In this document: piece after piece, positions 1-64,000 of the stretch
Layout of the letters: each line of letters opens with the position of its first letter
Position numbering within the stretch: position 1 is the first letter of the stretch
Source: Rhodospirillales bacterium
Lineage (GTDB): Bacteria > Pseudomonadota > Alphaproteobacteria > ATCC43930 > CGMCC-115725
Direction of reading: 5' to 3'
DNA length: 64,000 nt
Assembly (NCBI GenBank): GCA_028288725.1
Contig: JAQGIC010000101.1
Coordinates: forward strand, 1-64,000
The notes under the pieces: model-generated
Seen by the model: only the letters and a program-made list of their open reading frames with translations
Databases searched by the model: none
Told to the model about the DNA's origin: nothing
Position numbers and translations under genes: made by a program

Positions 1-864
1 ATGATGGCGCTGGGCGAGTTTCATCGTCAGGGACAGGGCGGCTCGGTCAATTTCGACGAGGCCACCGCCTGGTACCGGGAAGCGGCGCAACGCGGCCATG
101 TCGGCGCCCAAAAGACGTTGGGCCGCATGCATACCGCCGGGCAGGGCGTGCCCAGGGATGCGGTCGAGGCGGCGCGCTGGTTCGGCAAGGCTGCGGCGCA
201 AGGCGATGCCGAGGCGCAGATGGTCGTCGGGGCGATGCATGCCGAGGGTCGCGGCCAGGCGCAGGATCCGGCGGCGGCGCTCGCCTGGTTCCTGCGGGCG
301 GCGGAGCAGGGTGAGCCCGGCGCGCTCTATAACCTGGGGATCGCCTATCTCAGCGGGCTGGGCCTGCCGGTCGATGCCGAGCGGGCGAGCGAGCTCTTCC
401 GAGCGGCCGTCGAGGCCGGTAGCGCCGAGGCCGCCTTCCGTCTGGGCGTGCTGAGCGCCGGTGGGGACGCGGTCGAATCTGCTCGATGGTTTGGGCGGGC
501 CGCCGACTTGGGCAATGCCGACGCGATGTTCAATCTCGGTGTCTGCTATCGCCACGGGACCGGTGTCGAGCGGGATGGCGCACGGGCGCTCGACCTCTAT
601 CGTCAGGCGGCCGAGGCCGGCAGCGTCCCGGCGCAGCTTTGCCTGGGCGACGCCTATGACGAAGGCGCGGGCGTGGCCCAGGACCGTGCCCAGGCGATCG
701 GCTGGTACCGCCGGGCGGCGGCAGCCGGCGATGCGAACGCCCAGTTCAACCTTTGGCGGTTGGCAGCTGACTGCGAGGTGCCGGATGAGCCGCTGAAGTG
801 GCTGAACGCCGCCGCCCGGCAGGGGCACCCTGCCGCGGTCGAAGCGCTGGCGGCGAACTCGTGA
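1..864 (+). CDS. Sel1-like (SLR, TPR-type) repeat protein; possibly 5'-truncated by window edge
   Basis: Tandem ~36-aa units such as AVEAARWFGKAAAQGDAEAQMVVGAMHAEGRG and ARALDLYRQAAEAGSVPAQLCLGDAYDEGAG, typical of Sel1 repeats. ORF is open from nt 1; TGA at 862-864. Confidence 0.85.
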   Translation: MMALGEFHRQGQGGSVNFDEATAWYREAAQRGHVGAQKTLGRMHTAGQGVPRDAVEAARWFGKAAAQGDAEAQMVVGAMHAEGRGQAQDPAAALAWFLRAAEQGEPGALYNLGIAYLSGLGLPVDAERASELFRAAVEAGSAEAAFRLGVLSAGGDAVESARWFGRAADLGNADAMFNLGVCYRHGTGVERDGARALDLYRQAAEAGSVPAQLCLGDAYDEGAGVAQDRAQAIGWYRRAAAAGDANAQFNLWRLAADCEVPDEPLKWLNAAARQGHPAAVEALAANS

Positions 865-872
865 CAGATACG

Positions 873-2528
873 ATGGATTCACCAGCCAACGCCGCGATCT
901 ACTACATCCCCGAGGGCTATTCGACCGACGGCGATCGGCTGATGGGCATCAACGCCGCGTCGGAGGGGTTCGTGCGCGGTTTGGCCCGCCACGCCGACAT
1001 TCCGGCCGCCTATTGCGTCGTGGACGATGGGGCCGCGGCGGAGGCGTTTGCCGGCGTCATCCAGGCCGAGCGGCCGCACTTGCCGGTCAAGGCGCTGCCC
1101 AGCACCACGCCCGCGCTGCTGGCCGAACCCGGCTGCGTCTATCTGCCGGGTCCCGGCCTGTCGGCCTTCGCCTGGCGGCGGCGCCATCTGGATCCTCGGC
1201 AATACAGCCTGTGCGGCATCACTCATACGACGGCGTCCGCCGGGATCATGGACGCCCTGGCGGACTTTCCGATCGCACCGATCCAGCCTTGGGACGCTTT
1301 GATCTGTACCTCGCGTGCCGTGCGCCAGATGGTCGAGACGTTGATCGAGGGGCAGGCGGCCTACCTTGCCGAGCGGTTGGGGGCGACCATGCCGCCTTTG
1401 CCTCATCTGCCGGTGATCCCGCTGGGCGTCGATTGCGACCGCTTCCTCGACGACCAGGCAAGCCGGACCGCCTGGCGCGACCGCCTGGGCATTGCGCCGG
1501 ACGATGTGGCCATCCTGTTCGTCGGTCGGCTCAGCTTCCACGGTAAGGCCCATCCGTTGCCGCTGTTCATCAGCCTGGAAGCCGCGGCGGTGCGCACCGG
1601 ACGTCGGCTGCATCTGATCATGGCCGGCTGGTTCGGCAGCGAGTCGGTCGAAACGGCGTTCAAAGATGCCGCGCGGCAGCTGTGTCCTTCGGTCGACGTG
1701 TTGTTCCTCGACGGGCGAGAGACGGAGGTGCGCACGGCGATCTGGCGTGCGGCCGACATCTTCGCCTCACTTGCCGACAATATTCAGGAAAGCTTCGGTC
1801 TGACCCCGCTCGAGGCCATGGCCGCCGGCTTGCCGGTTGTGGCGAGCGATTGGGATGGCTATCGCGATACGGTGCGGCACGGCACGGATGGGTTCCTGAT
1901 TCAGAGCCTGATGGCGCCGGCGCCGCTCGGCGGCGATCTGGCCGATCGACATGCCAGCGGCTTGACCAACTACGACCGCTACATCGGCGAGGTCGCCCAG
2001 TTCACCGCGCTTGATCTCAACGCCTGTACCGCAGCCTTCACCGCCCTGATCGATGACGCCGACTTGCGTCGCCGCATGGGCGCGGCCGGGCGCGAACGGG
2101 CCCGGCGACGCTTCGACTGGCGGGTCGTGATCGGTCAGTATCAGGCGCTGTGGGCCGAGCTTGGGCACCATCGCGCCGCCGCCGCACCCGTCCCGCCGGT
2201 GCGCGACATAGCGACCATCCGGCCGGCCAGACCGGATCCGTTTCATGCCTTTGCCGGCTATCCGTCGCGGCGTCTCGACGCCATGTCCCTGATCTCGCTC
2301 GTGCCCGGCGGTCGCGAGCGATTGCTGTTGCTGCGCCCCTCGCCGATGATCGCTTTCGCCGAGCCGGTGCTGCCGGCCGAGGACGAAGCGGCGCATATCC
2401 TGATGCTGCTGGAGAAGGGACCCTCGACGGTGGAGAGCCTGATGGCCACATTCCCGCTGCCGCGCCGGGGCATTGCCATGCGCGGCATCGTCTGGCTGGC
2501 AAAGTTCGGCATCGTGGCGATCGTCTGA
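873..2528 (+). CDS. Glycosyltransferase, GT-B fold (GT4-like)
   Basis: C-terminal E-x7-E region ESFGLTPLEAMAAGLPVVASDWDGYRDTVRHGTDGFLI and FVGRLSFHGKAHP. ATG at 873. An in-frame GTG at 861 forms a GTGA overlap with the upstream stop and is an alternative start. Confidence 0.85.
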   Translation: MDSPANAAIYYIPEGYSTDGDRLMGINAASEGFVRGLARHADIPAAYCVVDDGAAAEAFAGVIQAERPHLPVKALPSTTPALLAEPGCVYLPGPGLSAFAWRRRHLDPRQYSLCGITHTTASAGIMDALADFPIAPIQPWDALICTSRAVRQMVETLIEGQAAYLAERLGATMPPLPHLPVIPLGVDCDRFLDDQASRTAWRDRLGIAPDDVAILFVGRLSFHGKAHPLPLFISLEAAAVRTGRRLHLIMAGWFGSESVETAFKDAARQLCPSVDVLFLDGRETEVRTAIWRAADIFASLADNIQESFGLTPLEAMAAGLPVVASDWDGYRDTVRHGTDGFLIQSLMAPAPLGGDLADRHASGLTNYDRYIGEVAQFTALDLNACTAAFTALIDDADLRRRMGAAGRERARRRFDWRVVIGQYQALWAELGHHRAAAAPVPPVRDIATIRPARPDPFHAFAGYPSRRLDAMSLISLVPGGRERLLLLRPSPMIAFAEPVLPAEDEAAHILMLLEKGPSTVESLMATFPLPRRGIAMRGIVWLAKFGIVAIV

Positions 2529-2529
2529 G

Positions 2530-3783
2530 TTAACCCGTCCGGCGATCCGGATGGCGCAACCGGCCCGCGGCGACATCGTCGATCAGGGACAGATAGGCCG
2601 GGAGGGCGACCGCCTTCAGATCATACTGATCGAGGATCGTCTGGCGCGCGTTCAGCCGCAATTGCTGCATCCGGTCGGGATGGCTCAGCACCTCGTCGAT
2701 GCGATCGACCAGGCCCGGACCGTCGAAGAAATCGACCAGCAGACCGTTGTGGCCGTCCTGCAGCACTTCCATCACCGGGGTGGTCGCCGACCCGATGACG
2801 AGACATCCGAGCGCCATCGCCTCCATGAACGACCAGGACAGGACGAACGGGTAGGTCAGATAGACGTGCACTGCCGAGAGCTGCAGCACGTTGATGAACA
2901 GCCCGTGGGAGACCTGACCCAGGAAATGGACCCGGTCGAAATCGATCCGGTCCCCCATCTCGGCCAGCAGCATCTCGCGGTAGGTCGTGCCGGTCGGCGC
3001 CGCGCGGCCATAGCTGACGCCGTCGGCCCCGATGATCAGGACCTGGGCCTTCGGGCGTCGCTTTAGGAGTGCCGGCAGCGCGCGCATGAAGATATGGAAG
3101 CCGCGATAGGGCTCCAGATTGCGGGAGACGAACGTGATCACCTCGTCGCCGGCCGTCAGCTTGGCCCCCGTACGCTGTAATTGGATCCAGGCGTCCGGAT
3201 CGGGCTTGGCGATATCGGTATCGACGCCTTCATGGATGACGCTGATCGCCGGGCGATGATGGGCCGGATACTGCGCTTGCTGCCAGCCGGTCGGCGTCTG
3301 GCCCCAGTCGATTGCTTCGAGCGCGAGCTGGTTGATCGCGTTCTTGGCGCGCAGCCGCGGCCCGTCGATCCAATGGGCCGGATATTCCGGGTCGAAGCCG
3401 ACGTCGGAACCGACCAGATGATAATAAAACTCGCAATAGCCGAGCACCGGGAGGTCCGGCCAGACATCCTTCAGGAAGAGCGTTTCGCCCCAACCGATGT
3501 GGCCGACGATGATATCGGGGCGAAAGCCCTGCGCATCGAGGCCGCGACAGAGCTCGGCGACGCTCAGGCCGTTGCGCGTGGCTTGATCGAATTCGGTCAG
3601 GAACGGATGGACGCCGACGGCAGGCGTTTGATCCGCTTCATAGACCAGCTTGGTGACGCCGCGCATCTCGTTCGTGTTGGCCTGGGTGATGAAGATCACC
3701 CGATTTTGCGGCCGGTCCGCCAAGTGGCGGACGACGTGCTGAAACTGTCCCGGAAAATTCTGATGAATGAACAGGTAGTTCAA
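2530..3783 (-). CDS. Glycosyltransferase, GT-B fold (GT4-like)
   Basis: 417-aa ORF. C-terminal donor-binding half SWSFMEAMALGCLVIGSATTPVMEVLQDGHNGLLVDF; N-terminus MNYLFIHQNFPGQF. Its start overlaps the stop of the upstream methyltransferase by 4 nt. Confidence 0.8.
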   Translation of the reverse strand: MNYLFIHQNFPGQFQHVVRHLADRPQNRVIFITQANTNEMRGVTKLVYEADQTPAVGVHPFLTEFDQATRNGLSVAELCRGLDAQGFRPDIIVGHIGWGETLFLKDVWPDLPVLGYCEFYYHLVGSDVGFDPEYPAHWIDGPRLRAKNAINQLALEAIDWGQTPTGWQQAQYPAHHRPAISVIHEGVDTDIAKPDPDAWIQLQRTGAKLTAGDEVITFVSRNLEPYRGFHIFMRALPALLKRRPKAQVLIIGADGVSYGRAAPTGTTYREMLLAEMGDRIDFDRVHFLGQVSHGLFINVLQLSAVHVYLTYPFVLSWSFMEAMALGCLVIGSATTPVMEVLQDGHNGLLVDFFDGPGLVDRIDEVLSHPDRMQQLRLNARQTILDQYDLKAVALPAYLSLIDDVAAGRLRHPDRRTG

Positions 3784-4379
3784 AACGCGAGCTCGGCCAG
3801 AATCCGGCGATAGACCTCCTGGTTCTGATCCTGCTTGAAGCCGAGGGCCGACAGTTCCAGGTATTCTTTCCGTTTGAGCATGGCGGTTGCGAAGCCCGCC
3901 GTCCGCAGCGCGGTCCCCAGGCTGGTGGCGGTGAAGCCGCTATGGTGGGCCATGAACAGATTGCCGCCGGCGATCGATGCCTCGTGGCCGAAGATCATGT
4001 CATGCGGCGTGATGGCGCCTGCCTGGGATTCGTAAGCGGCCTCGTGCAACTGATCGGCGGCAATCAACTCGGCCACGGCCTGAATGTCGGGGGTCTTCAG
4101 ATAGACAAATCCCTCCGGCTTCAAAACCCGCAGAAATTCGGCCAGGGCCTTCGGTACTTCGAAGCGATAGAGATGTTCGATATTGTGCGATGACCAGAGC
4201 GCATCGATGGAATTGTCGGGCACGCCCGACAGATCCGTTATCGACGCGATCAGATCCGGCCGTACGGCGGGGTCGAGATCGACCCGGACCTCGCGCCAAC
4301 CCTGCGACCGAAACAGCTCGGGCAGGCGCAGGTTGCTTCCCCGCGGGCCGCAGCCGACATTCAACAGTATTTTTTCCAT
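3780..4379 (-). CDS. Class I SAM-dependent methyltransferase
   Basis: Motif I LNVGCGPRG, post-I VDLDP, LRVLKPEGFVYLKTPD. ATG at 4379 (MEKILLNVGCG) chosen because the longer ORF would overlap the upstream gene end at 4393. Confidence 0.8.
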   Translation of the reverse strand: MEKILLNVGCGPRGSNLRLPELFRSQGWREVRVDLDPAVRPDLIASITDLSGVPDNSIDALWSSHNIEHLYRFEVPKALAEFLRVLKPEGFVYLKTPDIQAVAELIAADQLHEAAYESQAGAITPHDMIFGHEASIAGGNLFMAHHSGFTATSLGTALRTAGFATAMLKRKEYLELSALGFKQDQNQEVYRRILAELAF

Positions 4380-4392
4380 GGATGCGGGGCGG

Positions 4393-7300
4393 CTAAGGCT
4401 GACCGATGGACATGGAATTGCTGCCGAGCAGTCCACCGAAGCCGGCGGCGGGCGATTGTGCTCGTTCGGTAATAGTCAGTTGGAAGCGCTCGAGCGGATC
4501 CCTGAACGGTGCCGCGCCGCACACGGCGCCATTGCTGACCGGCCCGATGATCCCCGCGTTGAAGAATGTGCCCTTGTAGTCGCAATCGAACAGATTGGCG
4601 GCCGGCCCCCGCAGGCGGACGACGAAGCCGGTGATCGGCATGCCTTGGCCTTTGGTCCCGCAAGGGATGCCGCCGCTGACCCAAGGCGTCTCCTGGCCGT
4701 TGCCGATGACGGCCTTGTACTCGATGTGCTCCGGCCGGATGTCTTCGACCGGAATGATGGTGAAGGCTTCGATCCAGAGGCGCTGTCCAACCGAGCCGGC
4801 CCAATCGCTACCGCTGAAGGTGACGTCGCCGCGCTGCTGGATATGGGCGATGATCTTGGTCGATAACACCCGCCGCCCGACAGGTCCCTTGATCGCGGTC
4901 GCCGTGTTCGTCGCGTCGGTATCGAGCCGACGGCATTCGATCGGCAGCGGAGTCAGCTCATCGTTGGCACCGCGGAAGGTTGTCACGAGCATGCGGCATT
5001 CGGCGCCCAGTATGCGCAGGACCGTTTTTTCGCCTGTGCTGCCGAGCCAGTTCGGGTTGATCGGGTCGGAGCCCAGAAAATCCGCGCGACACTCCGCCGA
5101 TTGACCCGGGGCCTTGACGATCTGCACCGCCGGCAGCCGGATGCCGCCTTCGAGACGGGACGGGGCGGTGGCGCCAACGGAAAACAGATACAGGCCGGGC
5201 GAAAGTGTCAGGATGAGACTAGTCGATCGTACGGTCGCGGCGCCGGTTTGCATCTGATTGTCCATAGAGGATCCGCCTTCGACTTTCGGTGCAAAATTGT
5301 GCGCGCGACCGCCAGGGGGCGGCGATGCGTCGCGTGATGGGGTGACGGCCGCTTGTACTGTTCGGATTGTTGACTGACCCAAAGCTTTTAGCGATCCGGC
5401 AGGGCGGCGTAAATCGATTCGATCGAGCAGGAAATCGTTGATCGTCCGCTCGTCGCGGGTGACCGGGATCAGCCATCCGCCGGATTGGGTTCGGATGCGC
5501 TCGCCGACCGCACCCAGGTCGAACGCCAGGACAGGCAGGCCCGCGTGCCAGATTTCAGTCAAGCTGTAGGACCAGGTTTCCGGCGTGGCCGACGGCAGGA
5601 ATGCCAGATGGCAGTTCTGAGCGCGGATCAAATCGATAAGTTCGGCTGGCTCGTACCGACCGGTGACGAAGATCCGGCCGGTCTTGAACAGAATGGCATC
5701 ATCCTGGCTATAGCCGATGACGACGAATTCCAGCGGCAGGTCGCGCAGCGCCGCGTCCAGCCCGCAGGCAAGCAGCATCTCGTAGCCCTTCTGCTGCCCG
5801 ATGGCGCCCACGACCGCAACGCGCAGCCTTTCGCCCGGCGCGGGCGCGCGGGTCTGGAAAACCGGATCCGGCAAGGGCTTTTCCCAAGGGCGCGTCTCGT
5901 ACCGGGCATTCGGAATGATTTGCTGAAAGCGCTCCCGGACATCGGCACAGGGCGTGATGACGCGCGCGGCCCCGGCGAAGAGTGCCGTGCTTCGATTTCT
6001 GAGGTCGCCGACCGAGATTTCCTCGTTCAGGCTGCTGCCATTGAGTTCGATACAGCGCTCGCAGGTCGCCGTTTCGGGCATGCCGCAATAGCGGCCTTGC
6101 CCGTCCATCAGCGTGATCCGGGGACAGATCCAGCTGTAGTCGTGCACGATGATTTCATAGGGGACGGCCAGGCGTTTTGAAATCTCGAGTACGACCGCGG
6201 GCAAGTTCAGCGTGTGATGGATCTCGATGTCGCGAACCCGGAGATCGGCCAGGACCGCGACGAACTCGTCAAACTCTTCGGTCAGGTCGAAGATTAGATT
6301 GCTGAATGAATCGTCCGACGGATCGACCAGGACGCAACGCCCGGGATGGCTTTGATCGTTCATATGCGGCTTCAGCACCAGCGCGGGGCGTCCCACCCTC
6401 GCCAGCGCTTCGGCGACATCCTCCACATGGCGCGCGACGCCGCCGCTCAGGTCGAGCGTAATGATCAGGGTTGTATCCGGGGCAGGAACGGCGGTCTGGC
6501 GTCGAGCGAGGTCCAAGCGGCGGCGCGCCGGTAGCAGCGGATCGGCCGCAATGAAGTCGCGGATCCGCCTATCGTAACCGGGATGCAATCGGTTCAGGAT
6601 GCGGCTGTTGCGTTCGACCAGCAGGCGCTTGGCGCTGCCGAACGAACGGCCGCCGAAATGGGTGACGAAGACATCGGTCGCTGCGACATGATGCCAGCCC
6701 AGCAGTCTCGCCCGTTCACAAAAATCATTCTCTTCGCCGTAGCCGCGTCCGAAATGCTCGCTATCGAACGGGCCGACCTCGTTCAGGCAGTCGCGCCGGA
6801 TATACATGCAGAAGCCGACGGCGGTCGGGATATCGATGATCTGGCCGGCGTTGACCATGCGGGCGCGCGTATCCAAAGCGAGGCCCTCGGCAGCGGACGG
6901 AATGGAATTTTCCGCATAGGGTGCCGGATAGCTCAGGATCGAAGCTTCGTTGGAGAACGGCGTCACCGTCGCGATGTCGGGGCGGGCATAGGCCGCCTGG
7001 CGCAGCCGTGTAAGCCAGTCGCCATAAACCAGGGTATCTGAATTCAGCAGCATGACGTCGCGATCGCCATGGAGCGCCAGGCCCACGTTGACGGTCGCCG
7101 GGAAACCCAGGTTCTCGGCATTGCGGTGCAGCAGTATGTCGCCGGCAGCCGACAGTTCGCTGAGGTGTGCGACAAGTGCCTCGTCGGGACTGCAATCATC
7201 GATGACGATGATCTCGCAATCGATCGCCGCGGCACGACGCGCGGCGATTACGGAGGCGATGCACCGGACCGTTTCGTCCCGGCCGCCATAGACCGGAACC

Positions 7301-8367
7301 ACAATATCGATCGCCCTTGGGGCGGGCGCGCTGCCATTGTGCGGCGGCGGGCCGTCGCGGCTCGGATAAGCCTCTACCGGGCCGGCCCAAATCGGGTTGC
7401 CGGTCAACGGTATGGGGAGATCGTTGGGCGGCAGCAGGGCAAAGGCGCGAAGCCGCCGGCCGCGAAGGCCATAGACGTGCGGGGCAAGCGAAAAGCCGTG
7501 GGCCGACCGGCCCGCGCGTTCCTTTTTCGGCAGGTCTGCCGACGAGGTGGCCGATGAAGGAATGCCCTCGGCGGCGAATTCGGCCTCGCCGCCGTAGTCG
7601 TCGAGCAGCCTGACGGTAAGGATCGCGGACGGATGACGCGGTGCCCAGGCAAACCCGGAGAGGAGGCCGTCGTCGAATTCGGCGCTGCCTTCGATATCAG
7701 CCGGTGCCGAACCTGTCAGCGGACTTCCAAGAAGCGGCTTGCCGCCGGCGGTGATGGACAGTTCGTCTGCCGGTCGAAGCCGAAGATCCAGTGCGAAGGA
7801 CCCAGCCCCATCGGCCGTCGTCGTGGGGAGCGATTCGCCAGCCAGGCCCTGCGATTCGCCGCCACGAGACACGCTAAACGTCAGCGGGGGCGCTGCCGCT
7901 GTGGTCCATCCGATGATCCGACCATCCAGCGTTCGGGTCGCCCAGCCGGGAAAATCGGCCGGATGGGTGCGGCAGAGGCGACCGGCGATTTCGCTGATCT
8001 GTGGGTGGTCTTCGACCGAAAAACTGGCGAGTAGGGGGGCCAAAGTTTCCGCGGCCTGCATGGTATCGCCCTGGGCCAACGAGGCACTACAGATGCCGAG
8101 TTCAGCCGTTGGCGTACCGCCGTGCAACGACGCGGTGCGAAAGTGCGAAATCGCCTGGGCGAACAGACCGACGGCCATCAGTACGGTAGCACGGAGAATT
8201 TGAAGGTCGGGATCGGCAGGGGCGAGACGCACGGCCCGATCCGTCATTCTCAAGGCGTCCTGCAGATTTCCTTCCGCCAATGCCGCGATGCTGGCTTCAG
8301 CGAGATAGGCGATCTTGTTGGCCGCTTGCTCCGAGAGGCTCGCAACCTTGGAAATTCCAACTCCCAC
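4393..8367 (-). CDS. Multidomain glycosyltransferase: N-terminal TPR, GT2 (GT-A), GT-B (GT4-like), C-terminal beta-rich domain with ChW-like repeats
   Basis: 1324 aa, GTG start at 8367 preceded by GAGGAAGA. TPR-like helices at res ~15-120. GT2 at res ~352-585 (IVVPVYGG, IIVIDDCSPD, NLGFPATVN, LLNSDT, GEENDFC). GT-B at res ~630-975 (VGAIGQQKGYEML, ETWSYSLTEIWHAGLPVLAFDLGAVGERI). Res ~1040-1324 have no GT motifs. Confidence 0.85.
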   Translation of the reverse strand: MGVGISKVASLSEQAANKIAYLAEASIAALAEGNLQDALRMTDRAVRLAPADPDLQILRATVLMAVGLFAQAISHFRTASLHGGTPTAELGICSASLAQGDTMQAAETLAPLLASFSVEDHPQISEIAGRLCRTHPADFPGWATRTLDGRIIGWTTAAAPPLTFSVSRGGESQGLAGESLPTTTADGAGSFALDLRLRPADELSITAGGKPLLGSPLTGSAPADIEGSAEFDDGLLSGFAWAPRHPSAILTVRLLDDYGGEAEFAAEGIPSSATSSADLPKKERAGRSAHGFSLAPHVYGLRGRRLRAFALLPPNDLPIPLTGNPIWAGPVEAYPSRDGPPPHNGSAPAPRAIDIVVPVYGGRDETVRCIASVIAARRAAAIDCEIIVIDDCSPDEALVAHLSELSAAGDILLHRNAENLGFPATVNVGLALHGDRDVMLLNSDTLVYGDWLTRLRQAAYARPDIATVTPFSNEASILSYPAPYAENSIPSAAEGLALDTRARMVNAGQIIDIPTAVGFCMYIRRDCLNEVGPFDSEHFGRGYGEENDFCERARLLGWHHVAATDVFVTHFGGRSFGSAKRLLVERNSRILNRLHPGYDRRIRDFIAADPLLPARRRLDLARRQTAVPAPDTTLIITLDLSGGVARHVEDVAEALARVGRPALVLKPHMNDQSHPGRCVLVDPSDDSFSNLIFDLTEEFDEFVAVLADLRVRDIEIHHTLNLPAVVLEISKRLAVPYEIIVHDYSWICPRITLMDGQGRYCGMPETATCERCIELNGSSLNEEISVGDLRNRSTALFAGAARVITPCADVRERFQQIIPNARYETRPWEKPLPDPVFQTRAPAPGERLRVAVVGAIGQQKGYEMLLACGLDAALRDLPLEFVVIGYSQDDAILFKTGRIFVTGRYEPAELIDLIRAQNCHLAFLPSATPETWSYSLTEIWHAGLPVLAFDLGAVGERIRTQSGGWLIPVTRDERTINDFLLDRIDLRRPAGSLKALGQSTIRTVQAAVTPSRDASPPPGGRAHNFAPKVEGGSSMDNQMQTGAATVRSTSLILTLSPGLYLFSVGATAPSRLEGGIRLPAVQIVKAPGQSAECRADFLGSDPINPNWLGSTGEKTVLRILGAECRMLVTTFRGANDELTPLPIECRRLDTDATNTATAIKGPVGRRVLSTKIIAHIQQRGDVTFSGSDWAGSVGQRLWIEAFTIIPVEDIRPEHIEYKAVIGNGQETPWVSGGIPCGTKGQGMPITGFVVRLRGPAANLFDCDYKGTFFNAGIIGPVSNGAVCGAAPFRDPLERFQLTITERAQSPAAGFGGLLGSNSMSIGQP

Positions 8368-8507
8368 GACTCTTCCTCGAACGATACGCCCGCGAGACTA
8401 CATGATCTGGTGGGTTGCGACATGCCCGACGCCACCGGGCAATTTGGGACAATGGCCGAATATCTGTCCCGTGAGGGAGGAGAGGTCGCGGGTCCGCGCG
8501 ACCGCGC

Positions 8508-8551
8508 AAATAAAAATCCCGCAAGCCTGCTGCACGCAAGCTTGCGGGATT
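8508..8551 (-). terminator. Rho-independent terminator downstream of the repeat-protein gene
   Basis: On the minus strand a 12-bp perfect stem AATCCCGCAAGC / GCTTGCGGGATT (8540-8551 / 8515-8526) with a 13-nt loop, followed by TTTTTATTT. It starts 20 nt after the stop at 8571. A second GC hairpin (GGTCGCG ggtc CGCGACC) follows at ~8485-8502. Confidence 0.8.
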
Positions 8552-8570
8552 GTTCGTTTCGATCCGGTTA

Positions 8571-9770
8571 TCAGCCGATCTGGTGGGTGTTCAAGTTCGT
8601 GACGCCGACGAGCGTAATCGAGGTCTTGTCCGAGAGCGTGATCACCGTGTTGCCGTTGGTGACGGTTGCGTCGGCCAAAACCTGCGCCGCGGTCAGGCCA
8701 TATCCCTGAACGGTCAGCAGATTGCTGGTCGATGCGCCAAAATCCTCGATCGTGGTGCTGCCGCCGCCCGCAATCGTCGAGAAGGCGAAGATGTTGGCTC
8801 CGGCGCCGCCGAACACCGTGTCGGCGCCCTTGCCGGCGAAGATCACATCATTGCCAGCGCCGCCGAAAATCGTGGTGTTGCCCGTACCGGCGAAGAACGT
8901 GTTGTTCCCGGTACCACCGACCAGCGTCTGATTGCCGGCGCCAGCAACCAGCAGATCGTTGGCAGAGCCCGTGTTGAACAGCTGGTCGTTGCCTTGGCCG
9001 CCGATCAGGGTCGCATTGCCACTGCCACCGACGATCGTGTCGTTGGTGCCCGAACCCGCAGAAAAGAGACCGCCGCCGGAGCCGCCGAAGATGGTGGACG
9101 AGCCGGTGCCGCCCACGATCGTGCTGGCACCGGAGCCGGCGATGAACACGGAGTTGCCGGAGCCGCCGAATGCCTGTGAATTGCCGGAGCCGATACCGAT
9201 CGTGGCGTTGCCCGAGCCGGCGACGATGGTGTCGTTACCCGAGCTGTAGATCACGCTTTTCCCGGAGCCGCCGAACACGGTGTTATGGCCGGTGCCCGCG
9301 GTGACCGTATCGTTGCCGCTGGCGGCGACGATGATGTTGTTGCCATTGCCGGCGACGATCTTCGTATTGCCGTTGCCCGATGCGATCGTCCCGATCAAAT
9401 TATTGCCGTCGCCGGCGATAATCGTGCCAGACCCACCGCCGGCATTGATCGTGTCGTTGCCGGCATTGCCGACCAGGATCTGATTGTTCGTGGTCGACCC
9501 GATCACGGCCGCGCTGGTGCTGCCGGTCAATATCAGGCCAGCGGCACCGGTCGGAGCCACGAGCACGGTGCCGCTCGTCGGTGCGATCTGATAGACCGTA
9601 GCGGTTGATGCGGCGAGCGAAACCGGCGTCGAGAGGCTCGTAGCAACCAGCGAGTTGGTTACCGTCGAACTGATCGTCGCGAGGGCATTTGCAACGCTCT
9701 GCGCCACTGTCGTGGACAAAGAACTCGTATCGACGGATCCGCCGCCTGCAATGGTTGCCGTCGAAGCCAA
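8571..9770 (-). CDS. Degenerate RTX / beta-roll nonapeptide-repeat protein (putative secreted or surface protein)
   Basis: 399 aa. About two dozen 9-aa units (A/G)GxGxxxUx, e.g. GGQGNDQLF, GGAGNDVIF, AGSGNATIG, GGSGNSVFI. C-terminal non-repeat tail ...TTIEDFGAS...ITLVGVTNLNTHQIG. TTG start at 9770 lies 8 nt after GAGGGG; no internal Met. Confidence 0.8.
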   Translation of the reverse strand: MASTATIAGGGSVDTSSLSTTVAQSVANALATISSTVTNSLVATSLSTPVSLAASTATVYQIAPTSGTVLVAPTGAAGLILTGSTSAAVIGSTTNNQILVGNAGNDTINAGGGSGTIIAGDGNNLIGTIASGNGNTKIVAGNGNNIIVAASGNDTVTAGTGHNTVFGGSGKSVIYSSGNDTIVAGSGNATIGIGSGNSQAFGGSGNSVFIAGSGASTIVGGTGSSTIFGGSGGGLFSAGSGTNDTIVGGSGNATLIGGQGNDQLFNTGSANDLLVAGAGNQTLVGGTGNNTFFAGTGNTTIFGGAGNDVIFAGKGADTVFGGAGANIFAFSTIAGGGSTTIEDFGASTSNLLTVQGYGLTAAQVLADATVTNGNTVITLSDKTSITLVGVTNLNTHQIG

Positions 9771-10126
9771 GATGCCATCCCCTCAAAAAGGTCCTTCAGA
9801 CGACACGCAAACGGCCACTAGTGCCCGAAACTGCGAAAATCGACCGCAAGCTATGTTGCAATGCGTAGCGAAACTCTGGGCTTCGGTCAACTCGATTCAC
9901 GCCAAAATGTTACAACCGATGAGTTTATACGAAAATTTAGCATTTTACGGTATCTAGGTATGGATTGTCGTCCCGGCCTTCGTTAACGGTCGAATGAAAC
10001 CTGGGGTGTATCGGCTTTTTCCCCTAGCTTGGCCGCTTTGGTGCGATCGCCTCCCGCGGATCGTCTAATATAGCCATAGCGCGCTTCGGACAAAACAGCA
10101 CACGCTAAACGCGTGGTTGGCTCGGC

Positions 10127-10156
10127 GGAAATTTGAGGAAATTTGAGGAAATTTGG
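10127..10156. repeat. Three tandem 10-bp direct repeats (GGAAATTTGA x2, GGAAATTTGG)
   Basis: Read directly: cGGAAATTTGAGGAAATTTGAGGAAATTTGGagaaagc. Lies in the 544-bp intergenic region between the divergent repeat-protein gene and the GT2 gene. Confidence 0.9.
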
Positions 10157-10314
10157 AGAAAGCACTGGCGTTCAGTGGTGTGGAGGTGGTTTTGACGCTC
10201 CGGTTCGTTGCTCGGCCGTGCGCCCTCTCACCGGTTGAAATCCCTGACGGCGAATGTGATTGGGTGTTCCTACCAATGGTTTCTTCTCATCGGTTTCGGC
10301 ATTAGAGTGACGGG

Positions 10315-11259
10315 ATGGGCACTTCGACTGGCGACAAACTGATTGACGTTGTCATCGTCAATTGGAATTCGGGCATGCATTTGGCCGCCTGTCTGCGTGC
10401 TCTCGCTGCACCCAGCGAGCGCCATAGAATTCGTGGCGTGACGATCGTCGACAATGGTTCGACCGATGGCAGTCTCGATTTTCAGCTCCCTCCCGATCTG
10501 CCCGTCTTCATCGACCGGGCGGGGAGTAACCTTGGCTTTGCCCGCGGCTCAAATCGTGCGGCACGGCAGGGGACGGCTCCCTACATTCTACTTCTTAATC
10601 CCGACGCCAGTATCGAACCAGGCGCGCTCGATGCTGTGATTGCATCGTTCAATCGATCTGACGCGATCGGCATCGTGGGATTGCGCTTGTGCGATCAAGC
10701 TGGCAATACCTTGCGGACTTGCTCACGGTTTCCGACCGCACGAGCCTTCATTGTCCGTGCGCTGGGGTTGAACCTGTTGCCGGGATTGAAGCATCTAGGT
10801 CCCTTCATGCGCGATTGGGCCCATACCGAAAGCCGAATCGTGGACCAAGTAATGGGGGCGTGCTGTGCGGTGCCTCGCGCGCTCTTTGAAGACATCGGGG
10901 GTTTCGACGAGCGATTCTTCCTCTATTACGAAGATGTCGATTTGGCAAAGCGCGTTCAGAAAATCAATCGTATCAGTTGGTTTGAGACGGCAGGCGCCGC
11001 TCGCCATATTGGGGGTGGCAGCAGTGCCGCGATACCGGGGCGTCGCTTATTTTATATTCTTTCGAGTCGCTTTGCCTATGCGCGCAAACATTTCTCGCTG
11101 CTCGGCTATCTTGCGACGCTTTTCGTCACATTGTTGATTGAGCCCTGGAGCCGCCTGGCAGCCGAAGTCGTGCGGCGTGGTCCGGTCAAAATGTTCGTTG
11201 TCCTGTCGGGCTACGCGATACTGTTTCGGACGCTCGCCGGCGCCAAGTCACGGGGATGA
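10315..11259 (+). CDS. Glycosyltransferase family 2 (rhamnosyltransferase-like)
   Basis: DVVIVNWNS, VDNGSTDGS, NLGFARGSNRAAR, LLLNPDASI, DERFFLYYEDVDLAKR. Confidence 0.85.
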   Translation: MGTSTGDKLIDVVIVNWNSGMHLAACLRALAAPSERHRIRGVTIVDNGSTDGSLDFQLPPDLPVFIDRAGSNLGFARGSNRAARQGTAPYILLLNPDASIEPGALDAVIASFNRSDAIGIVGLRLCDQAGNTLRTCSRFPTARAFIVRALGLNLLPGLKHLGPFMRDWAHTESRIVDQVMGACCAVPRALFEDIGGFDERFFLYYEDVDLAKRVQKINRISWFETAGAARHIGGGSSAAIPGRRLFYILSSRFAYARKHFSLLGYLATLFVTLLIEPWSRLAAEVVRRGPVKMFVVLSGYAILFRTLAGAKSRG

Positions 11260-12389
11260 GTAAGGTTCGCCCGCTCAAAGTGTTAGCGCTTACGCGCTAC
11301 AGCCGCCTTGCGGCGAGTTCGCGCTATCGGCTGCTGCAGTTCCTGCCGCTGCTCGGTGAAGCCCGACTCGATGTAACGGTCAAGCCGCTGCTCGGCGACT
11401 GGTATGTGCAATGCCTGGTCACCGGGCGGCGCCCGCCAAGCGGGCGGGTCGCCGCAGCCTATATTGGCCGCGTCCTCGCCATGCTTAGTGCCGAATCGCC
11501 GGACTTGATCTGGATCGAGCGGGAATTATTGCCTTGGATGCCATGGTCGTTGGAGCGGGCGCTGCTGAGCGGAAAGACGCCGACCATCCTCGATTTGGAT
11601 GACAGCATCTTCCATCGATATGACCAGCATCCGTCACCCTTGGTTCGCAAGATGCTGGGCCGGCGGATTGATCGCGCCATGGCAGCGGCCACAGTCGTCA
11701 CTTGCGGCAATCCTACGATTGCGGAGCGCGCGCGGGCGAGCGGGGCCCGCCGCATCGTCGAATTGCCTACCGTTATTGATTGCAACCGCTACCCCGCGCA
11801 GCCAAGCGGGCGAACGCCCGATGGGAAATTCGTCGTCGGCTGGATCGGTAGCCCTCAAAATTCCCAGTATCTCGAGGCGCTGCGGGAGCCGCTTACCCAA
11901 TTGGCGGCCGAGGGACCTCTTCGAATATTGGTAGTCGGCGGCGCACCCGGTGTCCTTGCTGGTCTGCCGGTCGAGATCCGCCCTTGGGCGGAGGCGACCG
12001 AGATTGCGGCGCTGTGTGAAATGGACGTCGGGGTTATGCCTTTACCGGACCGGCCTTTCGAACGCGGCAAGTGCGGGCTGAAGCTGCTGCAATATATGGC
12101 TGCCTGGAAGCCGGCGATTGCGTCTCCGGTCGGGGTCAATACGCGGATCATCGATCACGGCGTTCGTGGTTTCCTCGCCGACACCCCCGAAGAATGGCTG
12201 GCGAGCCTGCGGCATGTCCGCGATGACGCCGCTCTCGGCCGCTCGATGGGCGCGGCAGGCCGGCAGCTGGTCGAGCAAGATTATTCGGTGGCGAGCGTTG
12301 GCCCGCGCCTCGTCGTGCTCATGACCGAACTGGCGATGGCTCAAGCGGATGCCGGCAATTTCGCGAGACGTGCCCACACGGCCGGGTGA
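11256..12389 (+). CDS. Glycosyltransferase, GT-B fold (GT4-like)
   Basis: ATGA overlap with the upstream GT2 stop. GWIGSPQNSQYL and MPLPDRPFERGKCGLKLLQYMAAWKPAIASPVGVNTRIIDHGVRGFLA. Confidence 0.75.
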   Translation: MSKVRPLKVLALTRYSRLAASSRYRLLQFLPLLGEARLDVTVKPLLGDWYVQCLVTGRRPPSGRVAAAYIGRVLAMLSAESPDLIWIERELLPWMPWSLERALLSGKTPTILDLDDSIFHRYDQHPSPLVRKMLGRRIDRAMAAATVVTCGNPTIAERARASGARRIVELPTVIDCNRYPAQPSGRTPDGKFVVGWIGSPQNSQYLEALREPLTQLAAEGPLRILVVGGAPGVLAGLPVEIRPWAEATEIAALCEMDVGVMPLPDRPFERGKCGLKLLQYMAAWKPAIASPVGVNTRIIDHGVRGFLADTPEEWLASLRHVRDDAALGRSMGAAGRQLVEQDYSVASVGPRLVVLMTELAMAQADAGNFARRAHTAG

Positions 12390-14422
12390 TCGGCCAGCAG
12401 ACTTTTGAGATCGGCTTTCGCCGTCTGAGTGACCCATGCGGGCGCATGGGAATTCAGCAGATCTGCGGCTGCCATCGCGGCACCGTCCAAGTCGCCCGCC
12501 TTCAATTGCGCTACGACTTCATGGTATTTTATGCGGCAGCGTTCCTCGGCTGCTTCATCGCTTCCATCTGCCAGGGTGCGGCGCCAAGCCTCAGCAAATG
12601 ATGCCGCAGCGGACACTGGCGTGCGTCGATGCAGCAAGTCGAGCATGCCACGGGCGTTCAACAGGCGCCAATCGTCGACGCCCTGAACGAGCGGCTCCAA
12701 TCGCGCTGCGATATCGAGATGCCCCAGATCGACCAGACTGACGAGGATAGGAAAGATCTTCGTCGGCGGTAGTGGCTCGGACGACGAAAGAATTGGTGCG
12801 ATCAAGGTGTCTATTTTCGTACGCCCTGCCCGAAGCACGGCCTGGTGGGTTGCCGGCAGGAAATTGTCATGTGCCCGGGCGGCTATCGTGCCGCCGGCCA
12901 CTCTCGCTTGATCGAACAACGCCAACGCAGTCTTGCCGTCGCCGCGCCGATGCAAGGCGATGAAACCGTTGGACAGCGCACGCAATGCGGGGTTATCGGC
13001 GACAACGGCAGCAAGCTCCAGATGGCCCAGATCGATCAGGCAGAGCACAGCCGCCTCAGTCCAAGCAGCCGAACCACTGCTTGCGGGCCTGCGCAGGCGA
13101 TCGGCCACGGCCTGCGGATCGACGTGACACAACGACAGTATTGCCTGTCGGGGAGCGTCCTGTTCGATGGCGCCAGTCTCGCCATCGTCGATGCCGATCG
13201 CGACGTAAGCTTGCCGGAAGGCGATTGCGACGCGGGCGGCCTCATCGAAGCAGCGGCTCGCGATCGCTGGGGCATTCTCGCCATTCTGGGCGATCATGCC
13301 CGCGCAATAGAGGACGCCAGCCAGGCACCAGGGCGCGCCGAACCGGCCGCTGATTGTGCCCTGCCGCACCTTGTCGAGGATCTGATTGGGAACGGGTGCC
13401 TCTATGGAAAACCCGAACGTCGCCTCGATATCGGCGGACAGAACTTGCAGAAGAACTCGGGCCTCGTCGTAGTCAGCACTGTTGGTCAGTTCTTTGAGCA
13501 ATCGATACCGCAGCCCTCGCTGTAACGAGAGTTGTAGGCCGTCGCGGGCTAGAACCTGCGTGAGATAGCGGCGATAGAGTCCACGGTCGAGAGGCGCCGC
13601 CGGGTCGAAGTCTAGCGGCCGGCGCGAGGCGTAAGCGACGAGCCGATGCCCGGCCGATCGGACCGAGACATATGGGAAACCGGCAGCCTGCAACAGGTGG
13701 CGCAAACCTTCGGCGGAATAGAGAATTAGATGGTGGCCGGGGCTGAGTGCCAGCATCAATTCCGGCATCGGCACGCCGGGACGGACCGAGTCGGCATCGG
13801 GGGTGGTTAACGCCAGCGTACCGTTCGGTGCCAGATGGGCGGCGCAGATCGCCAGGAACGCCTGAGGATCATCGATATGCTCGATGACCTCCGAGGCATA
13901 GACCAGGTCGAAGGGGCCGCCAAGATCGATCTCGGTCGTTGCATAGATTGTCTGGATGGCGAGGCCGAGCCCGTCGCGACCGGCCTGAGCCAGCGGCGAA
14001 GGATCGAGGCCTAGCCCTTGCCAACCGAACATCCGCTGGGCCGCGTCAACGGAAAAGCCATACCCGCAGCCGATCTCCAGATACCGCCGGACCCGATCTG
14101 CCGGAATACGCGCAATCGGCTCGATTAACGCATCAACGCCGGCGCCTTGCTCCACATAGAAATCGGTCGACCAGGGAAACCCTGTGCCGCCCTCATAGGC
14201 GAACGACTTCTGATCGTCCCAGAACAGGTTGGTGCAGGCGCGACATTCGACCAGCGTGATCGTCCCGCGGCCGGGAGCCAGACTCCGGGTGCTGAGAAGC
14301 GCCCGCTTCGCATCAGCGTCGCCACAGACGGGACACACGAGCACCTGGGCCGTTCCGGCTTCGCACCATTCGGCTACGCCGACTGTTGACGACAGCGATT
14401 GCCTCTTATCGTCCATGACCAT
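12341..14422 (-). CDS. Zn-ribbon + class I SAM methyltransferase with ~400-aa helical C-terminal extension
   Basis: CPVCG...ECRAC four-Cys ribbon. YLEIGCGYGFSV (motif I), DLVYASEVIEHIDDPQAFL, LAPNGTLALTTPD. Start taken at ATG 14422 (or 14416), just downstream of the upstream stop at 14431. The C-terminal half is Ala/Leu-rich helical sequence. Confidence 0.75.
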   Translation of the reverse strand: MVMDDKRQSLSSTVGVAEWCEAGTAQVLVCPVCGDADAKRALLSTRSLAPGRGTITLVECRACTNLFWDDQKSFAYEGGTGFPWSTDFYVEQGAGVDALIEPIARIPADRVRRYLEIGCGYGFSVDAAQRMFGWQGLGLDPSPLAQAGRDGLGLAIQTIYATTEIDLGGPFDLVYASEVIEHIDDPQAFLAICAAHLAPNGTLALTTPDADSVRPGVPMPELMLALSPGHHLILYSAEGLRHLLQAAGFPYVSVRSAGHRLVAYASRRPLDFDPAAPLDRGLYRRYLTQVLARDGLQLSLQRGLRYRLLKELTNSADYDEARVLLQVLSADIEATFGFSIEAPVPNQILDKVRQGTISGRFGAPWCLAGVLYCAGMIAQNGENAPAIASRCFDEAARVAIAFRQAYVAIGIDDGETGAIEQDAPRQAILSLCHVDPQAVADRLRRPASSGSAAWTEAAVLCLIDLGHLELAAVVADNPALRALSNGFIALHRRGDGKTALALFDQARVAGGTIAARAHDNFLPATHQAVLRAGRTKIDTLIAPILSSSEPLPPTKIFPILVSLVDLGHLDIAARLEPLVQGVDDWRLLNARGMLDLLHRRTPVSAAASFAEAWRRTLADGSDEAAEERCRIKYHEVVAQLKAGDLDGAAMAAADLLNSHAPAWVTQTAKADLKSLLADHPAVWARLAKLPASA

Positions 14423-14430
14423 TCCGCTCG

Positions 14431-15444
14431 TTAGAAAACCCGATTGCGCGCTGCCGTCTGCAGATAGTCCTCGATGAGTTCGACAGGGTAGTCGCTTGTG
14501 CTCTCGATGGTCGACCGCCAATTGACCAGCAATGGAATGCCTGCCGGGTTCTTTTCCAACAGCTCACGTTTGATGAACGGGAACCGAAGTTCAGTAATGA
14601 GATATTCCCAGAAGTAGTGTGTCGGGTTGAGCGGACGGCCCAGGTTCACGCCTTCCAGAAGCCGATCGAAATAAGTGTCAAGCAGGGGGTGGCTGATGGT
14701 TTCGGCCATTGCACGATCAACCACGGCTGCGGACAGGCGCCGATATGGATAGAGCGCCTTCAGCTTCAGGCCGGCCTTCAGCATCGCCTGGCTGAGGCCG
14801 ACCTCATACTTGTGAATCACAACCCGCTTGCCGCCGACATAACGCATCTGGCGCCAGAAATCGGTGAAGGCTTTCGAGCGTAGCGCCTTGGCGCCGAACA
14901 GCACGAAGAAGCTCTGCAGGTGATATTTGTTGTCGTAGCTATCGGTCATGCCCCAGACGTCCGTCCGGTCGAACTGGCACTGATCGATGATTTCCTTCAG
15001 GTCCTGAAGCGGGCCGAAGATGCTGTCGTTGAGGATCAGCACCTGTTCGGCCTCGCCGATCTCCGGAGTCAACAGAATGCCGTCGCGCCAAGCGCCGAAA
15101 TCATAGCCGAGATTCCTCCGCTGGAGTACCCGCCCGCACCAGGGCAAAACCGTTTGCAGACTTTCGGGATCGAGCTTGCGCGAATTGGAGACAACAACTG
15201 TGGTGAACCCGGCTTGGTCAAGCGCGCGCAGGAGATAGAGGAAATAGTCGGCGAAGCGCTTCTGCGTCGAAAAATGGACGAGGACGGCAATCTTTGGTGC
15301 GTTGGCGAGAGGCTTGCCCCCCTCCCAGCGAGCCGTGACGTAGTTCGAGCGCAAATGGCGCCAGCTTGCGTACCATGACAGCCGGTCGGCGACAGCGGCA
15401 TGGCTGATCTCCAGCGCACGCCAGACACGCCTCATAACTCTCAT
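14431..15444 (-). CDS. Rhamnan synthesis protein F (RgpF) family glycosyltransferase
   Basis: VLILNDSIFGPL, DVWGMTDSYDNKYHLQSFFVLF, FPFIKRELL, characteristic of the RgpF family. Confidence 0.75.
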   Translation of the reverse strand: MRVMRRVWRALEISHAAVADRLSWYASWRHLRSNYVTARWEGGKPLANAPKIAVLVHFSTQKRFADYFLYLLRALDQAGFTTVVVSNSRKLDPESLQTVLPWCGRVLQRRNLGYDFGAWRDGILLTPEIGEAEQVLILNDSIFGPLQDLKEIIDQCQFDRTDVWGMTDSYDNKYHLQSFFVLFGAKALRSKAFTDFWRQMRYVGGKRVVIHKYEVGLSQAMLKAGLKLKALYPYRRLSAAVVDRAMAETISHPLLDTYFDRLLEGVNLGRPLNPTHYFWEYLITELRFPFIKRELLEKNPAGIPLLVNWRSTIESTSDYPVELIEDYLQTAARNRVF

Positions 15445-15555
15445 GACTATTTACTTCCCCACCAGTGCGGCAATCTTCGTAAGCCCGCCATCTGGCAGCG
15501 TCAACGCCTCGTCACCGCCCCTCGGGGCGACGCGAGGAAACCGGTTCCCCGCGCC

Positions 15556-16095
15556 TCAATACCCGCGCGTGAGATATTTCAGCAGATCCTTGGCGAGTTG
15601 CTCGCCCTCGATCGGGCCTTCGATCGTCCGGTCGAGGCTGCCGTCGGCATGCAGCAGCACCAAGAGCGGCGCCGCCGGATCGTGGGCGACCAGCGCTTCC
15701 CGCAGATGGATGATCTGTTCGGCCGGACCGGACAGGCTGTCGATCGTCGTTTCCGCGACCGGCAGGGCGGCGCGCGCCGGCTCCGGTGCCGCGGCGGCGA
15801 TGGCGATTTCGCGGCTGCGCCGGCCCATCAGCCTCATGGCCTGGCCGATCGCGTCGAGCCGGGCCTGACGGTCGCAGGCGCAGCCGGGCAGATCCAGGTC
15901 GAGCAGCAGCCAGCGGCCGGCGAAATGCTTCGCCGTCACGGTCTGGCCGGCGGCGTCGCTCAGGCGGAAATCCACAGCCACCGGTCCGGGCTGGATTGCC
16001 TCGGCCGGTCTCGTCAGTTCGATCGTGGCGACGCCGATCAGACCGGCGGCGAAGCCGGCGAGGGCGCCGAGCGATAGGGCGGTTCGCCAGCGCAT
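15556..16095 (-). CDS. Thioredoxin-fold, SCO1/SenC-like protein (divergent)
   Basis: N-terminal membrane anchor. FRLSDAAGQTVTAKHFAGRWLLLDLDLPGCACD resembles the SCO F.L.D..G......GKW.L..FGFT.CPD.CP region, but the Cys pair is spaced C-A-C. Lies directly downstream of ctaG. Confidence 0.45.
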   Translation of the reverse strand: MRWRTALSLGALAGFAAGLIGVATIELTRPAEAIQPGPVAVDFRLSDAAGQTVTAKHFAGRWLLLDLDLPGCACDRQARLDAIGQAMRLMGRRSREIAIAAAAPEPARAALPVAETTIDSLSGPAEQIIHLREALVAHDPAAPLLVLLHADGSLDRTIEGPIEGEQLAKDLLKYLTRGY

Positions 16096-16099
16096 GCGC

Positions 16100-16678
16100 T
16101 TATTTCGCCTCGCTGAGCCGGGTCGCGGGTTGGGTCGATGCTTTGAAGAAGGTGTAGGACAGGGTCACGACGTTCACATCGTCGGCGTTCCTGTCCTTCA
16201 GCAGCTTCGGATCCAGGAACAGGCTGACCGGCATGTCGGCGAGCTCGTGCGGCGCCAGGGTCTGCACGTCGAAACAGAAGCAGGCGACCTTGAAGAAATA
16301 GGGTCCGATCTTGTCCGGTGTGACGTTATAGAGCGCCTGTCCGGCGATCGGCTGGTCGGTCTTGTTCTCGGCCCGGAACATGACCAGCGCGTTCTCACCG
16401 ACCTTGACCTTGATCTCGCGCTGGACTGGATAGAACGTCCAGGGCAGATCCGGCTGGACCGCCGTGTCGAAGCGCACGGTGATGATCCGATCGAAGGTCT
16501 TGTCCGGCACCTCCTGGGCGATCTGCGTGGCGCCGCCCAGTCCGGCCTCGCGGCAGATCAGCTGATAGAATACGGCGGCGGCGTAGCTCAAGCCCACCAT
16601 GCCGATCACGCCGCCGGCCAGGACCATCGCCATGCGCCGGCTGCGGCGCCGGCTCGTCTTCTTATTGGTTTCCGTCAT
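16100..16678 (-). CDS. ctaG: Cytochrome c oxidase assembly protein CtaG/Cox11
   Basis: Single N-terminal TM helix, YNVTP, FFKVACFCFDVQTL (the CFCF copper motif), VTLSYTFF. Confidence 0.9.
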   Translation of the reverse strand: MTETNKKTSRRRSRRMAMVLAGGVIGMVGLSYAAAVFYQLICREAGLGGATQIAQEVPDKTFDRIITVRFDTAVQPDLPWTFYPVQREIKVKVGENALVMFRAENKTDQPIAGQALYNVTPDKIGPYFFKVACFCFDVQTLAPHELADMPVSLFLDPKLLKDRNADDVNVVTLSYTFFKASTQPATRLSEAK

Positions 16679-16696
16679 GGGTCGGACGCTACTCGA

Positions 16697-17392
16697 TCAA
16701 GCGGGTTCGAGCGCTGCGGCAGCTCGGCGCACCTGTTCCAGGCGAACGCCCTGGATCCGGGCCGATAGCGCGCGCATCCGGGCGACGAGCTCGGGGCCGG
16801 CACGCTCCGGAGACCCGGTGCCGAACGGTGGTTGCGGGTCATATTCGAGGCCGAGCTCGATAGCTTCCGCCAATTTCCGCCCGGCCAGTTCGGCAATGAC
16901 CGCCAGACCGAAGTCGATCCCCGCGGTGACGCCGCCGCCGGTGATCAGCCGGCCGTCGGTCACGACCCGGGCCTCGACCGGAATGGCACCGAATTCGGCG
17001 AGCAGCCCGTGCGACATCCAGTGAGTCGTGGCGCGCTTGCCCTGGAGCAGCCCGGCGGCGCCCAGCACCAGCGCGCCGGTGCAGACCGACGTCACATAGC
17101 GGGCGCCCCAGGACTGGTGGCGGATGAAGGACAGCACCGTATCGTCGGTCAGCAGATCATTGATGCCGGGACCGCCCGGCACGCAGATCAGGTCGAGCGT
17201 CGGACAATGCTCGAAGGTATCGGTCGGGAGGATGGCGAGCCCCCGGTCGGACCGCACCGGCGCCAAATCCTTCCACACCAGATGGATCGCGGCACCGGGC
17301 AGCCGGCTCAGAACCTCGTAGGGGCCGGTCATATCGAGCTGGGTCAGGCCGGGGAACAGGATGAAGCCTATCCGAAAGAGAGGTGTTTCCAT
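16697..17392 (-). CDS. DJ-1/PfpI family protein
   Basis: IGFILFPGLTQLDMTGPYEVL, ICVPGGPG, VTSVCTGALVLGAAGLLQGKRATTHW (nucleophile-elbow Cys). Confidence 0.85.
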   Translation of the reverse strand: METPLFRIGFILFPGLTQLDMTGPYEVLSRLPGAAIHLVWKDLAPVRSDRGLAILPTDTFEHCPTLDLICVPGGPGINDLLTDDTVLSFIRHQSWGARYVTSVCTGALVLGAAGLLQGKRATTHWMSHGLLAEFGAIPVEARVVTDGRLITGGGVTAGIDFGLAVIAELAGRKLAEAIELGLEYDPQPPFGTGSPERAGPELVARMRALSARIQGVRLEQVRRAAAALEPA

Positions 17393-17502
17393 GGGCGCTC
17401 CCCTTTGCGCTAAGCGGCCTCCACGGCCGCCGGGCGATGTTGCGTTCTGCGTCCGTTGGCAGCAATGTCAAACTCCCCTCGATTTCCGCCAAGGACGCGA
17501 CC

Positions 17503-18471
17503 ATGCCCCGGAAGATCGTCGTCCTCGCCGTCGAGAACGCCCAGCTGCTCGACGTGACCGGGCCGTTCCAATGTTTTGCGAGTGCCAACGACGTGACCGA
17601 GGCGCGCGATCGGCTGCCCTACGACCCGATCATCGTCTCGCCCCTGGGCGGCCTGCTGAAGACCCAGAGCGGCCTGGCGATCATGACGCGATCGCTCGCC
17701 GAACTGGCGCACGAGGAGATCGATACGCTGATCGTCGCCGGCGGCCTCGGCACGCGGCGCGCCATCCAGGATGCGGTCCTGATCCAGGCGATCCGGGACT
17801 GGTCCGGGCGGGTGCGCCGGCTCGCCTCCGTCTGTACCGGCGCCTATCTGCTGGCGGCGGCCGGCCTGCTCGATGGCCGGCGCGTGGCGACCCATTGGGG
17901 GGCGGCGGAGGATCTTCAGCGCCGCTTTCCCCGGATCGCGGTCGAACCGGAGCCGATTTTCATCCGGGACGGCGCGATCTGGACGTCGGCCGGCGTGACC
18001 GCCGGCATCGATCTGTCGCTGGCGCTGATCCAGGACGATCTCGGGCATGATCACGCCATGCGGATCGCGCGGCAGCTGGTCGTCTTCCTGAAACGGCCGG
18101 GCGGCCAGGCCCAGTTCAGCGCCACGCTCGAGGAGCAGGCCGCGACCGATCAGGATTTTGCGGGCCTGCATGCCTGGGTGCGCGAGCATCTGGCGGACGA
18201 GTTGAAAGTGGAACGGCTGGCCGAACAAGCCGGCATGTCGGCCCGAACCTTTGCCAGGGCTTATGCGGCCAAGGCAGGCCGCACGCCGGCCCGCATGGTC
18301 GAGGCGATGCGGATCGAAAGCGCGCGCCGGTTGCTGGAGGCGACCGGACGGCCGCTGAAGCAGATCGCGCGGGATTGCGGCTTCGGCGACGAGGAGCGCA
18401 TGCGGCGGGCGTTCCAGCGCCGGCTTGGCGTCTGTCCGCTCGACTACCGCATGCGCTTCGCGGCCGAATGA
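17503..18471 (+). CDS. GlxA-family AraC transcriptional regulator (DJ-1-like domain + HTH)
   Basis: MPRKIVVLAVENAQLLDVTGP, ASVCTGAYLLAAAGLLDGRRVATHW. C-terminal AraC HTH LAEQAGMSARTFARAYAAKAGRTPARMVEAMRIESARRLLE. ATG at 17503 chosen over the longer ORF. Confidence 0.85.
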   Translation: MPRKIVVLAVENAQLLDVTGPFQCFASANDVTEARDRLPYDPIIVSPLGGLLKTQSGLAIMTRSLAELAHEEIDTLIVAGGLGTRRAIQDAVLIQAIRDWSGRVRRLASVCTGAYLLAAAGLLDGRRVATHWGAAEDLQRRFPRIAVEPEPIFIRDGAIWTSAGVTAGIDLSLALIQDDLGHDHAMRIARQLVVFLKRPGGQAQFSATLEEQAATDQDFAGLHAWVREHLADELKVERLAEQAGMSARTFARAYAAKAGRTPARMVEAMRIESARRLLEATGRPLKQIARDCGFGDEERMRRAFQRRLGVCPLDYRMRFAAE

Positions 18472-19496
18472 CCGACCATTCGGCCCTGGCGCCAGGCGGC
18501 CAGCAGAGCGGCCTCGCGTTCCAGGCTGAGGCCGGTCCGCCAGTTGCGTGCCGGATCGCGCGTGCCCAGCCAATCCGCCGTGTCGCGGAAGGTCTCGGCC
18601 AACGGGCGGAATCTCAGGCCGGCGGAGATCGCGCGCCGACTGTCGATCGAGAACAGCCCGGCCAGGATCTTTTCCCGCGACGGCAGCCATAGGGGCAAGG
18701 TTTCGACCGGCATGCCCCGATCGATATCCATGCCCTGGCTCAGCAGGAAATCATCGTCGACCCAATGCAGATCGGCATCGGCGTCGAGCGCGTGGCATCC
18801 GGTCTTCAGCAACCCGGCCATGGTGATCGGCGCCGCCGGCCCGGTCGCGTTATAGATGCCGGTCGCCTGGGATTCGGCCATTGCCACCATCCATTGCGCC
18901 AGATCGCGCCCGTCGATCACCTGGATCGGCGCGCGCTGTCGTCCTGGTGCCAGCACCGCGCCGCCATGGGAAAGACGCCAGGGCCAGTAGCTGAACCGGT
19001 CGGACGGGTCGTGCGGGCCGACGATGAGGCCCGGACGGACGATCAACGTCCGCCCCGGCAGGATGCCGTCGACCGCGGTCTCGGCCCGCGCCTTCAACGG
19101 GCCATAGGTTGCCGGACGGATCTCCTCGGTTGCCGGATCTTCCAGCCGGGTGGCGATCGGATGCGTTTCGTCCAGGCCGTGGGTGAGGGGCGCCGAATAG
19201 ACCGAGATCGACGAGACGAAGGTGTAATGGCCCACTGCACCTTCGAGCGTGAGGGCGGTGCGGCGCACCAGCCGGGGGACGTAGCCCGAGGTATCGATCA
19301 CCGCATCCCAATGCCGGCCGGCGAGGGCGCGCAGATCGCCGGCCCGGTCGCCGACCAGATGTTCGATCCGCGGGAACAGCTCCGGATTGGTCATGCCGCG
19401 GGTGAACAGCGTGACGCAATGGTGCCGTGCCACGGCGGCTTCGACGAGATGGCGGCCCAGAAATTGGGTGCCGCCGAGGATAAGCAGGCGAAACAT
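18444..19496 (-). CDS. NAD-dependent epimerase/dehydratase family (extended SDR)
   Basis: MFRLLILGGTQFLGRHLV Rossmann start at ATG 19496. About 350 aa, with the 3' end overlapping the convergent AraC gene by 28 nt. Confidence 0.7.
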   Translation of the reverse strand: MFRLLILGGTQFLGRHLVEAAVARHHCVTLFTRGMTNPELFPRIEHLVGDRAGDLRALAGRHWDAVIDTSGYVPRLVRRTALTLEGAVGHYTFVSSISVYSAPLTHGLDETHPIATRLEDPATEEIRPATYGPLKARAETAVDGILPGRTLIVRPGLIVGPHDPSDRFSYWPWRLSHGGAVLAPGRQRAPIQVIDGRDLAQWMVAMAESQATGIYNATGPAAPITMAGLLKTGCHALDADADLHWVDDDFLLSQGMDIDRGMPVETLPLWLPSREKILAGLFSIDSRRAISAGLRFRPLAETFRDTADWLGTRDPARNWRTGLSLEREAALLAAWRQGRMVGHSAAKRMR

Positions 19497-19688
19497 CGGG
19501 TTGTACACCCCGCTTTTCCCGATGGGGGACGAGCCATCCCATCTTCGCGGGGCCATCGCTCGGGCGCCGCCGACGAAACCTTCGAGACCCTAGCCTAGAG
19601 GGATGGTCGCCAATTGGAAAGGCCGGGCGCACCTTTGGCAGGATTCGCTTAACCAGGAAGCGCCTAGACTGCGCCCTTTACCCCCAGC

Positions 19689-22991
<3,303 letters not shown>

Positions 22992-22993
22992 AG

Positions 22994-23023
22994 CATGGTT
23001 CGATTACCCGCAATCGAACCATG
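22994..23023 (+). terminator. Stem-loop immediately after the kinase stop codon
   Basis: Perfect 12-bp inverted repeat CATGGTTCGATT (22994-23005) / AATCGAACCATG (23012-23023) with a 6-nt loop. No U-tract follows. Confidence 0.45.
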
Positions 23024-23303
23024 GTCACTTCGGCCCTTGTCGTTCGAATGAGTCCGTTCGAGCGGAGAGGGTGCCGCATCCAAGACTCAATCAGCTTTTC
23101 GAGCAATGACCGCTTCGCGCCCATTCCGTACTGCGCGACCGCGGCTGGATGACGAACCATGGGTCGTTCCGGCGCCTATTCGCCGCGGACGGCATCAGCT
23201 TTAAAAATCCGCGCCCTGCCGCTCTATGTCTGTTCTGAGACGAGGCGTAGGCATGGATGGCAAGGTCACGGCGGTGCTACCTTTCCGGGCGAAGACCACA
23301 GAC

Positions 23304-23353
23304 GGCTCGACCCGGCGCACCGATGCGTGGCGGTGCAATGAAGGGTCGAGCCG
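23304..23353 (-). terminator. Nested stem-loop downstream of the SGNH hydrolase gene
   Basis: Outer 10-bp arms GGCTCGACCC / GGGTCGAGCC enclose an inner GCACC...GGTGC pair. Lies 15 nt after the stop at 23368; no U-tract. Confidence 0.4.
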
Positions 23354-23367
23354 TCCATCCGGCCACG

Positions 23368-24756
23368 CTACTGCTGGACCAGTTCCAGCACCGCTTGCGC
23401 CGCGACGAGGCCCATCGCCTGGTAGCCAAAGCGATTGGGGTGCAGATAGTCGCCTGCTGAACCCTCGCTGTTGGGCACGAACGGCGCCTTGAGGGTGCCG
23501 GTGGTCGGCTCGATCGTCGCGGTCGAGAAGTCCGCCGTTTCGTCGAAGATCCCACTCGATAGGATGAAGCTATTGAGTTTCCGACGATAGGCGTCGGTCT
23601 TGAAGCTGCCGTAACGGTCCGCGACCGTGGCGCCGGCGGCGGCAAGAAGCGGGCTGTTTGCCGGCGGCACGCCGCCGGGCACCAGGCTGGACGTGACGGT
23701 AGCGCCGACGACGGCGATACCGTTCGCATGCAGACGGCTGACAACTTGCTTGTAACCGGCGATCACCGGATCGGGCGTCGTGCCGAGGCCGCCCAGATCA
23801 TTGATGCCCTCCAGCCAGACGACAGCATTGACACCCGATATGCTAAGCACGTCGCGCCCAAGGCGAACCACGGCGGACTGCCCGGCGAGCATTCCCGAGA
23901 CCGCATTGCCGCCGATCGCCTCGTTGACGACGCTCACGTGCCCGCCAAGGCGGCCGTGCAGCTTGCGGGACATGACATTCTCCCAGCGGTCGTTGCCGTT
24001 GAGCGTGCTGAACGTCCCGTCGGTGATGGAATCGCCGTAGGCGACGATGACCAGCGTGCCACGCGGCGCAAGTACGTCGAGCTCGCTGAGGAAGAAGAAC
24101 GATGTCGTGCTGTACGGAAACGCCGTATCGTCCTCCTGCATCGTGACGTTGCCGGAACCCTGCGGACTGATATAGTTCGTGGTAAACGCGCTGGCATGAT
24201 AACTGGCGGGTCCGCTTGAACCGCTGACCACGAAGCTGACAGCCAGATTGCGTCCCGTGAGCGCCGTTGTTCCGAACCGCTCGACGAACTCCAGTTCGAC
24301 CGCATCGCTGAATACCTCGTCGCCCGCGGCAACGAGCACGGATGAGGCGCCCCCGTGGAACGTCACCGGCGTGTTCGTGCCGTGAACCACATTGGCCTGA
24401 TAGTCCTGAAGTCCGACCGAGGCCGCGCCGAAGGTCACGGGCCGTGTGCCGAAGACGTTGGAGAGACGAATCCGAACCGTCGTCCCCCACAAGTCCGGCT
24501 TCACGATCATGCGAAACGTCTGGTTCGTCGCTCCTTTCACAGTCGCGTCCGGAAGGGCGAAAGACAGGTCTGGCTGCGGATCATAGGCTGGTACGCTGGC
24601 CGCCTGAGGAGTCTTCGGTGCGACGAAGGCTGCCTGGATCGATGTCGTCCAAGATGCTGCCCAGCGCGTTCCGGAATCCGCGGCAGAACTTCGTGAATTC
24701 ATGACTGCCAGGGTAATAAAGGCAGCAAAAATTATCAGAGATAGCTTCTTAAGCAT
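23368..24756 (-). CDS. Secreted SGNH/GDSL-family hydrolase with N-terminal beta-rich domain
   Basis: Signal peptide MLKKLSLIIFAAFITLAVMNSRSSAA. Block I VAYGDSITDG, block III VVWLEGINDL, block V DYLHPN. SD AAGGGAGA lies 7 nt before the ATG at 24756. Confidence 0.85.
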   Translation of the reverse strand: MLKKLSLIIFAAFITLAVMNSRSSAADSGTRWAASWTTSIQAAFVAPKTPQAASVPAYDPQPDLSFALPDATVKGATNQTFRMIVKPDLWGTTVRIRLSNVFGTRPVTFGAASVGLQDYQANVVHGTNTPVTFHGGASSVLVAAGDEVFSDAVELEFVERFGTTALTGRNLAVSFVVSGSSGPASYHASAFTTNYISPQGSGNVTMQEDDTAFPYSTTSFFFLSELDVLAPRGTLVIVAYGDSITDGTFSTLNGNDRWENVMSRKLHGRLGGHVSVVNEAIGGNAVSGMLAGQSAVVRLGRDVLSISGVNAVVWLEGINDLGGLGTTPDPVIAGYKQVVSRLHANGIAVVGATVTSSLVPGGVPPANSPLLAAAGATVADRYGSFKTDAYRRKLNSFILSSGIFDETADFSTATIEPTTGTLKAPFVPNSEGSAGDYLHPNRFGYQAMGLVAAQAVLELVQQ

Positions 24757-25373
24757 GGTCGTCTCCCTTAGGTTTTTTTGTGATCGAGCTGCGTATTTGG
24801 CGTGCCGGTCACGTCACCTAAAGAAATCCGATGATTTTATATTATCGAAACCGCAAGCTGACCGGCTACTTGAGCAAGGTACTATGCGACTTCTGGGGGT
24901 GACGACGCATCCTACAACATTCTCCATCGGGTGCATGGGATCTGATGCGGCGTTAACTATGGAAGTAGCAGAAATGCGCCATGGGCCGCAATTTTCTGCC
25001 GTCAGAAACGTAGAGCTCTCATAGAAATTGAACTCAGGGAAATCAATATTGTTTTCGCCGGAGCCGTCTTCCTGGGTGATCAGTACTTTTGATTTCGAGA
25101 GTAATGAGAAGTTTCATTGGCATCGCACTTGGCGCTGCGCAGGGACTTCGAGGGGAAACTGTCAAACGGTGCGGCGGATCGGTGTCGCAATCGCCCAAAT
25201 TCGCTCCGTCTTCCTGCGGCCCGCTCCTGGGGCCGCTGATGTTCATCCGGGGATCTCCGGGACCAGAGTTGGTGCTTCGCAACTCTCCAGCCTGTTGGTG
25301 CCGACCCGGATGAACAGCCTTCATAATTTCGACAGCTAGGTCATTCCATACAAATTGTATCAGACGAATACCA

Positions 25374-27068
25374 TCATGCAGCGCGAATATGATCCAGGAA
25401 GGCGTTGACCGCAGCCTCCAGTCGCTCTGCATTGCCGGAGAGTTCGCCGGCGGACACCAGCAGCTGTCGGGATGCGGCACCAGTCGCAGCCGTCCCCTGG
25501 CTGACTCCGGCGATGTTTGCCGACACTTCCGAGGTGCCCATTGCCGCCTCATGCGCGTTGCGGGTGATCTCGCGCGTCGCGACGCTCTGCTCCTCGGCCG
25601 CGGAGGCTACGGCCGTGGAGATGCCACTCATCTCCTGGACGACATCGACGACCGCGCGGATGGCGTCGACGGCGGACGCTGTCTCCTGCTGCATGGCCGA
25701 GATCTGCTTGGCGATGTCTTCCGTTGCCTTCGCCGTCTGGTTGGCGAGGCTCTTCACCTCATGGGCGACGACAGCGAAGCCCTTGCCGGCATCGCCTGCC
25801 CGAGCGGCCTCGATGGTCGCGTTAAGGGCAAGCAGGTTGGTTTGCGAAGCAATGTCACTGATCAGCTTGACGATGCCGCCGACGCTCCGCGCCGTCTCGG
25901 CGAGGCCCTCCACCGTGGTGTTGCTGCGCAACGCCTCCGTACTCGCACGACCGGCAAGCGTGGCCGATTGGGCGACCTGTCTGGAAACTTCCATGATGGA
26001 GGTGGACAGTTCCTCGGTCGCGGCCGCCACGGTCTGCACGTTCGACGCCGTCTGTTCGGCGCTTGAGGCGACCGCCGTCGATTGGTGGCTGGTCGCGTCC
26101 GCCGTGATCGACATCCGGTCGCTGGTGGCGTGAAGGTCCGCCGCCGCCGAAGCAACCGCACCGAGCAGGCTAGCGACCTGCTCCCTGAACGACGCGATGG
26201 CGGTCTCGATATTGTCCACGCGCCGCCGCTCGCGCTGGGTTTCTACGGCCTGCTGGTTCTCCATGTCGCGCTTGAGAACCGCCTCGGTCTTGAAGACGGC
26301 AAGGGACCGGGCGAGCGAGCCGACCTCGTCGCGGCGCTCCGTCTCCCCCACCTCGATGTCCAGGTCGCCCTTGGCCAGGCGCTCCATCAGCCCGGCCATT
26401 CGCGTCATCGGCCGGGCGATGCCGATCACGAGTGCCGTACCCACGCCAGCCGCCACCAGGAGGACCAGCCCGAGCCAGCCGAGAATCAGGCCGCGGGCGG
26501 AATGGTAGATATCGATGCCCTGCTGCGTCTGCTGGTTGCCGCCCTCGCGGTCGGCGGACTGCAGCGCGTCGAACGCCGCCCGGAATGCGGTGAACGCCTT
26601 TTCCATGTCGCCGGTCCAGAGCGTCATCGTCAGGGACACGTCGCTCCCGCTGGACTGCGCCAGTTCCATCATCTCGTTGCGCTTGGTCAGATAGGTCGCC
26701 CACGCTGCGTCGAGCGCACCGACCAGGTGGCGTTCCCTGTCGGAGGCGGCCAGCTTTGCGTATTCGCGCCGCGCGTCTTCATAGGCGGCGAGCGCCGCGC
26801 GCATGCGCTCCGTCACCTCCTTCAACTCATCGTCGCCGGTGCTGAGGACATAGCGACCGCCCAGTGTCTGCATCTCCTGCGCGGTCATGCCTATGCGGCC
26901 CAGCACCTCCAGGCTCGGCAGCCACTTGTCGCGCAGTTCGCTCGCGGCATCGTTCACGGCTCCCAGGCGCTGGGTGGCGAATATTCCGAGCCCGAGCACG
27001 ACGAGAACGACCAAGGCGAATGCCGCGCTGACCTTCGTGCGGATCGAGAGAGACTTTAGAGATTGCAT
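25374..27068 (-). CDS. Methyl-accepting chemotaxis protein
   Basis: Two TM helices flank a helical periplasmic domain, then HAMP. Highly conserved signalling hairpin [36 protein letters not shown]. Confidence 0.9.
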
Positions 27069-27108
27069 GGTCTATCCATCGTGGCTGCCGGATCCGTGAC
27101 CGGACCGA

Positions 27109-27870
27109 TCAAAGAACTTGGCTGAGAAACGCCTTGGTGCGCTCGTGCCGCGGCGCACCGAAGATCTGCTCGGGCGGCCCGTCCTCCAGGATCACGCCTT
27201 GATCGGTGAAGTAGACGCGGTGGGCGACCTCCCGCGCGAAGCCCATTTCGTGAGTCACCAGGATGCAGGTCAGCCCCTCCTCGACCAGTTCGCGGATGGT
27301 GGCGAGCACCTCCCCGACGGTTTCCGGATCGAGCGCCGCCGTCACCTCATCGAAGAGAATGACGTTCGGGCGCATGGCGAGCGCTCGCGCGATGGCAACG
27401 CGCTGCTGCTGCCCGCCCGAAAGCTGGCTCGGATAGCTGTTCTCCTTCCCCGACAGCCGGACCTTGGCGAGCAGGGCGTGGGCCCGCGCCTCCACCTCCG
27501 CCCGGTCCTGCTTCAGCACATGGATTGGCGCCAGCGTCACGTTCTGCAGCACCGTCTTGTGGGGGTAGAGATTGTATTGCTGGAAGACGATCGAGACGTA
27601 CTTGCGCATGGCGATCTTGTCGCGATCGTGCCGGATGCGGCCGACGTCGAACGGACCGATCCGCACCGTTCCCTGGTCCGGCAGGACCAGGCCGTTCATG
27701 CAGCGCAGCAGGGTCGATTTGCCGGACCCGGATGGCCCGATCAGGCATACCGCCTCGCCCTGCCGCACATCCATGGAGATGCCGGCGAGGACCTTGTGGG
27801 CGCCAAAGCTCTTGTGGATGTCGTGCAGTTCGATCAACGGCTGGGCGGCCGGAAGCGGAATACCCATCAT
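27109..27870 (-). CDS. Polar amino-acid ABC transporter ATP-binding protein
   Basis: Walker [10 protein letters not shown], signature [15 protein letters not shown], Walker [12 protein letters not shown]. Start at MMGIPLP (27870). The N-terminal part of the 539-aa track ORF is an out-of-frame shadow of the permease gene. Confidence 0.9.
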
Positions 27871-27899
27871 GGCGTCCTTGGAATTTTCTGGGGCTACGG

Positions 27900-28709
27900 T
27901 CAGGCGGAGCGTTGCTCGAGCCAGCGCGTGAAGCGGGCGATCGGATAGCAGTAGGCAAAGAACCAGATCAGCACATAGGTATAGATCGGCAGCAGCAGAT
28001 CGGTGCGCCCCTCGGCGCCATTGACCTTCGCCACCGTCGCCATGACCTCCTGCACGCCGACGATGGATGCCAGCACCGTTGTCATGGTCAGCATCGCATA
28101 CAGGTTCATCCACGGCGGCAGCATACGGCGCAAGCATTGCGGCAGGATGATCAGCCACATTGCCTGGCGGCGGCTGAAGGCGAAGGATTCGGCGCTCTCC
28201 CACTGCCCGGAGGAGATGGATTGCACGGCACCGCGCAGGATCTCCGCGAAATTGGCGGCAACGGGAAGCGACAGGCCGATAATGGCTTTCAACCAGTCGG
28301 GCAGCGGCACGGTGACGCCGGCAATTCTCACTTCGAACGGCACCAGAAACATTACAAAGAACAAAATGACCAGCCAGGGCGCATTGCGGAAGAACTGCGT
28401 CACCGTCCAGAAAACGCGGCGCAGCGGGGCGATGTCGGACAGTTGCCCTAAGCCCCAGAAGGCTCCGATCACGGTGCCAAGAGCCATGGCGCTGACGCTC
28501 AGCAGCATGTTCATCAGGAACCCCTGGAACAGCAGGGGCGTCCATTTCACCAGCAGCCACAGCGTGCTCGCCCGCGGCCCGCTGTCCGCCGACGCCATCA
28601 GCGTCGCCATGGTGGATGCGCCGAACACGCCCAGCAGGCCAAGGACGACCAGGGGCGAAAACAGCCTGTGAATGCCGGGCAGGCCGATCGGTCGGGTCGC
28701 GTCGCTCAT
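27900..28709 (-). CDS. Polar amino-acid ABC transporter permease
   Basis: Multiple TM helices and EAA-type loop [41 protein letters not shown] at 28709 forms an ATGA overlap with the upstream permease stop. Confidence 0.85.
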
Positions 28710-29467
28710 CGTGCGGCCCCCTGCCCACCGAAGCCTGGAATACGCAACTGCCGTTCGATCGTCCCCATGCCCGCCGTCAGCGCGCCGATCAGGAGCATGT
28801 AGACGGCCAACAGCACGATCATCATCTCCAGCACGTTCAGCCGATCGGCCCAGATCTGGGTGGAGATCGACAGAATTTCCGGAACGCCGATCGCATAGGC
28901 CAGCGTTGTGGATTTGATCAGGTTGACGGTGTTGTTGGTCAGCGCCGGCAAACTGGTGCGCAGCGCGAGCGGCAGGACCACCAGCGTGAAGGTCTGCCAA
29001 CGCGACATGGCGAACGCCTCGCAGGTCTCGATCGTCGTTTGCGGCACCGCGTCGATGCCGGCGCGCAGCGCCTCGGCGTTGAAGACGCCTTCATAGAGCG
29101 ACAGCGCGATCACCGCCCAGAGGTACGCTCCCAGAATCGGCTGGGCGAGCCCGGTGTGCGGGTCGACGGGGGACAGAAAGGGACTTAGCCCGAAATAGAA
29201 GAAATAGAGCTGAACAAGCGGTGGCGTGTTGCGGATGAACTCCACTAGTCCTATCGCGGCGCGCCGCACCGGCGCGACGCGTGAGCCTTGCAGCCACGCC
29301 ATCACCACGCCAACCACCAAACTTCCAAGAAGACAGGCCCCGGCGAGCTTGAGCGTCGTCAGCAGCCCGCCGAGCACGCTCGAACGGTCGAACGGGTCGT
29401 AGAAGACCGAGAAATTGATCCCGTATTGGTCATAGAGCCACCGGAACCAGTCCCACACTCCCTGCAT
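28706..29467 (-). CDS. Polar amino-acid ABC transporter permease
   Basis: [58 protein letters not shown], typical His/Glu/Gln/Arg/opine permease core. Confidence 0.85.
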
Positions 29468-29494
29468 CGAAGGCCTCCTTCTTGGCTGCGGCCA

Positions 29495-30304
29495 TCAATG
29501 GCCGGCAGAAGCGCGCTTGTTCTGCTCAGCGAGAAACTGCGATGCGGGCAACTTCCACTTCTTCTCCAGAGCGATGAGGAAGCCCGTCTTGTGCCAATCC
29601 GCGACGGCGCTGTTGAGGGCGTTCAGCATCTCCGTGTCGTCCTTGCGCGCACCCATGCCCCAAGGCTCGAAGTCCAGCTGCGGCAACGGCGCCTCATAGC
29701 TCTGCCACTCCGGGTCCTGCAGCAGTGCGCCGAAGGTCGTGATGTCGTCGAGGTAAGCGACGCAGTTGCCGGCCTTCAGTGCCGCGAGCGCCTCCACTGC
29801 GTTCTTCAGCGCCACCAGATGGATGCCGAATTCCTCGACCGCCCGGCGGTTGTAGATGTTGCCCTGATAGCCGCACACCGGCTTGCCGCGCAGGTCTTCC
29901 CAGGCTTTGAAGCCGTTGGATTTGCTGGTCAGCGCGTTGGCCGAGCCGCCGTAATAGGGCTCCGAGATCTCGATGATCTTCTTGCGTTCCGGCAGGATCA
30001 CCATGGTGGCGACGATCAGGTCGATCTTGCCCTGCTGCAGGAACTGGATGCGGTTGGCGCTGGTGACCGGTACGAATTCGACGGGCACACCCAGGCGCTT
30101 CCCAAGGTCGGCGACCAGATCCGGCTCCATGCCGATGATCGCGCCGGACGGGTCGGTGAAGCTAAAGGGGCGGTAGTCGGACTTGACGCCGACGATGATC
30201 TTGCCGCGCTCCTTCACGGTCGTCATCGTCTGCTGGGCCAACGCGGTGGTCCCGGACAGGGCGAGGCATGCCCCGGCGACCAGGGCACAAACGAACGTCT
30301 TCAT
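29495..30304 (-). CDS. ABC transporter substrate-binding protein, family 3 (polar amino acids)
   Basis: Signal peptide MKTFVCALVAGACLALSGTTALA; GVKSDYRPFSF; about 270 aa two-lobe SBP pattern. Confidence 0.85.
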   Translation of the reverse strand: MKTFVCALVAGACLALSGTTALAQQTMTTVKERGKIIVGVKSDYRPFSFTDPSGAIIGMEPDLVADLGKRLGVPVEFVPVTSANRIQFLQQGKIDLIVATMVILPERKKIIEISEPYYGGSANALTSKSNGFKAWEDLRGKPVCGYQGNIYNRRAVEEFGIHLVALKNAVEALAALKAGNCVAYLDDITTFGALLQDPEWQSYEAPLPQLDFEPWGMGARKDDTEMLNALNSAVADWHKTGFLIALEKKWKLPASQFLAEQNKRASAGH

Positions 30305-30335
30305 GGTGTCTATCTCCTGAAATTGCTTTGGATTT

Positions 30336-31793
30336 TTAGACGGGCAAGGCCGGACCGGCCGTTCCGGCGCCGTCTAGCCCACCGGGGACTTGCCCGGTGG
30401 CTTCTTGAATGAGCGCCATCGCCTTGGCGCGGGGCATTACATTCTCGCGCTCCAGCAGGTCGAGAAATGTGATCCCTTCCCGGCGACTGGTCCGGACCAG
30501 CTCGCTCACACGCTTGTAGCCCAGGCTCGGCGAAAGGGCCGACGCGATGGCGGTGGAGCCAAGCAGATGGGCCGCGCAGGTTTCCTCGTTCGCCGCAATG
30601 CCACGAACGCAGGCGCTGGTAAAAGTGCCGACGCCGTTGGTCAACAGCCGCAGGGATTCAAACAGGCGAGCGGCGATCAAGGGTTCGTAGTTGTTGATTT
30701 CCAGATGGCCTTGGTTCGCCGCGATGGCGATGCAGGCGTCGTTCCCCGCGACGGCGAAGGCCACCTGACAGAACGCGATCGGCACGACCGGGTTGACCTT
30801 GCCGGGCATCATCGAGGAACCGGCCTGCTTTTCCGGCAGGCTGATCTCGGCCATCCCGCCCACGGGACCCGACGACAGGATCATCAGATCCGTCGCAATC
30901 TTTGCGATGGACAGGGCCGTGGTGCGCAGCTCGGCGGAGACCCGGGCGAAGACATCCATGTTCTGCGTCGCGTCGAACAGGTCATCGGCGGAGTGAAACG
31001 GGATTCCCGTCGCCTCGCGCAACGCCGCGACCGCCTTCTCGCGGTAGCCGGGCAGCGTCCCCAGGCCCGAGCCGATGCCCGTCCCGCCGAGCGGCACGGC
31101 CAGCAGAGCCGTCTTGGTGCGTCCCACCATGTCGGCTTGCCGACGCACCAGTTCCCCATACGCGCCGAACGCCTGACCGAGCGTCATGGGCAGCGCGTCC
31201 TGAAGGCAGGTCCGGCCAAGCCGGAGGACATTCGCGAATTCCCGTCCCTTGGCCTTGAACGCCTCGCCCAGTTCCTCAAGCTGCCGCTCGAGGCCGGTCA
31301 GCTTGCGGAAGGTGGCGAGCTTCATCGCCGTGGGAACCACGTCGCTGGTCGATTGGGAACGGTTGACATGGTCGTTCGGGTGCAGCGCCGTGTAGTCGCC
31401 GCGCGCAACGCCAAGCAGATCCAGCGCCCGATTGGCCAGCACCTCGTTCACATTCATGTTGGTGGAAGTGCCGCCCGACCCTTCCATGACATCGACCTGG
31501 AAATGGTCGAGATGGCGGCCTTCCATCACTTCGCGACAGGCCGCGGACAGCGCATGGAACTGGTGGTCGGACAGCAAGCCTAAAGCGTGGTTCGCCTGGG
31601 CAGCGGCCAACTTCGTCGTCGCCAATGCGGCGACATACTCCACCTCGGTCCCCAGCTGAACGCCGGAGATCGGGAAATTTCCCAAGGCTCTCCAAGTGTG
31701 AATGCCGTAGAGCGAGGCGTTGTCGATCACACACTCTCCCAGCATATCGGAATCCACCCGGGCTGCTGATTTCGGGTTGGATAGTTCGATCAC
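30336..31793 (-). CDS. aspA: Aspartate ammonia-lyase-like enzyme (fumarase/aspartase superfamily)
   Basis: GSSMMPGKVNPV signature and GTSTNMNVNEVLANRA. N-terminal YGIHTWRALGNFPISG is closer to the aspartase than to the FumC pattern. GTG start at 31793. Confidence 0.7.
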   Translation of the reverse strand: MIELSNPKSAARVDSDMLGECVIDNASLYGIHTWRALGNFPISGVQLGTEVEYVAALATTKLAAAQANHALGLLSDHQFHALSAACREVMEGRHLDHFQVDVMEGSGGTSTNMNVNEVLANRALDLLGVARGDYTALHPNDHVNRSQSTSDVVPTAMKLATFRKLTGLERQLEELGEAFKAKGREFANVLRLGRTCLQDALPMTLGQAFGAYGELVRRQADMVGRTKTALLAVPLGGTGIGSGLGTLPGYREKAVAALREATGIPFHSADDLFDATQNMDVFARVSAELRTTALSIAKIATDLMILSSGPVGGMAEISLPEKQAGSSMMPGKVNPVVPIAFCQVAFAVAGNDACIAIAANQGHLEINNYEPLIAARLFESLRLLTNGVGTFTSACVRGIAANEETCAAHLLGSTAIASALSPSLGYKRVSELVRTSRREGITFLDLLERENVMPRAKAMALIQEATGQVPGGLDGAGTAGPALPV

Positions 31794-32770
31794 GATGGCT
31801 CTCCCTCCGGAATGCGAATGCTACGCTCGGCCCACGGCGCGTATTCAAGCAACCGGGGCAGGCAAACCTGGCGCAGGGCATTGCTGGCCGCGTTGGCGAC
31901 GGCTTCGGGCAACTCTGCGAACTCGTTTTCACGTGCGAGCACATAGAGGGTTCGGGAAAAGCCCGGCCCAGGAAACGGCAGCACCTGGATCGGCCGGCGC
32001 TCCACCCGCACCTCCAACAGGCACAGCGGCGTAGTGATCGCCCATCCGATCTCGCTGGCGACCATGGCGGTCAGCGCTTCCGAAGAGTCCACCTCGATGC
32101 CGCGCGGCGGACGAAGCCCCAGCCGGCGCAGATGCAGGTCAGCCATCGCACCCATGTGCGAGGCGGGGTTGAAGCGCACAAGCGGTAGGCGTTCCACCAA
32201 CTGCCCAATATCCACCGGCACGTCGGCGCGCTGGCCCATGCTCGCCGGCAGCAGCAGCACGAACGGTTCGGTCAGGATGGGAAGCCGGCTGACGCCCTCC
32301 GACTCATCGAGCGGATCGGACGAGAGGCAGATGTCGATCTCGCGGTTCAGCAACCCGCGGGACTGGACACCCGTCGTGCCGCTGGTCACCGTCAGCCGCT
32401 GTACCTTGTCGAGCAGCGAACGGAACAGCCGCGGCCCGATCGACGCCAACAAGCTGTCGACACAGCCCAACCGCAATTGCGGCACCTGCTTCGTGCTCAA
32501 CTCCCGCACGGCGACGATCAAATTTTCCGTCGCATCCAGTATTGGAAGGGCTCGACTTAAAAGGACGTGACCGGGCCCTGTAACTTTCAACGGGCGATGG
32601 CCGCGAGCGATCAAAGTCACCTCAAACATTCTTTCCAATTGCATTAGTGCCTGAGACACTGCCGACTGGGTGACGCGAAGATCTCTTGCCGCCTCGGTCA
32701 TGCTTCCTGTTCTAGCGACGGCAGCGAACATTTTAAGTTGATTGATGTCCGGACTCTGACGTGGCGTCAT
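31790..32770 (-). CDS. LysR-family transcriptional regulator
   Basis: HTH FAAVARTGSMTEAARDLRVTQSAVSQALMQLE plus a LysR substrate-binding domain. The stop overlaps the aspA-like GTG (GTGA). Confidence 0.9.
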   Translation of the reverse strand: MTPRQSPDINQLKMFAAVARTGSMTEAARDLRVTQSAVSQALMQLERMFEVTLIARGHRPLKVTGPGHVLLSRALPILDATENLIVAVRELSTKQVPQLRLGCVDSLLASIGPRLFRSLLDKVQRLTVTSGTTGVQSRGLLNREIDICLSSDPLDESEGVSRLPILTEPFVLLLPASMGQRADVPVDIGQLVERLPLVRFNPASHMGAMADLHLRRLGLRPPRGIEVDSSEALTAMVASEIGWAITTPLCLLEVRVERRPIQVLPFPGPGFSRTLYVLARENEFAELPEAVANAASNALRQVCLPRLLEYAPWAERSIRIPEGEPS

Positions 32771-32819
32771 GCATCACCGTATGGATAGTTTCCTGCCGAG
32801 TGAAGCCTCGACCCTCCTT

Positions 32820-32834
32820 ATTAGCCATTCTAAT
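32820..32834. promoter_or_regulatory. Candidate LysR box (T-N11-A palindrome)
   Basis: ATTAG-CCATT-CTAAT, a perfect 5-bp inverted repeat containing T-N11-A, about 50 nt upstream of the LysR start codon at 32770. Confidence 0.4.
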
Positions 32835-32939
32835 GGTTAAGAAAACTCTGGTTGATGAATTTAGTTAGTTCGTGCTCCGGTAGGGAGGTAGGGCAGGGGC
32901 TCGGCATTGTTGGCCAAGGGTGTGGTCGGCTTAAAGTCG

Positions 32940-32957
32940 GCCGCGACGCGTCGCGGC
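32940..32957 (-). terminator. GC-rich palindrome downstream of the RND adaptor gene
   Basis: GCCGCGACGCGTCGCGGC is an 18-bp perfect palindrome 40 nt after the stop at 32997. Only a weak T-run (ctttaa) follows on the minus strand. Confidence 0.4.
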
Positions 32958-32996
32958 AACCTACCCACTCGCCTATTGGGAACTATCTCATTGTAT

Positions 32997-34175
32997 TCAG
33001 GGTGCCGTAGCGGCCGCCGGCGGTGTCACGGCGGCCAGCTCGACCGTATCGCCAGTGCGCAGGGTCTCAGGCGGGCTGTCGATCACCCGGTCCTGCGGAG
33101 TGAGGCCCGCCGTCACCTCGACGCTGTCACCGAAATCGCGGCCGAGTTGAACGGACTTGAGCACCACTTTATTGCCGTCGCCAAGAACTGCGACCTGCAC
33201 GCCGCGGTTGACCGGCATTAACGCCGTGGCCGGCAGGCGCACCATGTTGGGGTCGCCAGGAATCTGGAAATCGACCCGGCAATACGCGCCACCAAGAAGC
33301 TTGCCATCGGAATTGTCGCCCTGCAGCTCAACCAGCAGGCTGCGCGACGTCGTATCCAGCGCCCTCGACATGGTGACGAGGGTCGCGTCGAATTTCCGGC
33401 CCGGATATTGCGGCATTTCGAAGGTTGCCTTCAAACCCGGACTGAGATCGGCTGAGAATGCCTGCGGAACCTGGACGTAGATTCGGACCCGACGGAGATC
33501 CGAAACCTCGAACAGCTCTTGTCCGGCCGTGCTGCCGGCGTTGATCAGGGCGCCAATATCCGTATTGCGCAGGGTGACGACGCCATCGAAGGGTGCAACG
33601 ATCTGCTTGAAGGATTGCAACGCCTCCAGTTGCCGCACATTCGCTTCGGTGGCGTCCATCACCGCCTTCTTCGCTGCTGTATCGGCGGCACTCTGGTCCG
33701 CGGTCTGTTGGGATACGTTCTGGTTCTTGACGAGAATGGCGTAGCGATTGGCGGTGAGGGCGGCGATATCGTAGTTGGCTTTGGCGCTTGCCAGCGTTGC
33801 TCTGACCTGGGCGAGCTGTTGGTCGAGATCGGGGGCTTCGATCGAAGCCAGCACCTGACCGGCCACTACATTCGCTCCGATATCCTGCTGCCAAGACTTG
33901 AGATAGCCGTTTACCCGCGCATAGATCGCCGCCTTTGCATAGGGTTGGATGTCGCCGGGCAGTATAAGACGCTGCTCGGCATCGCCGCGCGCGAGTTTGG
34001 CGAGCGCCACGGTCGGGGGCGCTTGGGCGGCCGCCCACTGCCCCAGCTCCTGCTTGCTGCGGGAGCGGTTCATGAGGCCATTTGCAGCGATAGCGCCGGC
34101 AGCGACGAGGCCGATTATGACGACCAGGATCAGGCGGCGAGGCTTCGGCGGCTTGACGGGTTGCGAGGACATCAT
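32997..34175 (-). CDS. Efflux RND transporter periplasmic adaptor (MFP) subunit
   Basis: N-terminal anchor; coiled-coil hairpin EAPDLDQQLAQVRATLASAKANYDIAALTANRYAIL...EANVRQLEALQSFKQIVAPFDGVV; beta-barrel and MP domains. Confidence 0.9.
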   Translation of the reverse strand: MMSSQPVKPPKPRRLILVVIIGLVAAGAIAANGLMNRSRSKQELGQWAAAQAPPTVALAKLARGDAEQRLILPGDIQPYAKAAIYARVNGYLKSWQQDIGANVVAGQVLASIEAPDLDQQLAQVRATLASAKANYDIAALTANRYAILVKNQNVSQQTADQSAADTAAKKAVMDATEANVRQLEALQSFKQIVAPFDGVVTLRNTDIGALINAGSTAGQELFEVSDLRRVRIYVQVPQAFSADLSPGLKATFEMPQYPGRKFDATLVTMSRALDTTSRSLLVELQGDNSDGKLLGGAYCRVDFQIPGDPNMVRLPATALMPVNRGVQVAVLGDGNKVVLKSVQLGRDFGDSVEVTAGLTPQDRVIDSPPETLRTGDTVELAAVTPPAAATAP

Positions 34176-34178
34176 GCG

Positions 34179-37100
34179 CTAGGCCTGGGTTGGATGCGTG
34201 GGCGCCGATACCGCGTCCGTACTGTTGCGATCTCGAGCGTGAACAACGGAGAACATTATCGGCACCAGGAACAGCGTTGCGCAGGTCGCAAACAGCAGGC
34301 CGCCGATGACCGCGCGGCCGAGCGGAGCATTTTGTCCAGGTTCGATCGCCATCGGCGCCATGCCGATGATCATCGCGAGCGCCGTCATCAGCACGGGCCG
34401 GAACCGGGTGCTGCCGGCATCGAGAGCCGACGTCAGCGCGTCGGCGCCAGCCGCCAGACGCTCACTCGCGAAGCTGATAATCAGAATGCTGTTTGCGGTG
34501 GCGACGCCCATGCACATGATGGCGCCGGTCAGTGCCGGGACGGAGAGCGTCGTGTCGGTCGTGAAAAGGATCCAGACGATGCCGGCAAGGGCGGTTGGCA
34601 GCGCCATGACGATCACGAACGGGTCGAGCCAGGACTGAAAATTGACGACGATCAGCAGGTAGATCAGCACGATGGCGAAGGCGAGGCCGACGAAGAGTTG
34701 CTGATAAGCGCTGGTCATGGTCGTCACCTGACCCCGCAGCACGACGCTGGCGCCGTTCGGTACATCGTGAGCGGTGTTCTGGATCACCTGCTGGATGTCG
34801 GCCGCCACACCGCCCAGATCGCGTCCTTGCGGCGTCGCATAGATATCGATGACGGGGCGGACGTTGTAATGCGAAACGACCGCGTTGCTCGGCGTCCGTT
34901 GGATCGTGGCGAGGCCGCCCAGCAGCTGCCCACCCGGGCCGACGCTGGTCGTTACCGGTATGTTTCTCAACCCGCTCATTGTGCCGAGGTCACGCTGCGG
35001 CGTTTGGATCGACACCGGATAGGACACGCCGGTCGTCGGGTTCAGCCAGTAGGTCGGCGAGGTCTGCGAGCTGCCGGCCAGCGTGGTCTGCATCGCGGTC
35101 GCTGCGTCCTTCTCGCTGAGACCAACCAGCCCGGCCAGCGAACGGTCGACCTTGACGCTCAATGTCGGCTGCTGGAAAGCCTGCTGGATCCGCGCATCGG
35201 CGATCCCGGGGATCTGTTTAATCCCGGCCAACAGTGCGTTGGCATATATCCTATCCGCCTGTAAATTATTGCCGACCACCTGCAGGTCGATCGGCGCGGG
35301 CACGCCGAAATTCAGGATCTGGCTGGCAATGTCGGCCGGCAGGAAGGCGAAGGACGCGCCGGGAAACTGGCGCGGCAACTGCTCGCGCATCGTCTTGACA
35401 TAGTCCGCCGTCGGCGCGTGGTTCTGCTTGAGGCTGATCAGGACATCGGCATCAGCGACGCCGATCGTCCCCGAGTTGTTGTATGCCATGTTGATGCCGC
35501 TGACGCTGAGACCGATATTGTCGACGATGCCGCCCAGCTCGTCGGCCGGAATGATCTTGTGGATCGCCTCGCCGATCCGGTCGGCGAGCTTGGTGGTTTC
35601 CTCGACCCGCGTACCGGTCTGGGCCCGCACATGCATCTTGATCTGCCCGCCATCCACGCTCGGAAAGAAGTCCTGCCCCAGAAAGGGGGCAAGCCCGAAC
35701 GACAGCAGGGTAAAGCCCATGAACCCGGCGATCAGCTTGGCGCGATTGCGTAGACCGAGGCCGAGCAGACCGCTATAGGCGATGCGGATCGCCTCGAAAT
35801 GGTGCTCGAAGCCCTGCTGGAATCGCACCAGCGGATTGCGGCTGGGGATCGCCGGAGCGGAATTTGGATCGCCGTTCGTGGCGTGATGCGCCGCATGCGC
35901 TTGATCGCGCAGAAGGTAATTGGCCAATGTGGGGACGAGCGTGCGCGACAGAACGTAGGATGCGATCAGCGCAAAGACTACCGCTTCTGCGAGAGGCTGG
36001 AACAGATAACCGGCGACACCGCCCAATCCGAACATCGGCACGAACGCGATGCAAATGCACATCAGCGACACGGTAGCCGGGACGACGATTTGACGGGCTC
36101 CGTCCAAAATTGCGGTCTCGATCTCCTTGCCGTGTTCGAGATGCCAATTGATGTTCTCGATGGTCACCGTCGCGTCATCGACCAGGATGCCGACGGCGAG
36201 CGCCAGCCCGCCGAGCGTCATGACGTTGATCGTCTCGCCGAGCAGCGAGAGCGTCGCCACCGACGCCAGGATGGCGAGCGGGATCGAAATCGTGATGATC
36301 AGCGTCGAGCGCCAGCTGCCGAGGAACAGCAGGATCATGGCACCGGTGAGAGCGGCGGCGATTGCGCCTTCGCGGATCACGCCGGATACGGCACTGATAA
36401 CGAACACCGACTGATCGCCGACCGCGGCGAGGTTCAGGTTCGCCGGCAGGGTCTTGGCGACGCTCGGCAGCAGCGCCTTGATGCCGGAGATGATCGCCAG
36501 TGTAGAGGTCGAGCCCGCTTTCACCACAGCCAACAGCACTGCGCTCTTGCCGTCGACGTGGACGACGTTGGTCTGCGGCGGGCTGCCGTCATGGACATAG
36601 GCGACGTCGCGCATATAGATGACCGCGCCGTTGACGGTCTTGATCGGCAGCTCGTTAAAAGCGGTGATTTCGCTGGGCGAATTGTTCAGATTCACGGTGT
36701 ATTCGAACGTGCCTATCTTCTGGGTCCCGACCGGCGTGATCAGGTTCTCGATCGACAGGGCGTTGACGACGTCGTTCGCGGAGATGCCGTAGGTGTGCAG
36801 CGCCTGCTGGTTGAGGTCGGCCTGGACCTGCCGGACCTTGCCGCCATAGGGCAGCGGGATCGCGGCGCCGGCGACCGAGGCCAATTGCGGACGGATGAAG
36901 CTGGTCGCTTGATCGAACAAAGTCGTCTCGGAGAGCTTGTCGCTCGACAGGACAAGCTGCAGGATCGGCACACTGGATGCATCGAAGCTCAGGATCAGTG
37001 GCGGCGTGATGCCGGCCGGCATCAGCTTCAGCACCGTTTGCGACATCGCGGAGACCTCCGCCAGCGCCGCATTGATGTTCACGGTCGGCTGGAAGAAGAT

Positions 37101-37382
37101 CTTGATGATCCCGTAGTTCGGAATCGACTGGGATTCGATGTGCTCGATGTCGTTGACGCTGGTGGTGAGCGAGCGCTCGTAGAACGTGACGATACGGCCC
37201 GCCATGTCGTCGGGCGGCAGCCCGGTGTAGCTGAAGACGACGCTGATCACCGGAATATTGGTGTTCGGGAAGATGTCGGTCGGGGTGCGCAGCGCCGATG
37301 AGACGCCGAAGATCAGGATCAGCAACGCCATGACGACGAAGGTGTACGGCCGCCGAAGCGCGAGCGTTACGATGCCAATCAT
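34179..37382 (-). CDS. Efflux RND transporter permease (AcrB/HAE1-like)
   Basis: 1067 aa with the 12-TM RND architecture. MIGIVTLALRRPYTFVVMALLILIFG, two large periplasmic loops, LAVGILVDDATVTIENI. Confidence 0.9.
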   Translation of the reverse strand: MIGIVTLALRRPYTFVVMALLILIFGVSSALRTPTDIFPNTNIPVISVVFSYTGLPPDDMAGRIVTFYERSLTTSVNDIEHIESQSIPNYGIIKIFFQPTVNINAALAEVSAMSQTVLKLMPAGITPPLILSFDASSVPILQLVLSSDKLSETTLFDQATSFIRPQLASVAGAAIPLPYGGKVRQVQADLNQQALHTYGISANDVVNALSIENLITPVGTQKIGTFEYTVNLNNSPSEITAFNELPIKTVNGAVIYMRDVAYVHDGSPPQTNVVHVDGKSAVLLAVVKAGSTSTLAIISGIKALLPSVAKTLPANLNLAAVGDQSVFVISAVSGVIREGAIAAALTGAMILLFLGSWRSTLIITISIPLAILASVATLSLLGETINVMTLGGLALAVGILVDDATVTIENINWHLEHGKEIETAILDGARQIVVPATVSLMCICIAFVPMFGLGGVAGYLFQPLAEAVVFALIASYVLSRTLVPTLANYLLRDQAHAAHHATNGDPNSAPAIPSRNPLVRFQQGFEHHFEAIRIAYSGLLGLGLRNRAKLIAGFMGFTLLSFGLAPFLGQDFFPSVDGGQIKMHVRAQTGTRVEETTKLADRIGEAIHKIIPADELGGIVDNIGLSVSGINMAYNNSGTIGVADADVLISLKQNHAPTADYVKTMREQLPRQFPGASFAFLPADIASQILNFGVPAPIDLQVVGNNLQADRIYANALLAGIKQIPGIADARIQQAFQQPTLSVKVDRSLAGLVGLSEKDAATAMQTTLAGSSQTSPTYWLNPTTGVSYPVSIQTPQRDLGTMSGLRNIPVTTSVGPGGQLLGGLATIQRTPSNAVVSHYNVRPVIDIYATPQGRDLGGVAADIQQVIQNTAHDVPNGASVVLRGQVTTMTSAYQQLFVGLAFAIVLIYLLIVVNFQSWLDPFVIVMALPTALAGIVWILFTTDTTLSVPALTGAIMCMGVATANSILIISFASERLAAGADALTSALDAGSTRFRPVLMTALAMIIGMAPMAIEPGQNAPLGRAVIGGLLFATCATLFLVPIMFSVVHARDRNSTDAVSAPTHPTQA

Positions 37383-37765
37383 AATCGCCTCCCACCGAGG
37401 GCGCAGAACCGGTGCTTCCAGCAGGTTCCGGTCGTCGCCACAGCAGTGCTACTGCACCGCCGACGGTTTCAGCTGAAAAGTGAACGCGCATCGTCCTGGG
37501 CGGTTCCCCTTTTGGAGTTCGTTTGCGGCACGATACTGGGCGGTCCGAACCGCCGAACGCCGTAATTTATGGTGCCGACTACGAACCTGATCGCATTTTC
37601 GGAAATATCGAAACAGCGCCAAGCTCTCGTCCGATGCGGGCGCTGCTATCTGGGGAGGTCTCTCATCTTCCTCGCGGCCATCTCCTCCATCGATAGTTGT
37701 GTTTGCTTCATTGCTCGTGATTTTAATAAGTTGTTCGTGAAGAACCCAAGCGGGGGCGGCGGCCG

Positions 37766-39265
37766 TTACCTGAAGTGCTGCACCGCTTTTGAAATCGCCG
37801 CCAGCTTGTCCTGCGCCGAGCTGCTGCAGCAAATGGGATTGTCGGCAAAAGTGGCGAATCCGCAGTCCGGATGCAGCAGCACGCGGCTGCGTCCAAAAAG
37901 TCCGATCGCGCTTGCGATGCGCGCGATCACGTCATCAACGGCCTCAACCCGGGCGTACTTCTGGTTGACCACGCCAACCCCAATGCGGGCGTCGTCCGGA
38001 AGCCCCTTCAGCACGTCCATCCCACCGGCGCGCGGCGTGCACATTTCAAGCAGATAGGCGCCGACCCGGACCTGCGCCAAGGTCGGGATCAGCGGTCCAT
38101 AGCTGCCCGAGAGCGCGACGCTCTCGTCCGGGGTCCAGTTGCCGCGGCACACGTGTAGCGCCGTGCGCTCGCGCGGGGCGCCGTCGAGCACGGCATTGAG
38201 CAAATCGCGGGCGAAGCCGAGCTCGTGCTCGGGCTCGAGCGATTCCGATAAGGCGCCGCACATGAAGCTGCGCTTGTTCTTAGCGCCGGAGAAGACGACT
38301 TCGGAAAGCACCGGCTCATCGAACTGGACGAGAGCCGCTCCCGCATCCATCAGTTCCGCCAGTTCTTCGCGCAGCACACGAACGATGTCCTCGGCCAGCG
38401 CTTCGCGGCTCGCGTAGGCTTGGTCGGATATGCACTCCATCCACATGGTGCGGGTGAGCAGATACGGACCGGGCAGCGCCACCTTGACCGGCTTGGCGGT
38501 TACACTGCGCGCGAAGTCGACCTCGTGGGCGACGAGCGGGCGCGAGCGCTTCAGCGGGCCGAATACAGCAGGATGGCGCACTTCGCCCGCCGGGATATCG
38601 AGCGCGCGCAGCTCGGCCTCGAATTCCTCGGGATGGTCCACCAGCGGCAGCAGGTCGATAAGGGGAATGAGCTGGCAATTGTCGAGCCGGCTGGCCACGA
38701 AGCTTGCATAGCTGTCGCGCCGCTGCTCGCCGTCGGTCACCACGTCGACGCCCGCCTTCTCCTGAGCGGCTATGGCGAGGCGCGTCGCATCGTCGGCGGT
38801 ATCGTGGAAGGCGCGTTCCGGCAGGCGGCCTTCCATATGGGCGTGCATGGCCTCGATCATCCAGCGGGGCCGCGGCCAGGAGCCGATGCCCATCACCGCG
38901 AGTTCCGGGATCGGCGGGGCCGCCATCGGCTCTCTGCGCCGGGTCGGCTCGGCGGGTGCAACGGCCATCGGTGCGGCGGGAGCGGCGGCCGCCGTCTCGC
39001 GCTCGGCGAGCGCGCCTTTGCAGACCAGAAAGCTGCGCTGGCCGCCGAGCTTGGTCCAGGAGACGAGTTCGTTCCGGGTCAGCCGGCACCAGGCGGGGAG
39101 GTCTTCGTCGATGGAAATTTCCGAGGACAGGATCTCCAGCAGCCCCCCACGCGGTAGCGGGTCGATGTGCTTGCGGATCAGCAGCAGCAAACCATTGCCG
39201 CAATCGAGGTCGCCGCCGTCAAAGGAGACGTCCGGGACGAGCGCATGGCGGTCGGTGGGATTCAT
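37766..39265 (-). CDS. Fusion protein: N-terminal TusA-like sulfur-carrier domain + cobalamin-independent methionine-synthase-like (MetE C-terminal / Meth_synt_2) domain
   Basis: ATG at 39265 (MNPTDRH). Res ~15-85 GGDLDCGNGLLLLIRKHIDPLPRGGLLEILSSEISIDEDLPAWCRLTRNELVSW align with the TusA pattern. An Ala/Pro linker follows. The MetE-like barrel has candidate Zn/thiol ligands in LHVCRGN (His, Cys), LLEMC (Glu) and HPDCGF (Cys). Confidence 0.75.
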   Translation of the reverse strand: MNPTDRHALVPDVSFDGGDLDCGNGLLLLIRKHIDPLPRGGLLEILSSEISIDEDLPAWCRLTRNELVSWTKLGGQRSFLVCKGALAERETAAAAPAAPMAVAPAEPTRRREPMAAPPIPELAVMGIGSWPRPRWMIEAMHAHMEGRLPERAFHDTADDATRLAIAAQEKAGVDVVTDGEQRRDSYASFVASRLDNCQLIPLIDLLPLVDHPEEFEAELRALDIPAGEVRHPAVFGPLKRSRPLVAHEVDFARSVTAKPVKVALPGPYLLTRTMWMECISDQAYASREALAEDIVRVLREELAELMDAGAALVQFDEPVLSEVVFSGAKNKRSFMCGALSESLEPEHELGFARDLLNAVLDGAPRERTALHVCRGNWTPDESVALSGSYGPLIPTLAQVRVGAYLLEMCTPRAGGMDVLKGLPDDARIGVGVVNQKYARVEAVDDVIARIASAIGLFGRSRVLLHPDCGFATFADNPICCSSSAQDKLAAISKAVQHFR

Positions 39266-39395
39266 GGCGTCGTATCCGTATCGAGTGCGGCCGGCCCGCC
39301 GCCGCCCGCCTGCTTGCCATAGAGGCGCACAAACGCCCCCTCCTCGAAATGTTTCGCCTGGTGCAGGCTGCACAGGTGCGCGGCCATGCCTGCAC

Positions 39396-39758
39396 TCAGT
39401 AGCTGATGCTGGGCGCGCCTTCGCCCATGAACTCCACGAGCTTGGCGCCGCCCACGATCTTCGCGCCGTCGACAAGGTTGTTCTCGTCGAGGCCGCGCTT
39501 CTTGAAGCAGGGCGAGCAGACATAGATGACCCCGCCGCCGGCGGCGAAGTTCGCCATCAGTTCCTTGAGCGGCGCGAAGCCTTCCTCATGGATTTCGTCC
39601 GCATAGCCCCGTTGTGAGAGGCGTGTACCCTCGATCGAGAGGAAGATGATCGTCTCCTTGTCCGAGGCGACGGCGGCATTGGCGACGACGAAGGCGACGG
39701 TGGCCTTGTCGGTGTCGTTCTTGGCGCAGCTCAGCGATACGACGAACTTTCCAGGCAT
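39396..39758 (-). CDS. DsrE/DsrF-like sulfur-relay family protein
   Basis: 120 aa. KFVVSLSCAKNDTDKATVAFVVANAA...IIFLSIEGT...VIYVCSPCFKKRG fits the DsrE-family fold pattern with conserved Cys residues. Confidence 0.75.
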   Translation of the reverse strand: MPGKFVVSLSCAKNDTDKATVAFVVANAAVASDKETIIFLSIEGTRLSQRGYADEIHEEGFAPLKELMANFAAGGGVIYVCSPCFKKRGLDENNLVDGAKIVGGAKLVEFMGEGAPSISY

Positions 39759-39791
39759 CAGGGTTCTCCTTCGTTAGGCCGGGCGTGTGGT

Positions 39792-40040
39792 TCAGGACCA
39801 ATCCATCCGTGAACGGATCCAGTAGCTGTGGGTCTGCGGCTCGTGGCTGACGAGTTCGTTGCGGGTCATGCGGCACCAGGCAGGCAGATCCTCCGGCGCG
39901 CCGGAATCCAGGGCGATGACGCGCAGCACCTCGCCGGGCATCGCCTTGAGCCGGATGCGCAGCAGCATCACCAACTCGCCGCAGCCCATGTGGCCGGCCT
40001 CCCAGGTTTCCGGTTCCCGCGTAGGCGTCATTGCTTTCAT
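39792..40040 (-). CDS. TusA-like sulfur-carrier protein (variant active-site motif)
   Basis: MKAMTPTREPETWEAGHMGCGELVMLLRIRLKAMPGEVLRVIALDSGAPEDLPAWCRMTRNELVSHEP is colinear with E. coli TusA (LGLRCPEPVMMVRK...[21 protein letters not shown]). The start could also be 40109. Confidence 0.7.
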   Translation of the reverse strand: MKAMTPTREPETWEAGHMGCGELVMLLRIRLKAMPGEVLRVIALDSGAPEDLPAWCRMTRNELVSHEPQTHSYWIRSRMDWS

Positions 40041-40383
40041 GCCAATCGCGTCGTCGAGTAAAAATGCCGCGCCCCCAGCTATCGAGGCCGGGACGCAAGC
40101 ATGATGCATGTGGAGAATGGAGCGGTGGTCGGGCAGAAAACGTCCGCGAATTTCACGGCAGCAAGCCAGCCCTCACGGGGCATGACGTATGACCTAGACC
40201 ACTCAACGTCACCATAGGTAAGAGGCTGAGCAGGAGTCAAGCTGTCGGGCAGCAACCTTGCATGCCCGCGCCGCCGCGCAACAGTCCGCGCAGCGAGCGC
40301 TCCAAACGTGGCGTCAGCACGGACGATGAAGGCAGCCGCCTGTCCCTTATCCGTCCGAATACCAAGCTCCGATAAGCCCGGAG

Positions 40384-41232
40384 CTAGCGGCTGTGTGCCT
40401 GGGCCGTGCCGTTAACCATGCCGAGACTGGCAGCGTCCAGGGACGTGTCCAGAGAGAGGGCAGTCAACTCATAAGCCCGGCGAAAATCATCCATGTGCTT
40501 ATGCATCCAGGTGCGGGCACCGGCCGGGTCGCCGGCGGCGAGGCAGTTGTAGATGTAGCGGTGGGCGTCGAATACGCGCCGATAGGTCTTGAGCCGCGGC
40601 AGGATGATCCGGCCGGCCGGGATGAACAAGGAGGTCACCGGTTCATGGGCGAGCGCCATCACCCGATTGCCGCAGACATTGGCCAGTATTTCATGGAACG
40701 CCCGGTCGAGCGCGACGAAGCCGTACACGTCGGCCGGCGCGCCGCTATCGATGCGCGCGACTTCGGCCTCCATGGCGTCGAGGTTGCGGGACAGTTCGCC
40801 CAGGCCCTTCTCGTCGATATGCCCGGCCGCCCGCTCGGCGATGGCGGGCTCGAGCACCATCGAGGCCTCCCATAATTCCCGAAACGTCACCATGTGCAGG
40901 ATCAACGCGCGACTGGCCGACGAGGCGAGATCCAGGTAGTGCGGCATCGAGATACGGGGCCGTTTTCCGCCGTCGCGCTCGACCAGGCCGCTCTGCTCCA
41001 ACAGCCGGATCCCCTCGCGCACCGTCGACCGGTTGACCCCGAACTGCTCGGCCAACTGCAATTCCGCCGGCAGCGGATCACCGACGCGCAGGCGCCCCGC
41101 CAGAATCTCCCGTTCTATGGCGTCATAGACCAGACGATAGGCCGGCGCGCGCTCGATCCGGCTGAATCCATGTTCCTGCACGACCGGTCCTTGGCTGCTT
41201 CTGTGGATTGGCAAGTTAGCTCTTTCTGCCAC
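40384..41232 (-). CDS. GntR-family (FadR/FCD subfamily) transcriptional regulator
   Basis: wHTH YRLVYDAIEREILAGRLRVGDPLPAELQLAEQFGVNRSTVREGIRLLEQSGLV plus an all-helical FCD-like C-terminal domain. GTG at 41232 is the most upstream start; the true start is uncertain. Confidence 0.85.
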   Translation of the reverse strand: MAERANLPIHRSSQGPVVQEHGFSRIERAPAYRLVYDAIEREILAGRLRVGDPLPAELQLAEQFGVNRSTVREGIRLLEQSGLVERDGGKRPRISMPHYLDLASSASRALILHMVTFRELWEASMVLEPAIAERAAGHIDEKGLGELSRNLDAMEAEVARIDSGAPADVYGFVALDRAFHEILANVCGNRVMALAHEPVTSLFIPAGRIILPRLKTYRRVFDAHRYIYNCLAAGDPAGARTWMHKHMDDFRRAYELTALSLDTSLDAASLGMVNGTAQAHSR

Positions 41233-41269
41233 CGCTCGCCGCTCTCTTGACGGCGCCGTCGCCGATGAT

Positions 41270-41302
41270 ACAGTGTTTGAAACTGTCCGACAAACGGACT
41301 GT
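41270..41302. promoter_or_regulatory. Interrupted inverted repeat in the GntR / crotonase divergent region (operator candidate)
   Basis: ACAGTGTTTG-N11-CAAACggACTGT. The ACAGT/ACTGT and GTTTG/CAAAC arms were read directly. Lies about 30 nt upstream of the proposed crotonase GTG. Confidence 0.3.
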
Positions 41303-41330
41303 TGGCCCGTATGAGGCCGGGAGGAAGCGC

Positions 41331-42128
41331 GTGGGCGAGGCGATTGGCGAGGCCAATGTCACGGTCGGTTCGGAGGGCCCTATCGCCCGTCTGACCTTGA
41401 CGCGTGCCGACAAGCTCAATCCGCTGGACTGGGCGACGGTGCGCGAACTGAAGGATGCCGTCGCCGCGATCGAGGCGAAGTCGGAGGTTTACGCCGTCAT
41501 CATCACCGGCCGGGGGCGGAGCTTTTCGGCGGGCGGAGATCTCGACGGCTACATCGGTCTCTATCGCCAGCCGGAAAAATTCGCGCTCTTCCTCGACGAT
41601 TTCCATCGGATGCTCGGCGCCATCGAAGCGTCGTCCAAGATCTATATCGCCGCCATCAACGGCGTCTGCGTCGCAGGCGGCTTGGAACTGCTGCTGGCCT
41701 GCGATCTCGTCGTCGCAGCCGCGTCCGCGAAGATCGGCGATGGCCACCTGAATTTCGGCCAACTGCCGGGCGCGGGAGGCTCGCAACGGCTGCCGCGTGC
41801 GGTCGGCCTGTTGCGCGCAAAGCACCTGATGCTGACTGGCGACCTATTGAGCGCGGAGCAGGCGCAGCAGATCGGTCTGGTCAACGAAGTGGTGGCCGAT
41901 GGCGAGCTGGAGGCCGCGGTGACGGCGCTCGCGACACGTCTCGGCGACAAGAGCCGCGTCGGGTTGCGCGGGGCAAAACACCTCGCGAACCTGACGCTGA
42001 CGACCGACCTCGAAACCGGTCTCAAACGGGAAATCGACTTCGTCCACCGCTATGCGACGACCCAGCGCGATGCGACCGAAGGGCTGGTCGCGTTCAAGGA
42101 AAAGCGCCGCCCGGTGTTCTCGAGCTGA
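41331..42128 (+). CDS. Enoyl-CoA hydratase/isomerase (crotonase) family protein
   Basis: ARLTLTRADKLNPL, ITGRGRSFSAGGDL, AAINGVCVAGGLELLLACD. GTG at 41331 lies 6 nt after GGGAGGAAG; the track ORF begins at 41247. Confidence 0.85.
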   Translation: MGEAIGEANVTVGSEGPIARLTLTRADKLNPLDWATVRELKDAVAAIEAKSEVYAVIITGRGRSFSAGGDLDGYIGLYRQPEKFALFLDDFHRMLGAIEASSKIYIAAINGVCVAGGLELLLACDLVVAAASAKIGDGHLNFGQLPGAGGSQRLPRAVGLLRAKHLMLTGDLLSAEQAQQIGLVNEVVADGELEAAVTALATRLGDKSRVGLRGAKHLANLTLTTDLETGLKREIDFVHRYATTQRDATEGLVAFKEKRRPVFSS

Positions 42129-42146
42129 TCGAAGGAAGCAACCTCC

Positions 42147-43304
42147 ATGTACTCGCTGCGGGATAAATACGCGATCGCCGGCATCGGCTGCACGGCGTTC
42201 TCGAAGAACTCGGGCCGGACGGTGCGCAGCCTCGCCTCGGAGGCCAGCCTCGCGGCCATCAACGATGCCGGCTTGAAGGTCGCGGACGTGGACGGGTTCG
42301 TGAGCTTCAATTTCAATGATTCGGTCCCGGCGATCTCGGTCGCGACCGAGATCGGCGTGCCCGACGTCCGCTACGCCAATGATTTCCTGAGCGGCGGCAA
42401 TGCCGCCAACATGATCGTGCTGACGGCCGCGGCCGTCATCGAGGCGGGACTGGCCGAGACGGTCGTGTGCTATCGCGCGATGAACGGCCGATCCGGCTTC
42501 CGTCTGGGCGGCGGCAGGGACCTGTCGGCCCATGGCATCACGCAATTCACCGCGCCGTTCGGCTGGATCACCTATCCCCAGGCGATGGCGATGTGGTGCC
42601 GTCGGCATATGATCGAATACGGCACGACCGCCGAACAGCTGGGTGAGATCGCCGTGACGTTCCGCGGCAATGCGGTCGACAATCCGCGCGCGATGCAGCG
42701 CGAGCCGATCACGCTCGACGATTATATGGCGTCGCGGATGATCGTCGATCCGTTCCGCATGCTCGACATCTGCCTGGAAACCGATGGTGCCTGCGCGGTC
42801 GTCGTGACGAAGGCCGAGCGGGCGCGTGATCTGAGGCACAAGCCGGTCTATATCGCCGGCGGCGCCTACGGCGGCGGCCCGAACCAGGGCGAAGACCTGT
42901 TCGATGCGCTTCGCTGGCCCGACCATTCGCATAATTACGCAAAATACATCGCCGACGATCTTTGGCGCAGCGCCGGGATGGGCCCGGCGGACATCGACAT
43001 GGCCCAGATCTACGACTGCTTCACCTATAGCGTCCTCATGCAGCTCGAAGGGCTCGGGTTCTGCAAGGAGGGCGAAGGCGGATCGTTCATCGGCGGCGGC
43101 CGCATCGCCCGCGACGGCCCGCTGCCGCTCAATACCCACGGCGGCCTGCTCTCGGAAGGCTACATCCATGGGCTCAATCACGTGCTCGAGGCGGTCCAGC
43201 AGCTGCGGGGCGATGCCGGCCCCCGGCAGGTGCCCGGTGTCGAAACCTGTCTGACGACGGCCGGCGCAATGACGTGCGGCAGCGCCATGGTGCTGAGGAG
43301 CTGA
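42147..43304 (+). CDS. Thiolase-like (SCP-x / lipid-transfer type) protein, DUF35-partnered
   Basis: AIAGIGCTAFSKNSGRT, NTHGGLLSEGYIHGLNHVLEAVQQLRG (thiolase-fold C-terminal half). Immediately followed by a DUF35 gene. Confidence 0.8.
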   Translation: MYSLRDKYAIAGIGCTAFSKNSGRTVRSLASEASLAAINDAGLKVADVDGFVSFNFNDSVPAISVATEIGVPDVRYANDFLSGGNAANMIVLTAAAVIEAGLAETVVCYRAMNGRSGFRLGGGRDLSAHGITQFTAPFGWITYPQAMAMWCRRHMIEYGTTAEQLGEIAVTFRGNAVDNPRAMQREPITLDDYMASRMIVDPFRMLDICLETDGACAVVVTKAERARDLRHKPVYIAGGAYGGGPNQGEDLFDALRWPDHSHNYAKYIADDLWRSAGMGPADIDMAQIYDCFTYSVLMQLEGLGFCKEGEGGSFIGGGRIARDGPLPLNTHGGLLSEGYIHGLNHVLEAVQQLRGDAGPRQVPGVETCLTTAGAMTCGSAMVLRS

Positions 43305-43306
43305 GA

Positions 43307-43723
43307 ATGAGCTATGCAAAGCCGCTACCGGTCCCCGACGTCGAGACCCGGCCGTTCTGGGATGGCTGCCGCGAAGGCAAGCTGCTGCTGCAGCGCTGCA
43401 CCGACTGCGGCCACAAACGGTTCCCGCCGACGCACTTCTGTCCGAACTGTCGCTCGGCCGGGCAGGAATGGGTCGAGAGTAGCGGCCATGGCCGCGTATT
43501 CAGCTGGATCGTGGTGCGCCACCCGGTCCCGCGCGACATCTATGCCGGCGAGGTGCCCTATGTCGTCGCCCTGGTGACGTTGGACGAGGGCGTGCGCATC
43601 GCCACCAACATCATCGGCTGCGCGCCGGAGGCGGTGACCGCGGACATGCCGGTCCGGGTCACGTTCCGCGAAGCGACACCGGAAATCACGCTCCCCCTGT
43701 TCGAACCGGCACCGGCATCATGA
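43307..43723 (+). CDS. Zn-ribbon + OB-fold protein (DUF35 family)
   Basis: FWDGCREGKLLLQRCTDCGHKRFPPTHFCPNCRS (rubredoxin-like CxxC...CxxC) followed by the OB-fold YVVALVTLDEGVRIATNI. SD GAGGAG precedes the ATG at 43307. Confidence 0.85.
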   Translation: MSYAKPLPVPDVETRPFWDGCREGKLLLQRCTDCGHKRFPPTHFCPNCRSAGQEWVESSGHGRVFSWIVVRHPVPRDIYAGEVPYVVALVTLDEGVRIATNIIGCAPEAVTADMPVRVTFREATPEITLPLFEPAPAS

Positions 43724-45156
43724 TGAATCCCGGTTCGCAAGACGCGGCACTGCGCGACGCGCGACAGGTTCCCTTCATGGAATCGTCGCGGCTCGCCAGC
43801 TTGGCTGCGTTGTCGCGAACCGAACTCGAAGCGCTGCAGCTTCAGAAGCTGCGCCGTCAGCTGACGCGGCTCCATCGGACGAGCGCCTATTATCGCCGCC
43901 GCATGGACGATGCGCATATCGAGCCGGAGAACCTCCGCTCGCTTGACCTGTTCTTCGATCGCTTCCCGTTCTCGACCAAGGCCGATTTCCTGACCGACCA
44001 GACTGCCTATCCGCCCTTCGGCGAGCGGCTGGGCATCGATCGGCGGCAGGTGGCGCTGGTCAATATGACGGGCGGCACGTCGGGCCAGGGGCAGGAGATC
44101 TACGGCCGCAGCCAGCACGACGTGCATATGCAGGGCTACCTGCACGCGCTGCCCTGGTTCCTGGCCGGTCTGCGTGCCGGCGACCTCGCCATCAATTGCG
44201 TGCCGGCGGGCGGCATGACCACGGGCGGCTGGGGACCGGGCGAAGGCCTGCGCATCATCGGCGCGACGGCATTCCACGTCGGCGGCTCGCTCTCGACCGA
44301 CGCGAAGATCGATCTGATGCTGAAGATCGGCGAGGTCAATTTCATCTACGCCTCGACCAACTATCTTCACACGCTGACCGAAGCCCTGATGCGCCGGGGA
44401 CTGGAGCCGGCCCAGGCGTTTCCGACCCTGCGCACCCTGTTCATCGCCGCCGAGGGCTACCCGATCGAATGGGCCGAGCGGATCGAGGCCCTGTGGGGCT
44501 GCCGGCTGCAGGAGGGCTACGGCAGCACTCAGTGCGCGGGCTTCGGCGCATCGACCTGCGCGGACGGCGCCCTGTCGGCGACGGGCGGCCGCGGGCTCAT
44601 GTCCCTGTTCGAGTGGGAAAGCTTGATAGAGGTGCTGGATCCGGTGACGCTGAAGCCGGTGGCGTCCGGCGAAATGGGCGAAATGGTGGTGACCAATCTG
44701 TCGATCGAAGGGTCGCCGGTGATCCGGTTCCGAACGGGCGACGCAGCCCGTTTCGTCTCGTATCGCGACACCGCTTCGGGACGCGCCTGGAATGCCATAG
44801 AATGCGGCACGATCGGCCGGTTCGACGATATGATGAAGATCCGCGGCAACAACGTATGGCCATCGGCGGTCGATGCCGCGGTGTTCTCGCACGGCGAGAT
44901 CGTCGAATATGCCGGCCGGGTCTTTACGAGCGTCGACGGCAAGACCGAAGTCGAAGTGCGCCTGGCGCTGTCCGAAAGCGTCGCCTCCTGCGACCCGGAT
45001 GCCTGCCGGCAGCTTATCGAAAGGGTTCGGACCTCGATCAAGGAACGAACGAACGTCTGGATGACGGCGGTCGTCTGCGCCCGCAGCGAACTGCCGGAGT
45101 TCAGTTACAAAGCTCGCCGCTGGATGGACGAGCGACAACAAGGCTATCGCCTATAG
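43720..45156 (+). CDS. Phenylacetate-CoA ligase-like adenylate-forming enzyme (PaaK / F390 synthetase family)
   Basis: NMTGGTSGQGQEIYG (P-loop-like AMP motif), EGYGSTQC, FRTGDAARF, MMKIRGNNVWP (the family-typical KxRG). ATGATGA overlap with the DUF35 stop. Confidence 0.8.
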   Translation: MMNPGSQDAALRDARQVPFMESSRLASLAALSRTELEALQLQKLRRQLTRLHRTSAYYRRRMDDAHIEPENLRSLDLFFDRFPFSTKADFLTDQTAYPPFGERLGIDRRQVALVNMTGGTSGQGQEIYGRSQHDVHMQGYLHALPWFLAGLRAGDLAINCVPAGGMTTGGWGPGEGLRIIGATAFHVGGSLSTDAKIDLMLKIGEVNFIYASTNYLHTLTEALMRRGLEPAQAFPTLRTLFIAAEGYPIEWAERIEALWGCRLQEGYGSTQCAGFGASTCADGALSATGGRGLMSLFEWESLIEVLDPVTLKPVASGEMGEMVVTNLSIEGSPVIRFRTGDAARFVSYRDTASGRAWNAIECGTIGRFDDMMKIRGNNVWPSAVDAAVFSHGEIVEYAGRVFTSVDGKTEVEVRLALSESVASCDPDACRQLIERVRTSIKERTNVWMTAVVCARSELPEFSYKARRWMDERQQGYRL

Positions 45157-45167
45157 GGAGGCGTCTT

Positions 45168-45362
45168 TTGAGGAACGCCAATCACGCCACGGGTCCGTCC
45201 GAGCGCGACTATCAGATCCTGTCGCGCATGCTGTCGGATGCCGAAAGCCTGTGCCGCACGCAGGATGCGCTGCTGGTCGGACAATATAGCCATCTGCACG
45301 GCCGCATCGCGGCGCTTGTGGAGCTGACGGCGCCCATCGAGGGTGACGAGGCCCGCCCATGA
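45168..45362 (+). CDS. Small hypothetical protein (64 codons)
   Basis: TTG at 45168 lies 6 nt after GGGAGG. The frame stays open to a TGA that forms an ATGA overlap with the next SDR gene. No recognisable motif. Confidence 0.35.
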   Translation: MRNANHATGPSERDYQILSRMLSDAESLCRTQDALLVGQYSHLHGRIAALVELTAPIEGDEARP

Positions 45363-46132
45363 GCCGGCTCGCGGGCAAGGTGGCGCTCGTGACGGGCGGC
45401 GGCTCCGGCATCGGCCGGGCGGTCGCCGAACGCTTCGCCGCCGAGGGCGCCAAGGTCGTGATCGCCGATATCGCGGAGGATCGCGGTCGCGCGCTCGCCG
45501 ATCGCATCGGCCCGGCCGCGGCTTTCATTCGCTGCGATCACACCGCCAGCGACGACGACGCGCGCGCGGTCGCCTTTGCAGTCGATCGGTTCGGCGGCCT
45601 CGACATCGTCCATAACAACGCCGGCGGCCCGTTCGCCGGCGCGTTCGAGGAGGTCGACGACGCGACGATGGAGCGGGTGCTGCGCGTCAACCTGTTCGGC
45701 GTCATGCAGATGGCCCGCGCCGCCCTGCCGGCGCTGCGCGACAGCGCCAAGCGCCATCCCGCCGGTGCGGCACTGCTCTTCACCTCGTCGCTGCAGGGGC
45801 TGAAGGCGAAGCCGAACTTCAGCCTCTATACCGTGGCCAAGCACGGCATCGTGGGACTGGTCCGCAGCCTGGCGCTCGAGCTCGCTCCGCAGAATATCCG
45901 CGTCAATGCGCTTTGTCCGACGGTGATCGAGACCCCGATGCTGCAGGCGTTCCTGCCTGGCATGGCGGCCGATCGCGAGGAAGCGCTGCGACGGTTCCGC
46001 GCCACCATCCCGCTGGAGCGCATGCCCGAGCCCGAGGATGTCGCGAACGCCGCCCTGTTTCTCGTCTCTGACGAAGCCCGCATGATCACCGGCGTCGCCT
46101 TGCCCGTCGATGGCGGCCAGATGGCGATGTGA
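45359..46132 (+). CDS. SDR-family oxidoreductase
   Basis: TGGGSGIGRA, NNAG, YTVAKHG (YxxxK), P-T-VIETPM. Confidence 0.9.
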   Translation: MSRLAGKVALVTGGGSGIGRAVAERFAAEGAKVVIADIAEDRGRALADRIGPAAAFIRCDHTASDDDARAVAFAVDRFGGLDIVHNNAGGPFAGAFEEVDDATMERVLRVNLFGVMQMARAALPALRDSAKRHPAGAALLFTSSLQGLKAKPNFSLYTVAKHGIVGLVRSLALELAPQNIRVNALCPTVIETPMLQAFLPGMAADREEALRRFRATIPLERMPEPEDVANAALFLVSDEARMITGVALPVDGGQMAM

Positions 46133-46136
46133 CCCC

Positions 46137-46907
46137 ATGAGCATCCGCACTTTATTCGGCCTCGAAGGCAGCGTCGCCGTCATCACCGGTGGCGGTGGCG
46201 GGATCGGCAGCGCCGCCGCCGTCGCCCTGGCCGAGGCTGGCGCCGATATCGCAGTCGTCGGGCGCAATGTCGCGAAGCTCGAGGACACGGCCGCTGCGAT
46301 CGGGAAGACCGGTCGCCGGGCGCTGGTCATCGAATCGTCCGTGACCGACGAAGCCTCGGTCGAGGCGGCACGCGACAGGGTCGTGGCCGAATTCGGCAGG
46401 GTCGACATCCTGTTCAACAATGCCGGCATCACCTCGCCGAAGCTGCTGACCGACATGTCGGTCGACGAATGGCACGCGGTGCTGGAGGTCAATCTGACCG
46501 GCGCCTTCCTGTGCTCGCGCGCCTTTGCGCAGCCGATGATGGCGCGGCGCCACGGGCGAATCATCAACATGGGATCAATCCTGTCCGGGCGCGGCATGGC
46601 GACCCGCACCGCCTATTGCGCGTCCAAGGCCGGACTGGCGAATTTCGGCTCCGCTCTCGCCTTCGAACTCGGTCCCTACGGCATCACGGTCAACACGATC
46701 GGGGCGACGGTCATCGTGACCGATCTCAATCGCGACCTGATCCGCACGCAGCCGCATCTCTACGACAAGGTCCTTGCCCGCTCCGCCCTGGGGCGTTTGG
46801 GCGAGGTCGAGGACGTCACCGGCGTGCTCGTCTTCCTCGCCTCACCGGCCGCCGGCTTCGTGACGGGGCAGACCCTGTACGTCGATGGCGGCTATACGGC
46901 CGGATAG
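46137..46907 (+). CDS. SDR-family oxidoreductase
   Basis: ITGGGGGIGSA, NNAGI, YCASKAG (YxxxK). ATG at 46137 chosen. Confidence 0.9.
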   Translation: MSIRTLFGLEGSVAVITGGGGGIGSAAAVALAEAGADIAVVGRNVAKLEDTAAAIGKTGRRALVIESSVTDEASVEAARDRVVAEFGRVDILFNNAGITSPKLLTDMSVDEWHAVLEVNLTGAFLCSRAFAQPMMARRHGRIINMGSILSGRGMATRTAYCASKAGLANFGSALAFELGPYGITVNTIGATVIVTDLNRDLIRTQPHLYDKVLARSALGRLGEVEDVTGVLVFLASPAAGFVTGQTLYVDGGYTAG

Positions 46908-46918
46908 GGGACGGTATC

Positions 46919-47767
46919 ATGCTGATTCAGCTGCTGAATGGCGTCGTCTACGGCGGGCTCCTGTACCTGCTTTCCGTCGGCCTGGTCCTGATCTTCGGCC
47001 TGCGCCAGGTGGTCAATTTCGCCCACGGCGCCCTGTTCATGATCGGCGCCTATATCGGCTATTCGGTCGCCGCCGCCGGGTCCTGGTGGGGCGGGCTGGT
47101 CGTGGCGGTGGTCGCGATGGCGATTGCGGGCTGCGTCCTGGATGCGACCTTGTTCCGGGCGCTGCGGAAGCAGGATCATATCGTGACGGTGCTCGTGACC
47201 TTCGGCCTGCTGCTGATCCTGGAGACCCTGGTGACGGTGATCTGGGGCAAGGCCTATCTGCGCTATCCGATGCCGGACCTGCTGTCGGGCACCGTCGATA
47301 TCGCGGGGTCGCCGTTTCCGGTCTACCGGCTGTTCGTCATCGTCGTCAGCATCGTCGTCGCCCTGTCGCTGGCCTCGTGGCTGCGCTTCACCCGCATCGG
47401 GCTCTACGTGCGCGCCGCCAGCACGGATGCCCGGGTCACGTCGATCCAGGGCATCAATGTCGATCGGCTGAGCCTGATCGTCGTCGGGCTGGGCACGGCA
47501 CTGGCCGGCCTGTCCGGCGTCGTCGCCGGGCCGCTGCTGAGCCTGTCGCCGACGATGGGCAACTATATCCTGATCGATTCCTTCATCGTCGTGGTCATCG
47601 GTGGCATGGGCAGTTTCGGCGGCGCCTTTGTCGCGGCCCTGCTGATCGGCCAGATCCATAATTTCGGTGCGATCTATCTGCCCTGGGCCGGAACGATGCT
47701 GCCTCTGCTGCTGATGGTCGGCGTCCTGATCTGGCGGCCGACCGGCCTCTCGGGAGCGCGCACGTGA
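46919..47767 (+). CDS. Branched-chain-type (LivH-like) ABC transporter permease
   Basis: MLIQLLNGVVYGGLLYLLSVGLVLIFGL...VNFAHGALFMIGAY, the standard LivH-family N-terminus; about 8 TM helices. Confidence 0.85.
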   Translation: MLIQLLNGVVYGGLLYLLSVGLVLIFGLRQVVNFAHGALFMIGAYIGYSVAAAGSWWGGLVVAVVAMAIAGCVLDATLFRALRKQDHIVTVLVTFGLLLILETLVTVIWGKAYLRYPMPDLLSGTVDIAGSPFPVYRLFVIVVSIVVALSLASWLRFTRIGLYVRAASTDARVTSIQGINVDRLSLIVVGLGTALAGLSGVVAGPLLSLSPTMGNYILIDSFIVVVIGGMGSFGGAFVAALLIGQIHNFGAIYLPWAGTMLPLLLMVGVLIWRPTGLSGART

Positions 47768-48762
47768 CGGTCGCCGCGGGCGATGTCGCCCCCCGCGTGA
47801 AAACGCGGCGCGGCACCCCGCTTCTGCTCGTATTGGGGGTTGCGGCCCTGGTCGCGGGTTTCACCCTGCCGTGGATCGCCCCTTCGAAGGTCGCGATGTC
47901 GCTGATGGCGCAGTCCCTGTTCGACGCGCTGCTGGCGACCAGCGTCGGCTTCCTGGTCCGGCAAAACGGCCGGGTCAGCTTCGGTCAGGCGGCATTCTTC
48001 GGCCTTGGCGGCTACGTCTTCGCGATCCTCGTCGCCCGCTCGCTGGTGACGCCGGAGGTCGCGCTGGTCCTGGCGCTCGCCGTTCCGACCCTCGTAGCCT
48101 TCTTGTTCGGACTGGTCGTGGCACGGGTTACCGGCGTCGCCCACGCAATGCTGACGCTCGCGATCGGACAGGCGCTTTACGAGATCGCCTTTCGATGGCG
48201 CGAACTGGCGAAGGGCGACGACGGCATGTCATTCGATCTGCCCGCCCGCCTGTTCGGCCTGCCGACGCGCGGACTGCAGGATCCGGCCGTCATGGTCGTG
48301 CTCGCCTGGTCGATCCTGGTCGTGGCTCTGCTGGGCCTGAAGTTGTTTTCACAGAGCCGCACGGGCCAGATCGCCGCCGCGATCCGGGACAATGAGGAAC
48401 GGGCGCGCTTCATCGGCTTCTCCACCACCCTGCCGCGGGCGCTGGTCTATGCGATCGCCGCTCTCATCGCCGCCATCGCCGGCACCCTGCAGGCGACCTA
48501 CAACGGCTACATCGCCCCGCAGATGTTCCATTGGAGCCTGTCCGGCGCCGCCCTGGTGATGGCCATCGTCGGCGGGGCCAAGTTCATCGTCGGGCCGGCG
48601 ATCGGCGCCATCGTCCTGTTTTACATCAAGGATCTCGCCGGCCAATTCGCCGAATATTGGCCGGCGATCGTCGGCACCGTGCTGGTGGTCGTGACCCTGG
48701 TCATGCCGGAGGGGATCGTCGGCCTTATCAAGCGTATCGGCGGGCTGGGGCAACGGCGATGA
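47764..48762 (+). CDS. LivM-like ABC transporter permease
   Basis: GRVSFGQAAFFGLGGY, multiple TM helices, GTGA overlap with the LivH-like stop. Confidence 0.85.
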   Translation: MTVAAGDVAPRVKTRRGTPLLLVLGVAALVAGFTLPWIAPSKVAMSLMAQSLFDALLATSVGFLVRQNGRVSFGQAAFFGLGGYVFAILVARSLVTPEVALVLALAVPTLVAFLFGLVVARVTGVAHAMLTLAIGQALYEIAFRWRELAKGDDGMSFDLPARLFGLPTRGLQDPAVMVVLAWSILVVALLGLKLFSQSRTGQIAAAIRDNEERARFIGFSTTLPRALVYAIAALIAAIAGTLQATYNGYIAPQMFHWSLSGAALVMAIVGGAKFIVGPAIGAIVLFYIKDLAGQFAEYWPAIVGTVLVVVTLVMPEGIVGLIKRIGGLGQRR

Positions 48763-49463
48763 CGCTCGCGATACAGGGCATCGGCCTCACCCGCCGGTTC
48801 GGCGGGTTCACGGCGCTCGACAATGTCGACATCGCCATTCGCCAGGGCGAGATCCGCGGCCTGATCGGCCCGAACGGTGCCGGCAAATCGACGCTGATCG
48901 ACGTCCTGTCGGGCCGGGCCCGCAATCCCGGCGGCCAGGTTCTGCTGAACGGCGTCGACGTCAGCCGCCTGACGCCGCAGCAACGGCGCAAACGCGGCAT
49001 GGCCCGCTCCTTCCAGCGGACCAACATTTTCCCTGAGCTTTCGGTAGAACAGCAGCTGCGCATCGCCTCCTGGGCGGTCGAGGATGCCGACACCGACGAA
49101 GTGATGGACGAGCTCGACCTGCGTGCGCTGGCCGACCGGCCCGCTGCCGAAATCAGCTATGGCGACCAGCGCCGGCTCGATCTCGCCCTGGCCCTCGTTG
49201 GTCGGCCGCGCGTGCTGCTGCTCGACGAACCGGCGGCCGGGCTGACCATGGAAGAATCGCTCGACCTCGCCAGGATCCTGCGGGATCTGGCAAACCGCTG
49301 GGGCGTGACGGTGCTGCTGGTCGAGCACGACATGCAGGTTGTGTTCTCGATCTGCGACCAGATCACCGTGCTGCATCTGGGCCGGTCCTTGAGCGAAGGC
49401 AGCTGCGCGGAGGTCAGAGCCAACCCGACCGTGATCGCGGCCTATCTGGGGACTGAAGCGTGA
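48759..49463 (+). CDS. LivG-like ABC transporter ATP-binding protein
   Basis: GPNGAGKST, ISYGDQRRLDLALAL, LLLDEPAAGL. ATGA overlap at 48759. Confidence 0.9.
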   Translation: MTLAIQGIGLTRRFGGFTALDNVDIAIRQGEIRGLIGPNGAGKSTLIDVLSGRARNPGGQVLLNGVDVSRLTPQQRRKRGMARSFQRTNIFPELSVEQQLRIASWAVEDADTDEVMDELDLRALADRPAAEISYGDQRRLDLALALVGRPRVLLLDEPAAGLTMEESLDLARILRDLANRWGVTVLLVEHDMQVVFSICDQITVLHLGRSLSEGSCAEVRANPTVIAAYLGTEA

Positions 49464-50158
49464 TGTCGCTGCTGGCCTTTCACGACGTTCATGCACTCTA
49501 TGGACAGGCCCGTATCCTGAACGGCGTGACGTTCGAGGTCGGTGCCGGCGAGCGGGTGGCGCTGGTCGGGCGCAACGGCGTCGGCAAGACGACGGTCGTG
49601 AACACGCTGTGCGGTGGGACCCGCGTGGCGCAGGGCCGGATCGAACTGCGGGGCCGGCCGACCAAGGACCTGCGCGGCTATTCGGCGGCTCAGAACGGCA
49701 TCGCGATCGTGCTTCAGGGGCGGGGCATCCTGCCAAACCTGACGGTCGAGGAGAACCTTTTGCTGGGCGGCGCCACAGCGCGCCGCGGCCCCTGGACCTT
49801 GGCCAAGATCCAGGAGCTGTTCCCGATCCTGTCTGAACGGCGCTCGAACCCCGGCTGGGCGTTGAGCGGCGGCCAGCAGCAGATGCTGGCCATCGGACGC
49901 GCGTTGATGGCCAACCCCGATCTTCTGATCCTCGACGAACCGAGCGAGGGGCTGGCCCCCGTGATCGTCGACGATCTCGCCGCACTTCTCGTGCAGCTCG
50001 GCACCGACGGAATGGGCATTCTGCTGATCGAGCAGAACATCAGCCTGATCCATCGGGTGGCCGAACGCTTCTACGTGCTGTCGAAGGGCAGCGTCGCCGA
50101 ATCCGGTTCGCTGCACAACGTCAGCCGCGATGAGCTGCAAGGGCACATCGCGATCTGA
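49460..50158 (+). CDS. LivF-like ABC transporter ATP-binding protein
   Basis: GRNGVGKTT, LSGGQQQMLAIGRAL, LILDEPSEGLAP. Confidence 0.9.
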   Translation: MMSLLAFHDVHALYGQARILNGVTFEVGAGERVALVGRNGVGKTTVVNTLCGGTRVAQGRIELRGRPTKDLRGYSAAQNGIAIVLQGRGILPNLTVEENLLLGGATARRGPWTLAKIQELFPILSERRSNPGWALSGGQQQMLAIGRALMANPDLLILDEPSEGLAPVIVDDLAALLVQLGTDGMGILLIEQNISLIHRVAERFYVLSKGSVAESGSLHNVSRDELQGHIAI

Positions 50159-50230
50159 TCCAGACGACGAGATCGACGCTCGATCGATCCGCAACATCCC
50201 GTCCGACGGGCGGGGAACAGGGAGGATACC

Positions 50231-51421
50231 ATGCCAAGGTCGGTTCATGCCTTCACGGCGGCTGCCGGGACCGCGATGCTCGCGGCCATGCTTGCCACGT
50301 CGGCCCTCGCGGCGGACCCACTGCGCGTCGGGGTGCCGACCGATCTTTCGGGCACCTATGCGACGCTCGGCGAAGAGGTGATGCGTGCCGTCCGCTTCGC
50401 CACGGACGAGGCGAACGCCCAGCATGGCGTCGCAGGCCATATGGTCGAAATTAAGTCCTACGACACCGAGGCAAAGCCCGACCTGGCGCGCCGCCAGTCC
50501 GAAAAGCTGGTGTCCGAGGGCTATACGATCCTGACCGGGACGATCGCGTCGGGCGAAGGCCTTGCCATCGCGCCGTTAATGGATCGATGGGGCTCGATCT
50601 ATATCTCGACCATCAACAAGGCGGACGAGCTGACCGGGGCGAATTGCGTTCCGCGGGTCTTCCGCGTCAATACGCAGTCGGCGATGGACGCGGCCACCGT
50701 GAAGCCCTGGCTGGCCCAGCGTAAGGAAAAGAAATGGGCCGTCGTCGCGGCCGACATCGCCTGGGGCCGCGGGTCGGGCGCGCTGTTCGACAAGGCCGCC
50801 GCGGGATTGGGCAAGGAGATGGTCGCCGACCTCTACACGCCGGCCGACATCAACGATTTCGCCCCCTATATCGAACAGGTGAAAAAGAGCGGCGCCGAGG
50901 GCGTCTGGGTCGTTCTGGCCGGCCGTGATGCGGTCAATTTCGCTCAGCAGGCGAAGCAGTTCGGCCTGACCCGCACGGTGACGGTCGCCGGCGTCAGCTT
51001 CACCACCGACGGCACGGTCAAGACGCTGGGCGACGCGGCGGAGGGCATCTACGGCATCATCAACTACAGCTCGACTCTGGATACGCCGGAAAACCAGTCC
51101 TTCGTGAAGGCCTGGACCGCGAAATACAGCTCGCCGCCGACGAACTTCGAGGGTGAAACCTACCTCGGCATGCAGGTGCTGTTTCAGGCGGTGAAGCAGG
51201 CGAACAGCGTGAAGCCGGACGATATCGCGAAAGCGATGTCCGGTGGCGAGTTCGACACGATCCTCGGCAAACTGAAGCTGCGCGCCGAAGACCACCAGTT
51301 GCTCAAGCCGAACTATTTCGGCGTGGTCGAGAAGGTCGACGGTGTTTTGCGGCCGGTGGTCAAGACGACGGTGAGCGCCGCCGATGTGGCGCCGGCAGTG
51401 ACCTGCAAGATGCCGAGCTGA
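50231..51421 (+). CDS. ABC transporter substrate-binding protein (type 1 periplasmic binding fold, Liv-type)
   Basis: Signal peptide ...AMLAAMLATSALAADPLRVGV. About 370-aa mature protein closing a LivHMGF-type transporter operon. Confidence 0.8.
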   Translation: MPRSVHAFTAAAGTAMLAAMLATSALAADPLRVGVPTDLSGTYATLGEEVMRAVRFATDEANAQHGVAGHMVEIKSYDTEAKPDLARRQSEKLVSEGYTILTGTIASGEGLAIAPLMDRWGSIYISTINKADELTGANCVPRVFRVNTQSAMDAATVKPWLAQRKEKKWAVVAADIAWGRGSGALFDKAAAGLGKEMVADLYTPADINDFAPYIEQVKKSGAEGVWVVLAGRDAVNFAQQAKQFGLTRTVTVAGVSFTTDGTVKTLGDAAEGIYGIINYSSTLDTPENQSFVKAWTAKYSSPPTNFEGETYLGMQVLFQAVKQANSVKPDDIAKAMSGGEFDTILGKLKLRAEDHQLLKPNYFGVVEKVDGVLRPVVKTTVSAADVAPAVTCKMPS

Positions 51422-51426
51422 TCCGC

Positions 51427-51466
51427 GATCGACGCCCGACCTTCGGTCGAAGGTCGGGCGTCGATC
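51427..51466. terminator. Long perfect hairpin between convergent genes
   Basis: GATCGACGCCCGACCTTC ggtc GAAGGTCGGGCGTCGATC, an 18-bp perfect stem, lies between the stops at 51421 (+) and 51470 (-). No U-tract on either side. Confidence 0.55.
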
Positions 51467-51469
51467 GTC

Positions 51470-52519
51470 TCAACCCTGGGTCGCCTGCCACCCGAGATTG
51501 GCGAGCGGCCCCGCCAACAGTCCGACCTCGAGCGCGTTGGGCGCGCTGGCGTTGCCGGCGAGCGCCCGGGCATAGACCCCCTGGGCGATCGACGCGAAGC
51601 GAAAGAACGCGAATGCCAGGAAGAACGGGTAATTCTCGATGCGTGCTCGTTTCGCGCTGGCGGCATAGCCCGCCAGATATTCGGCCTCGGTCGGGATTCC
51701 GAGTGCCGCCAGATCGCGCCCCTTGAGCCCGCCGAGGCTCGGCGTCGACGGGTCCAGATGCCAGATCATGCAATTATAGGCGACGTCGGCGAAGGGGTGG
51801 CCGATCGTCGCCAGCTCCCAATCGAGCACGCCGATCACCCGCGGCTCCGTCGGATGGAACATCAGGTTTTCGAGGCGGAAGTCACCATGCGCGATTGTCG
51901 TCGTGTCGTCCGCCGGCATATGCGCCGGCAGCCAACGGATCAATTCGTCCATCGCCGGGATCGTCTCGGTCTTGGCCGCCTCGTACTGCCGCGTCCAGAG
52001 CGCGATCTGCCGGACGAGATAGCCGGTCGGCTTGCCGAAGCCTTCGAGCCCGGCGGCCCGCCAGTCGACCCCGTGCAGGCGCGCCATCACATCGCCCATC
52101 GCGGCATAAATCTCGTGTCGTTCCTGCGGGGTCTGCTCCGGCAGGGCCGGATCGCGGAACACTCGGCCTTCGGCAAAGTCCATCAGATAGAAGGCCGTGC
52201 CGATGACCGATGCATCCTCGCACAACAGATGCGTGCGGATGACCGGCACTGCGCTGCCGCGCAGCGCGTGCATGACGCGATATTCGCGCTCGATCATATG
52301 GGCGGACGGCAGCAGCTGACCCGGCGGCTTCTTGCGCAGGACGTAGCGCGCCCGATCGATCTCGATCAAAAAAGTCGGGTTGGACTGGCCGCCCCGGAAT
52401 TGCCGAACTTCCGGCGCCCCGCTGAAGCCGTCCAAATGCTGTGCCAGATACGCGGCCAGCCGGCCGGTATCGAACGCATGACCGGTTCGGACCTCGGTAA
52501 CCTCGGCGCCACTCGTCAA
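51470..52519 (-). CDS. Phosphotransferase (APH/ChoK-like kinase) family protein
   Basis: RQFRGGQSNPTFLI, YVLRKKPPG, IAHGDFRLENLMF (HxDxxxxN catalytic loop), VLDWELATIG. Confidence 0.8.
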   Translation of the reverse strand: MTSGAEVTEVRTGHAFDTGRLAAYLAQHLDGFSGAPEVRQFRGGQSNPTFLIEIDRARYVLRKKPPGQLLPSAHMIEREYRVMHALRGSAVPVIRTHLLCEDASVIGTAFYLMDFAEGRVFRDPALPEQTPQERHEIYAAMGDVMARLHGVDWRAAGLEGFGKPTGYLVRQIALWTRQYEAAKTETIPAMDELIRWLPAHMPADDTTTIAHGDFRLENLMFHPTEPRVIGVLDWELATIGHPFADVAYNCMIWHLDPSTPSLGGLKGRDLAALGIPTEAEYLAGYAASAKRARIENYPFFLAFAFFRFASIAQGVYARALAGNASAPNALEVGLLAGPLANLGWQATQG

Positions 52520-52762
52520 AGCAGTCTCCTCGACCGTTCAAAGCGATCCCGCCCCTGTGGGCGGAAATCGTGAAAGTACGACTGTTCAACTGTCGGACAG
52601 AAAATTCAAGATTCATCGTGTTGCCGGTCTGTCTGTCCTTGTGGATTCCGGCCCTTGTCGTCACGGGATCGCAATGGACCTCGATCGCGGAAAGCTGAGA
52701 GATGCCCCGGACCGGTCGTGCCTGTCCCCGGTCGATCGCCGGAATCGGCCCCTCCGGCCGTT

Positions 52763-52790
52763 GGTGGTGAGCATGCTATGGCTCACCACC
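52763..52790. terminator. Stem-loop downstream of the SDR remnant
   Basis: GGTGGTGAGC atgctatg GCTCACCACC, a perfect 10-bp stem. No U-tract. Confidence 0.35.
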
Positions 52791-52815
52791 ACTCGATTGC
52801 GCTGCTTTCCGCCTT

Positions 52816-53367
52816 TCAGACCTGGGCTATGCCGCCATCCACGGAAGTCTCGCTTCCGGTCATAAAGGCGCTGTCATCCGAGGCCAGGAAAAGCGCGACG
52901 GCCGCGATGTCGTCCGGGTCGCTCATGCGTCCGAGCGGAGTCCGGGCGGTCAGGTCGGCTATCGCGGCGTCCATGTTGCCTGTCCTGGCCAGCCCGCGGA
53001 GCAGGCCGGGCGTTTCGGTCGGTCCGGGCGACAGGACGTTCACGCGGATGCCGGTGCCCTTGAGGTCGAGCGCCCAACTGCGGACGAGATTGCGGATCGC
53101 TGCCTTGCTCGCGCTGTAGATGCTGAAGGCGGGCGTTCCCATCGAGGCCGTCGACGATCACGTGAGAATGATGGACCCGCCGTCCCGCATCAGCGGAAGT
53201 CCCTTTTGCACGGTGAAGATCGTGCCTTTGACGTTCACGCCGAAAACCAGATCGACGGCCGCTTCCGTGATCTTGCCCAGAGGTTCCAGCGCACCGAGGC
53301 CGGCGCTGGCCGAGGATCGGGGTGCCGTGACCTTGCGTTTGTCCTCGAGGGGGCGGGCGTCCCGCAT
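52816..53367 (-). pseudogene. SDR-family oxidoreductase remnant (5'-truncated, internal in-frame TGA)
   Basis: Two same-frame ORFs read ...[53 protein letters not shown]...SVDGGIAQV. The Rossmann TGxxxGxG part is absent, and the amidase gene occupies the space upstream. Confidence 0.7.
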
Positions 53368-53453
53368 GGGAGCTGGCTTGCGTCGGGCCGAGACGCAAGC
53401 GCCCCGGCAATGACCAGATCTGCGTCATCGCTTCCGGGGCGCATAGACCGTAG

Positions 53454-54842
53454 TTATTCGACCATCGCCGGGACCCGCTGATGCCATTCGGTTGCCTGCT
53501 GATAGGCTTGGCCGATGCGCAGCGCCAGCGCTTCCTCGTAACCGCGGCAGGCAATCTGCAACGACAGCGGCAGCCCATCGGCCGTGAAGCCGTTCGGCAG
53601 CGTCAGTGCACACATCTCCAGAAGGTTGCCGAATCGGGTGAAGCGCGACGGTGTGTCGTTCTGGTCCACCTCTTCTAGCGGAATAGCGGCCGTCGCCGTG
53701 GTCGGGGTCAAGAGCGCATCAACTCCCGCCAGGGCAGTTTCCATCGCCTGTTTCATCTCGTCCCGGCGACGCAGAGTTGCCAGGTAATCGCGAGCCGGGA
53801 GGCCTGCACCGGCGAGCAGCCGTCGGCGGACGGCCTCGTCGAGCTTCAGGCTGGGATCCTCGGCGCTCTCGCCGTGGAGGAAATAGGCCTCCGCCTGCAT
53901 GATGTCGGTCATGAAGACAAAGTCGAGGAGGCGGAACGGCAGGACGACATCGACGATCTCCGCGCCAAGTGCGGCCAGCACCGCGAGCGACCGGTCATAG
54001 GCATCCATGACCTCCGCCGCGACGCCGGACCGGTCCTCTGGCGGGAGCCGCGCGAGCCGCAGGCCGCGGACACCCTTCTCCAGGGCGGGCAGCGGATCGG
54101 TCGCCTGGCGTCCGCGCGTCAGCGGATCCAGCGGGTCCGGGCCGTGCAGGACGTTGTAAAGCAGCGCCACGTCCCGAACGGTACGTGCCATCGGGCCGGG
54201 CGTGTCGAGGCTGGGGCTGAGCGGCAGGATCCCATGGGTACTGATGCGGCCGATGGTCGTCTTCAGCCCTGTGATGCCGCACCAGGAGGCCGGCAGGCGG
54301 ACGGAACCCCCGGTATCGGTGCCGATTGCCCAGGGCGCGAGCCGCGCCGCTACGGCGACGCCGGAGCCGCTGCTCGATCCGCCGGGAGTGCGCGGCACCG
54401 CGGCATCCCACGGGTTCCACGGCGTCCCGAGATGCTGGTTGGTCCCCCAGCCGCCGCAGGCAAATTCCACCGTATGCGTCTTACCGAGCACGATCATCCC
54501 ATGGCTTATCAGGCGGCGGACCACCGTCGCCGTCTGTGCCGCCCGATGGTTCAGCCGACTGGCGGAGCCGCCGGTGGTGACCCGGCCCTCGATGTCGATG
54601 ATATCCTTGATCGCGATCGGAATGCCGTGCAGCGGGCCGAGCGCGTGCCCGGAGCGGATCGCCTTGTCCGCCGCCTCGGCCGCGAGCCGTGCCTCCTTGG
54701 CGTAGACGTCGACGAAGGCGTGCAGCTTCGGGTCGTGGGTCGCGATCCGCGCCAGCAGCGCATCCACCAGATCGACCGGTGAAAGACGCTGCGCTTCAAT
54801 TTCACGAGACAGGACGTAAGCGGGAGAGAGGGCGCTGTTCAT
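53454..54842 (-). CDS. Amidase (amidase-signature family)
   Basis: GIPIAIKDIIDIEG, GGSSSGSGVAVAA (AS-family Ser-cisSer-Lys core), GTDTGGSVRLPAS. Confidence 0.9.
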   Translation of the reverse strand: MNSALSPAYVLSREIEAQRLSPVDLVDALLARIATHDPKLHAFVDVYAKEARLAAEAADKAIRSGHALGPLHGIPIAIKDIIDIEGRVTTGGSASRLNHRAAQTATVVRRLISHGMIVLGKTHTVEFACGGWGTNQHLGTPWNPWDAAVPRTPGGSSSGSGVAVAARLAPWAIGTDTGGSVRLPASWCGITGLKTTIGRISTHGILPLSPSLDTPGPMARTVRDVALLYNVLHGPDPLDPLTRGRQATDPLPALEKGVRGLRLARLPPEDRSGVAAEVMDAYDRSLAVLAALGAEIVDVVLPFRLLDFVFMTDIMQAEAYFLHGESAEDPSLKLDEAVRRRLLAGAGLPARDYLATLRRRDEMKQAMETALAGVDALLTPTTATAAIPLEEVDQNDTPSRFTRFGNLLEMCALTLPNGFTADGLPLSLQIACRGYEEALALRIGQAYQQATEWHQRVPAMVE

Positions 54843-54964
54843 GGGCGATGTCCTCTAGAGCCTGATCCGATCAAACCGACTCGGTTTGATCGGTGAATCA
54901 GTCCCTAATTATTTGGTTTAAAGGGCGATTCAGATATGAGGCCGATTGGGCCTCATACATCGCG

Positions 54965-55270
54965 CTAATGCAGGCTGACCAGGGTCAGGTCGGTGAACCA
55001 GGATTGCGCGGCGATGAAGCCATGTACGTTCTTGTTCATCGCACGCGGGTTGAGGTCGTGCACGATATAGAGCCATGGCGGATCGTCCACCAGACGCTCA
55101 TGCGCCGCGCGATAGGCCGCCCGGATGGTGGCCTGGTCGGTCGTCTCCGCCGCTTGTTGCAGCGCCGCCTCGAACTTGTCGTCCTTCCATTGTTCGATAT
55201 TAGAACCGGTCGGCGAGAAATTGGCCGCTGCGAAATAGCGCGCCATCATGCCGATGTCGGTCGCCCGAGG
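54965..55270 (-). pseudogene. C-terminal remnant of a family-5 (Dpp/Opp-type) ABC substrate-binding protein
   Basis: ...WKDDKFEAALQQAAETTDQATIRAAYRAAHERLVDDPPWLYIVHDLNPRAMNKNVHGFIAAQSWFTDLTLVSL matches only the last ~95 aa of SBP_bac_5 proteins. No upstream body. The boundary with the next fragment is approximate. Confidence 0.6.
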
Positions 55271-55497
55271 TCGCCGCGGCCGATATGCAGCAGCCATATC
55301 CCGAACTGCACCGGCAGCGGCTTGCCCAGCCCGTATGCCCGTTTGACCTGGATCACCACTTCCTGCGGCGCGTCGGGCGGCACAATGGCGTTGATCGGGT
55401 CGCCCGGCGCGATATGCACCAGCATGAAGCAGACGAGGCTGACGGCGAGAGCGATCGGGACGACATAGAGAATGCGGCGCAGCAGATAGATGATCAC
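55271..55497 (-). pseudogene. N-terminal remnant of a DppB/OppB-type ABC permease
   Basis: MIIYLLRRILYVVPIALAVSLVCFMLVHIAPGDPINAIVPPDAPQEVVIQVKRAYGLGKPLPVQFGIWL is the typical first ~75 aa of the family, after which the reading frame dissolves. Confidence 0.6.
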
Positions 55498-55509
55498 GGA
55501 CGCCTTCCT

Positions 55510-55763
55510 CTTCGAGACGGGGATACGGTGCTGATCACCGGCACCGTTACCAGTGTTTGCTGCGAATCCTCCGCGCGCGACGCGATGATGCGAAATTTCG
55601 CGTCGTGATGGTCAGCGACGCCAATGCGGCACCGACGCAGGCCGAGCACGATGCCTCGTTGGTGGCGCTCTACCAGATCTTTACCGACCTGATGGATACG
55701 GACATGGTCGTTGCCCGACTCATGGAGGGCACGCACGGGCATCCGAGCCGGCGGCAGCCATAG
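55510..55763 (+). pseudogene. C-terminal remnant of an isochorismatase-family cysteine hydrolase, frameshifted
   Basis: DTVLITGTVTSVCCESSARDAMMRNF (one frame) continues as RVVMVSDANAAPTQAEHDASLVALYQIF in the next frame. A 1-nt indel lies near 55590, and the N-terminal half is absent. Confidence 0.6.
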
Positions 55764-56023
55764 AGTTGTTCAGGTCCCACGTGGGGCCGCCGCCGGGCTG
55801 ACCCGGCTCGCCACGGTCGGCTAAGCGGCCGGCGCAGCGCACACGAAGTCCTTCCCGCAAACGTGGTTAATTTTTTCTTACTAGCGTATTGACTCCGCCC
55901 ATTCCAGGACGCGGAATACCGCTGCTGCCAGTGCAGTGACGAAAGCAACCTTCCCACCGCCGACGGAGCATTGCCTCCTTCAGCGAATAGTTCTGCGTCA
56001 AAACAGACAAATGGGAGCTTCCA

Positions 56024-57895
56024 ATGCTGTCACCGCGTCCGCCTGTCCAAAAACATCGTTCCGGCATGCGCCCGATCCTCGGCGCCGTCGTTTCACTTTC
56101 TCTCCTTGTCGGCGCCGAGGCAAAGGCCGTGGTCGCCGAAAGCCCGCACGGCGAGCATGTCGCTCTGATCGGCAAAATCAATTTCGCCGACTTGGCCAAG
56201 GGCACCACGGTCAAGCCGCCGCTGCCGGATGCCGCACCGCTTGCCGGCAAGGGCGTGCTGCTGCCGGAGGCCCGCGAGATCCCGTTCCTCAAGCGGCTCC
56301 AGGCGAGCAAGCTCTCCTCGAACAGCCTCCCGTCGACCACCGATCTGCTGACGCCCATCGTTCCGAACCAGCTCGTCGTCGGGCTTCCCTTCACGGGGTT
56401 CACCGGTCTTACCCATTTCGACCAGCGGACCACGGATGGCGGCAACCAGTTCAGCTTGGAACCGCCCGATCAGGCGCTCGCGGTCGGCGGCGGCTATGTG
56501 CTCGAAGCGGTGAACAACGCGATCGCCATCTACGATACGCATGGCAACCAGCTGGCGCCGACCTTGTCGATCAATCGCTTCTTCAATGAGGGCAGTGAAA
56601 TAAACCGCGCGACCGGCGTCCGCAGTTCGGCCCAATTCAGCGATCCCCGGGCGTATTACGACAGTGCCTCGAAGCGCTGGTTCGTCTTCGAATGGGCGAC
56701 GCTCAACATGCCTGACGGGACGCCGCTCAATCTCTCGGCTCAATTCTTCGCCGTCAGCGAAACGAGCAATCCGCTGGGCAACTGGTTCCTGTACGACTTC
56801 GACACGACGAACAGCGATGTCGCCGGCTGCCCGTGTCTGCCTGATTTCCAACGGATCGGCTTCGACGCCGATGGCGTGTACGTCGCCCACAACATGTTCC
56901 AGCTGACGGGTGCGGGAAATTATGTGATGGCGACGATCTATGCGTTGTCCAAGCAGCGCTTGGAGGCGGGCGCCGGGTCGCCATTCGTCCGCTTCACGCT
57001 GCCCAACGATTTCACCGTCGATCCGACGGTGTCGCCACCGGGCGCCGTGCCGGCGCGCTTTGAAAACGGGACCGAGTATCTGGTGGAGGATCTGGCCAAC
57101 CTGTCGGCGAACGGCTCGGCCAACAAAGTACGCGTTTTCGCCCTCAGCAATACGAAATCTCTCTCGACCGCCACCCCACGGCTGTACCTGGGTTCGGTCG
57201 ACACGACGACCCAATCCTATTCGGCGCCGCCGCCGGCCGTCCAGCCCGACGGTCCCCGGCCCTATGCGGCGTCGCTCGTTCGGGCAGGGGCTCCTCTTCC
57301 GCCGGTTCCCCACCTCGATGGCGGCGACACCCGGTTCTCGGCGCTGCCGGTCTTCGTCAACAATCAGATATGGGCGGCGCTCAACACGTCCGTGCCGAAC
57401 CCCGCAGGCGGCACCAAGGTCGGCGTGGCCTATTTCTCGTTCGAGATGCTGGGCGGCGCTCACGGGTTCGTCGCAAGCTTGCATCGGCAAGGGCTGATAA
57501 CGGCCCCCGCCGGGACAAGCGTTCTATACCCTGCGATCGCCATGCCGGTCTCAGGCAGCGGCGGGATCGGCGTCACCGTGGTCGGACCGGGCCTCTATCC
57601 CAGCACCGGCTTCGTCACGGTCAAGGGGGCGGCCGTCAGCGGTATTCAGATTGCCGGGATCGGGGCGCTGCCGGACGACGGCTTCACGGGCTACAACACC
57701 GCTCACCCCTATACGCAAGGGACAGGGCGCTGGGGCGACTATGGCGCGGCGGCCGTCGATGAGAACGGGGATCTCTGGTTCGCCAATGAATACATCCCCG
57801 ATACCGCGAGCTTCCCGCGGACGACGCTCGCGAATTGGGGCACATTCATCACGCACTACCATCCGACCGCGGCCCAGGCCGTCGCGACAAGATAG
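56024..57895 (+). CDS. Secreted protein of unknown function
   Basis: GGGAG lies 6 nt before the ATG at 56024. Signal-like MRPILGAVVSLSLLVGAEAKA. 623 aa, beta-rich, Gly/Thr/Asn-rich, with RWGDYGAAAVDENGDLWF near the C-terminus. Confidence 0.6.
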   Translation: MLSPRPPVQKHRSGMRPILGAVVSLSLLVGAEAKAVVAESPHGEHVALIGKINFADLAKGTTVKPPLPDAAPLAGKGVLLPEAREIPFLKRLQASKLSSNSLPSTTDLLTPIVPNQLVVGLPFTGFTGLTHFDQRTTDGGNQFSLEPPDQALAVGGGYVLEAVNNAIAIYDTHGNQLAPTLSINRFFNEGSEINRATGVRSSAQFSDPRAYYDSASKRWFVFEWATLNMPDGTPLNLSAQFFAVSETSNPLGNWFLYDFDTTNSDVAGCPCLPDFQRIGFDADGVYVAHNMFQLTGAGNYVMATIYALSKQRLEAGAGSPFVRFTLPNDFTVDPTVSPPGAVPARFENGTEYLVEDLANLSANGSANKVRVFALSNTKSLSTATPRLYLGSVDTTTQSYSAPPPAVQPDGPRPYAASLVRAGAPLPPVPHLDGGDTRFSALPVFVNNQIWAALNTSVPNPAGGTKVGVAYFSFEMLGGAHGFVASLHRQGLITAPAGTSVLYPAIAMPVSGSGGIGVTVVGPGLYPSTGFVTVKGAAVSGIQIAGIGALPDDGFTGYNTAHPYTQGTGRWGDYGAAAVDENGDLWFANEYIPDTASFPRTTLANWGTFITHYHPTAAQAVATR

Positions 57896-57999
57896 TCGCC
57901 CGGAGCGAGACGGAGGCGAAGGTGGCTCGTGCCGGCGGCGCGAGCCACTTTCCGCCCTGCTCGGCAGCCCTTGCACAGCCGACCCCGGAGCCCCGGCGC

Positions 58000-58782
58000 C
58001 TAAGGCTCCCGCATCCAAGCGGTAACGGTCGTCAGTTCGACGAAGCCCAGGCGTTCCAGGATCGGGCGGCTCATCGCGCCGGCATCGACCGTCAGATAGC
58101 GATAGCCGCGCCAGAGCGCTTCCCAGGCGCGCGCGGCAACCAGTGCGCGATAGATGCCGCGTCCGCGATGGCTCGGCACCGTGCCGCCGCCCCATAGGCC
58201 GGCGAAGGATCGTCCGGGCGGCAGTTCCAGCCGGCCGGCCGCGACCGGCAGCGCGCCGTCATAGGCGACATGAAGCGCATAGGTCGGGTCGGCGAGACGG
58301 CCGCCATAGGCCTTGAACGCCCAGGATTCATCGCGCTCGAACGCCATGCCCGCGGCGGCGACGAAATCCTGGAGGCCGGCCAAGTCGCGCACCTGCCGCA
58401 GCATGATCCCGTCTGACGCCGGATCCTCGATCTCGCCATCCTGCAGGTCGCGCACCATGAAATGCTCGGTCGCTTCCGGCCGGAAGCCGGCGTGGGCAAG
58501 GCGCGCGCCGAGGTCGTGCGGCTGGTCGTGGCCATAGAGCTTCCATTCGACCGGCACGCCCATCATGCGGAAGAAATCGACCTGGGTCGCGATCTCCCGG
58601 TCGACATCGGCCCCGGCCAGCAGCGAATACCCGATACAATGATACAGGCCCGTGGTGCGGAGCACGCCGCCGGACCAGGTGCGCGACACACCCGGTTCCG
58701 GCGGCGGTTCCGCCCGCATCTCCGCGTCATATTGACGGAGAATGCGGGACGGGGGGTTAGGCACGCTCACGGCTATGTTCAT
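58000..58782 (-). CDS. GNAT-family N-acetyltransferase (two-lobed, ~260 aa)
   Basis: C-terminal acetyl-CoA region VPSHRGRGIYRALVAARAWEALWRGYRYLTVDAGAMSRPILERLGF. ATG at 58782 forms an ATGA overlap with the ABC exporter stop. Confidence 0.75.
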   Translation of the reverse strand: MNIAVSVPNPPSRILRQYDAEMRAEPPPEPGVSRTWSGGVLRTTGLYHCIGYSLLAGADVDREIATQVDFFRMMGVPVEWKLYGHDQPHDLGARLAHAGFRPEATEHFMVRDLQDGEIEDPASDGIMLRQVRDLAGLQDFVAAAGMAFERDESWAFKAYGGRLADPTYALHVAYDGALPVAAGRLELPPGRSFAGLWGGGTVPSHRGRGIYRALVAARAWEALWRGYRYLTVDAGAMSRPILERLGFVELTTVTAWMREP

Positions 58783-60560
58783 GCCGCCTGTTGCTCCCGA
58801 TCGGCGGACAGCAGGCGGGCATAGAGACCGCCCGGCCGTTTCGCCAGTTGCTCGTGCGAGCCGTCCTCGACGATCCGGCCGCGATCGAACACCAGGATCC
58901 GGTCGGCGTGGCGGACGGTCGACAGGCGATGCGCCACGATGATCGTGGTACGGCCGCTCATCGCCTGGGCCAGCGCCTGCTGGATCGCGTGCTCGTTCTC
59001 GGTGTCGAGGCTCGAGGTCGCTTCGTCGAACACCAGCACCGGCCGGGCCGCGACCAGCGCACGGGCGATCGCCACCCGCTGCCGCTCGCCGCCCGACAGC
59101 TTGATCCCGCGCTCGCCGACCAGGGTCTCGTATCCGGCCGGCAGCTTCTGGATCATCTCGTCGAGCCGGGCCCGATGCGCCGCGTCGCGCACCTGTTCCC
59201 GCGTGGCGCCGGGCGCGCCATAGGCGATGTTGTCTGCGATCGTGCGGTGAAACAGGACGGGGTCCTGCGGCACCAGCGCGATCTCGCGCCGAAAGCTCGC
59301 CCGGGTGCAGCGGCCGACATCCTGATCGTCGATCAGAATGCGGCCCTCGTCCGGCCGGTAGAGGCCCAGCAGCAGCTTGACGAACGTGCTCTTGCCGCTG
59401 CCCGACGGGCCGACGAGTGCCACGGTCTGGCCCGCCTCGATCATGACATCCAGGCCGTCGAACACCGAACCGTTCGCCTCGGCATAGCGAAAGCCCAGCT
59501 GCTCGAACCGGATGGCACCCGGACCGGGCCGGAACTCGGCCAGGCCCGCATCCTCTTCCGCCTCGTTCGGCTTGGACAGCAGCGCCAGCAGCTCGGTCAT
59601 CTCCGACACCGCGTTCTGGGTCTCGCGCATGCCCTGGCCCATGTTGCCGAGCCAGCCGCGCAACACGAAGCCGGCGCCGATCACCGTGGCGACGGTGCCG
59701 GCTTCGACCAGGCCTTGCCGCGCCTCGATCACGACGATGGCGATCGGCAGGATCAGGATGATCGACGACAGGGACGACGATAGCGCGCCGTTGTTCACGG
59801 CCCCGTTCCAGGCGCCCATGATCTTGCCGTGCCAGGTCGCGACGGTCTTGCAGAACCGCTCCTGTTCGCCCGGCTCCATCGCCCAGGACTTGACCGCGGC
59901 GTTGTTGCCCAGCACGTCGACCAGCTCGCCCGTGATCCTGCTGTCCTGGGCGAACGCCTCCTTCATCAGCGGCATGACCCGCTTCAGATTGAACCAGCCG
60001 ACCACGGCGAAATAGATCGCGGCACCCGCCAGCATGGCGGCGGCGGCGAGCGCGCTGTCGTCCATGATCGTGCCGGCCGTGATCAGCACCAGCAGGATCG
60101 ACGGCACGAACAGGAAATAGCTGACGCTGACGAAGATGTCGTAGCCCTGGGCCGCCCGCGTGATCTTGCGCGCGGTCGAGCCGGCGAAGGCGTCGGCGTG
60201 CCAGCCGGTGTCGAAGCCCTGGCACTTCTCGAAGCCCGCGCGATAGATCGTCGCCATGGCGTCGGCGGTATGGCGGTTGATCGACCGGTCGGCCAACCAG
60301 CGGCATGCGACCGCCAGCGCGAACACGCCCAGGATTTCCGCAAATCGCACCAGGAAGGTCGCGACTTCGGTCTCGCGCCCGGCCAGTTCGACCGCATTGC
60401 CGATCAGCCGGGTCGAGGCAACGGTCAGCCCGACGAACGCGACCTGTCCCGCCATGAACCACACGACCCGCGGCAGGTCGGCCGCGAGATGGCGCAGCAC
60501 GAAGCGCCGAACGCTCTCGGGCTTGTTCGCAGGCAGGGCAGGGGGCGGCAGCGCGGACAT
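58779..60560 (-). CDS. ABC exporter, fused permease/ATPase (MsbA/type IV exporter-like)
   Basis: Six-TM N-terminal half. Walker [10 protein letters not shown], signature [15 protein letters not shown], Walker B LVFDEATSSLD. ATG at 60560 (MSALPPP). Confidence 0.85.
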   Translation of the reverse strand: MSALPPPALPANKPESVRRFVLRHLAADLPRVVWFMAGQVAFVGLTVASTRLIGNAVELAGRETEVATFLVRFAEILGVFALAVACRWLADRSINRHTADAMATIYRAGFEKCQGFDTGWHADAFAGSTARKITRAAQGYDIFVSVSYFLFVPSILLVLITAGTIMDDSALAAAAMLAGAAIYFAVVGWFNLKRVMPLMKEAFAQDSRITGELVDVLGNNAAVKSWAMEPGEQERFCKTVATWHGKIMGAWNGAVNNGALSSSLSSIILILPIAIVVIEARQGLVEAGTVATVIGAGFVLRGWLGNMGQGMRETQNAVSEMTELLALLSKPNEAEEDAGLAEFRPGPGAIRFEQLGFRYAEANGSVFDGLDVMIEAGQTVALVGPSGSGKSTFVKLLLGLYRPDEGRILIDDQDVGRCTRASFRREIALVPQDPVLFHRTIADNIAYGAPGATREQVRDAAHRARLDEMIQKLPAGYETLVGERGIKLSGGERQRVAIARALVAARPVLVFDEATSSLDTENEHAIQQALAQAMSGRTTIIVAHRLSTVRHADRILVFDRGRIVEDGSHEQLAKRPGGLYARLLSADREQQAA

Positions 60561-60914
60561 CGGATTCTCCTTCACTCCCGAAACGATCCCGAGAGCGCAA
60601 TCAATCCGATATCGGAAGTATTGATGGATTTCAAGCGCCAAAAGCGCGGGTCTCAACCGAGGGTGGGGTGATCCGGAAGAGGTCGTGACCGTGACGGGAC
60701 CCGGACCTGCGCCAAAGCTTCCCTACCCAGCGTCCGACCCATCGCGCCATTATCGCGGCTTGGACGGAGGCACAGGGGACGGCTAAAGGCGCCGAGTCTC
60801 TGGTCGATGGCGGAGCGGCAAGGGAAGGGCGCATGGGTGGTCCTGCTTGCCCGTCGGTTGACAGAAGTCGCGGCCGCAGCTCAGTTTGGTATACCAAACT
60901 GGGATGGCCATGGC

Positions 60915-62162
60915 ATGACGGGATCGCACCACAACGCGCATTGGCGGCAGAACCTCTATGTCTGTCTGTTCGGGTCGTTCACGACCATCATCGCCATGAC
61001 GCTGATTCTGCCGTTCCTGCCGCTCTATGTCGAACAGCTGGGCGTGCGGTCGCCGTCGGCGATCGTGCAATGGTCCGGCGTGGCATTCGGCGTGACCTTT
61101 CTGGCCGCATCGCTGGTCTCGCCGATCTGGGGCCGGCTGGCCGATCGCTACGGCCGCAAGCTGATGCTGGTGCGCGCCAGCCTGGGCATGGCCATCGTCA
61201 TGTCGCTGATCGGGCTCGCGCATAATATCTACGAGCTGATCGGGCTGCGGCTGGCGATCGGTCTGGCGGGCGGCTACGCCTCCGGCTCGGTCATCCTGGT
61301 GGCGATGCAGACGCCGAAGGAGCGCTCGACCTGGGCGCTCGGCACGCTCTCGATCGGCGTGATGGCCGGCAGCTTCGTCGGCCCGCTGCTGGGCGGTATC
61401 CTGCCCGGCCTCATCGGCCTGCGCGAAACCTTCTTCGCCGCGGGTGCTGCCATTTTCGTGGCCTTCCTCGCCACCTGCTTTCTGATCCGCGAGGAGCGGG
61501 TCGCGCGCCCGCCGGCCGGCAGCCCGGCCGCGCCGCGCATCGGCACCTGGGCCGCGATCCCCGACCGGCGCCCGGTCTTCGCGATGCTGGCGACCGCGCT
61601 GATGCTGATGTTCGCCAACATGTCGATCGAGCCGATCATCACCGTCTATGTCGCCCAGCTCGTGGCGGACCCCGGCCGGATCGCCCTCATGTCGGGCCTG
61701 GTCATGGCGGCCTCGGCGCTGGCCAGCATCCTGGCCGCCCCGCGGGTCGGCCGGCTGGCCGACCGGATCGGCGCCTGGCCGGTCGTGATCGGCTGCCTGG
61801 TGGCGAGCGGGTTGCTGCTGATCCCGCAGGCCTTCGTGACCGACGCCTGGCAACTGGTCGCCTTGCGCTTCCTGATGGGGCTGGCGCTCGCCGGTCTGCT
61901 GCCGTCGGTCACGGCGCTGATCCGCCACAGCGTGCCGGATGGCGTCACCGGCGGCGTGCTGGGCTATTCGCAATCGGCCCAGTACATGGGGCAGATCACC
62001 GGCCCGCTCGTCGGCGGCTTCGCAGGCGCCCAGTTCGGCATGCGCTCGGTGTTCTTCGCGACCAGCGCGCTGATGCTGTGCGGGGCCGCGCTCAACTGGA
62101 TGGTGTTCCGCAATCTCGCGCGCCCGGCGCCGGATACCGCGGGCCTGGGAAAAGGGGCCTAG
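60915..62162 (+). CDS. MFS transporter (drug:H+ antiporter-like)
   Basis: 12 predicted TM helices. Motif A-like GRLADRYGRKLML and a second GRLADRIG. ATG at 60915 chosen. Confidence 0.8.
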   Translation: MTGSHHNAHWRQNLYVCLFGSFTTIIAMTLILPFLPLYVEQLGVRSPSAIVQWSGVAFGVTFLAASLVSPIWGRLADRYGRKLMLVRASLGMAIVMSLIGLAHNIYELIGLRLAIGLAGGYASGSVILVAMQTPKERSTWALGTLSIGVMAGSFVGPLLGGILPGLIGLRETFFAAGAAIFVAFLATCFLIREERVARPPAGSPAAPRIGTWAAIPDRRPVFAMLATALMLMFANMSIEPIITVYVAQLVADPGRIALMSGLVMAASALASILAAPRVGRLADRIGAWPVVIGCLVASGLLLIPQAFVTDAWQLVALRFLMGLALAGLLPSVTALIRHSVPDGVTGGVLGYSQSAQYMGQITGPLVGGFAGAQFGMRSVFFATSALMLCGAALNWMVFRNLARPAPDTAGLGKGA

Positions 62163-62192
62163 CCGCCTCCGGTGCAGCGCGTCGAAGGCCGC

Positions 62193-62400
62193 TCAGCCGC
62201 CCCTTTTGGGGAAGATCGAGCGCGGAATACGGACATGACAGCCCTGACGGCCGTCCACGACCTGGGTCACCGCGAAATCGGCCGCCACGCTCATCAACGA
62301 ATAGGAATCGTCCTTCGAGAGGCCGATATGCTCGTCGGGCAGGCACCCTGAATGGTGGCGTTGGTGCGGTCGCCCGCGGCGAGCTTGGCCATCTCCCGCA
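62193..62400 (-). pseudogene. C-terminal remnant of an acetamidase/formamidase-family gene
   Basis: Minus-strand translation reads LPDEHIGLSKDDSYSLMSVAADFAVTQVVDGRQGCHVRIPRSIFPKRGG-stop, resembling the FmdA/AmdA C-terminus. The MREMAKLAAG segment upstream is in another frame, and no gene body is present. Confidence 0.4.
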
Positions 62401-62503
62401 TCAATTTAATTTCGAGGTTGTGCCGAGAGACTTAAGGTCCTGTATACTTCAGTGCATTCGACAGCATTTACAGGAGCAGCGGGTTGCTGCCGACGGTCGT
62501 TCG

Positions 62504-63292
62504 TCAAATGAGTGTTTCCGTATCGAATCGGTTCGCCAAAGTGCCGATCCCCGCAATGGTTACCGCGATGAGGTTGCGGGGTTCCTTCATGGTTCCAGCT
62601 CCGATCGAGGTGCCACAGCAGATGATGTCTCCCGGCATGAGCGTCATGTCCGCGGAGATCCGCCTGACGATCTCGGCCGGCGGAAAGATCATGTCGCCGA
62701 GACTGTAGTTCTGTCGCTCGACGCCATTCAGCACCGTGACGACGGACGCCGCCGCCACGTCGAGATCGTCGGAGATCGCCGGGCCGAAAACGCCGAAAGT
62801 ATCGAAGCTCTTCGCCCGACACCATTGGGCGAAACTCTTATCGCTTGTCACCAGATCGATCGCGGTGATGTCGTTCACGCCAGTATAGCCAAAGATGCAT
62901 CGGGTGGCTTCCGCCTCGGTAGCGTTCGAGCATCGCCGACCGATCACGATCCCCAACTCGCCCTCGAAGACGACGCGCCCGTCGTAGGAAGCCGGCCGCC
63001 GGATGGCGCCGCCGGGCCCGAGAAACGAGCTGTTCGCTTTCAAGAGGTAGAGAGGATGCATCGGTCGATCATTCCCGAGCTTGGTCGCCAGCGCGTTGAA
63101 ATTGTTCCAAAGCGCCAGCATCTTGGTCGGCTGACACGGCGGCAGCAACAGCGCCTTGTCAGCCTCGACGGTGACCCCCGAAGGGCGGCAGGTACCGAAC
63201 ATGTCACCATCATAGAGGCGGATGCGGTCATCCGCCGCCAGCGTCCCGAAACGCGTCTGGCCATCGACGTCGACACGCACCCAGAGAGTCAT
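62504..63292 (-). CDS. Fumarylacetoacetate hydrolase (FAH) family protein
   Basis: YDGRVVFEGELGIVIG, GYTGVNDITA, GDMIFPPAEIVRRISADMTLMPGDIICCGT. ATG at 63292. Confidence 0.85.
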   Translation of the reverse strand: MTLWVRVDVDGQTRFGTLAADDRIRLYDGDMFGTCRPSGVTVEADKALLLPPCQPTKMLALWNNFNALATKLGNDRPMHPLYLLKANSSFLGPGGAIRRPASYDGRVVFEGELGIVIGRRCSNATEAEATRCIFGYTGVNDITAIDLVTSDKSFAQWCRAKSFDTFGVFGPAISDDLDVAAASVVTVLNGVERQNYSLGDMIFPPAEIVRRISADMTLMPGDIICCGTSIGAGTMKEPRNLIAVTIAGIGTLANRFDTETLI

Positions 63293-63443
63293 CTGCCGTC
63301 TCCTGCCGCAGGGCCGGCGCGGCCCCGAAAGAAAAGGCCGCAACCCGTTTTGGGCGGGCTGCGGTGAGTTCGACGAGGCCGGTCAGGGGGAGGGGCCTCG
63401 TCATCGGATCATCCGTCCCGGGTGGGGATCGGGGCGGCGAGGC

Positions 63444-64000
63444 TCAACGGCCGAGATTGACCCAGATCGCCTTCGGCTCGGTGTAATTCGAGAGGGCTGC
63501 CTCGCCCAGGTCCCGGGTGATGCCGGAGGCGCCGCCCTGGCCGCCCCAGGGCAGGCGCGTATTGGTATGGCCATAGGTATTGACCCAGACGGTGCCGGCG
63601 CGCAGGCGCTTGGCGATCGAATGGACCCGGCCGACGTCCCGGCTCCAGAGCGCGGCCGCCAGACTGTAGATGCTGGAGTTTGCGAGGCGGATGGCTTCCT
63701 CCTCGTCATCGAAGCGGATGACCGATGCGACCGGGCCGAAAATTTCCTCGCGCGCGATGGTCATGTCGTTGCCGACATTGGCGAAGACGGCGGGCGACAG
63801 GAAATAACCGCGGTCGCCGACCCGCGCGCCGCCGGTCAAGAGGCTGGCGCCCTCGCGCCGGCCCGCATCGACGAATCCCAGAATGGTGTTCATCTGCTTT
63901 TCCGAGATGACCGGTCCCATGTCGACCTCGGGATTGGCGACGTCGCCGATCTTGTACTTTTCGGCCCGCTTCACCATGGCATCGACGAAATCATCGTAGC
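63444..64000 (-). CDS. Aldehyde dehydrogenase family protein (3' part; gene continues beyond window end)
   Basis: EEIFGPV, GYFLSPAVF, AGTVWVNTY, PWGGQGGASGITRDLGEAAL, i.e. the ALDH C-terminal catalytic and oligomerisation region. The frame is open to nt 64000. Confidence 0.85.
   Translation of the reverse strand, partial: YDDFVDAMVKRAEKYKIGDVANPEVDMGPVISEKQMNTILGFVDAGRREGASLLTGGARVGDRGYFLSPAVFANVGNDMTIAREEIFGPVASVIRFDDEEEAIRLANSSIYSLAAALWSRDVGRVHSIAKRLRAGTVWVNTYGHTNTRLPWGGQGGASGITRDLGEAALSNYTEPKAIWVNLGR

What the first reader, a model, noticed from the sequence alone, without database searches (positions are those of the whole stretch)
1..15444. Glycosylation island built around a single secreted-type repeat protein, not a self-contained polysaccharide locus
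Ten consecutive genes make up the island. Nine are sugar-modifying or protein-recognition modules: a Sel1-repeat protein, GT4, GT4, a SAM methyltransferase, the 1324-aa TPR-GT2-GT-B fusion, GT2, GT4, a Zn-ribbon methyltransferase and an RgpF-family protein. The tenth, in the middle, is a degenerate-RTX repeat protein with its own SD, its own strong terminator and a 544-bp upstream region. Several things expected of an O-antigen or capsule locus are missing from the window. I see no polyprenyl-phosphate initiating transferase, no Wzx/Wzy or Wzm/Wzt, no chain-length regulator and no nucleotide-sugar synthesis genes. TPR and Sel1 modules are typical protein-substrate recognition devices in protein glycosyltransferases (OGT/GT41 enzymes, and the flagellin glycosyltransferase FlmG of Caulobacter). 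Hypothesis A: this is a dedicated system that glycosylates or methyl-glycosylates the Ser/Thr/Asn-rich repeat protein. Hypothesis B: it makes the specific glycan that anchors it, as the S-layer protein RsaA is anchored to an O-polysaccharide in Caulobacter. Glycosylation of an RTX/beta-roll protein would be unusual.
Basis: partly seen in the sequence, partly recalled or inferred. Interest (0 to 1): 0.75.

Follow-up and report, generated by a model that had tools for sequence, protein, structure and literature searches.

The report
Sugar-adding genes tied to secreted protein
The island is the visible half of a widespread, undescribed gene cassette that links a small secreted repeat protein, its type I secretion pump and a giant multi-domain glycosyltransferase. 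This suggests that bacteria attach sugars to this protein before exporting it.

Summary
The window starts inside the Sel1 gene, close to the end of a 65-kb MAG contig, so "missing export genes" cannot be read from the left side.

Comparative genomics gives the main result. The 1324-aa enzyme (3.5 TPR, two beta-sandwiches, GT2, GT-B, ChW-like end) defines a class of 48 loci:
- 43 also carry the PF12000-type GT4.
- 31 carry a cytoplasmic Sel1 protein.
- 28-29 carry a HlyB/HlyD-type type I secretion pair.
- 1 carries wzm.

Shorter relatives that have only the GT2+GT-B core lie beside wzm/wzt instead.

The repeat protein belongs to a family with a conserved N-terminal module, degenerate RTX repeats and a conserved C-terminal domain. 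A member sits directly upstream of the big enzyme in 15 of these loci. In the reverse search this held for all 4 full-length orthologues whose contig reaches downstream. Azospirillum brasilense Sp7 has the whole set on its pRhico-type plasmid.

Best reading (about 0.5): a cassette that glycosylates type I secretion cargo. Main rival (about 0.3): it builds a surface glycan that the secreted protein binds or depends on. I found no prior description.

The parts
1..864 (+). Sel1-repeat protein, C-terminal 287 aa only (the gene is cut by the window edge). Full-length relatives are 550-900 aa, have no signal peptide and follow the HlyD gene.
   Evidence: Pfam Sel1 E 1.7e-49. It is 32-45% identical to cassette Sel1 genes. 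Full-length relatives have no hydrophobic N-terminus.
798..2528 (+). GT4 glycosyltransferase (GT4a), an accessory gene specific to this locus.
   Evidence: Pfam Glycos_transf_1 E 1.3e-20. No homologue was found in the 80 related loci.
2530..3783 (-). Core GT4 with an N-terminal Glyco_trans_4_3 (PF12000) domain (GT4b).
   Evidence: Pfam E 1.1e-60. It is present in 43 of 48 class-A loci at 41-66% identity and in 0 of 32 others.
3780..4379 (-). Small class I SAM methyltransferase (MT11), found in many cargo-bearing loci.
   Evidence: Pfam Methyltransf_11. The gene call is 199 aa. It is 44-56% identical in L003-L012, L047 and L165.
4393..8367 (-). Core 1324-aa enzyme (BigGT). Its parts are 3.5 TPR (residues 13-134), two beta-sandwich domains (141-320), GT2 (about 350-580), a GT-B domain with a conserved Cys4 insert (about 630-1000) and two beta domains ending in a ChW-like module (about 1045-1310). 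No transmembrane segment.
   Evidence: Pfam; alignment A1 with invariant residues; AF2 models; Foldseek; hydropathy.
8515..8551 (-). Intrinsic terminator between the cargo gene and BigGT.
   Evidence: 16-bp stem with 9 GC pairs plus a T-run; -27.6 kcal/mol. Similar hairpins follow the cargo gene in L012, L051 and L059.
8571..9770 (-). Predicted type I secretion cargo, 399 aa. It has a conserved N-terminal module (MASTATIAGG plus a helix), about 26 degenerate RTX nonapeptides and a conserved C-terminal domain of about 80 aa. Composition: 25% Ser+Thr, 20% Gly, 9% Asn, no Cys, Arg or Trp.
   Evidence: Pfam HemolysinCabind E 1.9e-32; family alignments; composition; 38% identity end to end (BLASTP E 4e-54) to the A. 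brasilense Sp7 'calcium-binding protein'.
9771..10314 (.). Divergent 544-bp control region between the cargo gene and the GT2-GT4c operon. It holds a perfect 10-bp tandem repeat, GGAAATTTGA x2.9, at 10127-10155.
   Evidence: Sequence; TRF; one weak sigma-70-like site at 9971-9942.
10315..11259 (+). GT2 glycosyltransferase, accessory.
   Evidence: Pfam.
11256..12389 (+). GT4 glycosyltransferase (GT4c). It is conserved, divergently upstream of the cargo gene, in Azospirillum-type loci.
   Evidence: Pfam. It is 46-50% identical in L059, L087, L088 and L089.
12341..14416 (-). 691-aa protein with a zinc ribbon, a class I methyltransferase domain and a long C-terminal region of about 400 aa with no domain hit (MT23).
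   Evidence: Pfam Methyltransf_23 E 4e-23; CxxC...CxxC motif. Homologues are in L009 and L051.
14431..15444 (-). RgpF-family (rhamnan-synthesis type) glycosyltransferase. It marks the right end of the island.
   Evidence: Pfam RgpF E 1.3e-28. It is 39-44% identical in L009 and L051. The next genes are a hypothetical protein and CtaG/Cox11.

Best explanation
The island is one half of a conserved cassette that glycosylates the cargo of a type I secretion system.

Proposed mechanism:
1. The 399-aa repeat protein is made in quantity from its own promoter and terminator.
2. It stays unfolded in the low-calcium cytoplasm.
3. It is recognised through its conserved N-terminal module, or its repeats, by the TPR of the giant enzyme and/or the cytoplasmic Sel1 protein.
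4. It receives a glycan from soluble enzymes. The core enzymes are BigGT (GT2+GT-B) and the PF12000-type GT4. The lineage-specific extras here are GT4a, GT2, GT4c, RgpF and two methyltransferases, which suggests a methylated glycan that may contain 6-deoxyhexose.
5. It then leaves through a HlyB/HlyD/TolC-type system via its C-terminal domain.

Shown: the genes, the domains, the conserved linkage, the absence of any other membrane export or transfer component in the core, and cargo-like features of the protein.

Inferred: that the acceptor is the protein itself, the order of events, the nature of the sugars, and that the secretion genes lie just left of the window.
For: 1. Linkage starting from the enzyme. 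Of 48 loci carrying the ChW-type enzyme, 43 have GT4b, 31 have Sel1, 29 have the HlyD-type adaptor, 28 have the ABC protein and 1 has wzm. Of 32 loci with only the GT2+GT-B core, the counts are 0, 1, 2, 2 and 10. The secretion pair therefore replaces wzm/wzt as the export partner of this kind of enzyme.

2. The ABC protein matches TIGR01846 (HlyB type) over its full length, although at 556 bits it is below that model's 725.55-bit cutoff. Its extra N-terminal domain lacks the cysteine expected of an active C39 peptidase, by my reading of two sequences. The adaptor passes the TIGR01843 cutoff. These features describe a protein exporter.

3. A cargo-family gene lies directly upstream of the enzyme in 15 loci. 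They come from Rhodospirillales, Azospirillum, Sphingobium, Steroidobacteraceae, Hydrogenophaga and Bryobacteraceae.

4. Reverse search from the cargo. All 4 full-length orthologues whose contig extends downstream have BigGT next to them (L084, L085, L087, L088). L089 has GT4c next to it. Only one generic RTX hit (L094) had a match to my glycosyltransferase panel within 4 kb.

5. More distant family members also sit beside sugar enzymes. L165 repeats the window's layout and continues into Sel1 and the adaptor gene. L169 has the order ABC, adaptor, Sel1, cargo, ChW protein, GT4b. L168 is a two-gene module among housekeeping genes: cargo plus a 1127-aa methyltransferase-GT-GT fusion that gave no BigGT tblastn hit.

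6. No enzyme of the island has a transmembrane segment, and the Sel1 proteins lack signal peptides. The only recurrent multi-pass membrane protein in class-A loci is the secretion ABC.

7. The N-terminal TPR resembles peptide-binding TPRs: SycD, PcrH, IpgC, HOP and OGT.

8. Accessory modules vary between loci: methyl, sulfate plus PAPS synthesis, amino-sugar genes. Such variation is expected of an exposed glycan.
Against: - There are no chemical data; the acceptor is inferred only from gene context.
- The catalytic core is 38-46% identical to enzymes that sit beside wzm/wzt. Those presumably extend lipid-linked O-polysaccharide.
- About 30 Acetobacteraceae-type loci keep the secretion pair, Sel1, the enzyme and GT4b but have no cargo gene within 10 kb. 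These loci share flanking genes, so they are largely one inherited arrangement, and a cargo gene elsewhere could not be searched for.
- In A. brasilense the cassette is embedded among wzm/wzt, rml and gmd genes.
- Six or more glycosyltransferase domains imply a sizeable glycan. It would have to pass a type I channel together with an unfolded chain.
- Two cargo-family members stand alone, with no sugar enzyme nearby.
- The secretion genes are not visible for this genome.
Confidence: 0.5

Rival explanations
1. Surface-glycan partner model. The enzymes build a lipid-linked polysaccharide of the O-antigen or exopolysaccharide type. The secreted repeat protein is not glycosylated. Instead it binds that glycan on the cell surface, as the RsaA S-layer protein is anchored to smooth LPS. 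Alternatively it is needed for the glycan's production or release, as ExpE1 secreted by ExpD1/ExpD2 is needed for galactoglucan in Sinorhizobium meliloti.
For: - The GT2+GT-B core is homologous to enzymes in wzm/wzt loci.
- In Azospirillum the neighbourhood contains two wzm/wzt pairs plus rfbABCD and gmd.
- RgpF and methyltransferases are typical of rhamnan-type O-polysaccharides with methyl caps (established knowledge).
- The ChW-like end could be a glycan-binding module.
- Precedents exist for an RTX protein, a type I system and glycosyltransferases in one locus (PMC1403797; PMC3034196).
- Acetobacteraceae-type loci lack an adjacent cargo gene.
Against: - In 47 of 48 class-A loci no wzm lies within 10 kb. 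No initiating transferase, flippase or ligase recurs there.
- This model gives a cytoplasmic Sel1 protein and a peptide-type TPR no obvious role.
- The two-gene module L168 (cargo plus a methyltransferase-GT-GT fusion) has no polysaccharide context at all.
- Only about 35 N-terminal residues of the cargo are conserved. RsaA, in contrast, has a large N-terminal part distinct from its RTX repeats (its role in LPS anchoring is from my own knowledge).
- No Sinorhizobium plasmids were among the leading tblastn matches of the enzyme, so the locus is probably not homologous to exp/wge.
Confidence: 0.3
2. Ordinary O-antigen or LPS island fragment. The RTX gene is an unrelated neighbour, and the missing export and precursor genes simply lie elsewhere or off the contig.
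For: - The window is cut at the left edge, and the contig is only 65 kb.
- All enzyme families present are common in O-antigen loci.
- The island has lower G+C, like many horizontally acquired O-antigen regions.
Against: - The adjacency of cargo family and enzyme is reciprocal and conserved across classes.
- The enzyme class associates with type I secretion and Sel1 rather than with wzm/wzt.
- L165 shows that what follows GT4b in a close relative is Sel1 and the HlyD-type adaptor, not wzm/wzt.
Confidence: 0.07
3. The cassette glycosylates a different protein (for example flagellin, or the Sel1 protein itself). Alternatively the type I-like ABC and adaptor export the glycan directly. In either case the repeat protein is only a co-secreted accessory.
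For: - The polar flagellin of A. brasilense is a glycoprotein with a repetitive O-glycan (own knowledge, not tested here).
- Many class-A loci keep the secretion pair, Sel1 and the enzymes without any adjacent cargo gene.
Against: - The annotated or Pfam-scanned genes around the cassette include no flagellar genes; most flanking ORFs in the loci were clustered but not annotated.
- The ABC keeps the extra N-terminal domain characteristic of exporters of RTX proteins, and the adaptor is of the HlyD type.
- The cargo family tracks glycosyltransferases even where no secretion genes are nearby.
Confidence: 0.06

Closest known systems
Sinorhizobium meliloti galactoglucan (EPS II) exp/wge cluster: the ExpE1 RTX-like protein, the ExpD1/ExpD2 type I secretion system and glycosyltransferases
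   Same: One locus combines a small calcium-binding repeat protein, its own ABC and adaptor secretion pair, and several glycosyltransferases. The secreted protein and its exporter are required for the sugar product (PMC1403797).
   Different: No sequence relationship was detected: Sinorhizobium plasmids are absent from the leading matches of the enzyme. The exp cluster has no Sel1 protein, no TPR-GT2-GT-B-ChW enzyme and no PF12000-type GT4. In S. meliloti the product is a free exopolysaccharide, and the role of ExpE1 is unknown.
Caulobacter crescentus RsaA S-layer system: an RTX S-layer protein, RsaD/RsaE, and anchoring to smooth LPS
   Same: An abundant RTX protein is exported by a dedicated type I system, and its surface retention depends on a specific O-polysaccharide (PMC3034196).
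   Different: RsaA is a 98-kDa protein with a large N-terminal part distinct from its RTX repeats. The protein here has 399 aa, and only about 35 N-terminal residues are conserved. There is no evidence of an S-layer, and no Sel1 or TPR enzyme occurs in the Caulobacter system.
Cytoplasmic glycosylation of secreted structural proteins: flagellin islands including the TPR-bearing FlmG of Caulobacter, OGT/GT41, HMW1C, and serine-rich-repeat adhesin glycosyltransferases
   Same: A structural gene lies next to soluble glycosyltransferases, and a TPR-type module is available for recognising the protein substrate. Modification occurs before export of an unfolded chain through a narrow channel.
   Different: The catalytic domains here are GT2 and GT4-like, not GT41 or Maf. 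Export would be by a type I system, for which I know of no dedicated glycosylation machinery. Comparison with FlmG rests on memory and was not tested.
Glycosylated RTX proteins of cyanobacteria: oscillin and SwmA
   Same: These are RTX-repeat surface proteins reported to be glycosylated (PMC3034196).
   Different: The review cited here names no enzymes for them. They are larger proteins, and no homology was tested here.
ABC-transporter-dependent O-polysaccharide synthesis: multi-domain polymerising glycosyltransferases beside wzm/wzt, often with methyl capping
   Same: The GT2+GT-B core is 38-46% identical to enzymes encoded beside wzm/wzt. Methyltransferases and RgpF fit methyl-capped rhamnan-type chains.
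   Different: The enzyme class found in this window carries extra TPR, beta-sandwich and ChW-like domains. It associates with type I secretion, Sel1 and GT4b rather than wzm/wzt.

Membership tests
RTX / type I secretion substrate | Tandem glycine-rich nonapeptide repeats of the GGxGxDxUx type | tested here: met
   HemolysinCabind E 1.9e-32 in 7 stretches. About 26 units lie in 9-residue register, but only 2 are canonical and most lack the calcium-binding Asp.
RTX / type I secretion substrate | No N-terminal signal peptide, and an uncleaved C-terminal secretion region | tested here: inconclusive
   There is no hydrophobic N-terminus. The C-terminal domain of about 80 aa is conserved across the family and resembles the C-termini of many small alphaproteobacterial RTX proteins. 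Secretion itself cannot be tested here.
RTX / type I secretion substrate | A cognate ABC and membrane-fusion pair encoded nearby | tested here: not met
   The window has none, but it is cut inside the Sel1 gene. In relatives the pair lies next to Sel1.
HlyB/HlyD-type type I secretion system (in related loci) | An ABC protein with an N-terminal C39-like domain, a transmembrane domain and an ATPase; and a HlyD-family adaptor | tested here: met
   For L012: TIGR01843 scores 315 bits, above its 208.65 cutoff. TIGR01846 matches over its full length at 556 bits, below its 725.55 cutoff. By my reading of the L012 and L026 sequences, the N-terminal domain lacks the cysteine expected of an active C39 peptidase; this was not aligned to a C39 reference.
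ABC-transporter-dependent O-antigen locus | wzm/wzt adjacent to the glycosyltransferases | tested here: not met
   None in the window. wzm is present in 1 of 48 class-A loci and 10 of 32 core-only loci. It is present near the cassette in A. brasilense.
ABC-transporter-dependent O-antigen locus | An initiating polyprenyl-phosphate transferase and nucleotide-sugar synthesis genes | tested here: not met
   No multi-pass membrane protein other than the secretion ABC recurs in class-A loci. The window has no clear such genes; the only candidate is a weak epimerase/dehydratase-like hit at 18444-19556. Such genes can lie elsewhere in a genome.
GT41 (OGT / HMW1C) protein glycosyltransferases | A GT41 catalytic domain joined to TPR or TPR-like repeats | tested here: not met
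   A TPR is present, but the catalytic domains match GT2 and GT1/4 models only. No PDB sequence match was found. The enzyme may work like GT41 but is not a member.
S. meliloti exp/wge EPS II cluster | Orthology of the glycosyltransferases | tested here: not met
   tblastn of the 1324-aa enzyme against 72,556 plasmids lists no Sinorhizobium among the leading genera. pSymB records were not checked individually.
RsaA-type RTX S-layer protein | A large N-terminal part distinct from the RTX region, and lattice formation | not testable with these tools
   The protein has 399 aa, and only about 35 N-terminal residues are conserved. Lattice formation needs microscopy.

The most novel reading that the evidence does not exclude
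A dedicated cytoplasmic glycosylation pathway for type I secretion cargo, guided by a leader-like module. A conserved N-terminal module of about 35 residues on small beta-roll proteins would dock onto the TPR of the giant enzyme and/or a cytoplasmic Sel1 chaperone. The unfolded repeats would then be decorated with a lineage-variable glycan (methylated, sulfated or carrying amino sugars), and the glycoprotein handed to a HlyB/HlyD exporter. On this view the protein replaces undecaprenyl phosphate as the glycan carrier, and the type I system replaces Wzm/Wzt as the exporter. The system is widespread in Proteobacteria and includes the plant-associated model Azospirillum brasilense.
Probability: 0.4. 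Interest if true: 0.8.

Novelty: new variant of a known kind. Interest (0 to 1): 0.65.

Why it matters
Type I secretion is usually seen as a simple pump for unmodified, or at most acylated, unfolded proteins. A conserved cassette coupling it to a Sel1 protein and multi-domain glycosyltransferases would add a modification step to that pathway.

It would also identify enzymes for a class of glycosylated RTX surface proteins, for which I know of none. It would show how a polysaccharide-polymerase scaffold was re-partnered from Wzm/Wzt to a protein exporter.

The cassette occurs in cultivable Azospirillum brasilense Sp7, on the plasmid that appears to be its pRhico surface-determinant plasmid, so the question can be tested directly. 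The answer bears on root colonisation.

If the rival holds instead, the locus would be a second example, unrelated in sequence, of the unexplained ExpE1-type dependence of a polysaccharide on a secreted RTX protein.

Tried and rejected
- Looking for the DNA left of the window. Both exact-sequence look-ups returned only an 18.8-kb Logan contig that ends inside the island. The MAG contig is 65,230 bp, so the region cannot be seen.
- PDB sequence search with the big enzyme found nothing. GT4b gave only generic GT4 matches.
- Foldseek with the C-terminal model found no significant match, so the ChW-like end remains unassigned.
- NCBIfam gave no specific family for the cargo, the enzyme or RgpF.
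- A 12-member cargo alignment was too diverse to seed a metagenome scan. A 3-member alignment worked.
- A profile search for cargo genes elsewhere in Acetobacteraceae genomes was swamped by generic RTX proteins, and no Acetobacteraceae names appeared among the top 120. The question stays open.
- Seven literature searches found no description of this cassette. Papers opened on a Zymomonas type I cargo, a methanotroph S-layer and Dickeya were irrelevant. Subscription-only work on Azospirillum pRhico and p120 could not be searched.
- I considered that the cargo might be an enzyme, such as a glycanase or epimerase. I rejected this because it has no domain besides the repeats.
- I considered a double-glycine bacteriocin leader. 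I rejected it because GG lies at residues 9-10 and, by my reading, the ABC N-terminal domain has no catalytic cysteine.

Full report
**Observation**

ORF listing and Pfam scans confirm the ten genes and their domains.
- 1-864 (+): Sel1. It is open at base 1, so the N-terminus is missing.
- 798-2528 (+): GT4.
- 2530-3783 (-): GT4 with an N-terminal Glyco_trans_4_3 domain, E 1e-60.
- 3780-4379 (-): small SAM methyltransferase.
- 4393-8367 (-): 1324-aa protein with TPR, GT2, GT1/4 and a faint ChW hit.
- 8571-9770 (-): RTX protein, HemolysinCabind E 1.9e-32.
- 10315-11259 (+) and 11256-12389 (+): GT2 and GT4.
- 12341-14416 (-): 691-aa methyltransferase with a zinc ribbon.
- 14431-15444 (-): RgpF-family protein.

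The RTX gene starts at TTG, 8 nt after GAGGGG. It ends at a 16-bp-stem terminator (-27.6 kcal/mol). About 26 nonapeptide units lie in register between residues 96 and 330, and only 2 are canonical GGxGxD, so "degenerate RTX" is accurate. The protein is 25% Ser+Thr, 20% Gly and 9% Asn, with no Cys, Arg or Trp.

The island has lower G+C (0.59-0.65) than its flanks. It ends on the right at a hypothetical gene and CtaG/Cox11. The other 48 kb are housekeeping genes. They include no wzm/wzt, no HlyD-type secretion pair and no clear nucleotide-sugar genes; the only candidate is a weak epimerase-like hit at 18444-19556.

**An important caveat**

The 1324-aa protein is 100% identical to a hypothetical protein (JWO51_3883) of a "Rhodospirillales bacterium" MAG, whose contig is 65,230 bp. 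The window starts inside the Sel1 gene. The island is therefore cut by the end of the data, and nothing can be concluded about genes to its left. Exact-sequence look-ups returned only a shorter contig.

**The enzyme defines two classes of locus**

I scanned one genome per species with a profile of the big enzyme. This gave 80 loci with 10-kb flanks. I called ORFs, clustered them and annotated the recurrent clusters.

| Feature | 48 loci with the ChW-like C-terminal domain | 32 loci matching only residues about 345-980 |
|---|---|---|
| PF12000-type GT4 (GT4b) | 43 | 0 |
| Sel1 protein | 31 | 1 |
| HlyD-family adaptor | 29 | 2 |
| ABC exporter of about 760 aa | 28 | 2 |
| wzm | 1 | 10 |

The usual order in the first class is ABC, adaptor, Sel1, (small protein), big enzyme, (methyltransferase), GT4b.

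The ABC protein matches the HlyB-type model over its full length, though below that model's cutoff. It has the extra N-terminal domain, which by my reading of two sequences lacks the cysteine of an active C39 peptidase. The adaptor passes the curated cutoff for type I HlyD. In class-A loci the only recurrent multi-pass membrane protein is this ABC. No initiating transferase, flippase, polymerase or ligase recurs.

Many of the Acetobacteraceae-type loci share flanking genes such as MetH and a GNAT. They are therefore not independent observations. However, the same gene set recurs in rearranged form in Sphingobium, Steroidobacteraceae, Hydrogenophaga, Bryobacteraceae and Azospirillum.

**The repeat protein is part of the cassette**

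An RTX protein lies directly upstream of the enzyme, on the same strand, in 13 loci. These proteins share three features:
- a conserved N-terminus, M-x-[ST]-x-T-[IV]-x-G-G followed by a short helix;
- a variable number of repeats;
- a conserved C-terminal domain of about 80 residues.

Two further loci carry 172-180-aa proteins at the same position. They have the same N- and C-termini but almost no repeats. The termini, not the repeats, therefore define the family.

I also searched in the reverse direction, starting from the cargo.
- All 4 full-length orthologues whose contig extends downstream have the big enzyme next to them.
- A fifth, L089, has GT4c next to it.
- Only one generic RTX hit (L094) had a match to my glycosyltransferase panel within 4 kb.

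A profile search shows many proteins of 330-520 aa, at least about 50 among the top 120 hits, with this N-module. I looked up the contexts of six of them.
- L165: cargo, big enzyme, methyltransferase, GT4b (66% identical), then Sel1 and the adaptor on the opposite strand. This is the window's layout, continued past the point where the window ends.
- L169: ABC, adaptor, Sel1, cargo, a separate ChW protein, GT4b, then further glycosyltransferases.
- L168: a two-gene module among housekeeping genes, with cargo plus a 1127-aa methyltransferase-GT-GT fusion that gave no BigGT tblastn hit.
- L167: cargo followed by a large glycosyltransferase.
- L166 and L170: cargo genes standing alone.

**A cultivable example**

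Azospirillum brasilense Sp7 plasmid p5 appears to be the pRhico-type plasmid (from my own knowledge; the record does not say so). It encodes, in order, a "calcium-binding protein", the big enzyme, a methyltransferase, a GT4 and another methyltransferase. The calcium-binding protein is 38% identical to the window's cargo, E 4e-54. About 13 kb further on lie SEL1, HlyD and a "peptidase domain-containing ABC transporter". The cassette there is embedded among two wzm/wzt pairs, rfbABCD and gmd.

**Anatomy of the enzyme**

AlphaFold2 with a 27-sequence alignment gives a confident model of residues 1-345 (pLDDT 86.5). It shows seven helices forming 3.5 TPR (residues 13-134) and two beta-sandwich domains. 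The best structural matches of the TPR are peptide-binding three-repeat modules: the type III chaperones SycD, PcrH and IpgC, HOP TPR1 and OGT.

The C-terminal 340 residues form two beta domains with no significant PDB match. In Acetobacteraceae this part is a separate gene of about 320 aa.

None of the island's enzymes has a transmembrane segment, and full-length Sel1 proteins have no signal peptide.

**Interpretation**

The enzyme core clearly descends from, or is related to, the polymerising glycosyltransferases of Wzm/Wzt O-polysaccharide loci. The class found here has gained TPR, beta-sandwich and ChW-like domains. Its genomic partner has changed from Wzm/Wzt to a protein exporter, a cytoplasmic repeat protein and a small cargo protein.

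The simplest reading is that the cargo protein has taken the place of the lipid carrier. The unfolded protein would be glycosylated in the cytoplasm and then exported. The two-gene module L168 and the varied accessory chemistry fit this reading. The accessory genes include methyltransferases here, sulfotransferases with PAPS synthesis in L007, L011 and L051, and amino-sugar genes in L004 and L006. I put this reading at about 0.5.

The main rival, at about 0.3, is that the enzymes make a lipid-linked surface glycan that the secreted protein binds or needs. The precedents are RsaA with smooth LPS and ExpE1 with ExpD1/ExpD2 and galactoglucan. Three observations favour it:
- the homology of the catalytic core;
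- the Azospirillum neighbourhood;
- the Acetobacteraceae-type loci that have no adjacent cargo gene.

An incidental O-antigen fragment is largely excluded by the reciprocal co-occurrence.

**Comparison with what is known**

Glycosylated RTX proteins exist, namely oscillin and SwmA. The modification itself would therefore not be unprecedented. What appears undescribed is the cassette.

Seven full-text searches found nothing on it, with the limit that subscription journals are not covered. The locus is probably not homologous to the S. meliloti exp cluster. The enzyme is not a GT41 member.

**Verdict**

This is a new variant of known kinds of system, and it is directly testable in Azospirillum. 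Interest 0.65.

Noticed in passing
window 10127-10155: A perfect 10-bp tandem repeat, GGAAATTTGA x2.9, lies in the divergent region between the cargo gene and the GT2-GT4c operon. It may be a regulator binding site.
   Followed up: partly
L016-L034, L037-L042, L058, L064, L070, L071 (Acetobacteraceae-type loci): The ChW-like C-terminal part of the big enzyme is a separate gene of about 290-400 aa. No cargo gene is adjacent in these loci. Synteny with MetH and a GNAT gene shows that the arrangement was inherited vertically.
   Followed up: partly
L007, L011, L051; L004, L006: Accessory genes around the conserved core differ between lineages. L007, L011 and L051 have sulfotransferases and/or PAPS-synthesis genes (CysNC- and CysD-type): sulfotransferases in L007 and L011, PAPS-synthesis genes in L007 and L051. 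L004 and L006 have a DegT-type aminotransferase and a double-GT2 protein, and L004 also a GDP-mannose-dehydratase-like gene. The window has methyltransferases and RgpF.
   Followed up: partly
search hits H18-H25 (E. coli plasmids of 29-102 kb): Small E. coli plasmids carry a glycosyltransferase that is about 36% identical to residues 353-958 of the big enzyme. This is the core-only class, here in a mobile context.
   Followed up: no
proteins P0156, P0160, P0173, P0182, P0190, P0193, P0205: One branch of the cargo family carries an extra His/Gly/Asp-rich tail after the C-terminal domain, ending ...FGHS or ...FGHG.
   Followed up: no
window 37766-40172: A MetE-like protein with a TusA-like segment lies next to DsrE-like and TusA-like genes, suggesting a sulfur-relay cluster. 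It is unrelated to the island.
   Followed up: no
window 56024-57895 (+) and 58779-60656 (-): A 623-aa ORF with high GC3 has no Pfam match. Nearby is a lone MsbA-type ABC exporter of 625 aa with no adjacent adaptor gene.
   Followed up: no
L001 11062-11349 (window about 8422-8709, + strand): A 95-aa gene was called on the strand opposite the 3' end of the cargo gene and its terminator in the public assembly. It is probably a spurious call.
   Followed up: no

What the first reader, a model, noticed from the sequence alone, without database searches (positions are those of the whole stretch)
37766..40383. TusA-like / DsrE-like / TusA::MetE-like fusion: a sulfur-carrier relay coupled to a Zn-thiol methyltransferase-type barrel
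Three co-directional genes encode (i) a free TusA-like protein, (ii) a DsrE-family protein with a VCSPC motif, and (iii) a 499-aa fusion. The fusion joins a second TusA-like domain through an Ala/Pro-rich linker to a cobalamin-independent methionine-synthase-type (MetE C-terminal) domain. That domain appears to retain the His/Cys/Glu/Cys Zn site used to activate a thiol (LHVCRGN, LLEMC, HPDCGF). DsrE3-type proteins and TusA are established persulfide/thiosulfonate relay partners in sulfur oxidisers. MetE-type barrels alkylate a Zn-bound thiolate. Covalent fusion of the carrier to the barrel suggests the acceptor or donor sulfur arrives protein-bound, not as free homocysteine. The cluster has no dsr, shdr, sox or met neighbours; a GntR regulator lies upstream on the same strand. 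I do not know a characterised pathway with this arrangement. Possibilities include S-methylation of a carrier persulfide or a carrier-dependent thiol biosynthetic step.
Basis: partly seen in the sequence, partly recalled or inferred. Interest (0 to 1): 0.7.

Follow-up and report, generated by a model that had tools for sequence, protein, structure and literature searches.

The report
TusA–DsrE–TusA::MetE-like operon, selenium-linked
Three co-directional genes encode two small cysteine-based carrier proteins and a carrier fused to a zinc enzyme of the methionine-synthase type; this uncharacterised trio is conserved in many Proteobacteria and in other genomes sits repeatedly beside selenocysteine-machinery genes, so it probably traffics selenium, not only sulfur.

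Summary
On the minus strand lie a TusA-like gene (39792-40040), a DsrE-like gene with an invariant VCSPC motif (39396-39758) and a 499-aa fusion (37766-39265). The fusion joins a TusA domain through an Ala/Pro linker to a single MetE-type barrel. All four MetE zinc ligands and the three homocysteine-binding residues map one-to-one onto E. coli MetE and are invariant in the family.

The fusion is a sharply separate, highly conserved family: 60-86% identity across Alpha-, Beta- and Gammaproteobacteria, but about 25% to the nearest core methionine synthases. It passes no curated methionine-synthase cut-off. DsrE lies directly upstream in 109 of 111 classifiable loci. Interchangeable envelope modules are often inserted between DsrE and the fusion.

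No dsr, shdr or met neighbours recur; one related locus has soxYZ beyond an integrase gene. What does recur, in about ten independent arrangements, is selD, selA, selB or UGA-containing formate dehydrogenase genes, sometimes in operon-like positions.

My best reading (about 0.5) is a cysteine-based relay that captures selenium and presents it, protein-bound, to the zinc site for hand-over towards SelD. The actual reaction is unknown. I found no publication or curated family for this system. The window itself carries no sel gene.

The parts
40384..41232 (-). GntR/FCD-family transcription regulator upstream on the same strand. Its link to the operon is uncertain, because it is not a conserved partner in other genomes.
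   Evidence: PF00392 at 66.7 bits and PF07729 at 86.3 bits. Other loci carry TetR or LysR genes at this position.
40211..40240 (-). Sigma-70-like promoter match (TTGACT-18-TATGGT) in the intergenic region between the GntR gene and the TusA-like gene (343 nt from the GntR stop to the favoured ATG at 40040).
   Evidence: One search found one site, against 0.6 expected in shuffles, so the evidence is weak.
39792..40040 (-). Free TusA-like carrier, 82 aa counted from the ATG at 40040 (the ORF extends to 40109). The active-site Cys lies in a GCGEL motif and a second Cys in DLPAWC.
   Evidence: PF01206 at 36.3 bits against a 28.6 cut-off. It is 36% identical to E. coli TusA, with Cys19 and Cys56 aligned. 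Both Cys are invariant in 53 homologues.
39396..39758 (-). DsrE-like protein, 120 aa, with an invariant C81-S-P-C84 motif and a good Shine-Dalgarno sequence (AAGGAG) upstream.
   Evidence: PF02635 at 52.4 bits. C81 aligns to the Cys of PDB 3mc3. C81 and C84 are invariant in 116 sequences. The gene lies directly upstream of the fusion, or of the inserted envelope module, in 109 of 111 classifiable loci.
39266..39395 (-). Structured 130-nt spacer between dsrE and the fusion gene. It occupies the position where other genomes carry the C4-C2 or phnDEC-like genes.
   Evidence: Folds to -67.3 kcal/mol with z = -3.0. It has no T-run terminator.
39011..39265 (-). Fusion residues 1-85: a TusA-like domain with an invariant FDGGDLDC22GNGLLLLIR motif and DLPAWC60. 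The C22 codon is at 39202-39200.
   Evidence: Alignment to E. coli TusA, conservation, and the TusA-type succession of strands and helices in the AlphaFold2 model.
38903..39010 (-). Fusion residues 86-121: an Ala/Pro-rich flexible linker, a plausible swinging arm.
   Evidence: Mean pLDDT is 34-43 over residues 91-110, and the segment is not conserved within the family.
37766..38902 (-). Fusion residues 122-499 plus the stop codon: a single MetE-type (beta/alpha)8 barrel. The zinc ligands are H371 (38155-38153), C373 (38149-38147), E407 (38047-38045) and C468 (37864-37862). The amino-acid pocket residues are S129, E180 and D316. Family-specific conserved cysteines are C197, C278, C336 (invariant), C409 and C479 (93-97%).
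   Evidence: PF01717 at 94.3 bits. Foldseek gives TM 0.79 to PDB 3rpd. Residues map onto E. coli MetE. Invariance is shown.

Best explanation
The three genes are the minimal form of a widespread, uncharacterised cysteine-based chalcogen relay. Its most likely cargo is selenium, on its way to selenophosphate synthetase (SelD) and selenocysteine synthesis.

**Proposed mechanism (every chemical step is inferred):**
1. Selenium enters through a separate envelope module, or arrives from a cysteine desulfurase or selenocysteine lyase. In other genomes the envelope module is one of three kinds: a PhnD-type ABC importer (suited to pyramidal oxyanions such as selenite), the C4-C2 membrane pair, or a porin with a periplasmic transglutaminase-like protein. 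This window has none next to the operon.
2. The DsrE-like protein captures the selenium on its invariant CxxC pair, as a selenotrisulfide or perselenide.
3. Selenium passes to the free TusA-like carrier and then to the TusA domain of the fusion.
4. The flexible linker lets that domain swing its loaded Cys22 into the MetE-type barrel. There the zinc site (H371, C373, E407, C468) binds the terminal selenium.
5. The family-specific conserved cysteines (C197, C278, C336, C409, C479), and/or thioredoxin with its reductase, resolve the S-Se bond. Selenide is then handed to SelD, or to an amino-acid-like acceptor held by the retained S129/E180/D316 pocket.

**What is shown:** the anatomy, the conservation, the intact zinc and pocket residues, and the genomic association.

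**What is not shown:** the cargo and the reaction.
For: **Intact catalytic residues.** All zinc ligands and homocysteine-contact residues of E. coli MetE are matched and invariant. The MetE barrel fold is confirmed.

**Retained carrier cysteines.** The cysteines of both TusA copies and the DsrE CxxC pair are invariant.

**Conserved core.** TusA, DsrE and the fusion co-occur in nearly all of about 160 loci. The median DsrE-to-fusion gap is 39 nt in 67 loci that lack both C2 and a phnD-like gene.

**Envelope modules at one position.** Interchangeable modules sit between DsrE and the fusion, which points to an imported substrate:
- C4-C2
- a PhnD/E/C-like ABC system, with a TonB-dependent receptor in some genomes
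- a porin with a transglutaminase-like protein

**Selenium genes within 10 kb, checked against curated models.**
- Paracoccus species: selA (565 bits against a 268 cut-off) and trxB follow the fusion directly, with a divergent SufS gene.
- L030: selD starts 128 nt downstream, and selB and selA are nearby.
- Hyphomicrobium L046 and L072: selB and/or selA, plus a SelD-type gene.
- L043: selB.
- L097: selD at 524 bits.
- L115: a UGA-containing selD two genes downstream on the same strand.
- L173, L004, L145 and L044: FdnG-type formate dehydrogenase genes with an in-frame TGA, at the NQARI-U-HGPTV motif in L173.

**Enrichment (my estimate, an inference).** The flanks total about 1.78 Mb. Assuming a 5-Mb genome with three sel genes in 40% of genomes, chance would give roughly 0.4 sel genes. 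At least ten non-redundant ones are seen.

**Other supporting points.**
- NifS- or SufS-type desulfurases, which in other bacteria also act as selenocysteine lyases (established knowledge), lie in or beside the operon in several lineages.
- A TusA plus CxxC-DsrE pair mirrors the domain content of the selenium-associated YedF protein (PMC5322559).
- Thioredoxin and its reductase take part in selenite assimilation in Pseudomonas stutzeri (PMC8538045, abstract only, listed).
Against: - The 64-kb window holds no selA, selB, selD or UGA-type formate dehydrogenase gene. For this copy the selenium link rests only on homology.
- About 90% of related loci show no selenium gene within reach. I could not test whether genomes with the fusion also carry selD.
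- The DsrE-like protein does not match the YedF model TIGR03527.
- The PhnD-like binding protein scores better as PhnD (163 bits) than as the putative selenate binder TIGR04553 (86 bits).
- One locus has soxYZ and rhodanese nearby, and sulfur and selenium chemistry cannot be told apart from sequence.
- The fully retained MetE catalytic set argues for a true alkyl-transfer reaction, which my hand-over model does not use.
- No Sec-for-Cys variants of any component were found.
Confidence: 0.5

Rival explanations
1. Sulfur-only relay with S-alkylation. A persulfide on the fused TusA domain is activated at the zinc site and alkylated or methylated. The product would be a methyl-persulfide or methanethiol, or, with another electrophile, a new small-molecule thiol.
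For: - The MetE catalytic residues are intact.
- TusA and DsrE are established persulfide carriers (PMC4175335, PMC11094781, listed).
- Cysteine desulfurases lie in or near the operon.
- The unfused Chloroflexi relatives sit beside rhodanese, OsmC and, twice, a ComA/Lyase_1/PALP (coenzyme-M-type) cluster. That would suit carrier-dependent thiol formation.
Against: - No methyl-donor genes (corrinoid proteins, MesX/DUF1852, folate enzymes) appear in about 160 neighbourhoods, and no recurrent sulfur-metabolism genes.
- This model does not explain the recurrent sel and selenoprotein neighbours, or the uptake modules.
- The proteins are not depleted in Cys and Met, as sulfur-starvation proteins usually are (read directly from the sequence).
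Confidence: 0.2
2. Selenium (or tellurium) detoxification by methylation. The barrel methylates a TusA-bound perselenide to give methylselenol or dimethyl diselenide, which leaves the cell.
For: - It shares the selenium association above.
- The MetE chemistry is a methyl transfer to a zinc-bound chalcogenide.
- An RND efflux pump follows the operon in the window, and an RND adaptor gene lies a few genes downstream of the fusion in Nitrospirillum.
- Bacteria that volatilise selenium include P. stutzeri (literature listed).
Against: - Operon-like linkage to selD and selA suggests supply, not disposal.
- Import-type modules (a TonB-dependent receptor and an ABC importer) suit scavenging of a scarce nutrient.
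- No methyl donor is evident.
- Known bacterial selenium methyltransferases are SAM-dependent enzymes of other folds (established knowledge).
Confidence: 0.12
3. A genuine core methionine synthase that methylates free homocysteine from an unknown donor. In this model the TusA domain and its partners only protect or repair the oxidation-sensitive zinc-thiolate site.
For: - The homocysteine-binding residues S129, E180 and D316 and the zinc ligands are all retained.
- The best curated hits are archaeal and core methionine synthases.
- Core MetE families with unknown donors exist (PMC7857596).
Against: - It scores far below every equivalog cut-off (158 against 406; 85 against 541).
- It is only about 25% identical to MesD-type enzymes.
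- There is no riboswitch, and no recurrent met, MesX or corrinoid neighbours in the neighbourhood survey.
- The strict coupling to DsrE, TusA and envelope modules would be unexplained.
Confidence: 0.08
4. A thiophilic metal or metalloid handling system (Hg, As, Cu or Zn), in which the Cys-rich proteins bind a metal instead of a chalcogen.
For: - C4 has MerT/MerC-like membrane cysteines, and C2 has an invariant CPTGH motif.
- CxxC-type DsrE-like proteins occur in a proposed organometallic system (bioRxiv 10.1101/2022.07.06.499078).
- From established knowledge, not retested here: the PhnD family includes an arsenite binder (AioX).
Against: - No mer, ars or cop genes recur nearby.
- The sel gene association is not explained.
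- C4 and C2 match no metal-transport family.
Confidence: 0.05

Closest known systems
Core (single-barrel) cobalamin-independent methionine synthases, MesA-MesD / core-MetE (PDB 3rpd; PMC7857596, PMC7005905)
   Same: A single MetE C-terminal-type barrel without the folate-binding N-terminal barrel, the same His/Cys/Glu/Cys zinc site and homocysteine-contact residues, and a structural match of TM 0.79.
   Different: - About 25% identity, and below all curated cut-offs.
- Three family-specific insertions that carry extra invariant cysteines.
- An N-terminal TusA domain.
- Partners are DsrE and TusA, not corrinoid proteins or MesX.
TusA/DsrE (TusBCD, DsrEFH, DsrE3) persulfide or thiosulfonate relays (PMC4175335, PMC11094781)
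   Same: A small TusA carrier with the Cys19-equivalent cysteine next to a DsrE-fold protein with the conserved active-site Cys.
   Different: - There are no DsrF/H or TusC/B partners, and no dsr or shdr genes; sox genes appear near only one of about 160 related loci.
- The TusA motif is CG(N/E)(G/L), not CPxP.
- The DsrE-like protein has a CxxC pair.
- The terminal acceptor is a MetE-type zinc barrel, which is not known for any such relay.
YedE/YedF, the predicted selenium transporter plus a TusA-DsrE(CGxC) fusion protein linked to SelD by comparative genomics (PMC5322559)
   Same: A transporter together with a TusA-like and a CxxC-bearing DsrE-like module, found beside selenium-utilisation genes.
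   Different: - Here TusA and DsrE are separate genes and do not match TIGR03527.
- The transport modules are unrelated to YedE.
- A third component, the TusA::MetE-like fusion, has no counterpart.
Algal 'MetE-fusion' proteins: a PP-binding carrier domain, a MetE-type barrel and a CzcO-like oxidoreductase (PMC10861871)
   Same: A swinging-arm carrier domain fused to a single MetE-type barrel with an intact zinc site. The methyl donor is unknown.
   Different: The carrier is a phosphopantetheine domain, not TusA. The proteins are eukaryotic, respond to B12 limitation and are read as methionine synthases. There is no DsrE partner and no link to selenium.
Epoxyalkane:coenzyme M transferase (2-hydroxypropyl-CoM lyase)
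   Same: A MetE-superfamily zinc enzyme that alkylates a thiol other than homocysteine (established knowledge). One database record names a fusion homologue this way. Unfused Chloroflexi relatives lie beside ComA-type genes.
   Different: I made no direct sequence comparison. The proteobacterial operons have no coenzyme M or alkene-oxidation genes nearby.

Membership tests
TusA (PF01206) | Sequence match above the curated Pfam cut-off | tested here: met
   The free protein scores 36.3 bits against 28.6. The fused domain scores only 21.8 bits, below the cut-off, but it aligns to E. coli TusA with E = 7e-9.
TusA (PF01206) | Active-site cysteine equivalent to E. coli Cys19 | tested here: met
   Aligned and invariant in both copies: C22 in the fusion, and the Cys of the GCGEL motif in the free protein.
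TusA (PF01206) | CPxP motif around the active cysteine | tested here: not met
   The motif is CGNG in the fusion and CGEL in the free protein. A canonical CPHV TusA is an extra gene in L173 and L042.
TusA (PF01206) | Accepts a persulfide from a cysteine desulfurase | not testable with these tools
   Desulfurase genes are adjacent in some lineages only.
DsrE/TusD family (PF02635) | Sequence match above the cut-off and a conserved active-site Cys | tested here: met
   52.4 bits against 22.7. C81 aligns with the Cys of PDB 3mc3 and is invariant.
DsrEFH / TusBCD heterohexamer | Adjacent DsrF/TusC and DsrH/TusB subunit genes | tested here: not met
   No such genes are in the window or in related loci.
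DsrE3-type thiosulfonate carrier of sHdr systems | Association with shdr and lbpA genes, and thiosulfonate binding | tested here: not met
   No shdr genes appear in any locus. A GcvH-like gene occurs in one locus only. Binding cannot be tested here.
MetE, EC 2.1.1.14 | Two barrels: an N-terminal folate/polyglutamate-binding barrel plus the catalytic barrel | tested here: not met
   Only one barrel is present (residues 122-499). The PF08267 hit is a weak echo (21.9 bits against 27) inside the catalytic barrel.
MetE, EC 2.1.1.14 | His/Cys/Glu/Cys zinc ligands | tested here: met
   H371, C373, E407 and C468 correspond to H641, C643, E665 and C726 of E. coli MetE and are invariant.
MetE, EC 2.1.1.14 | Homocysteine-contact residues (E. 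coli S433, E484, D599) | tested here: met
   S129, E180 and D316 are aligned and invariant.
MetE, EC 2.1.1.14 | Curated equivalog score | tested here: not met
   PRK05222 gives 85 bits against 541, and TIGR01371 gives 78 against 930. The DIHSP segment of MetE reads NQKYA here.
Core methionine synthases MesA-MesD | Curated score and the characteristic partner (corrinoid protein or MesX/DUF1852) | tested here: not met
   The best score is PRK04326 at 158 bits against 406. No such partners occur in about 160 neighbourhoods. Identity to MesD-type proteins is about 25%.
YedF selenium-metabolism protein (TIGR03527) | A single protein with a TusA-like domain and a CGxC DsrE-like domain that matches the curated model | tested here: not met
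   The two domains are separate genes, and neither hits TIGR03527 at E <= 0.01.

The most novel reading that the evidence does not exclude
This operon is the dedicated selenium-delivery pathway to SelD that has long been postulated for aerobic bacteria. A MetE-type zinc site has been recruited to handle a protein-bound perselenide, brought in by a fused TusA swinging arm. It does this either by reductive release of selenide or by making a C-Se bond. The enzymology is new, and the pathway comes with previously unrecognised envelope components for selenium uptake (C4-C2, a PhnD-type importer, or a porin with a transglutaminase-like protein).
Probability: 0.3. Interest if true: 0.9.

Novelty: new variant of a known kind. 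Interest (0 to 1): 0.75.

Why it matters
How bacteria pick trace selenium out of a vast excess of sulfur, and deliver it safely to selenophosphate synthetase, is an old open question. Free selenide is toxic and reacts with oxygen, and SelD works poorly on it at physiological levels.

A conserved, genetically tractable operon that sits beside selD, selA, selB and selenoprotein genes would make this question directly testable. The operon occurs in Pseudomonas stutzeri, Paracoccus versutus and Xanthobacter.

Whatever the cargo, a MetE-type zinc barrel fed by a covalently tethered cysteine carrier would be a new use of this enzyme fold.

There is also a practical annotation point. Thousands of database entries now named '5-methyltetrahydropteroyltriglutamate--homocysteine methyltransferase' are probably misnamed. 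C2, and its membrane partner C4, are unrecognised protein families, and C2 appears to be confined to this system.

Tried and rejected
- **Riboswitch or other RNA control.** No Rfam family reaches threshold anywhere in the window.
- **Literature searches.** I searched for TusA/DsrE/MetE fusions, folate-independent methionine synthases, selD neighbourhoods, selenium delivery and selenium volatilisation. None describes this system. The algal 'MetE-fusion' is a different architecture.
- **Identifying C4 and C2.** Pfam, NCBIfam, PDB sequence profiles and Foldseek give nothing, beyond a weak DUF1608 S-layer-domain resemblance for C2.
- **Selenocysteine variants.** I looked for in-frame TGA codons aligned to Cys in TusA, DsrE, C4, C2 or the fusion. 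None was found; the two stops seen are not at Cys positions.
- **A false positive removed.** The 'selB' hit in L077 is EF-Tu beside fusA.
- **A qualification.** The SelD-like genes of L046, L072 and L122 pass the selD model TIGR00476. The L122 gene is the C-terminal part of a 747-aa oxidoreductase fusion, and all three also match the SelD-like half of TIGR04369 ('fusion_not_SelD'). I therefore count L122 as weak.
- **Annotated plasmid record.** The Paracoccus versutus record had no features. The P. ferrooxidans record did.
- **tRNA 2-thiouridine or 2-selenouridine modification.** I considered and rejected this role, because the envelope or uptake modules and the zinc barrel have no place in that pathway.
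- **Comparison with epoxyalkane:CoM transferase.** I did not have the sequence, so this was not done.

Full report
**1. What is in the window.**

The minus strand between 41232 and 37766 carries four co-directional genes.

- **GntR regulator:** the GntR/FCD gene (40384-41232) is followed by an intergenic region of 343 nt up to the favoured ATG. That region contains one weak sigma-70-like match at 40240-40211.
- **TusA-like gene:** its ORF runs 39792-40109. Comparison with homologues favours the ATG at 40040, giving 82 aa. It passes the Pfam TusA cut-off (36.3 bits against 28.6).
- **DsrE-like gene:** 33 nt further on, behind an AAGGAG ribosome-binding site, lies a 120-aa DsrE-like gene at 39396-39758 (52.4 bits against 22.7).
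- **Fusion gene:** after a 130-nt spacer comes the 499-aa fusion at 37766-39265. The mechanical ORF extends upstream to 39523, but the family starts at the MNPTDRH methionine.

**2. The fusion protein.**

Residues 1-85 align with E. coli TusA (E = 7e-9). The active-site Cys19 matches C22 and Cys56 matches C60. The free TusA-like protein aligns in the same way and is a 43%-identical paralogue of the fused domain. Both carry CG-type motifs (CGNG and CGEL) in place of the canonical CPxP.

Residues 86-121 are Ala/Pro-rich and not conserved. Mean pLDDT is 34-43 over residues 91-110, so this stretch is probably a flexible tether.

Residues 122-499 form a MetE-type barrel:
- PF01717 scores 94.3 bits.
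- Foldseek's best matches are all cobalamin-independent methionine synthases, with TM 0.79 when normalised to the single-barrel enzyme 3rpd.

An alignment that includes E. coli MetE, fetched from MG1655, gives these equivalences:

| E. coli MetE | Fusion | Role |
|---|---|---|
| S433 | S129 | homocysteine contact |
| E484 | E180 | homocysteine contact |
| D599 | D316 | homocysteine contact |
| H641 | H371 | zinc ligand |
| C643 | C373 | zinc ligand |
| E665 | E407 | zinc ligand |
| C726 | C468 | zinc ligand |

All seven residues are invariant in 35 and in 75 family members. The barrel is thus not a degenerate copy.

It is also not a standard methionine synthase:
- The folate-binding N-terminal barrel is missing.
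- The DIHSP segment of MetE reads NQKYA.
- Three family-specific insertions (about 196-225, 322-345 and 376-386) carry invariant residues, and there are extra conserved cysteines: C197, C278 and C336, with C409 and C479 at 93-97%.
- Every curated methionine-synthase model is missed by a wide margin. The best is PRK04326 at 158 bits against a cut-off of 406.

**3. A distinct, widespread family.**

More than 6,500 database proteins match the fusion. The best 120 are all fusions of about 500 aa with 72-86% identity. They come from Nitrospirillum, Bosea, Xanthobacter, Ancylobacter, Azorhizobium, Paracoccus, Bordetella, Pigmentiphaga, Pseudomonas stutzeri and many metagenomes. They are named only as MetE, 'hypothetical', or once '2-hydroxypropyl-CoM lyase'.

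In the plasmid and chromid collection, three Paracoccus records match at 60-80% identity and everything else is below 60%. In the sample listed, the non-Paracoccus hits (MesD-type and other 'methionine synthases') are at 21-27%.

An exhaustive search of cluster representatives found more divergent fusions at 47-59% identity. One of them has lost the zinc ligands. It also found unfused relatives of about 390 aa at 32-43% identity.

**4. Conserved neighbourhood.**

I fetched 80 genome loci and 80 metagenome loci. I called genes with a GC3 filter, clustered them and checked the result with tblastn.

The fusion is accompanied by the DsrE-like gene in 143 of 165 loci and by the free TusA-like gene in 148 of 165. 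Most of the exceptions are truncated contigs.

| Arrangement upstream of the fusion (111 classifiable loci) | Loci |
|---|---|
| DsrE directly upstream: the minimal form, as in this window | 42 |
| DsrE, then C4 and C2 | 38 |
| DsrE, then a PhnD/PhnE/PhnC-like ABC system | 24 |
| DsrE, then both modules | 5 |
| No DsrE | 2 |

In 67 loci that lack both C2 and a phnD-like gene, the median DsrE-to-fusion distance is 39 nt. This supports co-transcription in general. The window's 130-nt spacer is at the long end. It folds stably (z = -3.0) and has no terminator-like T-run.

- **C4** is about 180 aa, with an estimated four membrane helices and four invariant cysteines, including a CxxC pair inside a helix.
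- **C2** is about 520 aa, with a signal sequence, a confidently predicted all-beta body, an invariant CPTGH motif and a C-terminal anchor.
- Neither has a Pfam, NCBIfam or PDB relative. C2 has only 187 homologues among 5.8 billion proteins, and some proteins of about 708 aa appear to be C4-C2 fusions.
- **A TonB-dependent receptor** precedes the operon in Nitrospirillum.
- **A further variant** has a DcaP-like porin, one or two periplasmic transglutaminase-like proteins, and a TusA-like protein with a Cys-rich N-terminal extension.

The regulators differ between genomes (GntR here, TetR in P. stutzeri, LysR elsewhere). The constant core is therefore TusA, DsrE and the fusion. The variable part looks like alternative ways of bringing something across the envelope.

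**5. The unexpected neighbours.**

No dsr, shdr, met, corrinoid or MesX genes recur. One locus (L175) has soxYZ, a rhodanese and a thioredoxin beyond an integrase gene.

What does recur is selenium-utilisation genes. I checked the selA, selB and selD calls listed below against curated models.

| Locus or lineage | Selenium-related neighbours |
|---|---|
| Paracoccus ferrooxidans, versutus, aminovorans | selA follows the fusion after 78 nt (TIGR00474, 565 bits against 268); trxB overlaps selA; a SufS-family desulfurase is divergent from the TusA gene |
| L030 (Bradyrhizobiaceae genome) | selD starts 128 nt after the fusion (505 bits against 299); selB and selA within 8 kb |
| L046, L072 (Hyphomicrobium) | selB (L046), selA, and a SelD-type gene |
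| L043 (betaproteobacterial genome) | selB |
| L097 (metagenome contig) | selD (524 bits) |
| L115 (metagenome contig) | selD with an in-frame TGA at the CGG-U-ASK position, two genes downstream on the same strand |
| L173, L004 (Bosea), L145, L044 | FdnG-type formate dehydrogenase genes with an in-frame TGA (at the NQARI-U-HGPTV motif in L173); in L173 and L004 the gene is divergent from the operon |

L173 and L042 also begin the operon with a canonical CPxP TusA and a NifS-type class-V aminotransferase.

I removed one false positive (EF-Tu in L077), and I count L122 as weak.

The flanks examined total about 1.78 Mb. Assume a 5-Mb genome with three sel genes in perhaps 40% of genomes; this is my assumption, not a measurement. 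Chance would then give about 0.4 sel genes, where at least ten non-redundant ones are seen, in about ten different arrangements. I regard the association as real.

It concerns a minority of loci. The window itself has no sel gene and no UGA-type formate dehydrogenase gene.

**6. Interpretation.**

The shown facts are:
- two cysteine carriers and a third carrier domain tethered to an intact zinc-thiolate barrel;
- strict co-occurrence of these three components;
- modular envelope components;
- repeated linkage to selenocysteine machinery, thioredoxin reductase, and cysteine desulfurases or selenocysteine lyases.

From this I infer a selenium relay. Selenite reacts with thiol pairs to form selenotrisulfides (established chemistry). 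A dedicated CxxC protein such as this DsrE-like protein would capture selenium without the redox cycling seen with glutathione. TusA-type carriers could then pass it on as a perselenide.

The tethered TusA domain would present the selenium to the zinc site. Selenolates bind there far more readily than thiols at neutral pH, which is a possible basis for telling selenium from sulfur.

The extra conserved cysteines, or thioredoxin with its reductase, could supply the electrons to release selenide for SelD.

The retained amino-acid pocket is not explained by this minimal model. It leaves room for a real alkyl- or chalcogen-transfer reaction to an amino-acid-like substrate, such as formation of selenohomocysteine or methylselenol. 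I put about 0.5 on the selenium-supply reading as a whole. I put much less on any particular chemical step.

**7. Rivals.**

- **Sulfur-only alkylation (0.2).** It remains viable because sequence cannot distinguish sulfur from selenium. Also, the unfused Chloroflexi relatives always sit beside OsmC, often beside rhodanese and CMD/AhpD-like genes, and twice beside a DUF7714-ComA cluster that in L086 continues with two Lyase_1 genes, a P450 and a PALP gene, typical of coenzyme M biosynthesis. This hints at carrier-dependent thiol chemistry in the sister clade.
- **Selenium detoxification by methylation (0.12).** This would use the MetE chemistry directly, but it fits poorly with importer modules and selD/selA operon linkage.
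- **A plain core methionine synthase (0.08).** This is unlikely given the scores, the partners and the lack of any met context or riboswitch.
- **Metal handling (0.05).** This has only the cysteine motifs in its favour.

**8. Comparison with what is known.**

The barrel works like, and descends from, MetE and core-MetE. It fails the membership tests for MetE (no second barrel, sub-threshold scores) and for MesA-D (no partner genes, about 25% identity).

The carriers belong to the TusA and DsrE families by fold and active cysteine, but they differ in three ways:
- TusA lacks the CPxP motif.
- The DsrE-like protein lacks the DsrF/H partners.
- There is no sHdr or Dsr context.

The nearest conceptual precedents are two. 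One is YedE/YedF, a predicted selenium transporter plus a TusA-DsrE(CGxC) protein, known only from comparative genomics (PMC5322559). The other is the algal PP-binding::MetE-type fusions (PMC10861871). Neither shares the architecture.

I found no paper and no curated family that covers this operon. Absence from the searched library is not proof of absence from the literature.

**9. Verdict.**

The finding is real, non-trivial and apparently uncharacterised. I file it as a new variant of a known kind: a cysteine-based chalcogen relay, here ending in a MetE-type zinc enzyme. There is a substantial chance that it is a dedicated selenium-delivery pathway with new enzymology. Interest is 0.75.

Noticed in passing
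window 39266-39398 (-): The dsrE-fusion spacer (130 nt; 133 nt were folded, including the dsrE stop codon) folds into a long imperfect hairpin (-67.3 kcal/mol, z = -3.0). It lies exactly where other genomes carry the C4-C2 or phnDEC-like genes. It could be a deletion scar, an RNA-stability element or a regulatory element.
   Followed up: partly
L082 7878-9985; L016 5677-7862; alignments A1, A2, A4: C4 (about 180 aa, an estimated four membrane helices, four invariant Cys) and C2 (about 520 aa, all-beta, invariant CPTGH, C-terminal anchor) match nothing in Pfam, NCBIfam or PDB. C2 has only 187 homologues in 5.8 billion proteins, and some proteins of about 708 aa appear to be C4-C2 fusions.
   Followed up: partly
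P0127 (representative search): A 503-aa relative of the fusion (47% identity) has all four zinc-ligand positions replaced, while keeping the TusA domain and its cysteine. It may be a non-catalytic offshoot.
   Followed up: no
L085, L086, L170, L171, L172: In five loci examined, unfused Chloroflexi relatives (about 42% identity) all lie beside OsmC, often beside a 268-aa rhodanese and CMD/AhpD-like genes. Twice they lie beside a DUF7714-ComA cluster; in L086 it continues with two Lyase_1 genes, a P450 and a PALP gene, resembling bacterial coenzyme M biosynthesis, and in L171 it runs off the end of the locus.
   Followed up: partly
L115 8313-9359: The selD gene has an in-frame TGA at the position of the catalytic Cys/Sec (TTCGG-U-ASKLGP), so this SelD is a selenoprotein. 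It lies two genes downstream of the fusion.
   Followed up: yes
L173 1-1980 (-); also L004 3419-4201, L145 10661-11431, L044 12466-12873: FdnG-type formate dehydrogenase genes with an in-frame TGA (at NQARI-U-HGPTV in L173) lie next to the operon. In L173 the gene caller split the gene in two at the TGA.
   Followed up: yes
L173 2771-4211; L042 1042-2205: In L173 the operon begins with a canonical CPxP TusA followed by a NifS-type class-V aminotransferase, placed before the CG-type TusA. L042 carries a 97%-identical aminotransferase in the same position.
   Followed up: partly
L115 1798-5213; L120; L136; L114: Another upstream module consists of a DcaP-like porin, one or two periplasmic transglutaminase-like proteins (PF01841), and a 223-aa TusA-like protein with a Cys-rich N-terminal extension.
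   Followed up: partly
L030 10696-12360: GcvH-like (lipoyl carrier) and LplA-like lipoate ligase genes lie between selD and selB. They recall the LbpA/sLpl pairs of sHdr sulfur-oxidation systems. This was seen in one locus only.
   Followed up: no
window 32997-37382 (-): In the RND efflux system just downstream of the operon, the permease gene (34179-37382) precedes the membrane-fusion protein gene (32997-34175). This is the reverse of the usual order. An RND adaptor gene also lies a few genes downstream of the fusion in Nitrospirillum loci.
   Followed up: no
window 41247-45156 (+): A cluster divergent from the GntR gene encodes an enoyl-CoA hydratase, a thiolase-like protein, a ChsH2-type OB-fold/zinc-ribbon protein and an AMP-dependent ligase. 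This is a CoA-dependent side-chain degradation-type cluster, and it may be the real target of the GntR/FCD regulator.
   Followed up: no
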